From Mobula hypostoma (Eukaryota): DNA of 64,000 bases. The stretch spans positions 102,984,001-103,048,000 of the forward strand of contig NC_086097.1 in NCBI RefSeq assembly GCF_963921235.1, given 5' to 3'. Under the pieces are notes generated by a model. That model was not told where the DNA came from and ran no database searches. It was given only the letters and a program-made list of their open reading frames with translations. Below, piece by piece: positions 1 through 64,000 of this stretch. Position numbers and translations under genes: made by a program. The first letter of the stretch is position 1. Each line of letters starts with the position of its first letter.

Positions 1-360
1 TTCTAATATCCACCCCACTCAAAACACAGGCATGACTTGTGGGTAATGACTTTGAATCACACCAAACCTTAATCCCCGTGACAGCTGTAATAAATTACCT
101 TAATTATGACACACCTCAACACGTAAATAAACGCACAATATACAGCTTAATTCTTAAACAACAATCATACGGCATCCAAAATCCCAGATGAGCCCCCACA
201 AATGCAACCCTCTCACTGGGGCTTGTACACCAACTTGACTTGTTAGCTGGCTGTGCTTACAGCCATGTGACTAAGCAGTGAGAATGCCAACTGTCATAAG
301 CAATACTCGTCTAGGGTCGTCATGATTTGGTGCTCAACCAAGCAGGAACATTGGGAAGTT

Positions 361-690
361 AAATTAAGTAGTGCATTAAATTAAACAAGTAGTGCAAAAA
401 ACAGGAAAAAAAAAGTAGTGAGGTGTGCTCATGGGTTCAATGTTAATTCAGAAATCTGATGGCAGAGGGGAAAAAGCTGTTCCTGAATGTTTGAGTGTGT
501 GCCTTCAAGCTCCTGTACCTCCTCCCTGATGGCAGCAATGAGAAGAGTGCATGTCCTCGGTGGTAAAGTTTTTTTGTTGTGCAGGGGTGGGGTTGGGTTT
601 GTTGTTTCTCTTTGAACCTGACTTCCATGGTTTTCTTTGTTCTGTGGCTATCTGGATAAGGATCTCAGAATCGTATTGAATTGATTTTAT
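361..690 (-). mobile_element. Rex1/Babar-like LINE 3' fragment
   Basis: ORF 443-628 contains HRGHALFSLLPSGRRYRSLKAHTQTFRNSFFPSAIRFLN, the typical Rex1-type C-terminus. Confidence 0.75.
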
Positions 691-1445
691 TTGTTACATC
701 CTTTACATACATGAGTAAAAATCTTGTGTCTCTGTCTAAATATGCAATTTATAGTAATTTGTAATAAATAGTATGCACAACAGGACAGTCAATATAGCAT
801 AGAATTACAATTGTATCAGCATGAATTAATCAATCTGATGGCCCAGTGGAAGAAGCTATCCTGTTGGTCTTGGCTTTTATGCAGCTGGAACAGTTTGTGG
901 TTGGGGTGACTTGGATTCCCAAATATCCTTCGGGCCCTCTTTATGCACCTGTCTTTGTAAATGTCTTAAATAGTGAGAAGTTCACATCTCCAGATGCACT
1001 GGGCTGTCCGCACCGCTCTGTGCAGAGTCCTGTGATTAAGGGAGGTACAGTTCCCATACCAGGCAGTGTTGCAGCCAGTCAGGATGCTCTCAATTGTGCC
1101 CCTGTAGAAAGTACTTAGGATATGGGGATTCATGCCAAACTTCTTCAACTGTCTGAGGTGAAAGAGGTGCTGCTGTTCTTTTTTCAGCCGGTATGTACAG
1201 ACCAAGCAAAATCCTCAGTGATGTGTATGCCGGGAACTTAAAGCTGTTCACCCTCTCAACCGCAGATCCATTGATGTCAGTAGGGGTTAGCCTGTCTCCA
1301 TTCCTCCTGTAGTGCACAAGCAGCTCTTTTGCTTTTGCAACATTGAGGGAGAGGTTGTTTTCTTGACATCATTGTGTCAGGGTGATGACTTCTCTGTAGG
1401 CTGCCTTGTTATTATTTGAGATGAGGCCAATCAATGTAGTATCTT
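681..1445 (-). mobile_element. Rex1/Babar-like LINE 3' part
   Basis: Fragments INGSAVERVNSFKF and FYRGTIESILTGCNTAWYGNC. Similar to the + strand copy at 60020-61105. Confidence 0.8.
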
Positions 1446-1546
1446 CTAGTCCTGACGAAGGGTCTCGGCCTGAAACGTCGACTGCACCTCTTCCTACAGA
1501 TGCTGCCTGGCCTGCTGCGTTCACCAGCAACTTTGATGTGTGTTGC
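1446..1546 (+). mobile_element. Penelope-derived hammerhead mini-element
   Basis: Matches the Penelope 3' terminal repeat. TSD TAGTATCTT at 1437-1445 and 1547-1555. Confidence 0.85.
1447..1484 (+). ncRNA. Minimal type I hammerhead ribozyme (intact core)
   Basis: TAGTC CTGACGA AGGGTCTCGGCCT GAAA CG TC GACTG: stem I TAGTC/GACTG, core boxes CUGANGA and GAAA, stem II GGGU-CUCG-GCCU, GUC cleavage triplet. Confidence 0.8.
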
Positions 1547-1604
1547 TAGTATCTTTCGGTTGTGTGTGATATCCCTGCCACGGCTAGCTTGCTGATCTTA
1601 AAAA

Positions 1605-2680
1605 CATAAGACAAGTCATGTGGTAGTATTCGTGGATTTTTCAGAAATTGGATGGCAGAAGGGACAAAGCTGTTCCTAAAATGTTGAGTGCATGTTTTCA
1701 GGCTCCTGTACCTCCTCTGTGAAGGCAGGAATAGAAAGCATGTCAGATGTTGAGGGTCCCTGATGATGAATGCTGCATTCTTAATGCAGGGGCCTATGAT
1801 GGAGCTTGCTGAGTCTACAACCTACTGCAGGCTCTTTTGATCCTGTGCATTGGAGCTTCCATACCGGGCAGTGATGCAATGAGTCAGAGTGCTCTTCTTG
1901 GTACAACTGTAGAAATTTGTTAAGTTATTTTCTGACATATCAATTCTCCTTCAACTCCTAATGAAGTATAGCTGCTGGTGTATTTTCTTCATGTTCTGCC
2001 CAGGAAAGAAGCTTTGAGATGATGTCGTCCCAGGAACTTGAAGCTGCTTACCTTTTCCACTGTTGACCCTTCAGTGAGAACTGGTGTGTGTTCTCCAGAC
2101 TTCTCTTTCCTGAAGTCCACAATCAATTCCTTGGTCTTATTGGCATTTAGTGCATCTGTCTTGCTCTTGTATACTACGTCATCGCTATCTGAAATTCTCC
2201 CAACAAAAGTCATGTCCAGCAGCGAATTTATAGATGGCATTTGAGCTGTGCCTAGCTACGTTGTCATAAGTTGAGAGAGTAGAACAATAGGCTAAGCATG
2301 CTTTATGTAGGTGTGCTTATGTTGATTGTCAGAAAGGAGAAGATGTTATTACCGATCTGCATTGACTGGTTCACGATGAGGAAGTCAAGGGTCTAATGCA
2401 GAGAAAGGTACAAAGGACCAGGATTTGATGCTTGTTGATTAGTGCTGAACAGCCATCTTTAATCAATAACCAGCAGTCTGGTGTAGATATTGCTGTTGCT
2501 AGGTGGTCTAAGGCCGAGTGGTGAATCCATGAAGTTGTGGCTGCTATAGACCTGATGTGCAGTAGGAAAATTGCAATGGATCCAGGTCCTCGCTTAGGCA
2601 AGAGTTAATTGTAGTCTTAACCAACTTCTCAAAGCACATCATCATCATCATCGGTGTCTGGAACAGCATCTTTAAGGAAG
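1605..2680 (-). mobile_element. Rex1/Babar-like LINE RT fragment
   Basis: LNANKTKELIVDFRK...VEKVSSFKFLG in ORF 1989-2240. Degenerate. Confidence 0.75.
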
Positions 2681-2876
2681 TCATTGTTTTCATTGGATAA
2701 AAGATGGAGAAATATTGTGTAGGTTCTTTGTGTTTTAACTTGGTGCTCTTACTTATCCTTGCCCTAGCACTGAGATTGTAAACAACAGGAATACTGCAGA
2801 TGCTGGAAATTCAAGCAACACACATCAAAGTTGCTGGTGAATGCAGCAGGCCAGGCAGCATCTGTTGAAAGAGGCG

Positions 2877-2914
2877 CAGTCGACGTTTCAGGCCGAGACC
2901 CTTCGTCAGGACTA
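2877..2914 (-). ncRNA. Minimal type I hammerhead ribozyme (intact core)
   Basis: Reverse complement reads TAGTC CTGACGA AGGGTCTCGGCCT GAAA CGTC GACTG. Confidence 0.8.
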
Positions 2915-3203
2915 ACTGAAGGAAGAGTGAGTAAGGGATTTGAAAGTTGGAGGGGGAGGGGGAGATCCAAAATCTTAGGAGAAGACAGGAGGGGGAGGGA
3001 TAGAGCCAAGAGCTGGACAGGTGATAAGGGATACGAGGGGATCATGGGACAGGAGGTCCGGGAAGAAAGACAAGGAGGTGGGAGGGACCCAGAGGATGGG
3101 CAAGAGGTATATTCAGAGGGACAGAGGGAGAAAAAGGAGAGTGAGAGAAAGAATGTGTGCATAAAAATAAGTAGCAGATGGGGTACGAGGGAGAGGTGGG
3201 GCC

Positions 3204-3735
3204 TTAGCGGAAGTTAGAGAAGTCGATGTTCATGCCATCAGGTTGGAGGCTACCCAGACGGAATATAAGGTGTTGTTCCTCCAACCTGAGTGTGGCTTCA
3301 TCTTTACAGTAGAGGAGGCCGTGGATAGACATGTCAGAATGGGAATGGGATGTGGAATTAAAATGTGTGGTCACTGGGAGATCCTGCTTTCTCTGGCGGA
3401 CAGAGCGTAGATGTTCAGCAAAGCGGTCTCCCAGTCTGCGTCGGGTCTCGCCAATATATAAAAGGCCACATCGGGAGCACCGGACGCAGTATATCACCCC
3501 AGTCGACTCACAGGTGAAGTGTTGCCTCACCTGGAAGGACTGTTTGGGGCCCTGAATGGTGGTAAGGGAGGAAGTGTAAGGGCATGTGTAGCACTTGTTC
3601 CGCTTACATGGATAAGTGCCAGGAGGGAGATCGGTGGGGAGGGATGGGGGGGACGAATGGACAAGGGAGTTGCGTAGGGAGAGATCCCTGCGGAATGCAG
3701 AGGGGGGGGAGGGAAAGGTGTGCTTAGTGGTAGGA
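3204..3735 (-). pseudogene. Penelope-like GIY-YIG endonuclease domain with Cys-rich linker (Neptune-like), 5' truncated
   Basis: CKRNKCYTC linker, then VIYCVRCSRCGLLYIGETRRRLGDRFAEH...LEEQHLIFRLGSLQPDGMN. Confidence 0.88.
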
Positions 3736-3879
3736 TGTACTCGCGTACATCTGCTCTCACTCCATCCTCCCGCCACCCCACTAGGAATAGGGTTCCCCTG
3801 GTCCTCACCTACCACCCCACCAGCCTCCGGGTCCAACATATTATTCTCCGTAACTTCCGCCACCTCCACGGGATCCCAC

Positions 3880-4263
3880 AAGTGCTACACATGCCCTTAC
3901 ACTTCCTCCCTTACCACCATTCAGGGCCCCAAACAGTCCTTCCAAGTGAGGCAACACTTCACCTGTGAGTCGACTGGGGTGATACACTGCGTCCGATGTG
4001 GCCTTTTATATATTGGCGAGACCCGACGCAGACTGGGAGACCGCTTTGCTGAACATCTACGCTCTGTCCACCAGAGAAAGCAGGATCTCCCAGTGCCCAC
4101 ACATTTTAATTCCACATCCCATTCCCATTCTGACATGTCTATCCACGGCCTCCTCTACTGTAAAGATGAAGCCACACTCAGGTTGGAGGAACAACACCTT
4201 ATATTCCGTCTGGGAAGCCTCCAACCTGATGGCATAAACATCGACTTCTCTAACTTCCGCTAA
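3880..4263 (+). pseudogene. Penelope-like GIY-YIG endonuclease domain (second arm)
   Basis: VIHCVRCGLLYIGETRRRLGDRFAEH...DFSNFR*, with small deletions relative to the left arm. Confidence 0.85.
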
Positions 4264-4554
4264 GGCCCCATCTCCCCCTCGTACCCCATCTGTTACTCAT
4301 TTTTATGCACACATTCTTTCTCTCACTCTCCTTTTTCTCCCTCTGTCCCTCTGAATATGCCTCTTGCCCATCTTCTGGGTCCCCCCGCCCCCCTTGTCTT
4401 TCTTCCTGGACCTCCTGTCCCATGATCCTCTCACCTTTTGCCTATCACCTGTCCAGCTCTTGGCTCTATCCCTCCCCCTCCTGTCTTCTCCTATCATTTT
4501 GGATCTCCCCCTCCCCCTCCAACTTTCAAATCCCTTACTCACTCTTCCTTCAGT

Positions 4555-4592
4555 TAGTCCTGACGAAGGGTCTCGGCCTGAAATGTCGACTG
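4555..4592 (+). ncRNA. Minimal type I hammerhead ribozyme (GAAAUGUC variant)
   Basis: Core boxes intact. C>T change at the CpG of the ACGU stem III palindrome. Confidence 0.7.
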
Positions 4593-4704
4593 AGATTGTA
4601 TATGTTTTTTTAAAAACCATAATTCTTTATATGAATCACAAAAGACTGATGTTTCTGTTAATTAACAGGTTTTGATAGGCTAGTAGAGGCAACTGAATTG
4701 CACC

Positions 4705-4855
4705 AGGTCATCAAGAAGGCAAATGGGAAGGTTGGCCTTCATTGCTAGAGGGATTGGATTTAAGAGCAGAAAGGTTATGCTGCATCTGTACAGGGTACTG
4801 GTAAAACAGCACCTGGAATACCATATACAGTTCTGCTGTCCTTACTTGAGGAAGG
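4705..4855 (+). mobile_element. CR1 LINE fragment
   Basis: aagaaggcaaatgg...ttggccttcattgctagaggg...cacctggaatac matches the CR1 ORF2 C-terminal region seen at 24120-24260. Confidence 0.6.
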
Positions 4856-4864
4856 TGCTGTCAG

Positions 4865-7695
4865 AATGGTGATGTTTTGCGGGCAGCTCACAAAGCTACT
4901 AGATACTCTTCTGAGCTACGATTGACACAACCTGCAGCCTGTAATTTCACATTATGAAACTTGCTGTCCAAACCTACTAATGATTTTAGGATCTCCTGAA
5001 GGATTTGGCAAACTTGATTCCAGGAATGCAGATGCAGTGCCTTGAAGTGGACTAAGGTCAGCCATCACCAGACTGTAAACCAGATTAAAGCATTACCATT
5101 TTCAAGCATCCTCTTCGACAATGCCCTGTCTCTGGAGAATAAGACTGAGAATCTAAGGGTAAGATTGCTGTATCAGAGGGAAATGGAGGATTGCTGAGTT
5201 CTGTTTCACTGAGTCATGGCTCACTTATCCATCACCGGATGGATTAAACTGTAGAACATGCAGTGGGGGGCTCTTTCATAAACTCTTGGGCGTAGTGGCT
5301 TGTTGCACTCTTGTTCTTCCAAGCTGGAATATCTAATGATTAAGTGCTGTCTATTCTACTTGCTGAGTGAGTTCTCTTCAGTGATCCTGATTGCAGTTTA
5401 CATACATGCAAAGGCAGATGTTAAGCAAGCACTCGATGTATTGAGTGCCATGATGAACAAACGAGAAACAGCCTGCCCGGATGCCTTTCACATTCTCACT
5501 GAGCTCTTTAATCAGGCTTGTTTGAGGAAATTATTGTGCAATTACCATTAGCACATCATCTGCAGTACCAGGTCCCAACACTCAACCAATGCTACATTAC
5601 TGTTCTACCTCTAGACTGCATTTCAGGACATCTGATCATCTGACTTCCCTCCCCTTACCTGTATACAGGTAGAGGCTAAGATGCAAGGCACCAGAAGTAA
5701 GAACAAAGAGGTGGTTACAGGAGGCAGAGGAGCAGCTTTGGACCATGTTCAGGGACTATTCAGAGGACCAGAATGAATACGCCACAGTTGTAAAGATGCA
5801 CATGGACAAGTGTGTACCTGTGAAATTATTCGGTCTAACCCAACCATGAGCATTGGATAAACCAAGAGATCCAAAATCTGCTTGGGGCTAAAATTGGTGG
5901 TGTTCAAGTCTGGTGACCCAAGATAGTATAAAAGGACCAGGTATAACCTCCAGAAGGCCATCTCACATCTGAAATGGCAGTTCCACACCAAACTGGAAAC
6001 ATAGAATATGCTTAACAGCTGTGGTAGGGCTTGAATGCTATCATTTCCTACAAAGCAAAACCAAGCAACATAGGTGACAACAAGGTGAGCTCAATGCCTT
6101 CTATCACAAACAGGAGAAAATCTGCAGATGCTAGAAATCCAATCAACACATACAAAATGCTGGAGGAGCTCTTCAGGTCAGTCAGCATCTATGGAAAAGA
6201 GTACAGTTGACATTTTGGCTGAGACCCTTCATCCGGACTGGAGAAGAATGATGAACAGTTAGAGTAAGAAGGTGGGGGGAGGGGAGGAAGAAACACAAGG
6301 TGATGGGTGAAACTGGGAGAGGGGGAGGGATGAAGAAAAGAGCTGAGAAGTTGATTGGTGAAAGAGATACAGGGGTGGAGAAGGGTGAATGTAATAGGAG
6401 AGAACAGAAGGCCATGGAAGAAAGAAAAGGGGGAGTTGATGGGCAGGCAATGAGATAAGGTGAGAGAGAAGAATGGGGGGGGGCATTACCGGAAGTTCGA
6501 GAAAGTGCTGTTCATGCCATCAGGTTGGAGGCACCTAGATGGAATACAAGGTGTTGCTCCTCAACCTCAGTGTGGCCTCATCACGACAGTAGAGGAGGCC
6601 ATGGACTGACATGTCAGAATAGGAATGGGAAGTGGAATTAAAATGGGTGGTCACTGGGAGATCCTACTTTTTCTGGTAGACAAAACATAGGTGCTTTGCG
6701 AAGTGGTCTCCCAATCTATGTCAGGTCTCACTGACATACAGTTTGTGTCAATGCCTTCTATGCTTGTTTTGACTGACAAAATATGGTAGCTTAATGAATT
6801 CCCACAGCCCCCATCAAACCTATGATTTCAGTCTCTGACGCCAATGTGAGAGCATCTTTCAGGAGGGTGAACCCACGGAAAGAATCTTCCCAAGATGCGG
6901 TACGTGGCAGAGTACTGAAGACGTGCCAGTCAGCTGGCTGGAGTGTTTACTGACATGTTGAACCTCTTGCTTCAGGTGTCTGAGGTACTCACCTGGTTCA
7001 AGTAGGCTTTAATCATACTGGTGCCCAAGAAGAACTGTTGTCCAATGGCAGTTGCATCCATTGTGATGAAGGGCTTTGAAAGGTTGGTCATAAAATGTAT
7101 CATCTCCTGCCTAAATAGTGACTTGAATCTGCTTCGATTTGCCTACTCTCACAACCTGTCAACAACAGATGCCATTTCATTTGTTCTTCAATTGGCCTTG
7201 GAATATCTGGCTAGTGAAAATGCATACATCGGAATGCTCTTCATTGACTACAGCTCAGCATCAACACCATCATCCTCTCAAAGCTAATTACTAAGGTCCT
7301 AGACGTAGGCCTCGATACATCCTTGTGTAATTGGATCCTTAATTTCCTCACTTGCAGAACCCAGTCATTATGGAGTAGCAATAATATCTCTACAATCGGC
7401 ATCAGCACAGGTACGCCATAAGGCTGTGTGCTAAGAGCAGGGTGCTACATGCTTTATACTTATGAATGTGATGCTAAGTACAGCTCCAATGCCATATTTA
7501 TGTTTGCTGGTGACACCATTGTTGGCCGAATCAAAGATTGCGGTGAATTGGTATACAGGAAGGAGATTGAAAATCTGGTTGAGTGGTGCCACAACAACTC
7601 AACGTCAGCAAAATCAAAGATCTGATTATTGACTACAGGAGAAAGAAATTGAGGGTTCATGAGGTCCAGGGGTCAGTAACATCCTGGGTCCCAGT
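4865..7695 (+). mobile_element. Decayed near full-length Rex1/Babar-like LINE (APE + RT)
   Basis: EFSSVILIAVYI (endonuclease), MKGFERLV...FAY...STTDAI...LFIDYSSA (RT). Interrupted by a Penelope insertion at 6105-6747. Confidence 0.8.
6105..6747 (-). mobile_element. Older Penelope-like 3' fragment with degenerate hammerhead (about 6203-6240)
   Basis: GIY-YIG C-terminal sequence plus terminal repeat. 14 bp TSD TCAATGCCTTCTAT at 6091-6104 and 6748-6761. Confidence 0.85.
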
Positions 7696-7759
7696 TTTAA
7701 AAGAACTGTTGAGACTTGTCTGCAGAGCGGGAGATTGCAAAGAGAGTTGGGGACATTTC

Positions 7760-9430
7760 CTTGTGTTCAAAGTAACATTTATTAACAGAGAACATGCATG
7801 TCACCACATACAACCCTGAGATTCTTTTTCCTGTGGGTATACTTAACAAATCTATAGAACAGTGACTATAAATCGGATCAATATGCAACAAGCTGTCCAA
7901 ATGCAAATACAAATAAATAGCAATTAATTAGGAGTATCAAATAACAAGATAAAGTGTCCTTAAAGTAAGACAATCAGTTGTGGGAACACCAGAAATAGTG
8001 AGTATGTTCTTGAACCTGGTGGTGCAAGTCCTGAGGCACCTGTACCTTCCACCTGATGGTTGTAGCGAGAAAAGAGCATGGCCTGGGTGGTGAAGATCTT
8101 TGATGATGGATGCTGCTTTTCTACGGCAACATTTCATGTAGATGTGCTCAATGGATGGGAGGGCTTACCTGTGATGTACCGGGCTGAATCTACTACCTCT
8201 TGTAGGACTTTCTGCCATAATGCGGTCAGTCAGTACACTTTCCATCACACATCTTTAGAAGTTTGCCAAGGTTTTGATGACATGCCTGCAGACTCTTGAG
8301 GAAGTAGAGTTGCTGTTGTACTTTCTTTGCAATTATGATAGGTCCAGGACAGTTCCTCGGAGATAGTGACACCCAGGAATTTAAAGTTACTGACCCTCTC
8401 TAGCTCTGATCCTCCAATGAGTACTGGTTTCCCGGTCCCGATGTCTACAATCAGTTCCTTGGTCCTTTTGACATTGAGTGAGAGGTTGTTGTTATTATAC
8501 CACTCAGCCAAATGTTCAGTTTCTCTCCTGTGTGCTGTATCTCACCACCTTTGATACACCCTACAACAGTGGTGTCATCAGCAAACTTGGATATAGTGTT
8601 GGAGCAGTACTTAGCCACACAGTCATAGGTGTAAAGTGAGTAGAGGAGGGGGCTAAACACACATCCCTGTGGTGCTCCTTTGCTGATGGAGCTTATGGAG
8701 AAGATGTTTGTAGCCAATTTAAATTGGTGGGGGCCTGCAAGTGAGGAAATCCAGGGTTTAATTGCACAAGGGGCATTGAGGCCCAGGTGTTGGAGTTTTC
8801 TGATTAGTTTTGAGGGGATGATGATATTAAATGCTGAGCTGTAATTCATAAGGAGCATCCTGATGTATGCATCTTTGCAGTCTAGCTGTTTCAGGGTTGT
8901 GTGAAGAGCCAATGAGATGGTATCTGCTGTAGACCTGTTGCTTCGGTAGGCAAATTGGAGCAGATCCATGTCACTACTCAGACAGGAGCTCAAAATGCTT
9001 GAACACCTGCCTCTCAAAACACTTGATCACTGTGGATATAAGTGCCATTGGCAAAAGTCATTGAGACAGGTCGCCACACTCTTGGGCACTGGTATGATTC
9101 AAGCCTATTTGAAGCAGGTGGGTACCACATGCTGAAAGGGTGAGAGATTGAAGATCAGCACAGGTCTTCAGTACTCGGCTAAGTACTCTGTCTGGACTGG
9201 ACGCTTTGCATTGATTCACTCACTCTCTTGAAGGCAGCCCGCACATCTTTAGATTTTGAGACCAAAGGGACATTGGGAGACGTGTGGATGCATGATGGTT
9301 CCTCCCTGTTCTGGTGGTCAAAGAGAGCAGAGAAGGCATTGAGATAATCTGGAAGCAAAGCTCTGCTGTCCCCTATGTTGCAAGATTTAACTATGTAGGA
9401 GGTTATGACATTCAAGCTACTGCATGTCAT
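7760..9430 (-). mobile_element. Rex1/Babar-like LINE (RT and C-terminus)
   Basis: ORF 8451-9017 has GAPQGCVFSPLLYSLYTYDC...KFADDTT. ORF 7937-8137 has HPGHALFSLQPSGGRYR. Confidence 0.85.
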
Positions 9431-11521
9431 ATGTGGACTATATGTACTAGCTTTACAAAGTGAGCAGTGACTTGTCTGCTGAGCCGGGAGATTGCTTGGG
9501 TTATTAGTAACTTAGCAAAGGCCAGTAAAAACATGAGAAGTGTAAGCAGAGTGGTCACTGTTGAAGTGGGCCAGGCTTAGAATGGGAGGCTTTGGCAAGA
9601 ACATGGAGAGATTCTAAGAAAGTTGATAGTAACCTTTTCTCTCTTTGTCTATTTGTATATAGCTAGTGCTTTGAGAAGTGATTCATGCTAAGTGGTATGT
9701 TTTTCGCGTGAGATGGGGGAACTCTGGGAGACCTCCAGTCTGCCTGATAACTACATCTGCACAAAGTGCATCGAGCTGCAGCTTTACGACCTTTGGCTCA
9801 TATGGGAGAATGAGGAGGTGATACATAGGAGCTACGCCAATTTGCAGAAGGCAGGCACCTGAGTGAAAGGGAGTAGGCAGCCAGTGCAGAATTACAATCA
9901 GAGTTGGGTCTAATATCATTGGCCGATGTCATGAAATTTATTGTTTTGTAGCAGCAGTACATTGCAAAACATAATAATAAGTTATAAATTATAATAAGTA
10001 TATAAAATTAAATGATTGCAAAAAGAAAGGGGAAAATAAGACTATAAGACAGGAGCAGAATTAGGCCATTCAGCCCATTGAGTCTGCTCTGCCTTATGGT
10101 TGATCTCAGAACCCACTCAACCCCATACACTTGTCTTTTTGCCACATCCTTTGCTGCCCTGACCAATCGGAAACTAACAACTTCAGCTTTAAATATACCT
10201 ATGGACTTGGCCTCCACTGCAGACTCCAGCAGAGCATTCCACAGGTTCACTACTCTCTGGCTTAAAAAAAAGCGCCTGCCTTACCGCTGTTCTAAAAGGT
10301 CGCCCCTCAGTTTTGAGGCTGTGCTCTCTACTTCTGGATACCCCCACCACCACCACGGGAAACAGCCTCTCCATCTCCACCCTATCTAGTCCTTTCAAAA
10401 TTCGGTAGGTTTCAATAAGAACTCCCCTGCATTCTTCTAAATTCCAGTGAAAGCTGTCAAACACTCCTCAAATATTAACCCCTTCATACCTGGAATCATC
10501 TTCATGAACCTCCTCTGGACTCTCTCCAATAACAACAAATCTGTTCTGAGGCATGGGCTCGGATCTGTTGACGATACTCTAAGTGCGGCCGGACCAGTGT
10601 CTTATAAAGCCTCAGCATTATCCTCCTGCTTTTATATTCTGTTCCCCTTGAAATAAATGCCAACGTTGTATTTGTCTTTTTTACCACAGAGTCAACCTGT
10701 AAATTAACCTTTTGGGAGTCTTGCATAAGGACTTTTAAGTCCCTCTGTACCTCTGATGTTGGAATTTTCTCCCCATCCAGATAATAGTCTGCGCTATCGT
10801 TCCTTTAACCAAGATACAATATCATACATTTCCCAACACTGTATTCCGTCTGCCATTTGTCTAAGTCCTACTGCAATCGCATTTGTTCCTCAGCACTACC
10901 TACCCCTTCACCTATTTTTGTATCATCTGCAAACTCTACCACAAAGCCATCAATTCCATTATCCAAATCATTGACAAACAATGTGAAAAGTAGGTGTCCC
11001 AATACTGACCCCTGAGGAGCACCACTAATCACTGGTAGCCACCAGAAAGGCCCCCTTGATTCCCATTCACTGCCTCCTGCCTGTCAGCCAGTCATCCATC
11101 CATGGCAGTATCTTTCCTGTAATGCCATAAGATTTTATCTTGTTAAGCAGCCTCATGTGTGGCACCTTATCAAATGCCTTTTGAAAATCCAAGTAAATGA
11201 CATCCACTGCCTCTCATTTGTCCATCCTGCTTATTACTTGCCCAAGGAATCTTTAGGAAATCCTTCACAAAGACTCCCAAGTCCTGTTGCACCTTTAATT
11301 TTTGAAATTTCTCCCATTGAGAGAATAGTCTATGCCTTTATTCCTCCTACCAAAATGCATGACCATACACTTCCCCACATATATTCCATCTGTCACTTAT
11401 TTGCCCATTCTGCTAATCTTAAGTCTTTCTGCAGACTCCCTGCTACCTCAACACTATCTGCCCCTCCACTCATCTACATATTATCCACAACCGTGGCCAC
11501 AAAGCCATCAATTTAATCATC

Positions 11522-11900
11522 CAAACATGAGGAAATCTGCAGATGCTGGAATTTCAAGCAACACACATAAAAATTGCTGGTGAATGCAGCACGCCAGGCA
11601 GCATCTATAGGAAGAGGTATAGTCGACGTTTCGGGCCGAGACCCTTCGTCAGGACTAACTGAAAGAATAGATAGTAAGAGATTTGGAAGTGGGAGGGGGA
11701 GATCCAAAATGATAGGAGAAGACAGGAGGGGGAGGGATGAAGCTAAGAGCTGGCAAGTTGATTGACAAAAGGGATATGAAAGGATCATAGGATGGGAGGC
11801 CAAGGGAGAAAGAAAGGGGGAGGGGAGAATCCCAGAGGATGGGCAAGGAGTATAGTGAGAGGGACAGAGGGAGAAAAAGGAGAGAGAGAAAAATTATATA
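11522..11900 (-). mobile_element. Penelope 3' terminal repeat fragment inside CR1
   Basis: Closely matches 2781-3170. Confidence 0.85.
11620..11657 (-). ncRNA. Minimal type I hammerhead ribozyme (best-paired copy)
   Basis: Reverse complement reads TAGTC CTGACGA A GGGT CTCG GCCC GAAA CGTC GACTA, with fully Watson-Crick stem I. Confidence 0.82.
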
Positions 11901-14213
11901 TCTTCCCTGTAATATAATGAGCTCCTGTTTGGTAGCCTCATGTGCAGCATCTTGTCAAAGACCTCTTGAAAATCCAAGTAAATGACATCCACTGCCTCTC
12001 CTTTGTCCACCCTGCTTGTTACTTCCTTGAAGAACTCTTAACAAGTTTATCAGGCAAGATTTCCCTTTACAGAATCCATGCTGATTTTAACTTACTTTTA
12101 TCATCGGTCTCCAAGAACCCCTGAAACTTCATCTTTAATAATAGACTCCAACACTTTCCTAACCACTAAGATTAGGCTAACTAGCCTATAATTTCCAGAG
12201 TTTTGCCTTCCTCCCATCTGAAAGAGTGGAATGACATTTGCAATCTTCTAGTACTCTGGGACCATGCCAGAATCAAGTGATTCTTGAAAGATCTCTAATA
12301 AGATCTGGTTAATTATACATCACCCAATCCAAGATGTCCTTTCCCCTAGTAGGCTCTAGCACAAGCTGCTATAAAAAACTATCTCATAGGCTTTCAACCG
12401 GTTCCCTCTCTTGCAATATGACACCAACCTGATTTTCCCAATCCCCTTGCATATTGAAGTTCCCCATTAGAATTGTGACATTACTCTTATACATGCCTTT
12501 TTCAACTACCTTTGCAATCTCATTCCCACACCTTGGATATTATTTGGAGGCCTATATATAATTCCCATAATGTTTTTTTTAAACCCTCGCAGTTTTTTAA
12601 CTCCACTCACAAAGATTTGACATTCTTTGACCCTATGTCACCTCTTTCTAAAGATGTAATTCCATTTCTTATCAACAGAGCCACACCACCACCTATGCCT
12701 TCCTGCCTGTCCTTTTGATACAAAGTATATCCTTTGATGTTAAACTCCAAACTATGACCTTCTTTCAGCCACAATACAGTGATGCCCACAATGCCATACT
12801 GACCAGTCTCTAATTGCGCCACGAGTTCATCCACCTTATTCTGAATGCTAAGTGCATTTAAATAAGCACCTTCAATCCTGCATTCTTCGCCCTTTTGAAT
12901 TTTGCCTCTGTGGTACAATTTAACTCTTTGTCTGCATTTGTACCCAATCATTGGCTTGGCCTTCCTTATATTCATGTTACATGATCATCTACTTGTAAAC
13001 CTGCTAGCTCATCCTCAGCTCTTTCATACTGGTTCCCATCACCTTGCCGTATTAGTTTAAACCACTCTCAACAGTTCCAGTAAACCTTCCCATAAGAATA
13101 TTGGTCCCCCTTGGATTCCAGTGCAACCTATCCCTTTGTTCAGGTCACACCTGCCCCAGGAGAGGTCCCATTGATCTGGAAATCTGAATCCCTGTGTTCA
13201 GATTTCTGCCATCTCATTCCATTCCTATACTCACTGTCACGTGGCACAGGTAGCAATTCTGAGATTACTCCCCTTGAGGTCCTGCTTCTTAGCTTCCTTC
13301 CTAACTCATTGTATTCTATTTTCAGGACCGCTTCTCTTTTTCTACTTCTGTTATTGGTACCAATAGATACCATGACTCCTGGCTGCTCGCCCTCCCTTTT
13401 CAGGCTACTGCAGATGTGTTAAGAAACTTCGCGGATCTTGGCACTTGGGATCCAAACTACCATCCATGTTTCTTTTTCATGTCCATAGAATGGCCTATCT
13501 GTCCCTCTCACTATAGACTACCCTATTACCGCTGCCATCCTCTTCAGTTCCCTACCTTTCTGAGCCAGACTCAGTGCCAGAGGCACGACCGCTGTTGCTT
13601 CCCCCAGGTAGGTTGTCCCCCCCCCGCCCCCCAGCAGTACTCAAAATGAAGTATTTATTGTTGAAGAGAGTGGCCGCAGGTGTGTTCTCTGTCTGATGAT
13701 CTCCCTTTCCCCTCCTGACAGTCACTCATTTATTTGTCTCCTGTAGCCTTGGGGTGATTACCTACCTGTAGCTCCTGTCTATCACCTCTTCACTTTCCCT
13801 GAGAAGCTGAAGGTCATCGAGCTACTGCTCCAGTTCTCTAACATGGTCTTTAAGGTGCTGACTCTTGATGCAGCTTGTGCCATTGCGGCCATCAGGGAGG
13901 CTGGTAGTCACCTGGAAATCCCACATCTGACACCCAGAACAGAACACTGGCCCTGTAGACATACCCTGTATTCTCTCAAGAGTTAAATAAGAAAAAAGAA
14001 ATAAGGAATGAACTTGCCTTCTTACCTTACCTCCACCTGTTTTCACCAAAGTTCTACCATCCTGACACAGACCGATCCCACGATGATCGCTGCTGTAGAC
14101 GGTACACCTCTTTTATGGAGACGGTGTTTTTAAAGCCCCTTTCCAGACTTGTGCAGGAATGCTCCTACTGTGTCTGTGCCATACTCTCATCAAAGACTCC
14201 TGTTTGGAAAAAC

Positions 14214-14341
14214 AGGAGTCCTGACAAAGGATCTTGGCCCAAAAGGTCGACTATAGATGCTGCCTGGCCTGCTGCATTCACCAGCATTTTTTGTGTGTGT
14301 GTGTGTTGCTTGAATTTCCAGCATCTGCAGAATTCCTCGTA
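14214..14341 (+). mobile_element. Penelope-derived hammerhead mini-element (degenerate core)
   Basis: agtcctgacaaaggatcttggcccaaaaggtcgact...cagcatctgcagaattcctcgt. TSD TTTGGAAAAAC at 14203-14213 and 14342-14352. Confidence 0.82.
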
Positions 14342-14641
14342 TTTGGAAAAACTTACTGCTTTTTAAAACTCCTTGTCAGACTTGTGCTGGAACACTTCTA
14401 CTGCAGTTGGTATACAAGTAGACGCAGTGTGCACTGAGACTGTGAGGAAGGATAGGCATTTGATATGACAAAATTGCAGTCAGTGGGATGAGCTGAAATG
14501 TAACATGGGGCGAAATCAAACAGGGTGATGAAGGCAGGACTAAACAAATCTATGCAGTATATTGCCTAAGGTTGATGATCTTCTAATAGAGTTAGACATT
14601 GTGGGCAGCACTGAGTAGTGCTGATCATAGTTGGAACCTTA

Positions 14642-16208
14642 CAGTGCCAATAAAAAGTGTTCACTCCCCTTGGAAGTTTTCATGTTTTATTGTTTTATAA
14701 CATTATAAAAGTAAGTGGATTTACTTTGGGCTTTTTGACACCGATCAACAGAAAAAGGTTCTTCCGTGTCAAAGCGAAAACAGATCTCTACAATGTGATC
14801 TAAATTAATTACAAATATAAAACACAATATAGTTGATTGCATAAGTATTCACCCCCTTTAATATGGCATACCAAATTGTTACTGGTGTAGTCAATTGGTT
14901 TTGGAAGTCACATAATTAGTTAAATGGAGATCTGTTTTTGGAGACCTGTGTGTAATCAAGGTGATTCAATTGATTGTTGTAAAATAGACCTGTATCTGGA
15001 AGGTCCAGCTACTAATGAGTCAGTATCCTAGCAGAAACTACACCACGAAGACAAAAGAACATTCCAGGCAACTCCATGAAAAGGTTATTGAAAAGCACAA
15101 GTCAGGAGATGGAAATTTTTAAGTCACTGAATATCCCTTGGAGTACAGTTAAGTCAATCATCAAGAAATGGTAAGAATATGGCACAGCTGTAAATCTGCG
15201 TAGAACAGGCCATCCTAAAAAAACTGGATGACTGTGCAAGAAGGAGACTAGTAAGGGAGGGCACCAAGAGACCTTTGACAACCCTGGAGGAGTTACTAGC
15301 TCCAGTGGCTGAGATGGGAGAGACAGGGCATACAACAACTGTTCCCAGGTGCTTCACCAGTCACAGCTTTATGGGAGCATGGCAAAGAGAAAGCCACTGT
15401 TGGGAAAAAAAAACTCTCATGAAATCTTGGCTAGTCTTTGCCAGAAGGCATGTGAGAATCTGTGAAGTCAGCTGGAAGAAGGTTCTACGGTGTGATGAAA
15501 CCAAAATTGAGCACTTTGGCTATCAGACTAAACACTGTTTGGCATAAGTCTGTCATCAAAAACACACTATCCCTACTGTGAAGCATTGTGGTGGCTGCAT
15601 CATGCTGTGGGGATGCTTCACTACAGCAGGCCCTCGAAGGCTTGTGAAGGTAGAGGGTAAAATTAATGCAACAAAATACAGGGATATCCTGGAGGAAAAC
15701 ATGATGCAGTCTTGAAGAGAATTGCAACTTGGGAGAAGATTTGTTTTCCACCAAGACAATGACCCCAAACATAAAGCCAAAGCTACACAGGAATGGTTTA
15801 AAACCAGCAAGGTTAATGTTCTGGAGTGGCCAAGTCAGTCCAGGCCTTAATCCAATTGAAAATTTGTGGCTGGAGCTGAAAAGGGCTGTTCATTCATGAT
15901 CTCCATACAACCTGCCAGAGCTTGAGCAGTCTTGTAAAGAAGAATGGGGAAAAATCGCTATGTCCAGGTGTGCAAAGCTGATGACCTATCCACATAGACT
16001 CAAGGCTGTAATTGCTACCAAAGGTGCATCTACTAAATATTGACTTGAAGGGGTGAATACTTACGCAATCAATTTTATTTTGTGTTTTACATTTGTAATT
16101 AATTTAGATCACTTTGTAGAGATCTATTTTCACTTTGACACAAGTTTGGTTTTGTTGATCAGTTTCAAAAAAAACTCAATTAAATCCACTGTGATTCAAT
16201 GTTAGAAA
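14642..16208 (+). mobile_element. Tc1-like (IR/DR type) DNA transposon, transposase pseudogene
   Basis: TA|CAGTG start and a left TIR of about 210 bp with internal direct repeats (aagtgttcactcccc, aagtattcacccc). Partial right TIR at 16045-16208. DETK, QDNDPKH and LNPIE motifs with frameshifts. Confidence 0.9.
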
Positions 16209-18015
16209 GAGGATCAGAAGCCAGAATGTGGGATACAAATTAGAACAGGAGATAGAAAAGGCATGTAAAAAGGGGAGTGTTGCCATAGTCATTGAGCTTT
16301 CATTATGCACGAAGATTGGGAAAGTCAGGTTGGTTCTGGATCCCAAGAGAGGGAATTTGCTTACGAGGTGGCCTTTCAGAACAGCTTGTATTTGTGCCCA
16401 AGAGGGGAAAGGCTATTCTGGATTGGGTGTTGGGTAATGAACCAAATTTGCTTTGGAAGCTTAAGTTAAGGATCCATTAGGCAGTGATCATAATGTGGTA
16501 GCATTCATCCTGCAGTTTGAGAGGGACATGCTAAACTTTGATGTATCAGTATTACAGTGCAGTAAAGGGAATTAGACTTGAAAGAGGAGCTGGCCAAAGT
16601 TGATTGGAAGGGGACAGCAGCAGGGATAGTGGCAGAACAGCCCTGGCTGGAGTTTCTGGGAACAATTTTGGAAGGCGTAAGATAGATACATCCAAGGAAG
16701 AAGTAGTATTCTAAAAGGAGCCCAAGGCAACCATGGCTGATGAGGGAAGTCAAAGACAGCATAAAAGCAAAGAAGAGGGCTTATGATATAGCATAAAACT
16801 TCCCACTAGTTTAAAACACCAACAGAAGGCATAAGGAGAGAAAAGATAAAATATGAAGGTAAGGGAGCTAGTAATATAGGTGTTTTTTTTCAGGTATGTA
16901 AGTAAAAGAGTGGATATTGGACTGCTGAAAAATGCTGGAGTGGTAGTAATTGGGGACAAAGAAATGGCAGACAAACTTAAGTATTTTGTGTCAGTCTTCA
17001 CTAAGGAAGACACTACCAGTGTGCCAGAAATTCAAGTGCCAGGGCAGAAGTGAGTGTAAACCAGTGAGTTGTTTGTTATGTCTCCCCTCTCGCTGTGAAA
17101 CGGAGACATTTCTTTCTCCCTTATTAGGGAGAGACCTGTGGTATGTTGAATACCGGGTGAATGAGTAGTCTTTGGGGTACTGCAAGTCTGTGTCTTTGCT
17201 GTTGCTTTACTGCACGCTTGAGTACTCGGTGATGGGTGCCGATGCGCTTTTTTTTTGCTGGTGGGGGGGGGGGAGAATCATTGCTGACACGTGGGAGGGA
17301 GGGGAGCTGGGGGAGACTTTGGGTTTGTAACATTTAACTATCATTCATTCTTTTGGGGGCACTCCTCTGTTTTCGTGTATGGTTGTGACGAAAAAGCATT
17401 TCAGGATGTATATTGTATATATTTCTCTGACATTAAATGTACCTTTGTAACATTTGAATTGGTCAGACTGCAGCTGGTGTATTGTGAGCAGTTTTGGGCT
17501 GCTTATCTAAGATGTGTTGGCATTGGAGAGTGTTTAGAGGAGGTTCACGGGAATGATTCCTGGAATGAAAGAGTTGATGTATGAGGAGCATTTGATGACT
17601 CAGAGCCTGCACTTGCTGGAGTTTAGAAGAATGAAACAGGCGATCTCATTGAAACCTATCAAATTGAAAGTTGTAGATAGAATGAATATGGAGAAGATGC
17701 TTCCTATAGTTGGGGTGGGGGAGCGGTGTCAAGGACCAGAGAGCACAGCCTCAGAATAGAAGGATGTCCATTTAGAACAGCCGAGGAATTTCTTTAGCCA
17801 GGAGGTGGTGAATTAATGCCACAGATGGCCGTGGAGGCCGTCATTTTTTTGTATTTAAAACAGAGATTGATATGTTCTTGATTAGTGAGGGTGTGAAAGG
17901 TTATGGGGAGAAGGCAGGTGGATGGGGTTGAGAGGGATAATAAATTAGCCATGATGGAATAGTGGAGGGGACTCAGTGGGTTGAATGACCCAATTGTGCT
18001 CCAATGTCTTATAGT
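16209..18015 (+). mobile_element. Decayed CR1 LINE fragments (5' piece probably 14480-14640, split by the Tc1)
   Basis: PKRGKAILDWVLGNEP, plus a CR1-type 3' end around 17760-18015. Confidence 0.7.
17055..17460 (+). repeat. Unclassified interspersed repeat with Rex-like 3' tail, inside CR1
   Basis: Abrupt change from CR1 sequence. Ends gcatttcaggatgtatattgtat...cattaaatgtacctttg, resembling the Rex-type tails elsewhere in the window. Confidence 0.4.
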
Positions 18016-18291
18016 TATTATATCAGAGAATCTCAAAGAAAGCACATACTTCTAAGTTTGTGCAATCAGCATGTCATCAAAAACTTTGACAAATGTCTGC
18101 AGATGCACAGTACGGCTTATCCTGACTGATTGCATCATGGCCTGGTATGGAAACATCAGTGCCCAAGAATGGGAAAATCATTGATTCTATTGTATTTCTT
18201 TGTTTTACTTTGCCTGCTAGAAAATAGATCTCAATAGTATTTCATGACATATATTGACTGAGATAACAAATTTACTTTGAATTTTGAATTA

Positions 18292-19034
18292 CAGTGGATT
18301 TTGATTAATTGGGAACAGTACATTTTGGTCCATTTAAGTGGCAGCCCCAAAGTAGCTGAAGTTTCATAGTTACAAGGTATAAAAATGACAACCTCAGTTT
18401 AACTGAATAACCAATTATGTATTTAAATGAAATACAGAACAAATTATTAGAACACTGCCAATGCTACTACAGTACTATAAAACTGCATTAGCCCCTAATA
18501 GTTAACAACAGAGGAATCATTCAGTATACATCCATGTTTTTTTAATGACTGAAAATGAACAAAATCAGTGTAGACCCTTAGTGCAGATAACGGACTGCCT
18601 TCATACAATGCTTTCAATGATTGCATCCTCCAGGTCTTCATTTTCATGGCAACATTTAAGATGATCGTCAATGCCTTCAAATTCAAATTCTTCATTGTCC
18701 CTAACTTGTTGGAGTCGCAAAATAATTTCATTTTCAATCCAAGCCTGAATGCTTGAAGCCACAGTGACAAAAATCACTGCTTTTTGAAACACAACATGCC
18801 ACTGTCACTATTTTTAAAAACTCTTCGCTGTAAACACAGTGCAGTGTCTAATAGCCCAACTGACGTTAGTTAGAAACTGTTTGGCAACAGTCTTCTGTCC
18901 CAATTAAGCAATATAGTGTCCCAAATAAACAAAGGGAATCCAGGCTATTTTTTTCAATTTGTTATTCTTGAAGAGTTGTCCCAAATATGCACCTGCCCTG
19001 ATTAATCAATGGCTTAATTAAGCGGAAACCAGTG
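18292..19034 (-). mobile_element. Tigger/pogo-like deleted DNA transposon
   Basis: TA|CAGTGGATTTTGATTAATTGGG start with an imperfect inverted end ...TTAATTAAGCGGAAACCAGTG|TA. Acidic transposase-like C-terminus at 18601-18792. Related to 53019-53600. Confidence 0.65.
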
Positions 19035-19039
19035 TATGT

Positions 19040-19515
19040 ATTAGCTTTGAGCGCAGTGCAGAGGAGGTTCATCAAGTTGATTTGGGAAATGAGAGAGTTA
19101 GCCTATGAAGAGAGATTGAGTCACCTAGGACTATATTTGCTGAATTCAGAAGAATGAGAAAGGATCTTATAGGAACATAACATAATGAAAGGGATAGATA
19201 AGATAGGGGTAGGAAAGTTGTTTCCACTGGTAAGAGATGAGAACGAGAGGGAATAGATTTAGAATGGAAATGAGGAGAAACTAATTTTCTGGAGGGTTGT
19301 GAATCTGTGGAATCCTCTGCCCAGGGAAGCAGCAGAGGCTACCTCACTAAATATATTGAAAACAAATGCTTTTGCACAGTGGCAGAGATGAGGATTATGG
19401 GGGGAAAAGGCAGATAAGTGGAGCTGGGTGCATAGCCAGATCAGCTGAGATCGTATTGAATGGCAGAGCAGGCTCAATGGGCCAGATGGCCTACTGCTGA
19501 GACTATTTCTCATGT
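19040..19515 (+). mobile_element. CR1 LINE 3' end fragment
   Basis: gtgcagaggaggttc...gagggttgtgaatctgtggaatcctctgccc...gggccagatggcctact. Confidence 0.75.
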
Positions 19516-20544
19516 AATTACAGTTGCAAGAAAGTTTGTGAAGTCTTTGCAAATACCGAGTTTTCTGCATTACTTACTCATAAAATGTGGTCTGATCTTC
19601 ATCTAAGTCACAATTAGAGACAAACACAATGTGCCTAAACTAATAACGCAAACAATTGTACTTCATCTTGTCAAAATGGATTGTACCTTTTTAAATAATC
19701 AGTCTAGGTTCAAAAAAAGTATGTGAACCTCTGGGGTAATGCCTTCTACAAGAACAATTTAGAGTTGGGGGTTCCAGTCAGTGAGATGAGATTGGAGGTG
19801 TGGATTGTAGAGGTGCCCTGCCCTATTTTAAAAACAAGTCACACAAAGTCAGGTTACTGACAAAGCCTGCTGTTCTCGAGAAAGATCTATTTATGAGCAC
19901 CATGCCTCGATCAAAACAACCCTCGAAAAAGCTACAAAAGCATTTCTAAAGACGTGAGTGTTCATCAGTCCACAGTAAGAGAAATTGCCTACAAATGGAG
20001 GAAACGCAGTAATGTTGTTACTCCCCCTTGGAGTGGGCATCCTTCAAAGGTCACACCAAGAGCACAACGTGCAATACTGAAGGAGATGAAAAAGAACCCA
20101 AGGGTAACAGCAAAAGACCTGCAGAAATCTCCAGAACTTGCTAAAGTCTCTGTTCATACATGAAAAACACTGAACAAGAATGTTCATTGAAAGAAACCAC
20201 TACTCTCCAAAAACAAAATACTGCACATCTCAAGTTTGCAAAAGACCATTTGGATGTTCCACAACACTTCTGGGACTGTTCTGTGAACAAAAATTGAACT
20301 GTTTGACCAAAATGCATTTGCATTTGGCACTGCACATTAACACCAAAATCTCATCCCAACTGTGAAGCACGGTGGAAGGAGCATCATGGTTTGGTGCTGC
20401 TTTGCTACCTCAGGACCTGGACAACTTGCAATTGTTGAGGGAACAGTGAATTCAAAATTATATGAAGGCATTTTACAGGAGAATGTCACGGTAGCAGTCC
20501 GTCACCTGAAGCTTAATAGAAGTTGGATGATGCAACAAGAAATT

Positions 20545-23500
20545 TTTTGATCAAGGCACGACAGCGAAGGCGTGTGGATATCAGCAAGTTTGACCGGCGG
20601 GAAGACTTTAAAAGGAGATCATTTTTTTTTCAGCGGTTTAATTGAGGCATGACAGTAGAGGCATGTGGACGTCAGCGAGTTAGACCAGCAGGAAGAATTT
20701 AAAAGGAGATGATTTTTTCTACAGCGATTTGATGGAGGCAAGACTGAGCAGGCGCGTGGACATCAGTGAGTTAGAACGGCGAAAAGAATTTATAAAAGAA
20801 GACAGCTTTGTAGAGCAGGTGTCAGAGTAGAGGGAGTCAGAGTAGGAGTGCTATGGCTCAATGGGGCTTCGGTGATAACGGGTCGAGGTGAGGTAAGTTA
20901 CTTGTGAAGAATAGGAATAGGAAGTGTGTCTGCGAGCCTGATGTCCTGGCTGGGTGTCAGATGTGGGATGACCGGGAGACTCCCAGCCTCCTGGATGGCC
21001 ACAGCTACACCAGGTGCGTCGAGCTGCAGTTCCTTCGGGACCAGGTTAGGAAACTGGAGCTGCAGCTCGATGACCTTCTTCTGGTCAGGGAGAGTGAGGA
21101 GGTGATAGAGAGGAGCAAAAGACATTAGTCACACGGAGGCCTTGGGAGACAGATAAGTGGGTAACAGTCAGGAGAGAGAAGGGCAGGAGTCAGATACTAG
21201 AGAGTACCCCTGTGGCTGTCCCCCTTAACAATAAGTACTCCTGTTTGAGTACTGTTGGGGGTGACGACCTACCTGGGGGATGCAACAGTGGTCGTGCATT
21301 TGGCAGAGAGTCTGACCCTGTGGCTCAGAAGGGCAGGGAAAGCAAGTGGATGGCAGCAGTGATGGGGCACTCTATAGTTAGGGGGTCAGTCAGACGATTC
21401 TGTGGATGCAGGAAAGAAACACAGATGATAGTTTACCTCCTGGGATGTTTCTGATCGAGTCCACAATATCCTGAAGTGGGAAGGTGAACAGCCAGAGGTT
21501 GTGATATTGGTACCAACGACATAAGTAGGAAAAGGGGGGAGGTCCTGAAAACAGATTACAGGGAGTTAGGAAAGAAGCTGAGAAGCAGGACCACGAGGTT
21601 AGTATTCTCGGGCTTACTGCCTGTGTCACGGTGAGTATAGGAACACAGTGAGGTGGAGGATAATTGTGTGGTTGTGGGATTGGAGCAGAGGGCAGAGATT
21701 CAGATTCCTGGATCATTGGAACCTCATTTGGGGCAGGCATGACCTGTACAAAAAGGATGGGTTGCACTTGAATCAGAGGGGGACCAATATCCTGGCAGAG
21801 AAGTTTGCTAAGGGTATTGGGGAGAATTTAAATTGGAATTGCTGGGGCGTGGGAACCAAACTGAAGAGACGGAGGAAGGGGCAGTTGGCTCACAAATAGA
21901 GGAAACTTATAGGTAGTGTGAGAGGGAGGATAGGCAGGTGATAGAGAAGGGATATGCTCAAACCAATGGTTTAAGCTGTGTCTATTTTAATGCAAGGAGT
22001 ATCATGAACAAAGCGGATGAGCTTACAGCGTGTATCAGTACTTGGCGCTGTGATGTTGTGATGGCTCAGGGGCAGGAATGGCTACTTAGAGTGCCAAGCT
22101 TTAGATGTTTCAGAAAGGACAAGGAGGGAGGCAAAAGAGGTGGGGGTGTGGCACTGCTGATCAGAGATAGTGTCACGGCTGCAGAAAAGGAGGAGGTCAT
22201 GGAGGGATTGTCTACTCTCTGTAGGTGGAAGTTAGAAACAGGAAGGGGTCAATAACTCTACTGGGTGTTTCTTATAGATCACCCAGTAGTAACAGGGACA
22301 TCGAGGAGCAGATAGGGAGACAGATTCTGGAATGGTGCACAATTAACTGGGTTGTCATGATGGGAGATTTTAATTTCCCAAATATTGATTGGCATCTCCC
22401 TAGAGCAAGGGGTTTAGATGGGGTTTGTTGGGTGTGTTCAGGAAGGTTTTCTGACACAATATGTAGATAAGCCTACAAGAGGAGAGGCTGTACAGTACTT
22501 GATCTGGTTTTGGGAAATGAACCTGGTCAGGTGTCAGGTCTCTCAGTGGGAGAATATTTTGGAGATGGTGATCACAATTCTATCTCCTTTACCATAGCAT
22601 TAGAGAGGGATAGGAACAGACAAGTCAGGAAAATGTTTAATTGGAGTAAAGAGAAATATGAAGCTATCAGTCAGGAACTTGGAAGCATAAATTGGGAACA
22701 GATATCCTTGGGGGAAATATACGGCAGAAATGTGGCAAATGATCGGGATATTTGTGTGGCGTTCTGCGTAGATATGTTCCAATGAGACAGGGAAAGGACG
22801 GTAGGGTACCATGGTGCACAAAGGCTGTAGAACATCTGGTCAAGAAGAAAAGAAGAGTTTATGAAAGGTTCAAAAAATTAGGTAATGATAGAGATCTGGG
22901 AGATTATAAGGCTAACAGGAAGGAGTTTAAGAATGAAATTAGGAGAGCCAAAGGGGCCCATGAGCAGGCCTTTGCGAGCAGGATTAAGGAAACCCCTAAG
23001 GCATTCTACAAGTATGTGAAGAGCAAGAGATTAAGATGTGAGAGAATAGGACCAATGAAGTGTGTCAGTGGAAAAGTGTGTATGGAACCGGAAGAAGTAG
23101 CGGAGGTACTTAATGAATACTTTGCTTCAGTATTCACTATGGAAAAGGACCTTTGTGATTTATAGGGAAGACTTGCAATGGACTGAAAAACTTGAGTATA
23201 TATACATTAGAAAAGATGATGTACTGGACGTTTTGGAAGCATCAAGTTGGATAAGTCACTGGGACCCGACGAAATATACCTCAGGCTACTGTGGGAGAGG
23301 AGGGAGGAGATTGCTGAGCCTCTGGCAATGATCTTTGCATCATCATTGTGAACGGGAGAGGTTCCAGAGGATGGGAGGGTTTCAGATGTTGTTCCCTTCT
23401 TCAAGAAAGGGAGTAGAGATAGCCCAGAAAATTATAGCCCAGTGAGTCTTACTTCAGTGATTGGTAAGTTGATGGAAAAGATCCTGAGAGGCAGGCTTTA

Positions 23501-24735
23501 TGAAGATTTGGAGATGCATAATATGATTAGGAATAGTCCGCATGGTTTTGTTAAAGGTAGGTCGTGCCTTACAAGCGTGATTGAATTTTTTGAGGATGTG
23601 ACTAAACACATTGAAGGTAGAGCAGTGGATGTAGTGTATATGGATTTCATAAGGTACCCCATGCAAAGCTTATTGACAAAGTAAGGAGGCATGGGATTCA
23701 AGAGGACCTTGCTTTGTGAATCCAGAGTGGTTGTAGATGAGTCATATTCTGCATGGAGATCGGTGACCAGTGGTTTGCCTCAGGGATCTGTTCTGGGACC
23801 CCTTCTCCTCGTGATTTTTATAAATGACCTGGATGAATGGGTTAGTAAATTTGCTGATGACACAAAGGTTGGGGGTGTTGTGGATAGTGTGGAGGCCTGT
23901 CAGAGGTTACAGTGGGACATCGATAGGATGCAAAACTGGGCTGAGAAGTGGCAGATGGAGTTCAACCCAGATGAGTGTAAGGTGGTTCATTTTGGTAGGT
24001 CAAATATGATGGCAGAATATAGTATTAATGGTAAGTCACTTGGCAGTGTGGGGATCGGGGGTTCTTGGGGTCCGAGTACATAGGACACTCAAAGCTTCTG
24101 TGCAGCTTGACTGTGTGGTTAAGAAGGCACACGATGTATTGGTCTTTATCAACCGTGGGATTGAGTTCAAGAGCTGAGACGTAATGTGACAACAATATAG
24201 GAGCCTGGTCAGACCCCACTTGGAGTACTGTGCTCAGTTCTGGTCACCTCACTACAGGGAGGATGTGGAAACTATAGAAAGGGTGCAGAGGAGATTTACA
24301 AGGATGTTGCCTGGATTGGAGAGCATGCCTTATGAGAATAGGTCGAGTGAACTTGCCCTTTATTCCTTGGAATGACAGAGGATGAGAGGTGTATAAGATG
24401 ATGAGAGGCATTGATCATGTGAATAGTCAGAGGCTTTTCCCAGGGCTGAAATGGCTAGCACGAAAGGACACAGTTTTAGGATGTAGGTACAGAGGAGATA
24501 TCAGGGGTAGGTTTTTTACGTAGAAAGTGGTGAGTGTGTGGAATGGGCTGCTGGCGACAGTGGTGGAGGCAGATACGATAAGGTCCTTTAAGAGACTCCT
24601 GGATAGGTACATGGAGTTTAGAAAAATAGAGGGCTATGGGTAACCCTAGGTAATTTTTAAAGTAAGTACATGTTTGGCACAGCATTATGGGCTGAAGGGC
24701 CTGTATTGTGCTGTAGGTTTTCTATGTTTCTATAA
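20545..24735 (+). mobile_element. Near full-length CR1 LINE (5' UTR, ORF1 Zn-finger/SGNH esterase, ORF2 APE-RT), decayed
   Basis: CQMW...TRC, VMGHSIVRG, YFNARSIMNKADEL, MGDFNFPNIDW, SGLPQGSVLGPLL...KFADDTK, and a (TTTCTATG)n tail at about 24718-24735. Confidence 0.93.
20554..20800 (+). repeat. Three tandem 91-bp monomers in the CR1 5' UTR (third partial)
   Basis: Units start AGGCA at 20554, 20645 and 20736. Each has gtggaYRtcag and a ttta(t)aaag box. Confidence 0.85.
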
Positions 24736-24999
24736 TAAGGAATTGATCTGATAGACCAGTAAATGAACACCAGAATGGTTTAAAAAGAAGAAAATTTGTG
24801 TTTTGGAATGGTCAAGTCAGAGTGCAGACCAATTGAGATGCTGTGGCATGACCTGGAGAGGGCTGTCCATGCAAGCTATCCCAGAAATATTAATGAACTG
24901 AAACAGTTTTGTATGAAGGAGTGGTCTAAAATTAATCTTTGCCATTGCGCAAGTCTGATCAGCAGCAGGAAATGCTTGGTGGAGATTATCGCTGCTGAA

Positions 25000-27690
25000 A
25001 TCGCAGCGGGGGAGGTGGGGAGGGAACTGGAGTGAAGGGACTCGGGATAGGATGGATGGTTAAAAAAGCAAAGCATGCAGTCAGGAAGGGTAGGCAGATG
25101 ATGACACAAAATTGCAGCCAGCAGGGTGAGCATCAGTGCACCAGGGATGCAGGATCAAAGAAGGTGGCAAATAAATATAGTACTCGAAGTGTTATACATC
25201 TCTAAGCACTAAGTATAAGAAATAAGGTGGATGATCTTTTTACACTGTCGGGTATGATGTTGTAGCCATCACTGAATCATAGCTGAAGTATGTTTATAGT
25301 TGGGAGCTGATTGTCCAAGGTTATACGTTGTACTGGAGGGATAGGAAGGTAGGCAGAGGGGATGGTGTGGCTGTGGTGGTAAAGAATGGCATCAAATCAG
25401 TAGAAAGGTGTGACTTAGGTTTGGAAGACATTGAATCCGTGTGGGTTGAGTTAAGAAACTGCCAAGGTAAAAAGACCCTGATGGCAGTTATATACAGGCC
25501 TCCCAACAGTAGCTGGGATGTGGACCACAGATTACAACAGGATATAGAAAATGTATGTCAAGAGGTCAATGTTATGATAGTGGATCTCAAGAGAGTAAGT
25601 TTGTTGAATGCCTACAAGTTGGATTTTTAGAGCAGTTTGTTGTTGAGCCAACTGGGGGAATAGCTGTACTGGATTGGGTGTTATGTAATGAACCGGAAGT
25701 GATTAAGGTAAAAGAATCCTTAGGAGGCGGTGATCACAGTATGATTGAGTTCAATGAAATTTGATAGGGAGAAAGTAACGTCTGACGTAACAGTATTTCA
25801 GTGGTGTGAAGGAAATTACAGCGGTATGAGAGAAGAGTTGGTCAAAGTAAATTGGAAGGAGATGCTGGCAGGGATGACAGCGGAGCAGCAATGGCGTGAG
25901 TTTCTCAGAAAAAATGAGGCAGGTGCAGGATAGGTGTATTCCAAACTCGAAAAAAGAATATTCAAATGGCAAAATAATACAACTTGGAAAAGTGAGGGAC
26001 AAAAGAGCAACAAAGAAAAAATTAGCAGGAAGTTAGAGGATTGGGCAGCTTTTAAATACCTACAGAGAGCAACTAGAAGAATCATTAGGAGAGAAAAGAT
26101 GAAACATGAAAACAAGCTAGCAACAGTATCAAAGTGGAGAGTAAAAGCTTTTCAAATACTTTTTTTTAAAAAAAGGGATGAGAGTAAAAATAGGACTGCT
26201 AGAAAATTAGGCTGAAGACAAGGAGGGGACAAGGAGATGGCAGATAAACTAAATGAGCATTTTGCATCAGTCTTCACTGTGGAAGACACTAGCAGTGTGC
26301 CAGATGTTGTAGTGTGTGAAGGAAGAGAAGTGAATGAAGTTACTATTACAAGGGAGAAGGTGCTCAAAAAGCTGGAAGACCTAAAGGTACAGAAGTCACC
26401 CAGACCAGATGAACAACACTCTAGGATTCTGAAAGGGTTAGTGGTAGAGAATGTGGAGGTATTAGTAATGATCCTTTGAAAATCATTGCATTCTGGCATG
26501 GTGTCAGAGGACTGGAGAATTGCAAATGTCACTCCAATGTTTAAGAAAGGAGGAAGGGAGCAGTAAAGAAATTATAGACCAGTTAGCCTGGCCTTGGCGG
26601 TTGGGAAATATTGGAGTCAATTGTTAAGGATGAGGTTATGGAATACTTGGTGACACAGGACAAGGTAGTACAAAGTCAGCATGGATTCCTCAAGGGAAAA
26701 TCTTGTTTGACAAACTTCTTGGAATTATTTGAGGCGGTTGCAAGTAGGATAGATAAAGGGGAAGCAGTGCATGTGGTATATTTGGACTTTCAGAATGCTT
26801 TTGACAAGGTGCCATTCGTAAGTCTACTCAGCATTTAAGAGCCAATGGTTTTACAGGAAGTTACTGGCATGGTTAGAGCATTGGCTGATTGATAGGAGGC
26901 AGTGAGTGGGAATAAAAGGATCCTTTTCTGGTTGGCTGCCAGTGACTAGTGGTGTTCCACAGGGGTTGGTGTTGGGACTATATCTCTTTATGCTGTATAT
27001 CAAAAATTTAGATGATGGAATAGATAGCTTTGTTCCAAGTTTGCAGATGATACAAAGATTGGCAGAGGGGAAGGCAGTGCTGAGGGAACAGGCTGCAGGG
27101 GGACTTCGACAGATTAGGAGAATGGGCAAGAAAATGACTAATGAAATACACTGTTGGAAAATGCATGGTCATGCACTTTGATAGTAAAAATAAATGTGCA
27201 GACTATTTTCTAAATGGGGAGAAAATCCAAAAGTGTGAGCTGCAAAGGGCCCTGGGAGCCCTTGTGCAGAACACCCTAAAGGTTAGCTTGCAAGTAGAGT
27301 TGGTGGTGAGGAAGGCAAATGCAATGTTAGCATTCATTTCAAGAGGTCTCGAATACAAGAGCAGCGATGTGATAATGAGGCTTTAAAAGATACTGGTGAT
27401 GCTTCACCTTGAATATTGTGAGTGGTTTTGGGCTCCTCATCTGAGAAAAGATATGCTGGCATTGGAGAGAGTTCAGAGGAGGTTCACAAGGCTGATTCCA
27501 GGAATGAAACGGTTATCATACAAGGAACATTTGATGTGTCTGGGCTTGTACTCACTGAAATTTAGATATATTTGGGGGGGGGGGCAGAATCTCATTGAAA
27601 CCTTGTGCGAATGTTGAAAGTCCTAGACAGAGTTCATATGGAAAGGATGTGTCCCATGGTGGGGGAGTCTAGGACAAGAGGACACAGCCC
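25000..27690 (+). mobile_element. CR1 LINE ORF2 (APE-RT), decayed
   Basis: YWRDRKVGRGDGVAV...YRPPNS, SQHGFLKGKSCLTNFLE...YLDFQNAFDKVP, TSGVPQGLVLG. Confidence 0.9.
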
Positions 27691-29430
27691 TATGGTGAAG
27701 GAGATAGTGTTGTGGTCACAACCTCCAAAATACTCTCCCACTGAGAGATCTGACACCTGACCAGGTTCCTTTCCCAATACCAGGTCAAGTGCTGCCTCTT
27801 TTCTAGTTGGATTATCTAAATATTGGGTTAAGAAACCTTCCTGAACACACCTAACAAACTCCACCCTATCTAAACCCCTTGCTCGAAGGAGATGCCAGTC
27901 AATATAAGGAAAGTTTAATTCACCCATCACAGGAACCCTATTATTATTGCACCGTTCCTGAATCTGTATGCTCCTTGATATCCCTGTTACTATTGGGGTG
28001 GTCTAGAAAAAACACCCAGTAGAGTTATTGCCCCTTTCCTGTTTTCTGATTTCCACCCACACTGACTCAGTGGACCATCCCTCCATGACTTCCTCCTTTT
28101 CGCAGCCGTAACAGTATCCCCAATTAGTAATGCCACTCTTTTGCCTCCCTCTCTAAAGCCTGGCACACTCAGCAGCCATTCCTACTCCGAGACATCCGCG
28201 TCTCTGTAATGGCCACAACATCACAGTTCCACGTATTGATCCATGCTCTAAGGTCATCTGCCTTGTTTATGATACTCCTTGCATTAAAATAGACAAATTT
28301 TAAACCATCGGGCTGAGTGCATCTTTGCTCCAACATCTGCGTATCCTTCCTCTCAAACTCCCTACAAGCTGTCCCTACTTGTGCTCCAACCTCACCATCA
28401 TCTGCCTCTTCACTTCAGTTCACACCCCCTGCAGATCTGGTTTAAACCCTCCCTATTAGCATTAGCAAACCTCTCTGACAGGATATTGGTCCCCTTTGGA
28501 TTCAAGTGCAACCCGTCCTTCTTGTACAGGTCACACCTGCCCCAGGAGAGGTCCCAATGATCCAAAAATCTGAATCCTTGCCCCCACTCCTATCTTTTAG
28601 CCACACATTTATCCTCCACCCTATTCTGTTCCTGTACTCACTGTTGTGTGGCACAGGCAGCAATCCTGAAATTACAACCTTTGAGGTCCTCCTCAGCTTC
28701 CTTCCTAACTCTCTGTATTCTGCTTTCAGGACCTCCACCCTTTCTCTACCTATGTTGTCGGTACCAGTATGTACCATTTCACTCTCCCACTTCAGGATAT
28801 TGTGGATGCGCTCAGAAACATCATGAACCTTGGCACCTGGGAAGCAAACTACCATCCTTGTTTCTTTCTCATGCCCACAAAATTGTCTATCTGTCCCCCT
28901 GACTATAGAGTTCGTAATTACCATTGCCATCCTCTTCCTTTCCCTACCCTTCTGAGCCACAGGGCCAGACTCAATGCCAGAGGCATGGCCACTGCTGCTT
29001 CCCCCAAGTAGGTAGTCCCCCTGCCAACAGCACTTAAAATGGAGCCTGACGTCCTCCCTTCCCTCTCCTGGCGATCACCCACTTATCTGTCTCCTGTGGC
29101 CCTGGGGTGACTACCTGCCTGTGGTTCCTGTCTTGTCACCTCCTCACTCTCCCTACAAAGCTGAAGGTCATCAAGCTCCAGTTCCCTAACTTGGTCTCTA
29201 AGGAGATGCAGCTCATTGCAGCTGGTTCAGAGTTGCCCATTAGGAATGCCGGAAATCTCCTGGACATCCCACATCTGACACCCAGAACAGAAAACTGGCC
29301 TCGCAGTCACACCTGCTGTTCTTCTGCGGGGGGGGGGGGGTGCGGGGAAGAAAACTAACCTACCTCGCCTAGGCCTGTCCTCGCTAAAGCCCTACTATTC
29401 TGACTTGCACTACTCCGACCACCGCTCTAT
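27691..29430 (-). mobile_element. CR1 LINE 5' half (ORF1 and APE)
   Basis: ORF 28502-28960 is esterase-like (NSIVRGTD...CFPGAKVHDV). ORF 27634-27930 has GELNFPYIDW...LDLVLGKEPGQV. Confidence 0.85.
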
Positions 29431-30448
29431 ACTTGTATAGATATTACTGAAAAGGGCATCACGGTCAGCAAGGAATTAAAAAGGCAGCAAAGCTAATTGC
29501 TAAAAAAGGTAACATTAAGTGTAAGAGCAGAGTCCTGCTCTCGTTATTTGGGCTGAAAGTGACACCACATCTTTTAAAAAAAACCTTTTCAGTTTGATTT
29601 CCCTGTTACTCATGTGATAGTGAATTGAAGGTTTATCAGATTGATTCTTAAGATGACAGATTTGTCATACTAAGAAGGTTTAAGCAGAGTCCTCAAGATG
29701 AGAGGTGACCTTTTCAAAGCATACAAAAATTATAGAGTGTTTGACAGAATAGATGCAAAGTTATTGCTTCCTCTGGCTCAGTTACCTTAACCTAAGGGTC
29801 CCGAGCTCAAAGTAAAGGGTCAATATTTGAGTCTGAGTTGAGCAGAAATTTCTCATACCAGAGAAGAGGAAATGTTTGGATTTCTCTGTCCAAAGTGTAT
29901 TTTCAAGGAGTAATACATTTTTAAAGTATTAAGAGAATCTGGAGATTTGGGCTGAAGAGTGTTTTTGGTCTTAGAATATGCTGTTTGTCCGATGTAAAAC
30001 CACACAGTGAGAAGTGTTACAATCTTTATTTTTAGTTTTAAAAGTTAAGAAATGGGTTAATTTCTTCCCATACCATTTTTAAAATTTGGTATTGTTGTCG
30101 TGCTTCTATACAAGAGGGAAGGCATTTTGGTATATTTATTACTGACTTGGACATAAGTGTATTTTGATGCAATGATTTTAATGTTCTGTTGTCAGAAATA
30201 AAAACAAGCAGCTAGAAGTGATTGTTTCATAATGATAAAAAACATGTAAATGCCAAGTTCATTTAAATTTATTGTTCTTGATGGAAATTAAAATGTTTAT
30301 AAGGTTTAGACAGATATGAACTATTGGTTAATCCTAATATTGCAGAGTATATGGTAGTTCATTCAATACCCTTCCATGCAAAAGTACTAAAGGCATCTGA
30401 AGTTAAACTGATGAAGTTAAACCCAGTATCCCATATATTAACTAGAGT

Positions 30449-30582
30449 CAAACAACAGGAACTCTGCAGATGCTGGAAATTCAAGCAACATACATCAAAG
30501 TTGCTGGTGAACGCAGCAGGCCAAGCAGCATCTATAGGAAGAGGTGCAGTCGACGTTTCAGGCCGAGACCCTTCGTCAGGAC
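30449..30582 (-). mobile_element. Penelope-derived hammerhead mini-element (intact core, 30547-30584)
   Basis: TSD TATTAACTAGAGT at 30436-30448 and 30583-30595. The element runs from stem I to the complete 3' end. Confidence 0.9.
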
Positions 30583-30766
30583 TATTAACTAGAGTGATTT
30601 TTTTAAACTGAAAGTAAGGATTATGCTGGATACCAAAAATGTAAATTTTGGATACTGACAGCTAGACTGCAGAGTTTTTAGGAGAATGGCATTGAGAGTA
30701 TTGTTCTCACAGTTGGTATTATCTCAGTTGGCTGAATAGCCACCTGTATCATTTAAAAAAAATGTT

Positions 30767-30852
30767 GGTCTCGGCCTGAAACGTCGACTGTACCTCTTCC
30801 TAGAGATGCTGCCTGGCCTGCTGCGTTCACCAGCAACTTTGATGTGTGTTGC
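30767..30852 (+). mobile_element. Penelope-derived mini-fragment truncated within the ribozyme
   Basis: ggtctcggcctgaaacgtcgactg...gtgtgttgc. Candidate TSD AATGTT at 30761-30766 and 30861-30866. Confidence 0.75.
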
Positions 30853-33054
30853 TATTCAGCAATGTTACTGACTTTGGTAGTTCACCCACCCGGAGAAAAG
30901 CCTGTCCCTTATTACCTGCTTCATCGCTGACTGACTGGCTGATAAATAAATTAGGGTAATTAAGAAGGTATATGAGATTCATTGCATGGAACGCAAAAGT
31001 AAGGAAGTTCTACCTGAAAGTTATATAATATCGTACTGGTCATAATCCTGATCACTGCTTTACAGGAAGCATATAACAGTAATAGAAAGAGGATAGAGCA
31101 GATCTGCCAGGTTTAGAAATCAGAAGCTCAGAGAAGGTGAACACAAAATCTATTTTCCTTTATGGAGACTACTATTTGATTGGGCGGAGGTGGAAGGTGC
31201 ATTGAGTTAAGGTAATTGGGAAAATGATTGAAATAATGAGATTTTGACCTTAAAGGAAAAAAGATTAGTGAAGGCAGAAAGTTACAAAATACTCTACCAG
31301 TTGTTCTACAAAGAATGTACTTGCCTATTGAGTTATGGTTTGAGGGCTAGGATTGGGATGACATTGTAGCTGTATTTTAGCAGTCAGGCATGATATGCCT
31401 GGTAAAATATTTGAGTTTTGAATGACATGATCTGTTATTCTCAAACAACTTGAGGTTTTCCAGCTTTCATTTTCATGTCCTCCCCTTCCCCCCCCCAATA
31501 ATCTCAAAGTATTTTCAGTAGGAAGTTCTAATATGCCAATAGATTGAGATTTGCTGATGATAATGCATCTTTCTCACTCATTTCTATATCTTGAACAGCT
31601 TGGCTAAGGATGTGTATTATGGAGTGCCAGTTTTTGGTACGACAGTTGAGTTTTTGTCATTGTCTTTACTCTGTCTAGCACTTTCAGTTGTTTCTTGATA
31701 TATCACATGGAAGAACTCTCATTAGTTGAAGACTGGCTTTTGTGATGGAGGTAAGGAGAACCAGGTTGATCAACCATCTGGCATTTCAGACTGCTATTGC
31801 TGAGGATGAAAATAGTCTTGGCATTTCCTTATTAGCTGTCTAGGATGCACAGACCGTACACTTGTTTGTTGACTGTAGGTTCATTTAGCTCATTTTATTG
31901 CTGAATACTGTTTTTAGAAAATGTTGTGGTTTCTTCCAGATTGGTACTTTGTTTTTAAGTATGCCTGATATTGCTGATTGGCTCAGTTAGAACCCTGACT
32001 TACAAATAATGGTGGTGAATGCCCAGTCTTGAGGTAATGGGTTGCAGTAGTGGTTGCTGATGGTCCATAGTACCTCATAGTCGCTCCAATAGTAACTTAA
32101 TTTATTTAACTAACACTGTACCAGCTTCAGGGAGCATGAAGACTTAAAGGATAGAAGCAAGAATTGAATGTTTGAACTCTCATGCTTGCTATGTCATTTA
32201 GTAAAATCATAGCTGATCTATTACTGCAGTACCATTTTCCTGCACTAAACCTATATCTTCCTGTCTGCATGTAAAGTTTGTGTTACTGCAGGAGGCCTGA
32301 ATACAGATTTGGGCAGGTTGGATGAATTGCTGTTCAACACTGCTGGGACTAAGGTTCTTGAAGGGATGTTATTGGTGCTAGAGATGAAGGTTTTAATGAA
32401 CAAACAAAATGCTGGAGGAACTCAGCAGGACAGGCAGCATCTATGGAAAAGAGTACAGTTACGTTTTGTGGTAAGACCCTTTGACAGGACTGGAAAGAAA
32501 AAAAAGCTGAGGAGTAGATTTAAAATGGGGAGAGGGGAGAGAAACACAAGGTGTTACATGAAACCTGAAGGGGGAGGGAAGTTGATTGGTGAAGGAGATA
32601 CAGGGCTGGAGAAGGGGAGAGTCTGATAGAAGAGGACAAAGGCTATAGAAGAAAGAAAAGGGGGCAGGAGCACCAGAGGGAGATGATGGGCAGGCAAGAA
32701 GATGAGGTGAGAGAGGGAAAGGGTGGCGGGGAATGTTGAGCGGGGGGGGGGGGGGCCATTACCAGAATTTCGAGAAATCGATGTTCATGCCATCAGGTTG
32801 GAGGCTACCCAGATGAAATATAAAGTGTTGTTCCTCCAACCTAAGCGTGGCCTCATCACGACGGTGGATGGATAGACATATCGGAATGGGAAGTGGAATT
32901 AAAATAGGTGGCCACTGGAAGATCCCGTTTTTTCTGGCAGTAGGTGCTCAGCGAAGTGGTCTCCTTTTTTATGTCGGGTCTCACCGATATACAGGAGGCC
33001 CAACCGGGAGCACTGGACACAGTATGTGATTCCAATAGACTCACAAGTTGAAGT

Positions 33055-33205
33055 AACACACATCAAAGTTGCTGGTGAATGCAGCAGGCCAGGCAGCATC
33101 TCTAGGAAGAGGTACAGACGTTTCAGGCTGAGACCCTTCATCAGGACGGCCAGCAACTTTGATGTGTGTTGCTTGAATTTCCAGCATCTGCAGAATTCCT
33201 GTTGT
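33055..33205. mobile_element. Inverted Penelope mini-insertion inside the older Penelope
   Basis: - arm with hammerhead-like sequence (33055-~33148) fused to a + arm with the complete 3' end. TSD TCACAAGTTGAAGT at 33041-33054 and 33206-33219. Confidence 0.87.
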
Positions 33206-33718
33206 TCACAAGTTGAAGTGTCGCCTCACCTAGAAGGACTGTTTGGGTTCCTGGCTGGTAGTGAGGGAGGAGGTGTAGGTGTAGGGACAGATGTAGCATT
33301 TGTTCCACAGGACAAGTACCAGGAGGGATGAATAGATAAGGGAATCCCGACGGGAGCAATCTCTGTGGAAAGCAGAAAGTTGGGGGAGGGGGAGTAGGAA
33401 AGATGTGCTTGAAGGTGGGATCCTGTTGGAGATGGCAGATGTTCCGGAGAATTATGTGCTGGATACGGAGGCTGGTGGGGTGCTAGGTGAGGACAAGAGG
33501 AACCTTATCCCTGGTAGAGTGGTGGAAGGATGGGGTGAGAGCAGACATGTGTAAAATGGAAGAGATGTGGTTGAGGACAGCGTTGATGGTGGAGGAAGGG
33601 AAGCCTCTTTCTTTGAAGAAGGAGGACATCTCCTTCGTTCTAGAAGGAAAAGCCTCATCCTGAGAGCAGATGTGGCAGAGATGGAGGAATTGAGAGAAAG
33701 GGATGGTGCTTTTACAAG

Positions 33719-34378
33719 TGAAACTCCACTAATTTCCTTGGCTGCGTAAGTTTAGGGAAGACACACACTCCAGTCCTGCCAAACCCGTGAAATTAAGATG
33801 GCTCTCCCACCCCAAAGCCTGGTTAGTGTGGATGCTGTGTGATTTGCTACCCTGCTACAACTCATTGCCAAGAGATAACAGACAGCACACCGCATACAAC
33901 TAAAGGAATTTTGTTTATGAAACTTAATTAAAAGTTTAGTAAAGAAAAGAAAGAAAAAACAAGAAGGACCCATTATAATTAAACAGTCAAATGTGCACAA
34001 GTTGGAGCTGATATTGAACTTCTGTATCACCCAACGCGCTGGGCCCTCAGTCTGTGTGGAAGCAAACAACACCCCGAACATTGCTTGCAATCCATCTCGA
34101 ACAAATGGGTCTCCCACCGGGTCGTATTCCACCATCGGCTCTCCCCAGCATCTTTTCTCTTCATCTCCCGCCGAACCAAAGCTCCTAGATCAACCTTAGT
34201 GTCTCCCATCAAAAAATCCTCTTCCCAGTTCCACCTTCCTAATTGAATGGTACACATTCCTCATCATCCCTTATCTTCAATAACCCATACAGGCTGAAAA
34301 CAGAACAGACTGCTCTTACAGTACTGTTAAATGAAATACCTACAGCATAACAGTAAAGATGTGAACCAGTGCATTACA
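33719..34378. mobile_element. Solo LTR (660 bp)
   Basis: TG...CA termini and a near-TSD CAAG/AAAG. It cleanly interrupts Penelope sequence and shares blocks with 62674-63399. Confidence 0.7.
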
Positions 34379-37052
34379 AAAGTAATAGGGTGGGAGGAGG
34401 TATAGTCCAGGTAGCTGTGAGAGTCCGTGGGTTTGTAATAGACATCAATAGATGAGCTGTCTCCAGAGATAGAGACGGGAGGGAGGTGTCGGAAATAGAG
34501 CAGGTAAATTTGAGGGCAGGGTAGAAGTTGGAGGTAAAGTGGATGAAGTCGACGAATTCCACTTGAGTAGCACCAATGCAATCATTGATGTAGTGTAGGA
34601 AATTTGGGGGATAGAAACCAGTGTAGGCTTGGAACATACACTGTTCCACATAGCCAACAAACAGGGAGGGATAGCTGGGACCCACGCAAACATCTTTTGT
34701 TTGAAGGAAGTGGGAGGAGCCAAAGGAGAAATTTAGAGTGAGGACAAGTTCCAGTAGGCGGAGGAGAGTGGTGGCGGAGGAGAACTGGTTGGATCTTGTG
34801 TTCAGAAAAAAACGGAGAGCTTTGAGGCCTTCCTGGTGGGGGATGGAGGTATGGAGAGGCTGGACATTCATAGTAAAAATGAGATGATGAGGGCCAGGGA
34901 ACATGAAATCATTGAAAAGATCCAGAACGTATGAAGTGTCATGGGTGTAGGTAGGAAGGGACTCAACTAGAGGGGATAAAATAGTATGCAGATATGAGTT
35001 CAGTGGGGCAGGAACAAGCTGAGACAATGGGTCTACTTGGACAAGTGGTTTTATGGAACTTGGGTAGGAAGTAGAAACGGGATGTAGGAACTTTGAGGTT
35101 GGTGGTGGTGGATGGGAGGTCCCAGAATCAGTAAGGTTGGTGATGTGTGGGAGGCAATGGCCTGGTGTTCCGTAGTGGGGTCCTATTCAAGGGATAATTA
35201 AGAAGAGGTGTCTAAGAGTTGATGCTGGGGCTCAGCAAGGTAGAGGTCAGTACGCCAGACTGCTACAGCACCATCACCTCCATCTGGTGCTCCTCCCCTG
35301 CTTTTTTTTTCTTCCATGGCCTTTGTCCTATCAGATTCCCCCTTCTCCAGCCCTGTATTTCCTTCACCATTCAACTTCCCAGCTCTTTACTTCATCCCCT
35401 TCCCCTTCAGGTTTCACCTATCACCCTGTGTTTCTGTCCCCTCACCCCACCTTTTTAAATCTGCTCCTCAGCTTTTTCTCCAGTTCTGCCAAAGGGTCTC
35501 GGCCCGAGACATTGACTATACTCTTTTCAATAGATGCTGCCTGGCCTGTTGAGTTCCTCCAGCATTTTGTGTGTGTTGCTTGGATTTCCAGTATCTGCAG
35601 ATTTTCTCTTGTCTGTGAAGGTTTTTTTTTTGAATTTGGCAGGGAGGAAAGTGTCTTTACACAGGAGGAAAAAAGAACAAAAATGTTGGGAGAAATAGCA
35701 TTAGAGCATTTGCATTAGAGCAACAAATAGGGAACTTCTACAGTTAATACAGATCCATTGGTAAAGTGGTTCTAAGACTGGTTTACAGCATCTGTATATA
35801 AATGCTGGAAACAAGTGAGTGAGCTACAGGCATAGTTATTAACCAGGTGGATTATATTGTCACGTCAAAACCCATCTAAAATTTGAGCTGCAACAGACAG
35901 AAAATCTTCAGTGAAGATAGACAAGGAATGTCAGTTGTGGTTAAGGGCATTATTGTAGTTAGAGAAAGGGTGTCACTGTTTAGAAATAAGAATCAATAGA
36001 GGCTACCAAGTAGTGGGAAGGATGTGAAATAAATTTGCAAGGAAATTGTAAAAGCTATAGAGTAAACAACATGGAATCTTTAATTATGCAAAGATTCAGA
36101 GAGTAAAAGGGACAAAGGAAGGGAAAAGTTTCTGAATGGCATTGATCAGTACATTTTTAACTTAATAGGGATAAGTTTAATTTCAAAGTAAATTTACTAT
36201 CAAAGTACATGTCACCATTTATTATCTTGAAATTCATTTTCTTGCAGGTATTTACAGGAAAATAAAGCACTACAATAGAATTTATGAAATTCTGTGTGTG
36301 ACAAAGATGTACAAACAGCCAATGTGCAAAAGTAGACAAATCGTGCAAGTAATGAGAGCATGAATTGCAGAGTCCTTGAAAGTGAGTCTGTAGATTGTGG
36401 AGTCAGTTCAGCATTGAGGTGAGTGAAGTTGTCCATGCTGCTTCAGGAGCCTGGTGAATGTAGGGTAATAGTTGTTCAGGAACATGGTGATGTGGGACTT
36501 AAGGCTCTTGTTCCTCCTGCCCAATAGCTGAACTAAGAAGAACACATGCCCTGCATGATGAGGGTCCTTGATGGATGTTGCTTTGTAGCAGGATTGCTTG
36601 TAAATCTGCTCAATGATTGGGTCGAAAGGCTTTGCATGTGATGGACTGATCTGAATCCGCCACATATCATAGATTTTTCTGCTCTTGGGCATTGTTGTTC
36701 AGTATCAGGTCTGATATAACCAGTGAGGCTATTCACCACTGTGCATCAATAGAAGTTTGTCAAAGCTGTAGATAACATGGCGGAATCTACGCAAACTTCT
36801 AAGAAAGTGGAGGTGTTGTTGTGCTTTCTTTGTGATGCCACTTACTTGCTGGTCCCAGGACAGATCCACTAATATGATAACAAGGAAAATCAGCTCTCTG
36901 ATTTTGCTGATGTTGAGTGAGAGGTGGTTGTTGTGGCTCCATTCAACCAGATTTTCAATCTGACATCTATGCTGTTTCGTCACCACCTTCGCTATGGTCG
37001 GCAAGTTAAGGTATGACATTGGAGTTGTACTTTGCTACCCATCATAGGTATA

Positions 37053-37368
37053 TATGTGGGCACATGGCCAAGTCGTTAAGGCATTGGACTAGTGACCTGA
37101 AGGTCGTGAGTTCGAGCCCCAGCCGAGGGAACATGTGTCCTTGAGCAAGGCACTTAATCACACATTGCTCTGCGACGACACTGGTGCCAAGCTGTATGGG
37201 TCCTAATGGACTTCCCTTGGCCAACATTGGTGTCGTGGAGAGGGGAGACTTGCAGCGTGGGCAACTGCTCATCTTCCATACAACCTTGCCCAGGCCTGCG
37301 CCCTGGAGAGTGAAGACTTTCCAGGCGCAGATCCATGGTCTCGCAAGACTAGCGGATACCTTTACTTT
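37053..37368 (+). mobile_element. tRNA-derived SINE with CORE/Meta-like centre and RTE-like tail
   Basis: Box A TGGCCAAGTCG, box B GAGTTCGAGCCC, central GTGTCCTTGAGCAAGGCACTTAA, tail ATCCATGGTCTCGCAAGAC...TTTACTTT. TSD ATAGGTATA at 37044-37052 and 37369-37377. Confidence 0.85.
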
Positions 37369-37602
37369 ATAGGTATAAAATGAGTAGAGCATGGGGCTAA
37401 GCAACATAGCCTTGTGATGCATCTGTGCTGATAGAGATTGTGGAGAAGATGTTGCCAATCCAAACTGACTGGCATCTGCATGTGAGGAAATTGATGATCC
37501 AGTTGTTCAGGAATGTATTGAGGTCTAGATTTGGAGGTTAGTGATTAGTTTTGAGGGGATGATATTGTTGAATTGCTGCAATCAATGAAGGACATCCTGA
37601 TA

Positions 37603-38864
37603 CAGGTTTCCCCCACTATCCGAAGGTAGAACTTTCCTATGAAACAGTTCGTAAGCTGGAATGTTGTAAAGTGAATAAGCAATTACCGTTTATTAATATG
37701 GGAAAAATCTTTGAGAGTTCCCAGACCCAAAAAATAACCTACAAAATCATGCAAAATAACACATAAAACCTAAAATAACAGTAACATATAGTAAAAGCAG
37801 GAATGATATGATAAATACACAGCCTATATAAAGTAGAAATACTTTTCTACAGCACTGTCTAGCGCAGTGAAAATCTCATGGCAGCACTCTTGGCGGAAGT
37901 GCTCTCGGCAGAAACACGGCACAAGCGCTCTCGGCAGAAGCACTCTCTCCAGTAACCTTTAAGCTATGAAGCTGCCAAATCATACCAAATAACACAAAAA
38001 TACACAGCCTATATAAAGTAGAAATAATGTATGTACTGTGTCGTTTCACTTACTGGAATTGGGAAGACTCCAATAAATTGCAATTTCGTCACAGGTAAAT
38101 ACTTGCTCATACGAATAACCACCTTCTATAATTATTTTCTTCAGTTCTGCTGGGAACTTTTCGGCAGCTTCAGTATCAGCTGAAGCACTCTCTCCGGTAA
38201 ACGTTAAACTATGAAGCTGCCCTCGCCTCAGAAACCAATCAAACCACCCATGACTACCTTTAAATTCCACTTTAGCAACACTTTCATCACCATCGTCCAG
38301 TGCTTTCTGTTTCAGCTTATTAAAAAGACTGACTGATTTCTCCTTAAGTATAAGAAAACTTAATGGAACATCACGCTTTGTACACCCATCAATCCACTCA
38401 AGCAATAGACTTTCCATTTTATTCATTATTGGATGCCGACTAAGAGAGACCACTTTGCTACGAGCAGAACCAACAGTAACATCAGCAGCTTTCAAAATTC
38501 TTTCTCTCTATGTATAAGTAGTGCAAATGGTGGACGCAGGCAAGTTCAATGCGCAATGTCCTTACTTCGTTCACCACAATTGCTTTACGCTAAGTGTAAC
38601 ACCCTTACGAGCTCTTTTAGGCTTTTCCGATACCTTAGAACTCATCTTGCTAACGGATGCACAAGATAAATTGAGATAAAGCGCGTGTTTAAGCAATGGC
38701 AGCTAGAATGCAGTTCCGGGGAAGGAGCTTGGCTGTTCGGGCGTGCGCTGCCTTTTTTCATAACAGTGAAAACACCTTCTGTTAGCGAAAACAGGTAATT
38801 AATGTAGGTCTTTCATAACAGCGAGTTGTCGTAAAGTGAACGTTCGGAAAGCGGGGGCCACCTG
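37603..38864 (-). mobile_element. Tigger/pogo DNA transposon, internally deleted (keeps N-terminal CENP-B-type HTH region)
   Basis: TA TSD and imperfect TIRs CAGGTTTCCCCCACTATCCGAA / CAGGTGGCCCCCGCTTTCCGAA. ORF 38046-38495 has FKGSHGWFDWF...GESASAD...QVFTCDE. Confidence 0.9.
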
Positions 38865-39534
38865 TATAAGCATCTTCACTAGCCAGATGTTCTAATGCTG
38901 AGTGAAGAACAAATGAAACATCTGCTGTTGATATGTTGTGACGATAGGCAAATTGGAATGGATTCAAATCATTCCTGAGGCAGGAGTTGATATGCCTCGT
39001 GATCAACCTCGCAAAGCCCTTCATCATAGTGGATGCGAGTGCTACTGGACATTAGTCAAAGCAGGTTACCACTTTCTTCTTGAGCATCCACTAGAAGTCA
39101 GGGATGATGGCATTGCTGGATGATTCCAGGAAATGAGTAAGTTTCGATGGGGATCAGAGGGAAGTAGTAATAATAATGTTAGAAGATTTGGAATAGCTTA
39201 TGAAAATATATGGACTACTCCAAGGTGTTTTTTTTAAAAAAAAAAGTCAATGGGAAGAGGTCAATTTCAATGTAATAGGAACTGATCTGGCTTGGATAAA
39301 TTGGATTTAAGCTTTGTGGGCATTTCTGTACTTGATCAATGGAACCATTTTAATGTAAAGAGATCAGCTATGTAGGTAATGTTTGGAGTAAGGAATTAAA
39401 GCAAGTTGATAGGTGACAGATAAAATTTAATGCTGAGCAATATAAATTGGCATATTTTTCAGAAGAATGAAAGGAGGCATTATAAATTTGGGCATCATTC
39501 CAAAAGGCTTGCAAGAACAGACATGGTTATACGT

Positions 39535-41570
39535 GCAACACACATAAAAATTGCTGGTGAATGCAGCAGGCCAGGCAGCATCTCTAGGAAGAGGTACAGT
39601 CGACTAACTGAAAGAAGAGCTAGTAAGAGATTTGAAAGTGGGAGGGGGTGAGGGAGATCCGAAATGATAGGAGAAGACAGGAGGGGGAGGGATGGAGCCA
39701 AGAGCTGGACAGTTGATTGGCAAAAGGGATATGAGGAGATCATGGAACAGGAGGCCTAGGGAGAAAGAAAGGGGGGGGGGAAGCCCAGAGGATAGGCAAG
39801 GGATATAGTCAGAGGGACAGAGGGAGAAAAAGGAGAGAGAGAAAGAATGTGTGTATATAAATAAAGAATGGATAGGGTACGAGGGGGAGGTGGGGCATAA
39901 GTGGAAGTTTGAGAAATCGATGTTCATGCCATCAGGTTGGAGGCTACCCAGAAGGAATACAAGGTGTTGTTCCTCCAACCTGAGTGTGGCTTCATCTTTA
40001 CAGTAGAGGAGGCCGTGGATAGACATATCAGAATGGGAATAGGACGTGGAATTAAAATGTGTGGCCACTGGGAGATCCTGCTTTCTCTGGCTGACAGCGT
40101 GTAGGTGTTCAGCGAAACGATCTCCCAGTCTGCGTCGGTTCTCACCAATATATAGAAGGCCACATCAGGAGCACCGGATGCAGTATATCACCCCAGCTGA
40201 CTCACAGGTGAAGTGTCACCTGGAAGGACTGTTTGGGGCCCTGAATGGTAGTGAGGGAGGAAGTGTAAGGGTATGTGTAGCACTTGTTCTGCTTACAAGG
40301 ATAAGTGCCAGGAGGGAGATCGGTGGGGAGGGATGGGGGGACGAATGGACAAGGGAGTCGCGTAGGGAGCGATCCCTGCGGAAAGCAGAGGGGGGGAGGG
40401 AAAGATGCGCTTAGTGGTGGGATTCCGTTGGAGGTGGCGGAAGTTACGGAGAATTATATGTTGGATCCGGAGGCTGGTGGGGTGGCAGGTGAGGACCAGG
40501 GGAACCCTATTCCTAGTGGGGTGGCGGGAGGATGGAGTGAGAGCAGATGTGCGTGAAATGGGGGAGATGCGTTTGAGAGCAGAGTTGATGGTGGAGGAAG
40601 GGAAGCCCCTTTCTTTTTAAAAAAAAAAGGAGGCCATCTCCTTTGTCCTGGAATGAAAAGCCTCATCCTGAGAGCAAATGCGGTGGAGATGGAGGAATTG
40701 CGAGAAGGGGATGGCACTTTTTCAAGAGACACGGTGAGAAGAGGAATAGTCCAGATAGCTGTGAGAGTCAGTAGGCTTATAGTAGACATCAGTAGATAAG
40801 CTGTCTCCAGAGATGGAGACAGAAAGATCTAGAAAGCAGGGGAAGTGTCGGAAATGGACCAGGTAAACTTGAGGGCAGGGTGAAAGTTAGAGGCAAAGTT
40901 AATGAAGTCAACGAGCTCAGCATACGTGCAGGAAGAAGCGCCAATGCAGTCGTCGATGTAGCAAAGAAAAGTGGGGGACAGATACCAGAATAGGTTTGGA
41001 ACATAGATTGTTCCACAAAGCCAACAAAAAGGCAGGCATAGCTAGGACCCATATGGGTGCCCATGGCTGCACCTTTAGTTTGTAGGAAGTGGGAGGAGCC
41101 AAAGGAGAAATTATTAAGAGTAAGGACTAATTCCGCTAGACGGAGCAGAGTGGTGGTAGAGGGGAACTGGTTGTGTCTGGAATCCAAAAAGAAGTGGAGA
41201 GCTTTGAGACCTTCCTGATGGGGGATGGAAGTATATAAGGACTGGACATCCATGGTGAAAATAAAGCGGTGGGGGCCAGGGAACTTAAAATAATCGAAAA
41301 GTTTCAGAGCGTGAGAAGTGACACGCACATAGGTCGGAAGGGATTGAACAAGGGGGGATAAAACCGTGTCGAGGTATACAGAAACGAGTTTGGTGGGGCA
41401 GGAGCAAGCTGAGACAATAGGTCTACCAGGGCAGGCAGTTTTGTGGATCTTGGGTAGGAGGTAGAAATGGGAAGTGCGGGGTGTGGGAACTATAAGGTTG
41501 GTAGCAGTGGATGGGAGATCCTCTGAGTGGATAAAGTCAGTCATGGTGTGGGAAACAATGGCCTGGTGCT
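39535..41570 (-). mobile_element. Penelope-like element, about 2 kb RT + GIY-YIG + terminal repeat, decayed
   Basis: FYLLPKIHK...PGRPIVS, MDVQSLYTSIP, KGAAMGTHMGPSYACLF (40789-41544), YIDD in a shifted frame near 40950, then GIY-YIG. No TSD found. Confidence 0.92.
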
Positions 41571-42127
41571 TAGTTTATTGAAACTGGCAGAGCATGCAGT
41601 ATGTAAAGACTATTTAAACTATTTGGAATAATTTATTTTATGAAGATACCCCAAGTAACACAAGAAAATCATTTTTGTTAGTAGAGGGGTTTGATCATGT
41701 ATTCATTGTTGGTTTGTGGGTGCTGTGCTTAAGGAAGGATGTCAGTCTTTTGAGAAGAGATTACTAAAATGATTCCTGTGAAGAGGAATTTTTTGTTTGG
41801 TTATGTCGATGAACTGGAATATTTGAAATTTTTTTCTTGGAACAGAGAAGAGTTCTGATTAATTGCAATCATGAATGGTGGATAGAGCTGTCAAGAATGA
41901 AGGGAATTAGGGGGAATGATTTTGATTTGCAAAAGAACCAAAATTAAAACAAGAAAATGTTTGTATACAGTGAGTGCTGAGTCTGGCATGCAAGAAGACT
42001 GGGTTTAGAAGGGAGCTGAATGAACTTGTAGGACTCTGTGGAGACAGTGGAGTGGGATTTGTAGAAATTCTTTTTCATGGAATTCCTTTAGACTTGAGCC
42101 GTTTCACTTCCTTCCATGGGTAATATA

Positions 42128-43623
42128 CAGGTTTCCCCCACCATCCAAAAGTAAAGTGTTCCTATGAAACGGTTCATAAGCCGGAATGTCGTAAAGTGAA
42201 GAAGCAGTTACCATTAATTTATATGGGAAAAATTTGTGAGTGTTCGCAGACCCAAAAATAACCTACCAAATCATGCCAAATAACACATAAAACCTAAAAT
42301 AACAGTGACATATAGTAAAAGCAGGAATGATATGATGAATACACAGCCTATATAAAGTAGAAATACTTTTCCACAATCATTGCCGCACTGTTCTCCATAG
42401 CGAAAATCTCGCCAAGCGCTCTCGGCCGAAACACGGCAAAAACACTCTGTCCAGTAACCTTTAGGCTATGAAGCTGTCAAATCATATCAAATAACACCTA
42501 AAAATACACAGCCTATACAAAGTAGAAATAATGTATGTACAGTGTAGTATCACTTACGGGAATTGAGAAGATATCGAGCACACTGATCATGGTGTGTTAG
42601 GCTGAGTCGTCGGAGGTTGGGGTCGTGCAGTGGCCCCCACCATCCGGGCAGCGACCCAATACCGATGCGCGAAGCATGCAGTAGTTGTAAATGTTGGCCC
42701 AGATCAGAGGCGACGCAATCAGCAATCGCCTTGGATCTGGGTCGACATTTACGTGCCGGGCGGCACCTAATTAATTAGCTTGTTTATTTTGGCTTTTTTT
42801 TAAAAGATGTGTTACCGCTGCATTCTTCGCGGATCGGTATCTGTCCGCAGCCCGGGGGCTGGGGTGGTGGGACACTGGGGTGTCGTCTGTTTCCATCAGG
42901 GCAGGCAGGTCATCTTCTATGACTGCCTGCCTCGATGTCGAAGGTCGAGGTTCGTCATCTGCTGTGGCTGATGTGGAAAGCTTGCTTGACTGCTTAGCCG
43001 CACACATTTTTAGATCATACAGTTCTTTGTAAGGACTCAAACCATCCTGCAAATATGCCCTAAACCGACGTACCCTTTCAAAATTAAAGTCGTACTTTAT
43101 CATTGCAGCGAAAATCTCACGCAGTTGCTTCATGTTCAGTTCCTGGACGACTTTACTTTCAGTCCGTTCGCTACTGCATTCAGTTTCAATTGTTATCCTT
43201 TCCTCTTCCAATTACATCAGTTCTTCATCTATCAGTTCTTGGTCATGGGATGCCAAAATCTCTTCAACATGATCTTCATCAACTTCCACAAGCCAAACTC
43301 ACTTTGTCCTTACTTCGTTCACCATGATTGAAACGCTTAATTATGTCTAGTTTTACACTAAGTGTAACACCCTTACGAGCTCTTTCAGGCTTTTCCGATA
43401 CCTTAGAACTCATCTTGCAAACGGATGCTCACAGGCACATGTTTAAGCAATGCCGGCTAGAATGCAGATCCGAATCCGGGGGAGAATGGCTGCTCGGGGC
43501 GCGCGCTGCCTTTTTCCGTAACGGTGAAAAAAACCTTCTGTTAGCGAAAACAGGTAACTAATGTAGGTCTTTCGTAACAGTGAGGTTTCGTAAAGCGAAC
43601 GTTCCAAAAGCAGGGGACACCTG
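42128..43623 (-). mobile_element. Tigger/pogo DNA transposon, internally deleted (keeps acidic C-terminal region)
   Basis: TA TSD. Same TIRs and subterminal sequence as 37603-38864. ORF 42771-43211. Confidence 0.88.
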
Positions 43624-43795
43624 TACATTCATTTTTTGGTTGAAAGTTAACAGTACCCTTCAAAAACTAGATCCAAGATGGTGAGATTTAGAAGGCTGTA
43701 CTAATCAGGAACTTTTGGCCTTGGACTGTTAGGAACAATATTTCGGACCTCAACTGAATTTTAATTGTGTTTACCTAGAAGCAGGCTTTCTGCTT

Positions 43796-43926
43796 CGTTC
43801 TGACAAAGGGTCTCGGCCTGAAATGTCGACTGCACCTCTTCCTACAGATGCTGCCTGGCCTGCTGCGTCCACCAGCAACTTTGATGTGTGTTGCTTGAAT
43901 TTCCAGCATCTGCAGAATTCCTGTTG
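43796..43926 (+). mobile_element. Penelope-derived hammerhead mini-element (CUGACAA core mutation)
   Basis: TSD TTTCTGCTT at 43787-43795 and 43927-43935. Starts at the ribozyme and ends at the full 3' terminus. Confidence 0.88.
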
Positions 43927-44640
43927 TTTCTGCTTTAATGTTATTTCTATCTATTGTGTACTTTGTTCCTGCCAGTATTCTTAATTTTTTTTATGAGAAC
44001 AGTAACTCAAAGAATCAATATTACTACACTAGCTCTCTCAATCACACGTATTAAATATATTTTCAAACAATCGAGAGAAATGTGATGATTCTGGGAGATG
44101 TAGAAGAGATTCTGTCAGCAAATTATTATGAAATTGAGTCATAACATAGGCAACTTTGCAGTGTCCCTGCCTTGAATGTGATGAATTGCATCAGGTTGAT
44201 GGTGAGGCTGACCTGTAATATACGTGTCATCTTCATGAATTATTTCACGTTACTTTTGGAACACAGGAAGCTTTTTTTTCTCCAACTGACCCATAAAATT
44301 CGTCTTTAAGCATAGTTCATTATAAGGATCTGAAAACAACTTCAATATATGGGGCACAGAAGTATTTATTGTAAAGCAGTTTTCAGGGGAAAAAGTTCAT
44401 TCCTGTTATTTTCAACATTCAGGTGAAAAAGCTGAAAATGTTGACATTGTGGCTCTTTTCTTTGCTTAAAACTAATTTGAATTCACCTGTACTATTTCGA
44501 ACAGTGTGCAGCTCTTTCCTGGAGACTGAGTGCACACTTCTTTTGCTATGAACTTATCATGATGCCCCACTTTTTGGATCTGCAAGTTTTCATTGGCAAT
44601 AATGTGATAAAGAATCAAGTTATTAATTTTACCAGATAAT

Positions 44641-44753
44641 TCATTTTGATTTGTATTTTTAATCGCAGCTTAAATGGAACCAACTTTTGCAGCTGTGAAG
44701 ACTCAAGCTGAGTTGTGCACTGTATAGCACCTATTCCAAAAGGGACCACAGTC
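44641..44753 (+). promoter_or_regulatory. TTBK2: Splice acceptor(s) and 5' UTR part of the TTBK2 start-codon exon
   Basis: T-rich tract ending in cgcAG at 44668, with a second candidate acceptor ttttgcAG at 44692. Non-repetitive sequence directly upstream of the ATG at 44754. Confidence 0.6.
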
Positions 44754-44822
44754 ATGAGCGGGGGAGGCGAGCAGCCTGACATATTGTCAGTCAGTTTTCT
44801 AGTAAAAGAACGGTGGAAAGTG
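44754..44822 (+). CDS. TTBK2: Tau-tubulin kinase 2, first coding exon (23 codons)
   Basis: Translates to MSGGGEQPDILSVSFLVKERWKV, matching the vertebrate TTBK2 N-terminus as I recall it (MSGGGEQ[L/P]DILSVGILVKERWKV). It is followed directly by a phase-0 donor GTAAGT at 44823. The next exon (LRKIGGGGFGEIY...) was not found in the window. Confidence 0.93.
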
Positions 44823-45271
44823 GTAAGTTTAACTAAGTTTAGTTATTTTCTCTACTTTAATAAAAGCTGGGAGGCAACAAACTCCAGCTTTGTTTTTAAA
44901 AGGAATGGAAAATTATGGAAATGCTGAACAGTTCATGTTTCGATGTAGGAGAAAATGTTAGTAATTTGAAGCAAAGATCCTTGTATTGAAAATCTTTAAT
45001 TTTGCTGAAAGTGTTCTCTATCAAATTTGCAAGTTAAATTAGTCAGCACTTCGAAGGTAAAATACTCTCACAGTTCTTAGTGGCTTCACAAAATTAAACC
45101 AAAGACATATGCTGACTTTTGTGATGAGATTGAAAAATAAATTGTGTTACATCAGAGTTTTTGAGTCACAGTAGCTTGAGTATGCTAATTCATGCCGTAA
45201 AAGATCTTTGTATGGGAAGGGCTTTTGATTGTCTGACTTGGTACATGGATTTCTCGTTATTGAGTTCTGGT

Positions 45272-46085
45272 TTAAGATGGTGCTGGTGAAGCACAGTGAC
45301 AATCTACAGATAGCAAACAAAACTATTAATTGCACTTTTTCTCAGATACGATCACTGCAATCAATAGCCTGAAACTTCTCTTTTGGGTTTGAGCTGTGGA
45401 ACTGTCTGTACGACCTAGCATTTTGCAGTGCGAACTGAAGTCTTGAAGGAGCAGGTCAGCTGTGGCGTGGTGTGTATGGGCTAAATCAAGGTGGCTTGGC
45501 CCGGGCATGAGAGCAGGGAATCAGCCAATGTTTGGCCATTGCTGTAGTGCACTTGATGTGGCAGAACTGAGGTGATGCAGGCTCAAGTGGTGGGCTCAAG
45601 TCCGAAAGCAAGGAAAGACCTGAAATTTGAAGTTCAAGTGCCAGGTTGAATTAGACAGATCAGGTCATGCTGAATCGAGGCGACGGAGTCCAGGCTAGTG
45701 TCCTTGAGTGAGGAACAACCTGGTCTTTGGATGATTTAAGCAGCGAACCAGATTGTAAAGATCAGGGTTTTAGGGCCAAGCGAGAGGGAAGGGCTGTTTC
45801 AGTTCAATGCTTCGTGAGGTTTACTCATCTCTATGCTGAGCTAAGCTGAAGTCACAGCTAATAGGCTGCTGAATCAGCCCCAGTGATGACTTGCATGGAC
45901 TTCAGTTCTGAATGTTATTTGCTTACTTTTATTGTTTGCACGCTGTGATTTTGTTTTTCCCTGTACATTGATGCTTGATGGTTTTTTTATGGACTCTATT
46001 GGCTTTCTTCGTTTTGTGGCTGCCCGTAAGGAGACGAATCTCAAGGTTGTATATGGTTTACGTACTTTGATGTGTACTTTGAATG
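45272..46085 (+). repeat. Probable non-autonomous Rex-related repeat
   Basis: Starts aagatggtg (compare 4865) and ends gaatctcaaggttgtatatgg...tactttgaa, like other Rex-type tails. No ORF. Confidence 0.4.
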
Positions 46086-46469
46086 TAAGATTCTATGAGA
46101 AAAATGCTTGTGGTCCTTGTTTCTCAGCAACTTATAAGGAAAGCCTTTAATATTTTAATAACTTGCTGAGTCTGCAGGTATACTTAGGAATAAATTTCTG
46201 CATAGTAAATGTTTTTGATCTTGACATGGAATATCTTTTTACACAGTAGTGGGTGACAGGGATGCCCTATTGGAGGTTGGAGTGAGGAGAAAATATGATG
46301 GAGGCCTTCAAGATACTCCTGGATAAGTGCAAGAAAGTGAAGAAAATGGAGTGGCATGGAGATTGTGTAGCCAGAAGGGATTAGTTCACTAGGTGCACAA
46401 TATTGTGGGCTGTGTTGTACTATTACTTTCTTCTACTTTTTCCTGACTAGGTAAATTAAAATTGATGGT

Positions 46470-47700
46470 TTCACTCTGGATATTTGGATTATATTTGCCT
46501 ATTGGGAATGGACATTGACCTGCACTGCAAATTCCAGGAAGACCCCTGATAGCCTTGTACAATTCCAATGTATAGGATAGAGGTGGACATTTGGGCTCAG
46601 AAAAGGCTTATCACAGAATGCTCTGTATTGTACATGGTGTACTCCATACAAGGTGATTTTAGGAGATAATTGTGATTGGTTACAATTGCCTTAGACATTA
46701 ACAAATTAACAGCTTGAGAAATAGAAAGCTTCCTAGTAAATGGTTAGGATCACTGTTTGATTTGTTTGTGGCATTGAGCCCATTGCTGGGAACATCAGGA
46801 AGGACAGTGGAATAGGCTTGTATTCACTGTCGGTTTACTGATGAGCATTTGCAACTATTTTGAGCAGGCTTTGAGGGCTAGAGTCCAAGTGAAAGTAAGG
46901 CTATGCACTTGGTGTCATCTGATCCCTGATACCCCTTTTTGTCATGTCTAATTACAATGATTGGAGGATCCAGGGCATGTTCCAAAAACTGGTGTTATTA
47001 ACTGTAATAATCTATTATAAATATCTGTGAAGAAAAGGGAGAGATTGGATGCCGTATGGCGTTCATTATGAGCTAATTTAGTGTACAGCTGCATTGATCT
47101 GCGAATCGACTCCAGAACTTCTAGGTACATAGAAGTACCTGCTGAGCTTCTCTTTGTCCCAATTATTGCTGCAGGCTGTTCCTGCCACCTGAGCATTTTA
47201 TCCAGAATATTTGAGAGGCAGTGATCCACATGGAATGATTTCAAAGTACTAAACAAAAGTGGTGCTGGATTCTGTTGAATGGTTTCTGAGTAGCTGTTTG
47301 AAGTCATTTGGCAGAATGTATCATTAGAGCTTTCAAACAAGCACAATGTCAGATACCAAGCAGTGTTTAATTGTTAGTGCCCAGTGCCCTGGAGCTGGCT
47401 GTGGGAGAATGAAGTAGTCATTCATGTACTTGTGGAATGCACATTTACCAAGAAGGCTTGGAAGGAGAAGCAGTGAGGTTGATGTACATCCTGACAACTG
47501 CTCAGCATATTATCTGTTACATAGATTGTTCCCAGGGACACAGGCAAATATCAGCTGTTGCTAGAAGACCACCAGTTTACTGAAAGATGGGGTCTGAACT
47601 CAGTGACTTTGCAGTACAAAAGTTTGGTTTAAAAAAAAGCTACAGTATAAAACCATGCTATCAAGCCAAACATGACTGGGCTCTGTGGCTTTCAAAATAA
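46470..47700 (+). mobile_element. Highly decayed Tx1/L1-clade LINE fragment
   Basis: Around 47385-47475: CPGAGCG / ENEVVIHVLVECTFTKKAWK (frameshifted), a C-terminal CCHC knuckle typical of Tx1/L1 ORF2. Boundaries approximate. Confidence 0.5.
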
Positions 47701-48274
47701 AAACCTCCTTGGACTAGGTGATGAAGGACTCCACATAAAAGAATATTGATATCCTGCTCGTGTTATGCAAATGAAATAGCATTTCTTATGATATATTCTT
47801 GAAAATAATCTTATTCTGTTAACATGTGCATTTGATTTTTTTTTGCAGTCGGAATGGTTGCTTTTTATCTTGGTGTCCTCCATTCCATGATATCTCAAAG
47901 TTCATTTTAGCAGTTAATTCTGTTACTCATGGAGTGGTGTCCAGATAAAGTCTCTTCATTCATTAAGCAGATGAATTGAATGCCAGTTCTGTGGATCAGA
48001 TGCTCTTTGGAGTGATTAATAACCTCCATTTCTATTTATTTTATTAAATGTAAAACCTGAAAAATACCAAGAATGTGAAAGCATTTGGGTCATTTTTTGT
48101 TTCCATTATTTAATATGCTTCTATATCTGTTAACATTTTGCTTCTATAATTTGTTAAGTGACTGGCTGTTGGATAAAGATTATACAGATAAAAATTGAAA
48201 TATGAAAAAAAAGTGGGGGAAGATATGTTCTAATAAGACTGGCAGTCTAAGGATAAGAGGTAGAAATCTGATGT

Positions 48275-48525
48275 TGTGGCGTCCCGCACATGCGGGACTC
48301 AAACTGCCATCTGGAGCCGCGGGCAGACACGCGGCAGCGTGTTTGGAACTACCTGCTTGGGGAGGACTTTCCGGGGACAGTCTGATGTCACGTCCGCCCC
48401 GCGGGTCGCAGGGGCCTATGGGAGGGAAGATTTAAGCGTGCAATTTTGAATCAGTAAAGGCATTCTGAGTTCAGATCTCTCTGCCTCCGTGTGTTTCTTT
48501 AGTGGTGCGTTTGCGCGCGACTACA
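48275..48525 (+). repeat. Gypsy 5' LTR (251 bp)
   Basis: TGTGGCGTCC...GACTACA, a direct repeat of 52285-52531. Confidence 0.95.
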
Positions 48526-48526
48526 T

Positions 48527-48541
48527 TGGTGACCCTGACAT
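48527..48541 (+). promoter_or_regulatory. Primer binding site, tRNA-Trp-like
   Basis: TGGTGACCCTGACAT versus the tRNA-Trp PBS TGGTGACCCCGACGT. Both differences are CpG-type transitions. Confidence 0.75.
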
Positions 48542-48580
48542 TCCAGATGGCATCTGCAGCCAGCGACTCAGCGACCAACC

Positions 48581-51500
48581 ATGAGTTCGAGCAACTCGCA
48601 CAGTGCGGTCTCTCTGAAGCTCCTGACCTTCTGGGCCACTCAGCCCCACATTTGGTTCGAGCAGGCTGAGGCCCAGTTCAATATCAGAGACATTACAGCC
48701 GACGCCACGCGGTACTACTACGTGGTCAGCACGCTCGACCAGGAGACGGCAGGCCGGATCATTGACTTTCTACGCCAGCTACCAACAGAGCACAGGTACA
48801 CTAAGCTTAAGGTGCTGCTGATCCGTACCTTCAGACTCTCCCGCTGCGAACAGGCGCGCGGCTCCTACACATGGACAGCCTGGGCGACCGCACGCTATCC
48901 GAGCTCATGAATGATATGCTAGCGCTCATGGACGGCCATAAGCCGTGCCTTTTATTTGAACGGTTGTTCCTCGAGCAAATGCCAGAGGACATTCGCCGCC
49001 TCCTCGCGAGTGAGGATTTCAGTGACCCACGCAGGGTCGCGGCTAAAGCAGACGTCCTTTGGCAAAGCAAGCAACATGGAGCAGCCTCCATTGGCCTAGC
49101 CACGATCGCGCGCCCCAAAGCCCAGGCCCCGCGACCGAAGTCGTCGAGACCCACGTGGAAAAAGACGAAAGTTCGGAATGATGGTGTTTCTATCACCAAA
49201 GATGGGGCTCAGGCGTACGCCGCTGCCGTCCACCAGGTGCTTTTCCGGGAAACGCCGGGGCCAGCTGTCGCTAATGGCTATGACGGCTGGCCACCGAGAC
49301 AGCCTCCTGTACCTCTGGGACCAACACTCCAGGTGGCGCTTCCTGGTAGACACCGGGGGCCGAAGGCAGCATACTCCCCCTCTGCCCCCCCGCGCCCCCC
49401 CCGAACATGGACACTTGTAATGTGGTCCCAGGCCCCAAACTCTGCTGCAAATGGCACGAGTATTTGGACGTACAGCCCGTGAACTAGCTCACTGCATTTC
49501 GGGTCCAGCTGTTTCACTTGGACTTCCACGTTGGCAGCAGTGTCATAGCCACTACTGGGGGCAGATTTCCTACGAGCCAACTGCTTCCTGGTTGACCTAA
49601 AAGGCCAGTGTTTGGTCCATGCCGAGACGTTCCAAACTTTCCAGCTCGGAGACGCCAAGCTACCGGCCCTCCACCTGGATTCCATGACCCTCTCAGGTAA
49701 CGAATTCGCCAGGGTGTTTGCGGAATTCCCCTCCATAGTCACCCCGCAGTTCTCCACGGCTGACCCCAAGCACAGTGTGCAGCACCACATCTCCACGCAA
49801 GGACCGCCGCTGCATGCCCGAGCTCGCAGGCTCCCACCTGACAAACTCCACCTTGCCAAGGAGGAGTTCCATAAGGTGGAAGAGATGGGAATCGTACGCT
49901 GCTCAGACATCCATGGGCATCCCTGTTGCACATGGTGCCCAAGTCCGCAGGAGCATGGAGGCCCTTCAGAGACTACAGAAGGCTCAACGACACCACAACC
50001 GCCAACAGGTACCCAGTACCCCACATCCAGGACTTCACGGCGAACCTGCATGGAGTGACCATCGACCTGGTCAGGGGATACCATCAGATCCCAGTGCACC
50101 CCGCTGACGTGCCCAAGACAGCCCTCATCACCCCGTTCGGCTTGTTCGAATTCCTGAGGATGCCTTTCGGTCTCAAGAATGCAGCCCAAACTTTCCAAAG
50201 GCTCATGGACTCGGTGGGACGTGGTCTGAATTTCATTTTCATTTACTTGGACGATATCCTGGTGGCCAGCAGTTCGCACCAAGAGCACGTGGCGCATTTG
50301 CGCCAGCTCTGCCAATGCCTGAGCGACCACGGACTGGCAATCAATCCGGTGAAGTGCCAGTTCCGGCTGACGTAGTTCGACTTCTTGAGCCACAGAGTCA
50401 ACCGACATGGCTCAGTTCCCCAAGCTCAGCACGGTCAAGAGCCTGCAGGAGTTCATAGGGATGGTCAACTTTTATCATCGGTTCGTGCCGGTGGTGGCAC
50501 GCATCATGAGACCCTTGTTCAGCCTGATGGCCGGCATAGCCAAAGAAGTAGCATGGGACGCGGAGTCCACGGATGCATTCGAGCAGGCCAAGGAGGCGCT
50601 GGCAAAGGTGGCCCTCCTAGTGCACCCAAGAGTCGATGTACCCATGGCGCTCACAGTCGACGCTTCTGACACAGCAGTCGGCGGAGTCCTGGAGCAGCTC
50701 GTCGAGGACCAGTGGCGACCACTCCCTTTCTTCAGCCGGCACCTACGGCCAGCAGAGGTGAAGTATAGTGCTTTTGACAGAGAGTTGCTAGTGCTCTACC
50801 TGGCTGTCCGGCAGTTTGGGTACTTCCTCTAGGGAACGGAGTTCACCATGTATACAGACCACAAGCCCCTCACCTTCGCACTGGCCAAAGTATCAGAGCC
50901 ATGGTCGGCTTGGCAGCAGAGGCACCTGTCCTTTACTTCAGAATTCACCACGGACGTCCGCCACATCGCAGGGAAGAACAACGTCGTCGCCGACACACTG
51001 TCTCGCCCTGACTCCACTCAGTAGGTATCCTCAGGAATAGACTACGCAGCACTGGTGGAAGCACAACGGTCGGACACCGAGATCACGGCTTACCGCACCA
51101 CCGCTTTGGGGCTCCAGTTGGAAGACGTCTCCGTCAGCCTGGCAGCGGATCGACTCCTGTGCGACGTGTCTTCCGGCAAACCCCGACCCGTGGTACCAGC
51201 AGCATGGAGGCGCCGGGTGTTCGACACGCTGCACAACCTAGCCCACCCGTCCATCCGGGCGTCCCATCAAGTGGGTAGCGGACAGATTCATCTGGCACGG
51301 TTTGTGCAAACAGGTCAGACAGTGGGCCAGGACCTGCATACACTGCTAGACCGCCAAAGTCCAGTGACACGTGAAGACTCCCCTCCAGCAGTTCCAACCG
51401 ACGCACAGGAGGTTTCAACACATCCACGTGGACATCGTCGGCCCCCTGCCAGTCTCCCAGGGCGCCTGGTATATCTTTACCATGGTAGATAGGTTCACCA

Positions 51501-52200
51501 GATGGCCGGAAGCCGTACCGCTCGCAGACACGTCCACTGAGTCCTACGCCAAGACGCTCATTGCAAACTGGATCGCCAGATTCGGCCTCCCAACGGACAT
51601 CACCTCTGATAGAGGGGCACAGTTCATGTCTGGTTTGTGGACAGCACTGGCGCAGCTCCTGGGCACCCAGCTACATTACACCACAGCGTACCATCCCCAG
51701 TCCAATGGTTTGGTAGAGCAATTCCACCGGCATCTCAAGTCGGCCCTGATGGCGTGCCTCCAGGACAGATGAACTTCCCTGGGTCCTACCGGGCATCTGC
51801 ACAGCCCCCAAGGAGGACCTGGACACCGCCTCGGCGCAATTGGTTCTACGGCGCCCCCCTGACTGTCCCAGGCAAGTTTGTACCAGAGGCCTGAGGTTCG
51901 GAAGAAATTCCAGCAGCGGTGCTAATGAAGCTGTGAGACAAGACAGGGACCCTGGCACCGGTCCCAACCTCTGGGTATGGTCCCACGCCATCCTTCACCC
52001 CTAAAGACCTCCGAGACTGAGTATGTTTTTATTTGCAGGGGCATGCTCAGGTCACCTCTACACCGGCTGTACGCGGGACCCTTCAAGGTGATCCGGCACA
52101 ACGGAGCCATGTGTGTCGTGGTGGTGGGTGGCCGGGAAGAGACTTTTACAGTGGACCGCCTCAAACCGGCGCACTTAGATATTGAGCAACCAGTGAGGGT
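48581..52200 (+). pseudogene. Gypsy gag-pol pseudogene
   Basis: Gag LKLLTFWATQPHIWFEQAEAQF, protease FLVDTG, RT RMPFGLKNA...YLDDILV, RNase H TVDASD...YSAFDRELL, integrase HVDIVGP...SDRG...NGLVEQFHR. Many frameshifts and stops. Confidence 0.93.
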
Positions 52201-52284
52201 ACCCGCACCGCGCCGGCAAGGCTGGCCACCCAGGCAAGCCACACAGACTGGGGGCTCCACTCTGGATGTTTCTGGGGGGGGGGC

Positions 52285-52531
52285 TGTGGCGTCCCACACA
52301 CGTGGGACTCGAACTGCCATCGGGAGCCGTGGGCAGACACACGGTAGCGCGTTTGGAACTACCTGCTCGGGGCAGACCTTCCGGGGACAGTCTGACGTCA
52401 TGTCCACCCCGCGGGTCGCAGGGGCCCATGGGAGGGGAGATTTAAGCGTGCAAATTTGAATAAGTAAAGGCATTCTGAGTTCAGCTTTCTCTTCGTGTGT
52501 TTCTTTAGTAGCGCATTTGTGCACGACTACA
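52285..52531 (+). repeat. Gypsy 3' LTR (247 bp)
   Basis: Direct repeat of the 5' LTR, preceded by the PPT and followed by the TSD. Confidence 0.95.
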
Positions 52532-53018
52532 ATGTGTTATTTGTGTGTAAACTGTGATTTGTGCTTCAGAAGCATTATTTACAGTTGATCATCTGTGCCA
52601 GCCATTAATTAATGGAAGTGTAGCTCTCTCAGGACATCTAGAGGCTTTGGTATATAATATCAATCGGAGAGCATATGCTTATGTATATTTTTGGGAAAAC
52701 ATGGAGAATTGACATTATTTGCCTGATTTCAGGCTTCTGTTCTTGTCTTTTTGTGGCTTTCCTCTGATTTACCTCATGTTTTAAACCACAAGAAAAACCT
52801 GCAATTAATTCAAAAACAGAAGCTGTGTAATTTAAACGTGTCATTTAAAAATATCAAATATTAAGAATTTAGATACATTTTCTCAACCTTATAATTTCTT
52901 CACTAATCAAATTTTTAAAAGAGTAAGTCTCCAATTCTTTCTGGCATTGTGCTATGAAATTTGTTTAGCAGTAGCAGTACAGTGGAATGCAAAATTACTA
53001 TAAATTACAATAAAAATA

Positions 53019-53600
53019 CAGTGGATTCTGGTAATTGGGACAGCCACTTATTTGGAACATCTCTTAAAGAACAGAAACTAATTGAGAAAATAGTTGGGAT
53101 TCCCTTCATTTATTTGGGATGTTATGACTCTTAATTGGGATAGGGGACTGTAGCTAACAGTTTCCAACTAGCAACAATTGCACGCATTTGTATGGTCATT
53201 AGACACTAGCAATGAGTTGTTTTTAAATAGCGTCAGCTGCGAGTGCTTGTGTTATCTTATCCATTTGGGCAGACAGGCACCAATTCATAAAGCAGCGATT
53301 TTTTTTTTGATCACTATTATTTTATGTTGACTTTTCGGAGGAAAGCAATGAAGACCAAGGCACTGTATGCACTGGTGTCTGTGCTGATTTTATTCATTTA
53401 CGGTCAATCAAAAGAACATGGAAATGTACACTGGATAAATTCCTCTGTTGATAACTATTAAGAACTAATACAGTTTTATTGTGCTATAGTAGTATTGGGA
53501 GTGTTCTAATTTGTTACTCAGTTAAATGGTAGTTTGTCTTTTTATACCTTTTAACTACTTCTAGTAAACTTCGGCTAATTGAGGCACCTGCTTAATCGGT
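53019..53600. mobile_element. Tigger/pogo-like non-autonomous element, truncated
   Basis: TA|CAGTGGATTCTGGTAATTGGGA. Internal sequence matches 18292-19034 in the opposite orientation. Confidence 0.6.
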
Positions 53601-54080
53601 GGTGGGTATATGTTTGTGTATAACAGAATGAAATAAAGCCTGATAAAATACATTGCTTGTACATCATAGTTTTTGCTCATGGTAAGTTTCCTCTGATAAT
53701 GGAGACCAAAAATTGCCTTGCAGAAAGCAGTGCTTTGTTAGCAGGTGTGACCTTGGTTGTTCTGGTTTTAACTGACATTTGTGTCCTTGATATCCTATCC
53801 TGTTCTACTGATGCTCAGTATGTGCTCAGGAATTAGTACTTCTGTTTTTCCATTAGTTATCTTATAGCCTTGCTGCTATGTTTAGATCATCATCTCTCCC
53901 ACTCTTTTGGAATAACAGAGGTTTTTTTTTGCCTTTGTCAACTTGATGTATGTTATTTTGCCTTCCAAACTAATATCTACCTTAAACAACAGGAATTCTG
54001 CAGATGCTGGAAATTCAAGCAACACACATCAAAGTTGCTGGTGAATGCAGCAGGCCAAGCAGCATCTGTAGGAAGAGATG

Positions 54081-54118
54081 CAGTCGACATTTCAGGCCGA
54101 GACCCTTCGTCAGGACTG
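54081..54118 (-). ncRNA. Minimal type I hammerhead ribozyme (GAAAUGUC variant)
   Basis: Reverse complement reads CAGTC CTGACGA AGGGTCTCGGCCT GAAA TGTC GACTG. Confidence 0.7.
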
Positions 54119-56163
54119 ACTGAAGGAAGAGTGAGTAAGGGATTTGAAAGTTGGAGGGGGAGGGGGAGATCCAAAATGATAGGAGAAGACAGGAGGGGGA
54201 GGGATAGAGCCAAGAACTGGACAGGTGATAGGCAAAAGGAGATACGAGAGGATCATGGGACAGGAGGTCTGGGAAGAAAGACAAGGGGGGGGACCCAGAG
54301 GATGGGCAAGAGGTATATTCAGAGGGACAGAGGGAGAAAAAGGAGAGTGAGAGAAAGAATGTGTGCATAAAAATGAGTAACAGATGGGGTACGAGGGGGA
54401 GGTGGGGCCTTAGTGGAAGTTAGAGAAGTCGATGTTCATGCCATCAGGTTGGAGGCTACCCAGACGGAATATAAGGTGTTGTTCCTCCAACCTGAGTGTG
54501 GCTTCATCTTTACAGTAGAGGAGGCCGTGGATAGACATGTCAGAATGGGAATGGGATGTGGAATTAAAATGTGTGGCCACTGGGAGATCCTGCTTTCTCT
54601 GGCGGACAGAGCGTAGATGTTCAGCAAAGCGGTCTCCCAGTCTGCGTCGGGTCTCACCAATATGTGAAAGGCCACATCGGGAGCACTGAACGCAGTATAT
54701 CACCCCAGCCGACTCACAGGTGAAGTGTTGCCTCACCTGGAAGGACTGTTTGGGGCCCTGAATGGTGGTAAGGGAGGAAGTGTAAGGGCATGTGTAGCAC
54801 TTGTTCCGCTTACACGGATAAGTGCCAGGAGGGAGATCAGTGGATAGGGATGGGGGGGACGAATGGACAAGGGAGCTGTGTAGGGAGCGATCCCTGCGGA
54901 ATGCAGAGAGAGGGGGGAGGGAAAGATGTGCTTAGTGGTGGGATCCCGTTGGAGGTGGCGGAAGTTACGGAGAATAATATGTTGGACCCGGAGGCTGGTG
55001 GGGTGGTAGGTGAGGACCAGGGGAACCCTATTCCTAGTGGGGTGGCGGGAAGATGGAGTGAGAGCAGATGTACGTGAAATGGGGGAGATGCGTTTAAGGG
55101 CATAGTTGATAGTAGAGGAAGGGAAGCCCCTTTCTTTAAAAAAGGAAGATGTCTTCCTTCCCTTCCACCACTATCAACTCTGCCCTTAAACGCATCTCCC
55201 CCATTTCATGTACATCTGCTCTCACTCCATCCTCCCGCCACCCCACTAGGAATAGGGTTCCCCTGGTCCTCACCTACCACCCCACCAGCCTCCGGGTCCA
55301 ACATATTATTCTCCGTAACTTCCACCACCTCCAACGGGATCCCACCACTAAGCACATCTTTCCCTCCCCCTCCCTGCATTCCGCAGGGATCGCTCCCTAC
55401 ACAACTCCCTTGTCCATTCGTCTCCCCCATCCCTATCCACTGATCTCCCTCCTGGCACTTATCCGTGTAAGCGGAACAAGTGCTACACATGCCCTTACAC
55501 TTCCTCCCTTACCACCATTCAGGACCCCAAACAGTCCTTCCAGGTGAGGCAAAACTTCACCTGTGAGTCGACTGGGGTGATATACTGCGTCCGGTGCTCC
55601 TGATGCGGCCCTTTATATATTGGCGAGACCCGACGCAGACTGGGAGACCGCTTTGCTGAACATCTATGCTCTGTCTGCCAGAGAAAGCAGGACCTCCCAG
55701 TGGCCACACATTTTAATTCCACATCCCATTCCCATTCTGACATGTCTATCCACGGCCTCCTCTACTGTAAAGATGAAGCCACACTCAGGTTGGAGGAACA
55801 ACACCTTATATTCCGTCTGGGTAGCCTCCAACTTGATGGCATGAACATCGACTTCTCTAACTTCCGCTAAGGCCCCACCTCCCCCTCGTACCCCATCTGT
55901 TACTTATTTTTATGCACACATTCTTTCTCTCACTCTCCTTTTTCTCCCTCTGTCCCTCTGAATATACCTCTTGCCCATCCTCTGGGTCCCCCCCCCCCGT
56001 TCTTTCTTCCCGGACCTCCTGTCCCATGATCCTCTCGTATCCCCTTTTGCTTATCACCTGTCCAGCTCTTGGCTTTATCCCTCCCCCTCCTGTCTTCTCC
56101 TATCATTTTGGATCTCCCCCTCCCCCTCCAACTTTCAAAGCCCTTACTCACTCTTCCTTCAGT

Positions 56164-56201
56164 TAGTCCTGACGAAGGGTCTCGGCCTGAAACGTCGACT
56201 G
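56164..56201 (+). ncRNA. Minimal type I hammerhead ribozyme (intact core), sense to the TTBK2 intron
   Basis: TAGTC CTGACGA AGGGTCTCGGCCT GAAA CGTC GACTG. Confidence 0.8.
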
Positions 56202-56404
56202 CACCCCTTCCTACAGATGCTGCTTGGCCTAATATCTACCTTTTTGTTCTTTCCTTCCTTTTTCCTGCATCTTAACACTTTTTAAATATTTGACACTTCA
56301 TGGTTCTGACCAGAGTTTCAAATACAAGCTAATATCTTCAGTATCTGCAGTATTTTGGTTTTGTTGAATGGCTACTGATAGACATGAATTGCTGGGAGAG
56401 TGCT

Positions 56405-57205
56405 GAATTTCTTAAGATCCTTCATCAGGATTGGAAAGGAAGGGTGAAGAAGCCAAAATAAGAAGGTGGGGGGAGGGGAAAGACAAGTCAGGTGATAAGT
56501 AAAGTCAGGTGGTTGGGGAAAGGGATGAAGTAAGAAGATGGGAGGTGACAGCTAGATAAAGCAAAGGGCTGGAGAAGAAGGATTTTGACAGGAGAGGAAA
56601 ATGGATCATGGAAAGAGGAAGGGCATCTGGGAGAGGCGATAGGCTGGTTGGAGAAGAGGTAAGAGGCCAAAGTGGGGAAATAAAGAAGAGGGGAGGGGGA
56701 AAGACTTACTGGAGAGAAATTGATGTTCATGCCATCAGGTTGGAGACCACCTGGACAGGATATGAGGCATTGCTCCCTCAGCCTGAGAGTGGCCTAATTG
56801 TGGCAGAAGAGGAGACAATGGCCGACGTGTCAGAATGGGATAGGAATTGAAATGGTTGGCCACTGGGAAATTCTGTTTTTTGCAGATGGACTGAGATGCT
56901 TGATAAAGTGGTCCCTCAATCTACGTTGGGTCTTGGGAGCACTTGATACAGTAGATGACTCCACCAGATTCGCAGGTGAAGTCTGCCTCACCTGGAACTA
57001 CAGTTTGGGGCCCTAAATGGAGATGAGGGAGGAGGTGTAGTATACTTCAGTCACTTCAGGGAGATTAGTGGAGAGGGACAAATGGATAAGAGAATCACAG
57101 AGGGAGCAATCCCTGTGGAAAGTGGAGAGTGGAAGGGAGCTAAAGGTGTGTTGAGTGGTAATATCCCATTGCAGATGGTGGAAGTTGTGGAGAATGATGT
57201 GGAGG
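56405..57205 (-). mobile_element. Old Penelope-like 3' fragment
   Basis: gatgttcatgccatcaggttggag... and HIILHNFHHLQWD homology to the younger copies. Hammerhead remnant near 56410-56434. Confidence 0.75.
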
Positions 57206-57257
57206 TTTATAACCAGTGAAATTTGGAATAGTGAGCAAATGATATAAGAAAGTGATT

Positions 57258-57298
57258 TGCTTGGATTTCCAGCATCGGCAGATTTCCTCGTGTTTGCG
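57258..57298 (+). mobile_element. 41-bp Penelope 3'-terminal micro-insertion
   Basis: tgcttggatttccagcatcggcagatttcctcgtgtttgcg flanked by TSD TAAGAAAGTGATT (57245-57257, 57299-57311). Confidence 0.85.
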
Positions 57299-57944
57299 TA
57301 AGAAAGTGATTGTTCATTTAAGATGGAAGTGAGATAAAATGTTCTCTGAGTGTAATGAGTCTTTTGAGCTATCTTCCTCAAAGGCCAATAGAAGCAGAAT
57401 ACATAAATCTTAAGGCAAAAGTCAATGGGTTCTTTATAAGCAGAAGTGAAAAGTTACTGTGGGTAGACATGAATCCAGAGTTCAGGTTATAATTCGGTTG
57501 ATCATGTTTCTGTTCGATGGCAGAGCTATGTGGCCTATTACTAATTTGTATGCTTGAATGCAATTATAAGTAAGGTATAACATTGACCTTTTTATCCTAT
57601 TGATTTGTTTTGGAAATATTTGCATTGTAGGTTAGCTGTTCTGAGTAAAATTTTAACCCTTTTTTGGGCCATCTGTTCTTTGATTTAACTGAATCCATAA
57701 TGATTTAAAATAATTTATAATATATTTTCAGGCCCTCTGTACATGGACTATTGACTCTGAATAGTTGAGTACTCTGGATTCGTGGACATGTGGGCCTAGA
57801 ATCTTAGCCATACACCAGATTTGAGGACGTGGCCACTGTTGATACCTGCTCAGGAGAAGATGGTGGAGAGTCATTTCCTTTTTTTTTCAGGATGGTGCCA
57901 AGCTGCAGTCTCTGTCGAGGTCATGACTCAGATTTAATTGCTTT

Positions 57945-59355
57945 CAAGTTCACATTTATTGACATTCAACTGTGTACATGTATATCACCAAATGAAACAA
58001 TGTTCCTCCAGACCAAGGTGTACAATCAGTACATGTGAGTCGCCCATAACAGAAAGTAATATTACCAGAAATAAATGAACGAACAGTAAAATATATTCCA
58101 GAAGATTTGACATTTAGCATGAGTTACATTTACAACGCAAGTTTAAAAAGTAAACAGTAGAGCACTACTGGTGCTTCATACACGGGACCTGAGTGATGGC
58201 AGGGAGTTCAGTAGTCTCACAGCCTGTTTCCCATCCAAACAGTTTTTGCCCTAAAGTTGAGTTGCTTCCTGCCTGATAGTTGGGGACCAAAGAGATTGTG
58301 ACAGAGATGGGAGGGACCTTGACAGTACTAAGGGCCCTGTGTACGCAGCGCTCCTGATAGACTTCTCTATTGGGTGAAAGAGAGACCCTGATGATCCTCC
58401 TCAGCAGTTCTCACAATCCTTTGTAGGGTCTTGCTGTCAGGTTCCTTGCAATTCCCATGTTAGGCAGTGATGCAGCTGGTCGGGACACTGTTAATGGTGC
58501 TCCTGTTAGAATGGATGGGGGGGTGGGGAGGATGGAGGATCCTCCATTGCCTCAGTCTTCTCAGGAAGTGGAGATGCTGCAGTGTTTTATTTGACTGAAA
58601 TGATGGTGTTGAGCGACTAAGTGAGTTGTCTGTTATGTATGTTCCCAGAAACTTGGTGCTCCTATCTCTCTACAGAGAAGCAACGAGGAGTAGTCATCTT
58701 CCTAAAGTCCACGATCATCTCTTTAGTCTTTCCCACATTCAGAATCAAGTTATTGTGCTCGTACCATTTTACCAGCTGCTCTGCTCAGCTCTGCCTCCTC
58801 TCTATATGCCACTTGTAGTGGTTGTTGATGAGGTCAGCCACTGTTGTCATCAGCGGACTTGATCTGGATCTAGCATACAGTAATGCAACAGCAATGTGAG
58901 AAGTAGCAGGCTAAGTATGCAGCCCCCAGGAGAGCTGGTGTTTAGTGTAATGGAGCTAGAGATACCGCTGCCAGCATGTACTGACTGTGGTGTTTTTGTC
59001 AAGAAGTCCAAGATCCAGTTACAGAGAGGTATTGACACTCAGCAAGGACAGATTACATATCAGCTTCTGGGGGATTATCATATTCGATACCATTTTCTAG
59101 GTGGGACAGGATGGAGTGGAGGGCAGAATCTATGGCATTGTCAATAGACTGATTTGAGTGATAGCGAACCAGAAAGGGTCCAATGTAGCAGGAAGATGGG
59201 ATTTAATGTCACTGGACTGTAGTCATTAAGGCAGGGTACTGTTGCCCTCATGGCCATTGGGTTGATGGTGGCCGCCTTGAAACCTGTGAGGACTGGGACT
59301 GTTCCAGAGAGATGTTGAAGATGACTGTTAGAATCTCTGATAACTGTGCTGCACA
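57945..59355 (-). mobile_element. Rex1/Babar-like LINE fragment
   Basis: [10 protein letters not shown]...[14 protein letters not shown] (58850-59038) and PGQVLRVCAAQLSEILTVIFNISL (59248-59523). Confidence 0.75.
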
Positions 59356-60019
59356 GACCCTCAGCACCTGACCAGGTTTGTGATCTGGCCCTGAATAGGG
59401 TCTTCCTCTCATCAACTCCAACCAGAAAGAGTTCCTATTCCTTGGGGGAAGAGGGGGCCATAGTTTGTTCCTGTTTGGACCAGTGATAATTCCCAGGATG
59501 TTGATGGTGAACGAACTGAACATTATTGAATATCACGGGAGTAGCGGATTTAGTGTTTTTTTGAAATTATCATTGGCATCTTATTGCATCTAGGTTATTT
59601 GCACCTTATGAACCCGAGTGAGGACATTGTATAGGTTTTTGTCATATGTGGGTTTGAAGTATTGCATTCCCTCTGTCAATTCCTTTCCCATCTCATCAAA
59701 TGAAACAATCCATGCCTCCATGCAGCTAGAATTAGATAATGTTTAGACACAGATTGATGTGACTCTCTAAGTATTGAAATTATACAAGTTCTAGGCAGTG
59801 AGCATCTTAGACAAGAATGAGCTTAACCACAGTTGATAGTATTGCTGTTGTTTATTAAATGGAAATGTAACCGGATCAGCTACTTGTATATTTTGCTTAC
59901 ATGAGGAAGTAGGGAGCTGAGTATTCGCTAATGAGTGAATCATCGCTTGATATCTCAAAAGCTTTCTACTATCTGCAGTACAAAAGCTGGAAGTGTGTGC
60001 ATGCAGTCACACACACCTC

Positions 60020-61105
60020 AATAATATGCAAATGCTTTGAGAGGCTGGTCAAGGATTACATTTGCGACTTACTACCACCCAAACTGGACTCCCTACAATT
60101 CGCCTACTAACATAACTGATCGACAGACAACGCAATAGCCACTGCTCTATATACCGTTCCTGCACATCTGGAGAAGGATGCTTATGTGAGAATGCTGTTC
60201 TTAGACTACAGTTCAGTATTCAAGACCATAATTTCATCCAGGCTCAACAAGAAGCTCAGAGACCTCGGCCTTGACCCTGCCTTGTGCAGCTGGATCCTGG
60301 ACTTCCTGTCAGATTGCCAGCAGGTGGTAAGAGTGGGCTTCCTCATCTCCACCCCTCTGACTCTCAACACAGGAGCTCCTCAGGGCTGTGTACTAAGCCC
60401 CCTCCTTTACTTCCTGTATACCAATGACTGTGTCACCACCCATAGCTTTAATCTGCTAATTAAATTTGCCGACAACACTACATTGATTGGCCTATTCTCA
60501 AACAATAAAGAGGTGACCTACAGGGAAGAAGTCATCTCTCTGACACAGTGGTGCCAAGAAAACAATCTCAGTGTCACAAAAACAAAGGAGTTGGTTGTGG
60601 ATTACAGGAGGAATGGAGACTGGCTAATCCCTATTGACATCAATGGATCTGGGGTTGAGAGGGTAAACTGCTTTAAGTTCCTCTGCATCCACATCACCAA
60701 GGACCTCACATGGTCTGTACACACCAGTTGTGTGATGAAAAAGGCACAACAGCGCCTCTTTCACCTCAGATAGTTGAGAAAGTTTGGTATGGGCCCCCAA
60801 ATCCCAAGAACTTTCTACAGGGGCACAAAGACAGGTGTGCATAAAGGGCCTGAAGGATCATTGGGGACCCGAATCACCCCAACCACAATCTATTCCAGCT
60901 TCTTCCGTCAGGCATCAGACCGATTAACTAACGCTGATTTGAGTATGTTTCTATGTACATTGACTGTTCTATTTATTATAAATTATTACAAATTACTGTG
61001 ATGGCACATTTAGACGGAAACGTAACGTAAAGATTTTCACTCCTTGAGTATGTGAAGAGTGTAAGAAATAGTCAATTCAATACTCTTCAATTCAATTCAA
61101 TTCAA
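60020..61105 (+). mobile_element. Rex1/Babar-like LINE RT/3' part with (TTCAA)n tail
   Basis: ORF 60186-60773: LFLDYSS...TGAPQGCVLSPLLY...KFADNTT...KKAQQRLFHLR. The tail ttcaattcaattcaa lies near 61073-61105. Confidence 0.9.
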
Positions 61106-61131
61106 CAACTCTCAACACCATCCAGGGCAAA

Positions 61132-61682
61132 GCAAACACAAGGAATTTTGCAGATGCTGGAAATTCAAGCAACACACATCGAAGTTGCTGGTGAATGCAG
61201 CAAGTCAGGCAGCATCTCTAGAAAGAGGTACAGTCGACATTTCGGGCTGAGACCTTTCGTCAGGACTAACCGAAAGAAGAGCTAGTAAGAGATTTGAAAG
61301 TGGGAGGGGGAGATCCAAAATGATAGGAAAAGACAGGAGGGGGAGGGATGGAGTCAAGAGCTAGACAGGTGATTGGCAAAAGGGATATGAGAGGATCATG
61401 GGACAGGAGGCCCAGGGAGAAGGAAAAGGGGGAGGGGTGGAAAACCCAGAGGATGGGCAAGGAGTATAGTGAGAGGGACAGAGGGAGAAAAAGAGAGAGA
61501 GAGAGAGCGAGAAAGAATGTGTGTATATAAATAAATAACGGATGGGGTACGAGGGGGAGGTGGGGCATTAGCGGAAGTTAGAGAAGTCAATGTTCATGCC
61601 ATCAGGTTGGAGGCTACCCAGACAGAATATAAGGTGTTGTTCCTCCAACCTGAGTGTGGCTTCATCTTTACAGTAGAGGAGG
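61132..61682 (-). mobile_element. Penelope 3' fragment with hammerhead motif (61231-61268)
   Basis: Terminal repeat plus the end of the GIY-YIG coding sequence. Reverse complement has TAGTC CTGACGA AAGGTCTCAGCCC GAAA TGTC GACTG. Confidence 0.85.
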
Positions 61683-62229
61683 AGGAGAAGAGCTGCAGGC
61701 ACATGGTTTGGGAAAATGTTACCATTCCTTCATTGTTAAGAAAGGGCAAAAAAAGTGCTGTCATGAGATCTGGAGTCGAGTTGCTTTGATGAAATTCAAA
61801 CTAAGTCAGTGAGTAGGTTATTGTCCTCAGCAGCTGCTTAATATCAATGATTCAAGTTCAGTGTAAGCGAACTGGAAAGGGTCCAATGTAATAGGAAGAT
61901 AGGATTTAATGCGATCCATAATCAACCACTGAAAGTACTTCATTATTGAGGTCCGTGCCACTGGGCAATAGTCATTGAGGCAGGTTACTGTTGCCCTCTT
62001 GGGCACTAGGATGATGGTGTTCTCTTGGGAAAGCAACAGTATCAGTGGTACCACAACTGGCTCTGTTGTACAGCAGAGAGGGTCAAAGTCTTGGTAAGCA
62101 GTAAGTCAGGGCCGAGATAACATTTCTGTGGTTGTGAGTGAGATTCGATCTTGTGTTGTTTTCCTCGTGTCAGGGTCACATTGTTCACATGGATGCTGTC
62201 AGTTTTTTTGACAAGACCCCGCATGGCAG

Positions 62230-63890
62230 GCAAGTCTAGAAGATTAGATCACATGGGGTCCTGGGTGAGCGACCAACTGGATACAAAATTGGCTTGGTGG
62301 TAGAGGGCAGAAGGTGGTTGTAGAGGGTTGCTTATCAGTGGAAGCCTATCATCAGGGATCAGTGCTCGGTCCTCTGTTTATTGTATAATTTTTATTAATT
62401 TGGATGAGAAAGTGTGTGGCACCATCAGTAATTTTTCAGATAACACCAAAATTGATGGTACAGAGAACAGTGAAGAAGGTTGTCCAAGTGTACAAAAGGA
62501 TATTGATCAAGTTGGGAATTGGCTAAAGGAATAGCAGATGGAATTTAACTCTGACAAGTGTGAAGTGATGCATTTTCAGTAAGTTAAACCAGAGGCGAAT
62601 GTGCACAATGAATGGCAGAAGCTGGGGAGTGTTGTTGAGTAGAGACCAAGAAGTACAGGTACATAGTTCCCAATGTAGCCCCCTGGTAAGCCTCAGGCTC
62701 GCTCAGCTCATTTTCGTCTAGGGGAAATAGTCTTTGGCCCCGCCAAACTGGGTAATCAAGTTTGTGTAGATGCTGTGTGATGTACCCCACCCCGCCAAAT
62801 AACAGACAGTACATCATATGCGATTTGCAGAATACAATTTATAGATCTTACTGGAACTATGTAATTAATAGAAATACAATATAAAAGGAAAGTAAAAGGC
62901 GCCAAACTTATCAGATTTCAACCACTTCGTGCACAACCGTTGGAGCTCAATGAACGGGGTCTTCTTTCCACCATTCGATCCCTTTCGACCTCCTCAACCT
63001 GCCACCTGGGACCAACCACGATGGTGGACCAGAGGCTCCACACGAGTCTGTCCTCATCTCCTCTCCTTGCCGAAGACCCTGGGCCTCGGACTCCCGCTCG
63101 GGGTCCGTTCTGTCGCCCAGCTTACAGCATCGAGTCTCCTCTCTTTGTCCCCATCGCGCCTTCTGCCTCAAAGTCTGCGAAAACAATAGCTTACAGACAT
63201 GCAAGAAAGAATAACATCTATCCCAATTGGTTAGCAAATGAATACAATTCTCATTATCAGTAATTATAACCCAAAACAAGCTGCTATAGAGAACCACTGT
63301 CTCAGCAGTTAACAGTACAGAGAAGCCATTTTATTTTAACGTAATAAAGAAGCCATTTTATTCACCTTAGCAGTAACATAAAAGAAGAAACCCCTTACAC
63401 CAAAAAGTAGCAACATGGATATACAGTATACTGAAGAGGGTGTATGGCATGTTCACCTTCATTGGCTGGGGCATTGAGTAAAAGAACTGGGACTTCATAT
63501 TACAGGTTATGATGTACAAAACCTTGGTTATGCTTCACCTGGAGTATTGTGTGCAACTCTGCTGATTAAGCTAGAGAGGATACATGAAAGATTCACAGGA
63601 TGTTTATTTAGATGGGAAGAATTAATTATAAGGAAAGATTGATTAGGCTTGGTCTGTTTTCTCTGGAGCAAAGGAGGCTGAGAACTGACTTGATAGAGAA
63701 GTATAAAATTATGTGAGGCATAATTATGATAGGATAGATGGCCAAAGTCTGATTCTTATTGTAGTGGTGCCTAAAACTAGAGGACATGATTTTAAGGTGA
63801 GAGGGAAGAGGTTTAAAGGGCAACTGAGAGGTAAAATTTTGCACACAGTATTTGGTTTCAGGAATAAGCTGTTAGTGGACGTGATAGAGG
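62230..63890 (+). mobile_element. Decayed CR1 LINE 3' part split by a solo LTR
   Basis: FINLDE...ISNFSDNTKI (62328-62534) and KTRGHDFKVRGKRFKG (63713-63901). Confidence 0.78.
62674..63399. mobile_element. Solo LTR (726 bp)
   Basis: TGTAG...TTACA termini and an exact 4-bp TSD CCAA (62670-62673, 63400-63403). It interrupts CR1 sequence. Confidence 0.88.
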
Positions 63891-64000
63891 AAATGAATTA
63901 ACTTGCATCCTTCATATACATGAGTACGTTATGTAACATGCTGTAGTGTTTCACTGCTGTGTAACATGCTGTAAGGTTTCACTGATAATGTAATGGTTTC

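Follow-up and report, generated by a model that had tools for sequence, protein, structure and literature searches.

Minimal hammerhead motifs in the end repeat of an abundant Penelope-like retrotransposon of Mobula hypostoma, and copy shapes that suggest an uncut RNA template

The window analyzed here is a 64,000 nt stretch of the Mobula hypostoma genome (GCF_963921235.1, NC_086097.1, positions 102,984,001–103,048,000 of the forward strand). It displays repeated hammerhead motifs. Penelope elements form the sister group to telomerase. With copies in the hundreds of thousands, open questions on these elements can be tested, i.e. the role of the hammerhead, the reason for inverted insertions in which one arm has a tail, and the origin of retrozymes; sharp predictions on template 5′ ends, rings and two-strand priming also follow from the copies. 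The hammerhead class is already known, as the original prediction stated (published in PMC4209133), thus the motifs by themselves are ordinary and the value lies in sample size. The motif class is not new, and the copy shapes are a useful mechanistic record. A probable reading of the sequence comparison is a very abundant Penelope-like retrotransposon (likely Neptune) that bears minimal type I hammerheads in its end repeat and whose mostly truncated copies are likely reverse-transcribed from uncut RNA with a 5′ end usually at the front edge of the hammerhead.

The features of the window are as follows, with starts and ends of copies counted from the predicted cut site (0; minus is upstream).

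1447..1547 (+): solo short copy, intact minimal hammerhead 1447–1484 (predicted cut 1479/1480) and short tail, start -33, 9-nt TSD
2782..3736 (-): PLE 3′ end with GIY-YIG frame, 3′ UTR, intact hammerhead 2877–2914 and long tail; forms the left arm in a head-to-head insertion
3741..4592 (+): inverted arm stopping just past hammerhead 4555–4592 (CpG-decayed GAAAUGUC)
6115..6731 (-): PLE end of older subfamily, decayed hammerhead near 6203–6239
11530..11893 (-): 5′-truncated PLE end, intact hammerhead 11620–11657, long tail
14217..14337 (+): short copy, start -32, core decayed
30452..30584 (-): solo short copy, intact hammerhead 30547–30584 and long tail, start -33, TSD
30767..30853 (+): short copy truncated within stem II (-19), short tail
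32410..33054 (-): PLE end of older subfamily, fragmented, decayed hammerhead near 32452–32491
33045..33205 (both strands): small head-to-head insertion, short-tail hammerhead arm 33045–33147 (-, start -31) and long-tail arm 33150–33205 (+)
33206..35167 (-): older PLE body pieces, RT and linker region, about 75% identity to the young family
35371..35613 (+): PLE end of older subfamily, A6C-type core, decayed
39535..41570 (-): longest copy of the window, spanning RT through tail; deletion of the hammerhead core between two GTC, at about 39604
43794..43927 (+): solo short copy, start near -28, CpG-decayed core, long tail, 9-nt TSD
53986..56230 (both strands): 2.2-kb palindromic insertion of two 1.1-kb head-to-head arms, hammerheads 54081–54118 (-, GAAAUGUC) and 56164–56201 (+, intact)
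56400..57295 (both strands): old PLE pieces, hammerhead 5′ half near 56410–56435 (-), body 56714–57201 (-), tail arm 57257–57288 (+)
61141..61682 (-): 5′-truncated PLE end, decayed hammerhead 61231–61268, long tail

Checked position by position, all 16 locations originally listed carry a hammerhead or its remnant. The core is intact at 1447+, 2877-, 11620-, 30547- and 56164+, and the GAAAUGUC form is present at 4555+, 54081- and 61231-, the last with two additional stem II changes. The eight copies described as decayed or partial are genuine; among them the 30767 copy is without CUGACGA, the 33113 copy is missing the 3′ strand of stem I and the 56410 copy has just the 5′ half left. The anatomy had also been read correctly, i.e. 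stem I UAGUC/GACUG, CUGACGA, a bulged A, stem II GGGU-CUCG-GCCY, GAAA, ACGU and a predicted cut after GUC. A structure descriptor search matched the window 7 times, with no match in any of 10 Markov controls. The Rfam search that had been suggested as a check did not recover the motif: no hammerhead family is among its 19 matches to the window at E<=10. The miRNA-like Rfam matches at positions 55041–55240 are below the gathering score and mark the center of the palindromic insertion. The earlier list overlooked the core-deleted copy at 39535–39604 (-) and the tail-only arms at 33150–33205 (+) and 57257–57288 (+). An RT jump across a cleaved stem I was considered for the core-less copy, however there are only 2 such junctions genome-wide and it is therefore taken as an ordinary GTC microhomology deletion. 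The window has 14 ends per 64 kb and is about twice as dense as a sample from three contigs (67 ends per 600 kb).

The identification as a minimal type I hammerhead holds, with the CUGANGA and GAAA core and an NUH site. Helix I is 4–5 bp, and helix II is closed by G10.1-Y11.1 after one bulged base; in 278 young copies this pair is G-U in 230 and G-C in 45. Helix III is palindromic (ACGU at 15.2–16.2), as had been proposed; it is absent in the monomer and needs a dimer. Changes in the ACGU are CpG transitions. The GAAAUGUC sequences, which had been presented as variants, are indeed present but represent neutral CpG decay: of the 278 copies 14 carry C>T and 28 carry the mirror G>A, as is the case at other CpGs, and a functional variant was rejected. 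At lowest energy the monomer folds as a rod in which core and cut site pair with each other (-11.7 vs -7.7 kcal/mol), and the monomer is predicted to be inactive, such that cleavage would occur only as a dimer or with assistance of a protein. Compared with 33 older copies, the young ones have about 0.4 identity in the 3′ UTR upstream and in the +5 to +16 spacer, and 0.8–0.93 in stem I and the core boxes; since a BLAST search with the motif was used to select the older copies, the values of the conserved parts are inflated. This comparison showed no double compensatory change. An older subfamily that carries an A6C core has spread, which suggests that full catalytic efficiency may not be needed. 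A6C is found in active natural hammerheads (PMC7151607), and related minimal hammerheads show weak cleavage as multimers or with protein (PMC4209133, PMC11167929).

The carrier is a Penelope-like element, as had been predicted: the motif sits in the end repeat (pLTR) of an element with RT and GIY-YIG. Full units are 3,513 nt with a hammerhead at each end, and both pLTRs of one PLE contain it at four loci (L081, L082, L085, L095). The hammerhead is about 295 nt past the stop of the single open reading frame, which is about 1,015 aa with RT plus GIY-YIG at its C terminus, and about 130 nt ahead of the start codon of the next unit. Pfam matches to RVT_1 and GIY-YIG are weak, most of them under the curated cut-off. 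Tandem and inverted pLTR structures, an optional tail and a TSD are found as in EN+ PLEs. The CX2-5CxxC linker, also present in Nematis, and the CCHH endonuclease were read from the translation and compared with PMC8557442; by these motifs the element likely belongs in the Neptune clade. A frameshift before YIDD is shared by 26 of 37 copies found with a frameshifted query, however 15 of 16 other copies are in frame, and a family-wide or programmed frameshift was rejected. The very high copy number is borne out by 41,517 exact 34-nt copies genome-wide and about 390,000 ends altogether. A search of published papers found no description of the family in this lineage, which fits the proposal that it may be uncharacterised there.

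Genomic copies are mostly truncated. Their 3′ ends fall at two sites, about +65 (short tail) and about +100 (long tail). For counts of 5′ ends, 133 of 224 tail-anchored copies were kept as unbiased. Old copies were excluded; those that start at -32 do so only apparently, due to diverged upstream sequence. The 5′ ends of 44 of 113 copies lie at -20 to -46, a density of about 0.017 per nt vs about 0.001 farther upstream, and this pile-up, about 25 nt wide, is at the same place for both tail classes. Starts at the cut site (0±1) show no excess (3/125), and no upstream pLTR starts at the cut (0/50). Cut-site junctions genome-wide are 11 inverted vs 1 solo among 29 loci read, most of the inverted ones explicable by GAC(T) microhomology. 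Long copies show a far weaker pile-up at their upstream hammerhead (4/48; Fisher p 6e-5) and 44 of 48 pass the site, thus long templates mostly run past; 38 of 71 long copies reach past -100 into a second unit. Genomic copies show no sign of cleaved RNA as template. The copy shapes point to uncut RNA, likely starting just ahead of the motif, as the usual template of the element, and to small RNA rings as an occasional one. Splicing as a general cause of the pile-up was rejected: of 1,413 loci with a non-G base at -35, 30 were read and none is joined to the element's own donors, and about a third are point mutants.

In the head-to-head pairs a long-tail arm is joined with a short-tail arm in 53 of 53 cases, the 53 being all loci gathered, many via hammerhead-anchored searches. 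Both arms share a subfamily haplotype in 38 of 53 pairs, compared with 9.8 after shuffling. The two arms are coupled in length (40 near/near, 11 far/far, 2 mixed) and paired ends agree even far upstream, e.g. -527/-527 and -1085/-1069. There is a small residual likelihood that inverted pairs arose by fold-back with later deletion at the palindrome center.

The proposed mechanism is as follows. The protein of the element, likely a dimer, would cut both DNA strands, and two cDNAs would be primed from the two start sites on a single RNA, each extending to the physical 5′ end of that RNA. Joined via microhomology they would give inverted pairs, and a single cDNA sealed in would give a solo copy with TSDs. 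On short RNAs the enzyme may switch from the 5′ end back to the 3′ end, or it may circle a ring, to give retrozyme-like tandems. Selection would keep the hammerhead in master elements; its role would likely be that of a weak processing ribozyme and of a part of a protein-bound RNA fold that sets the 5′ boundary. In vitro work with an anole PLE displayed two start sites, extension of both strands, a protein-assisted hammerhead and uncut RNA as the main substrate (PMC11167929), and this agreement supports the reading of two starts on an uncut template.

The classical model, put forward in PMC4209133, is that in a tandem unit both hammerheads act together as a dimer to cut and free a unit-length RNA, and that cut or ligated RNA is the main template. 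The two direct hammerheads 3,513 nt apart in full units and the retained palindromic helix III agree with it, as do the 38 of 71 long copies beyond -100, which a ligated ring would permit. Linear cut products, however, should give starts at 0, and these are rare or absent (3/125, 0/50, no solo excess genome-wide), such that the model is considered unlikely, although with an appreciable chance. The branch of it with a cut and religated ring would leave no scar and so keeps some likelihood. The hammerhead could also be a catalytically dead relic retained solely as a protein-binding fold, in line with the predicted misfolding of the monomer, the spread of the A6C subfamily and the absence of a cut-site footprint. 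Against this, subfamilies appear to have retained the core boxes and palindrome of the hammerhead while diverging in the spacer, weak cutting is known for related minimal hammerheads when multimeric or assisted by protein (PMC4209133, PMC11167929), and A6C is present in active natural hammerheads (PMC7151607); a dead relic is thus quite improbable.

The pile-up might mark a stall or release of the RT while it copies its own protein-bound anchor, instead of an RNA end. The peak is position-locked and broad, strong adjacent to the start sites but weak when passed a second time, all of which a stall could give. A fixed stall does not predict that both passes in single loci stop at the same locus-specific position (-155, -43, -33, -32, +14) or that paired arms agree as far upstream as -527/-527 and -1085/-1069, and this explanation is given a low probability. 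An internal promoter that starts transcripts at about -36, with short copies as SINE-like products of solo ends, has a better chance but is still rather unlikely. The TCAGTT at -38 to -33, presumably initiator-like, is a point for it. D. virilis Penelope has an internal promoter (PMC2377424), and a promoter is compatible with the reading of the pile-up as an RNA end, being one way to create that end. However the ends are scattered rather than sharp, 44 of the 48 long copies extend beyond the site, and haplotypes are common to short and long copies, thus there is no separate short lineage.

Of 379 leader matches, 90 leader-bearing loci were read and 19 of these are retrozyme-like mini-tandems, in which the leader of the open reading frame is rejoined to the front edge of the hammerhead; none is in the window. 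At least two tandem units with complete hammerheads, as in retrozymes, are present in L243, L244, L267 and others. The upstream unit stays inside its own junction in 19 of 19 (p ~3e-8) and, read by eye, ends at most about 3 nt from the junction in 7 of 19. Junctions differ among the 19 loci and no amplified retrozyme family with a shared unit was found. One junction is shared by 2 loci genome-wide, which are two independent insertions, and it falls exactly on a GT-AG splice pair. The first base of the donor is G or A (65 A forms; about half each in 68 sites read). This suits both minor-spliceosome forms, yet it is also a Val/Ile change and is therefore not counted as evidence. The putative ring acceptor, at the helix I edge, is where the Drosophila Penelope intron ends. 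It is possible, though the idea is held tentatively, that these are retrozymes being born: a dimeric Penelope enzyme would use two fixed sites of a single uncut RNA to prime both ends of the DNA cut, and would copy up to the RNA's end at the hammerhead front edge; short end-repeat RNAs would become tandem arrays by end-to-end jumps or rolling on a ring; and at least one ring of 310 nt, with its junction at +275/-34, would be made by the spliceosome, from a donor of the minor-spliceosome type in the open reading frame to the acceptor at the helix I edge.

The hammerhead resembles published PLE minimal hammerheads, which are reported in Neptune elements of fishes: it has the type I topology, a short helix I, a bulge between A9 and G10.1, the palindromic 15.2–16.2 and no loop 3, and copies are mostly solo, although some direct pairs with about 3 kb between them and closely spaced inverted pairs also exist. 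A 4-bp helix II sets the hammerhead apart from the Schistosoma families, in which helix II has 7–8 bp. The 41,517 copies are identical, a very uniform young family, compared with about 4,000 motifs in coelacanth and about 9,000 in Xenopus. For Neptune-clade EN+ PLEs the available parts of Craig et al. 2021 (PMC8557442) and Arkhipova et al. 2013 (PMC3846280) describe the one-sided tail verbally; here a count is given (53/53) and the tail is, unlike in those parts, tied to a shared haplotype and coupled arm length. A 5′-end peak at the hammerhead edge was not found in the same parts of these papers. As in Poseidon PAc of Anolis (Frangieh et al. 2024, PMC11167929), two RT start sites would define the tail, both strands would be extended and there is no sign of ends at the ribozyme cut, however PAc is of a different clade and its start codon is inside the hammerhead, compared with about 130 nt downstream of the cut here. 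The mini-tandems are similar to metazoan non-LTR retrozymes (PMC7229834; bioRxiv 10.64898/2026.07.22.740005) in being 200–600 nt non-coding tandem units derived from PLE ends, most with a type I hammerhead. Unlike these, the hammerhead is minimal without loop contacts, and nearly all junctions are unique to one locus with no amplified family in the sample. Judged by their sequences, the mini-tandems look like repeated births rather than an established retrozyme.

The hammerhead motif or a remnant of it is present at all 16 sites originally predicted in the window, with the anatomy described there. A structure descriptor gives seven matches in the window versus none in ten Markov controls, and no Rfam hammerhead model matches the window at E ≤ 10. 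The window repeats carry GIY-YIG and RT frames. The motif had been ascribed to a known class, and it corresponds point by point to the minimal hammerhead in the available text of PMC4209133; the motifs are real and the hammerhead class is already published. The predicted fold of the monomer motif is a rod that would conceal the core. Other features of the window are the following.

48500–52500, + strand: broken, presumably Gypsy-like LTR retroelement that retains frames for RT and integrase (Pfam RVT_1, rve)
38046–38507, − strand: Tigger/pogo-like transposase fragment (Pfam HTH_Tnp_Tc5)
42771–43211, − strand: Tigger/pogo-like transposase fragment (recognized by eye)
46948–47373, − strand: 141-aa open frame, not repeat-like, with no Pfam match; possibly a host exon
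8451–9026, 22743–24083 and 60120–60773: LINE-type RT fragments of other families

The Penelope-like element (PLE) has a full unit of 3,513 nt, where a ~1,015-aa frame is flanked by one hammerhead on each side (loci L081, L082 and L085). The very high copy number proposed for it is borne out, as the 34-nt motif occurs 41,517 times without mismatch in the genome (3.48 Gb), and the 67 ends found in 60 evenly spaced 10-kb stretches of three contigs correspond to about 390,000 ends genome-wide. There are 78,402 exact copies of a 33-nt tail word, and the family makes up 7.7% of the sequence in the sampled stretches and the window. No account of the family or its patterns was found in the accessible portions of the literature on PLE hammerheads, chondrichthyan repeats, circles and back-splicing, and twin priming and template jumps. 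A 2026 retrozyme preprint (bioRxiv 10.64898/2026.07.22.740005), in its available part, includes a single chondrichthyan in its sample and puts forward local amplification in tandem; related families may be listed in its supplements.

In 278 young copies, a sample enriched for intact motifs, most of the motif variation, the GAAAUGUC form included, is attributable to CpG decay. The GAAAUGUC variants of the original prediction are present, but represent CpG decay rather than a family variant. Subfamily-marking sites in these copies are outside the core or keep the pair. Between young and 33 older copies, stem I and the core boxes show an identity of 0.8–0.93 and the tail one of 0.74, versus 0.41 upstream and 0.39 in the spacer; the older copies were retrieved with the motif itself and the contrast with the spacer is the sole internal control. 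Identity is lower for CGUC and the 3′ strand of stem II, 0.65 and 0.71 respectively, and these lower values coincide with CpG and subfamily sites. An A6C core is found in 12 of 69 older copies, and is described as a natural hammerhead variant in the text available from PMC7151607. The A6C subfamily (L429–L440) has 189 exact matches genome-wide. Another older subfamily (L109, L103, L184, L186 and L235) differs in loop II and in the upstream region but not in its stems and core.

Element positions are counted from the first base after GUC, the predicted cut (position 0), with negative values lying upstream. Copies starting at 0 are expected if linear cut RNA is the template. Among 133 tail-anchored young copies, only 3 of the 125 at risk start at 0 ± 1, and 44 of 113 start at −20 to −46, about 15 times the rate at more distant upstream positions. 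Long-tail and short-tail copies peak at the identical position, and a loose script finds a TSD in 16 of the 27 copies scored solo within this zone. In 71 leader-bearing loci with long bodies, starts at the cut are 0 of 50 and zone starts 4 of 48 (versus 44 of 113, Fisher p 6e-5). Genome-wide single-base tests for ends at 0, +1 and −1 gave 1,090, 917 and 402 matches; the majority of loci read are point mutants. True junctions are 12 of 29 at 0, 6 of 30 at +1 and 7 of 30 at −1, therefore true junctions are locally enriched two- to three-fold at position 0. Of these 12, eleven are inverted joins, mostly accounted for by a shared GAC(T), and only one is solo. We read this as absence of a cleavage footprint from the genomic copies; a cut-and-religated ring is invisible to the 5′-end test.

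All 53 head-to-head pairs in hand, a sample biased to short pairs, have one arm ending at +95 to +101 and the other at +47 to +76. Both arms have a common haplotype in 38 of the 53 (9.8 on average and at most 19 after shuffling), and the two arms of a pair are coupled in length, short-pair bias applying here also. The one-sided tail is given in words in the available text of PMC8557442 and PMC3846280, and the latter favours self-priming. The short-tail arm extends further 5′ in 25 of the 53 pairs (ties included), which a simple fold-back could produce only with a later deletion at the palindrome centre. TSD-flanked solo copies with the short tail are also found, thus +65 is an independent start site. 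The inverted pairs suggest that a dimer carries out twin priming on a single RNA. L148 and L198 (G000:C1, ~170 kb and 2.96 Mb) have the same foreign flank of 45 nt attached to their tail at +8, as a result of either a duplication or a composite element.

Among 90 loci read from the 379 exact matches to the leader, 19 are mini-tandems with the ORF leader (+169 to +275; two near +400) rejoined to the element end, mostly at −32 to −51. The upstream unit passes its own junction in none of the 19 (p ~3e-8 versus long loci). In seven its end is no more than about 3 nt away from the junction, indicative of a physical RNA end. The junction is repeated in three. One junction, which lacks microhomology, joins +275, just before GTATCCTT, to −34, directly behind a pyrimidine tract and CAG, and is found at six places in two TSD-flanked loci. 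The units of the two loci differ at four positions, and one unit is a single nucleotide away from the full-length L081, thus the loci come from different source elements. This junction may be a splice join with a U12-type donor: the +275 donor is the sole RTATCCTT in the unit and matches U12-type examples in the accessible part of PMC7367187, and the Drosophila virilis Penelope intron likewise ends at helix I (PMC4209133, available text). However only two loci have the junction, the acceptor region is U2-like, and splice joins are 0 of 30 among other −34 loci. A second, imperfect U12-like donor word is at −160 in the 3′ UTR, 125 nt upstream of the acceptor, and no joins from it are found among the 30 −34 loci read. 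Larger, internally deleted tandems (L302 and L300) join ~+1090 or ~+1276 to −32; the upstream unit of L302 also starts at −32. A single CpG site alternates between the tandem units of L243 (G000:C2:157815500-157819000), possibly through a later two-unit duplication atop the original insertion.

From these DNA-level observations of motifs, copies, ends, pairs and mini-tandems we infer the whole of the following mechanism. Master tandems would be transcribed, and the element protein would bind the hammerhead-tail-leader region of the RNA, cut both DNA strands about 10–15 nt apart and prime cDNAs at +100 and +65. The cDNAs would extend to the RNA 5′ end, often at the hammerhead front edge. That RNA end may be set by a promoter or by trimming back to a protected fold. 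The ribozyme would probably cut in dimers or with protein only, and its products would seldom be inserted. In the anole PLE the main substrate is uncut RNA, according to the available text of PMC11167929, in agreement with the lack of a cleavage footprint read from the copies here.
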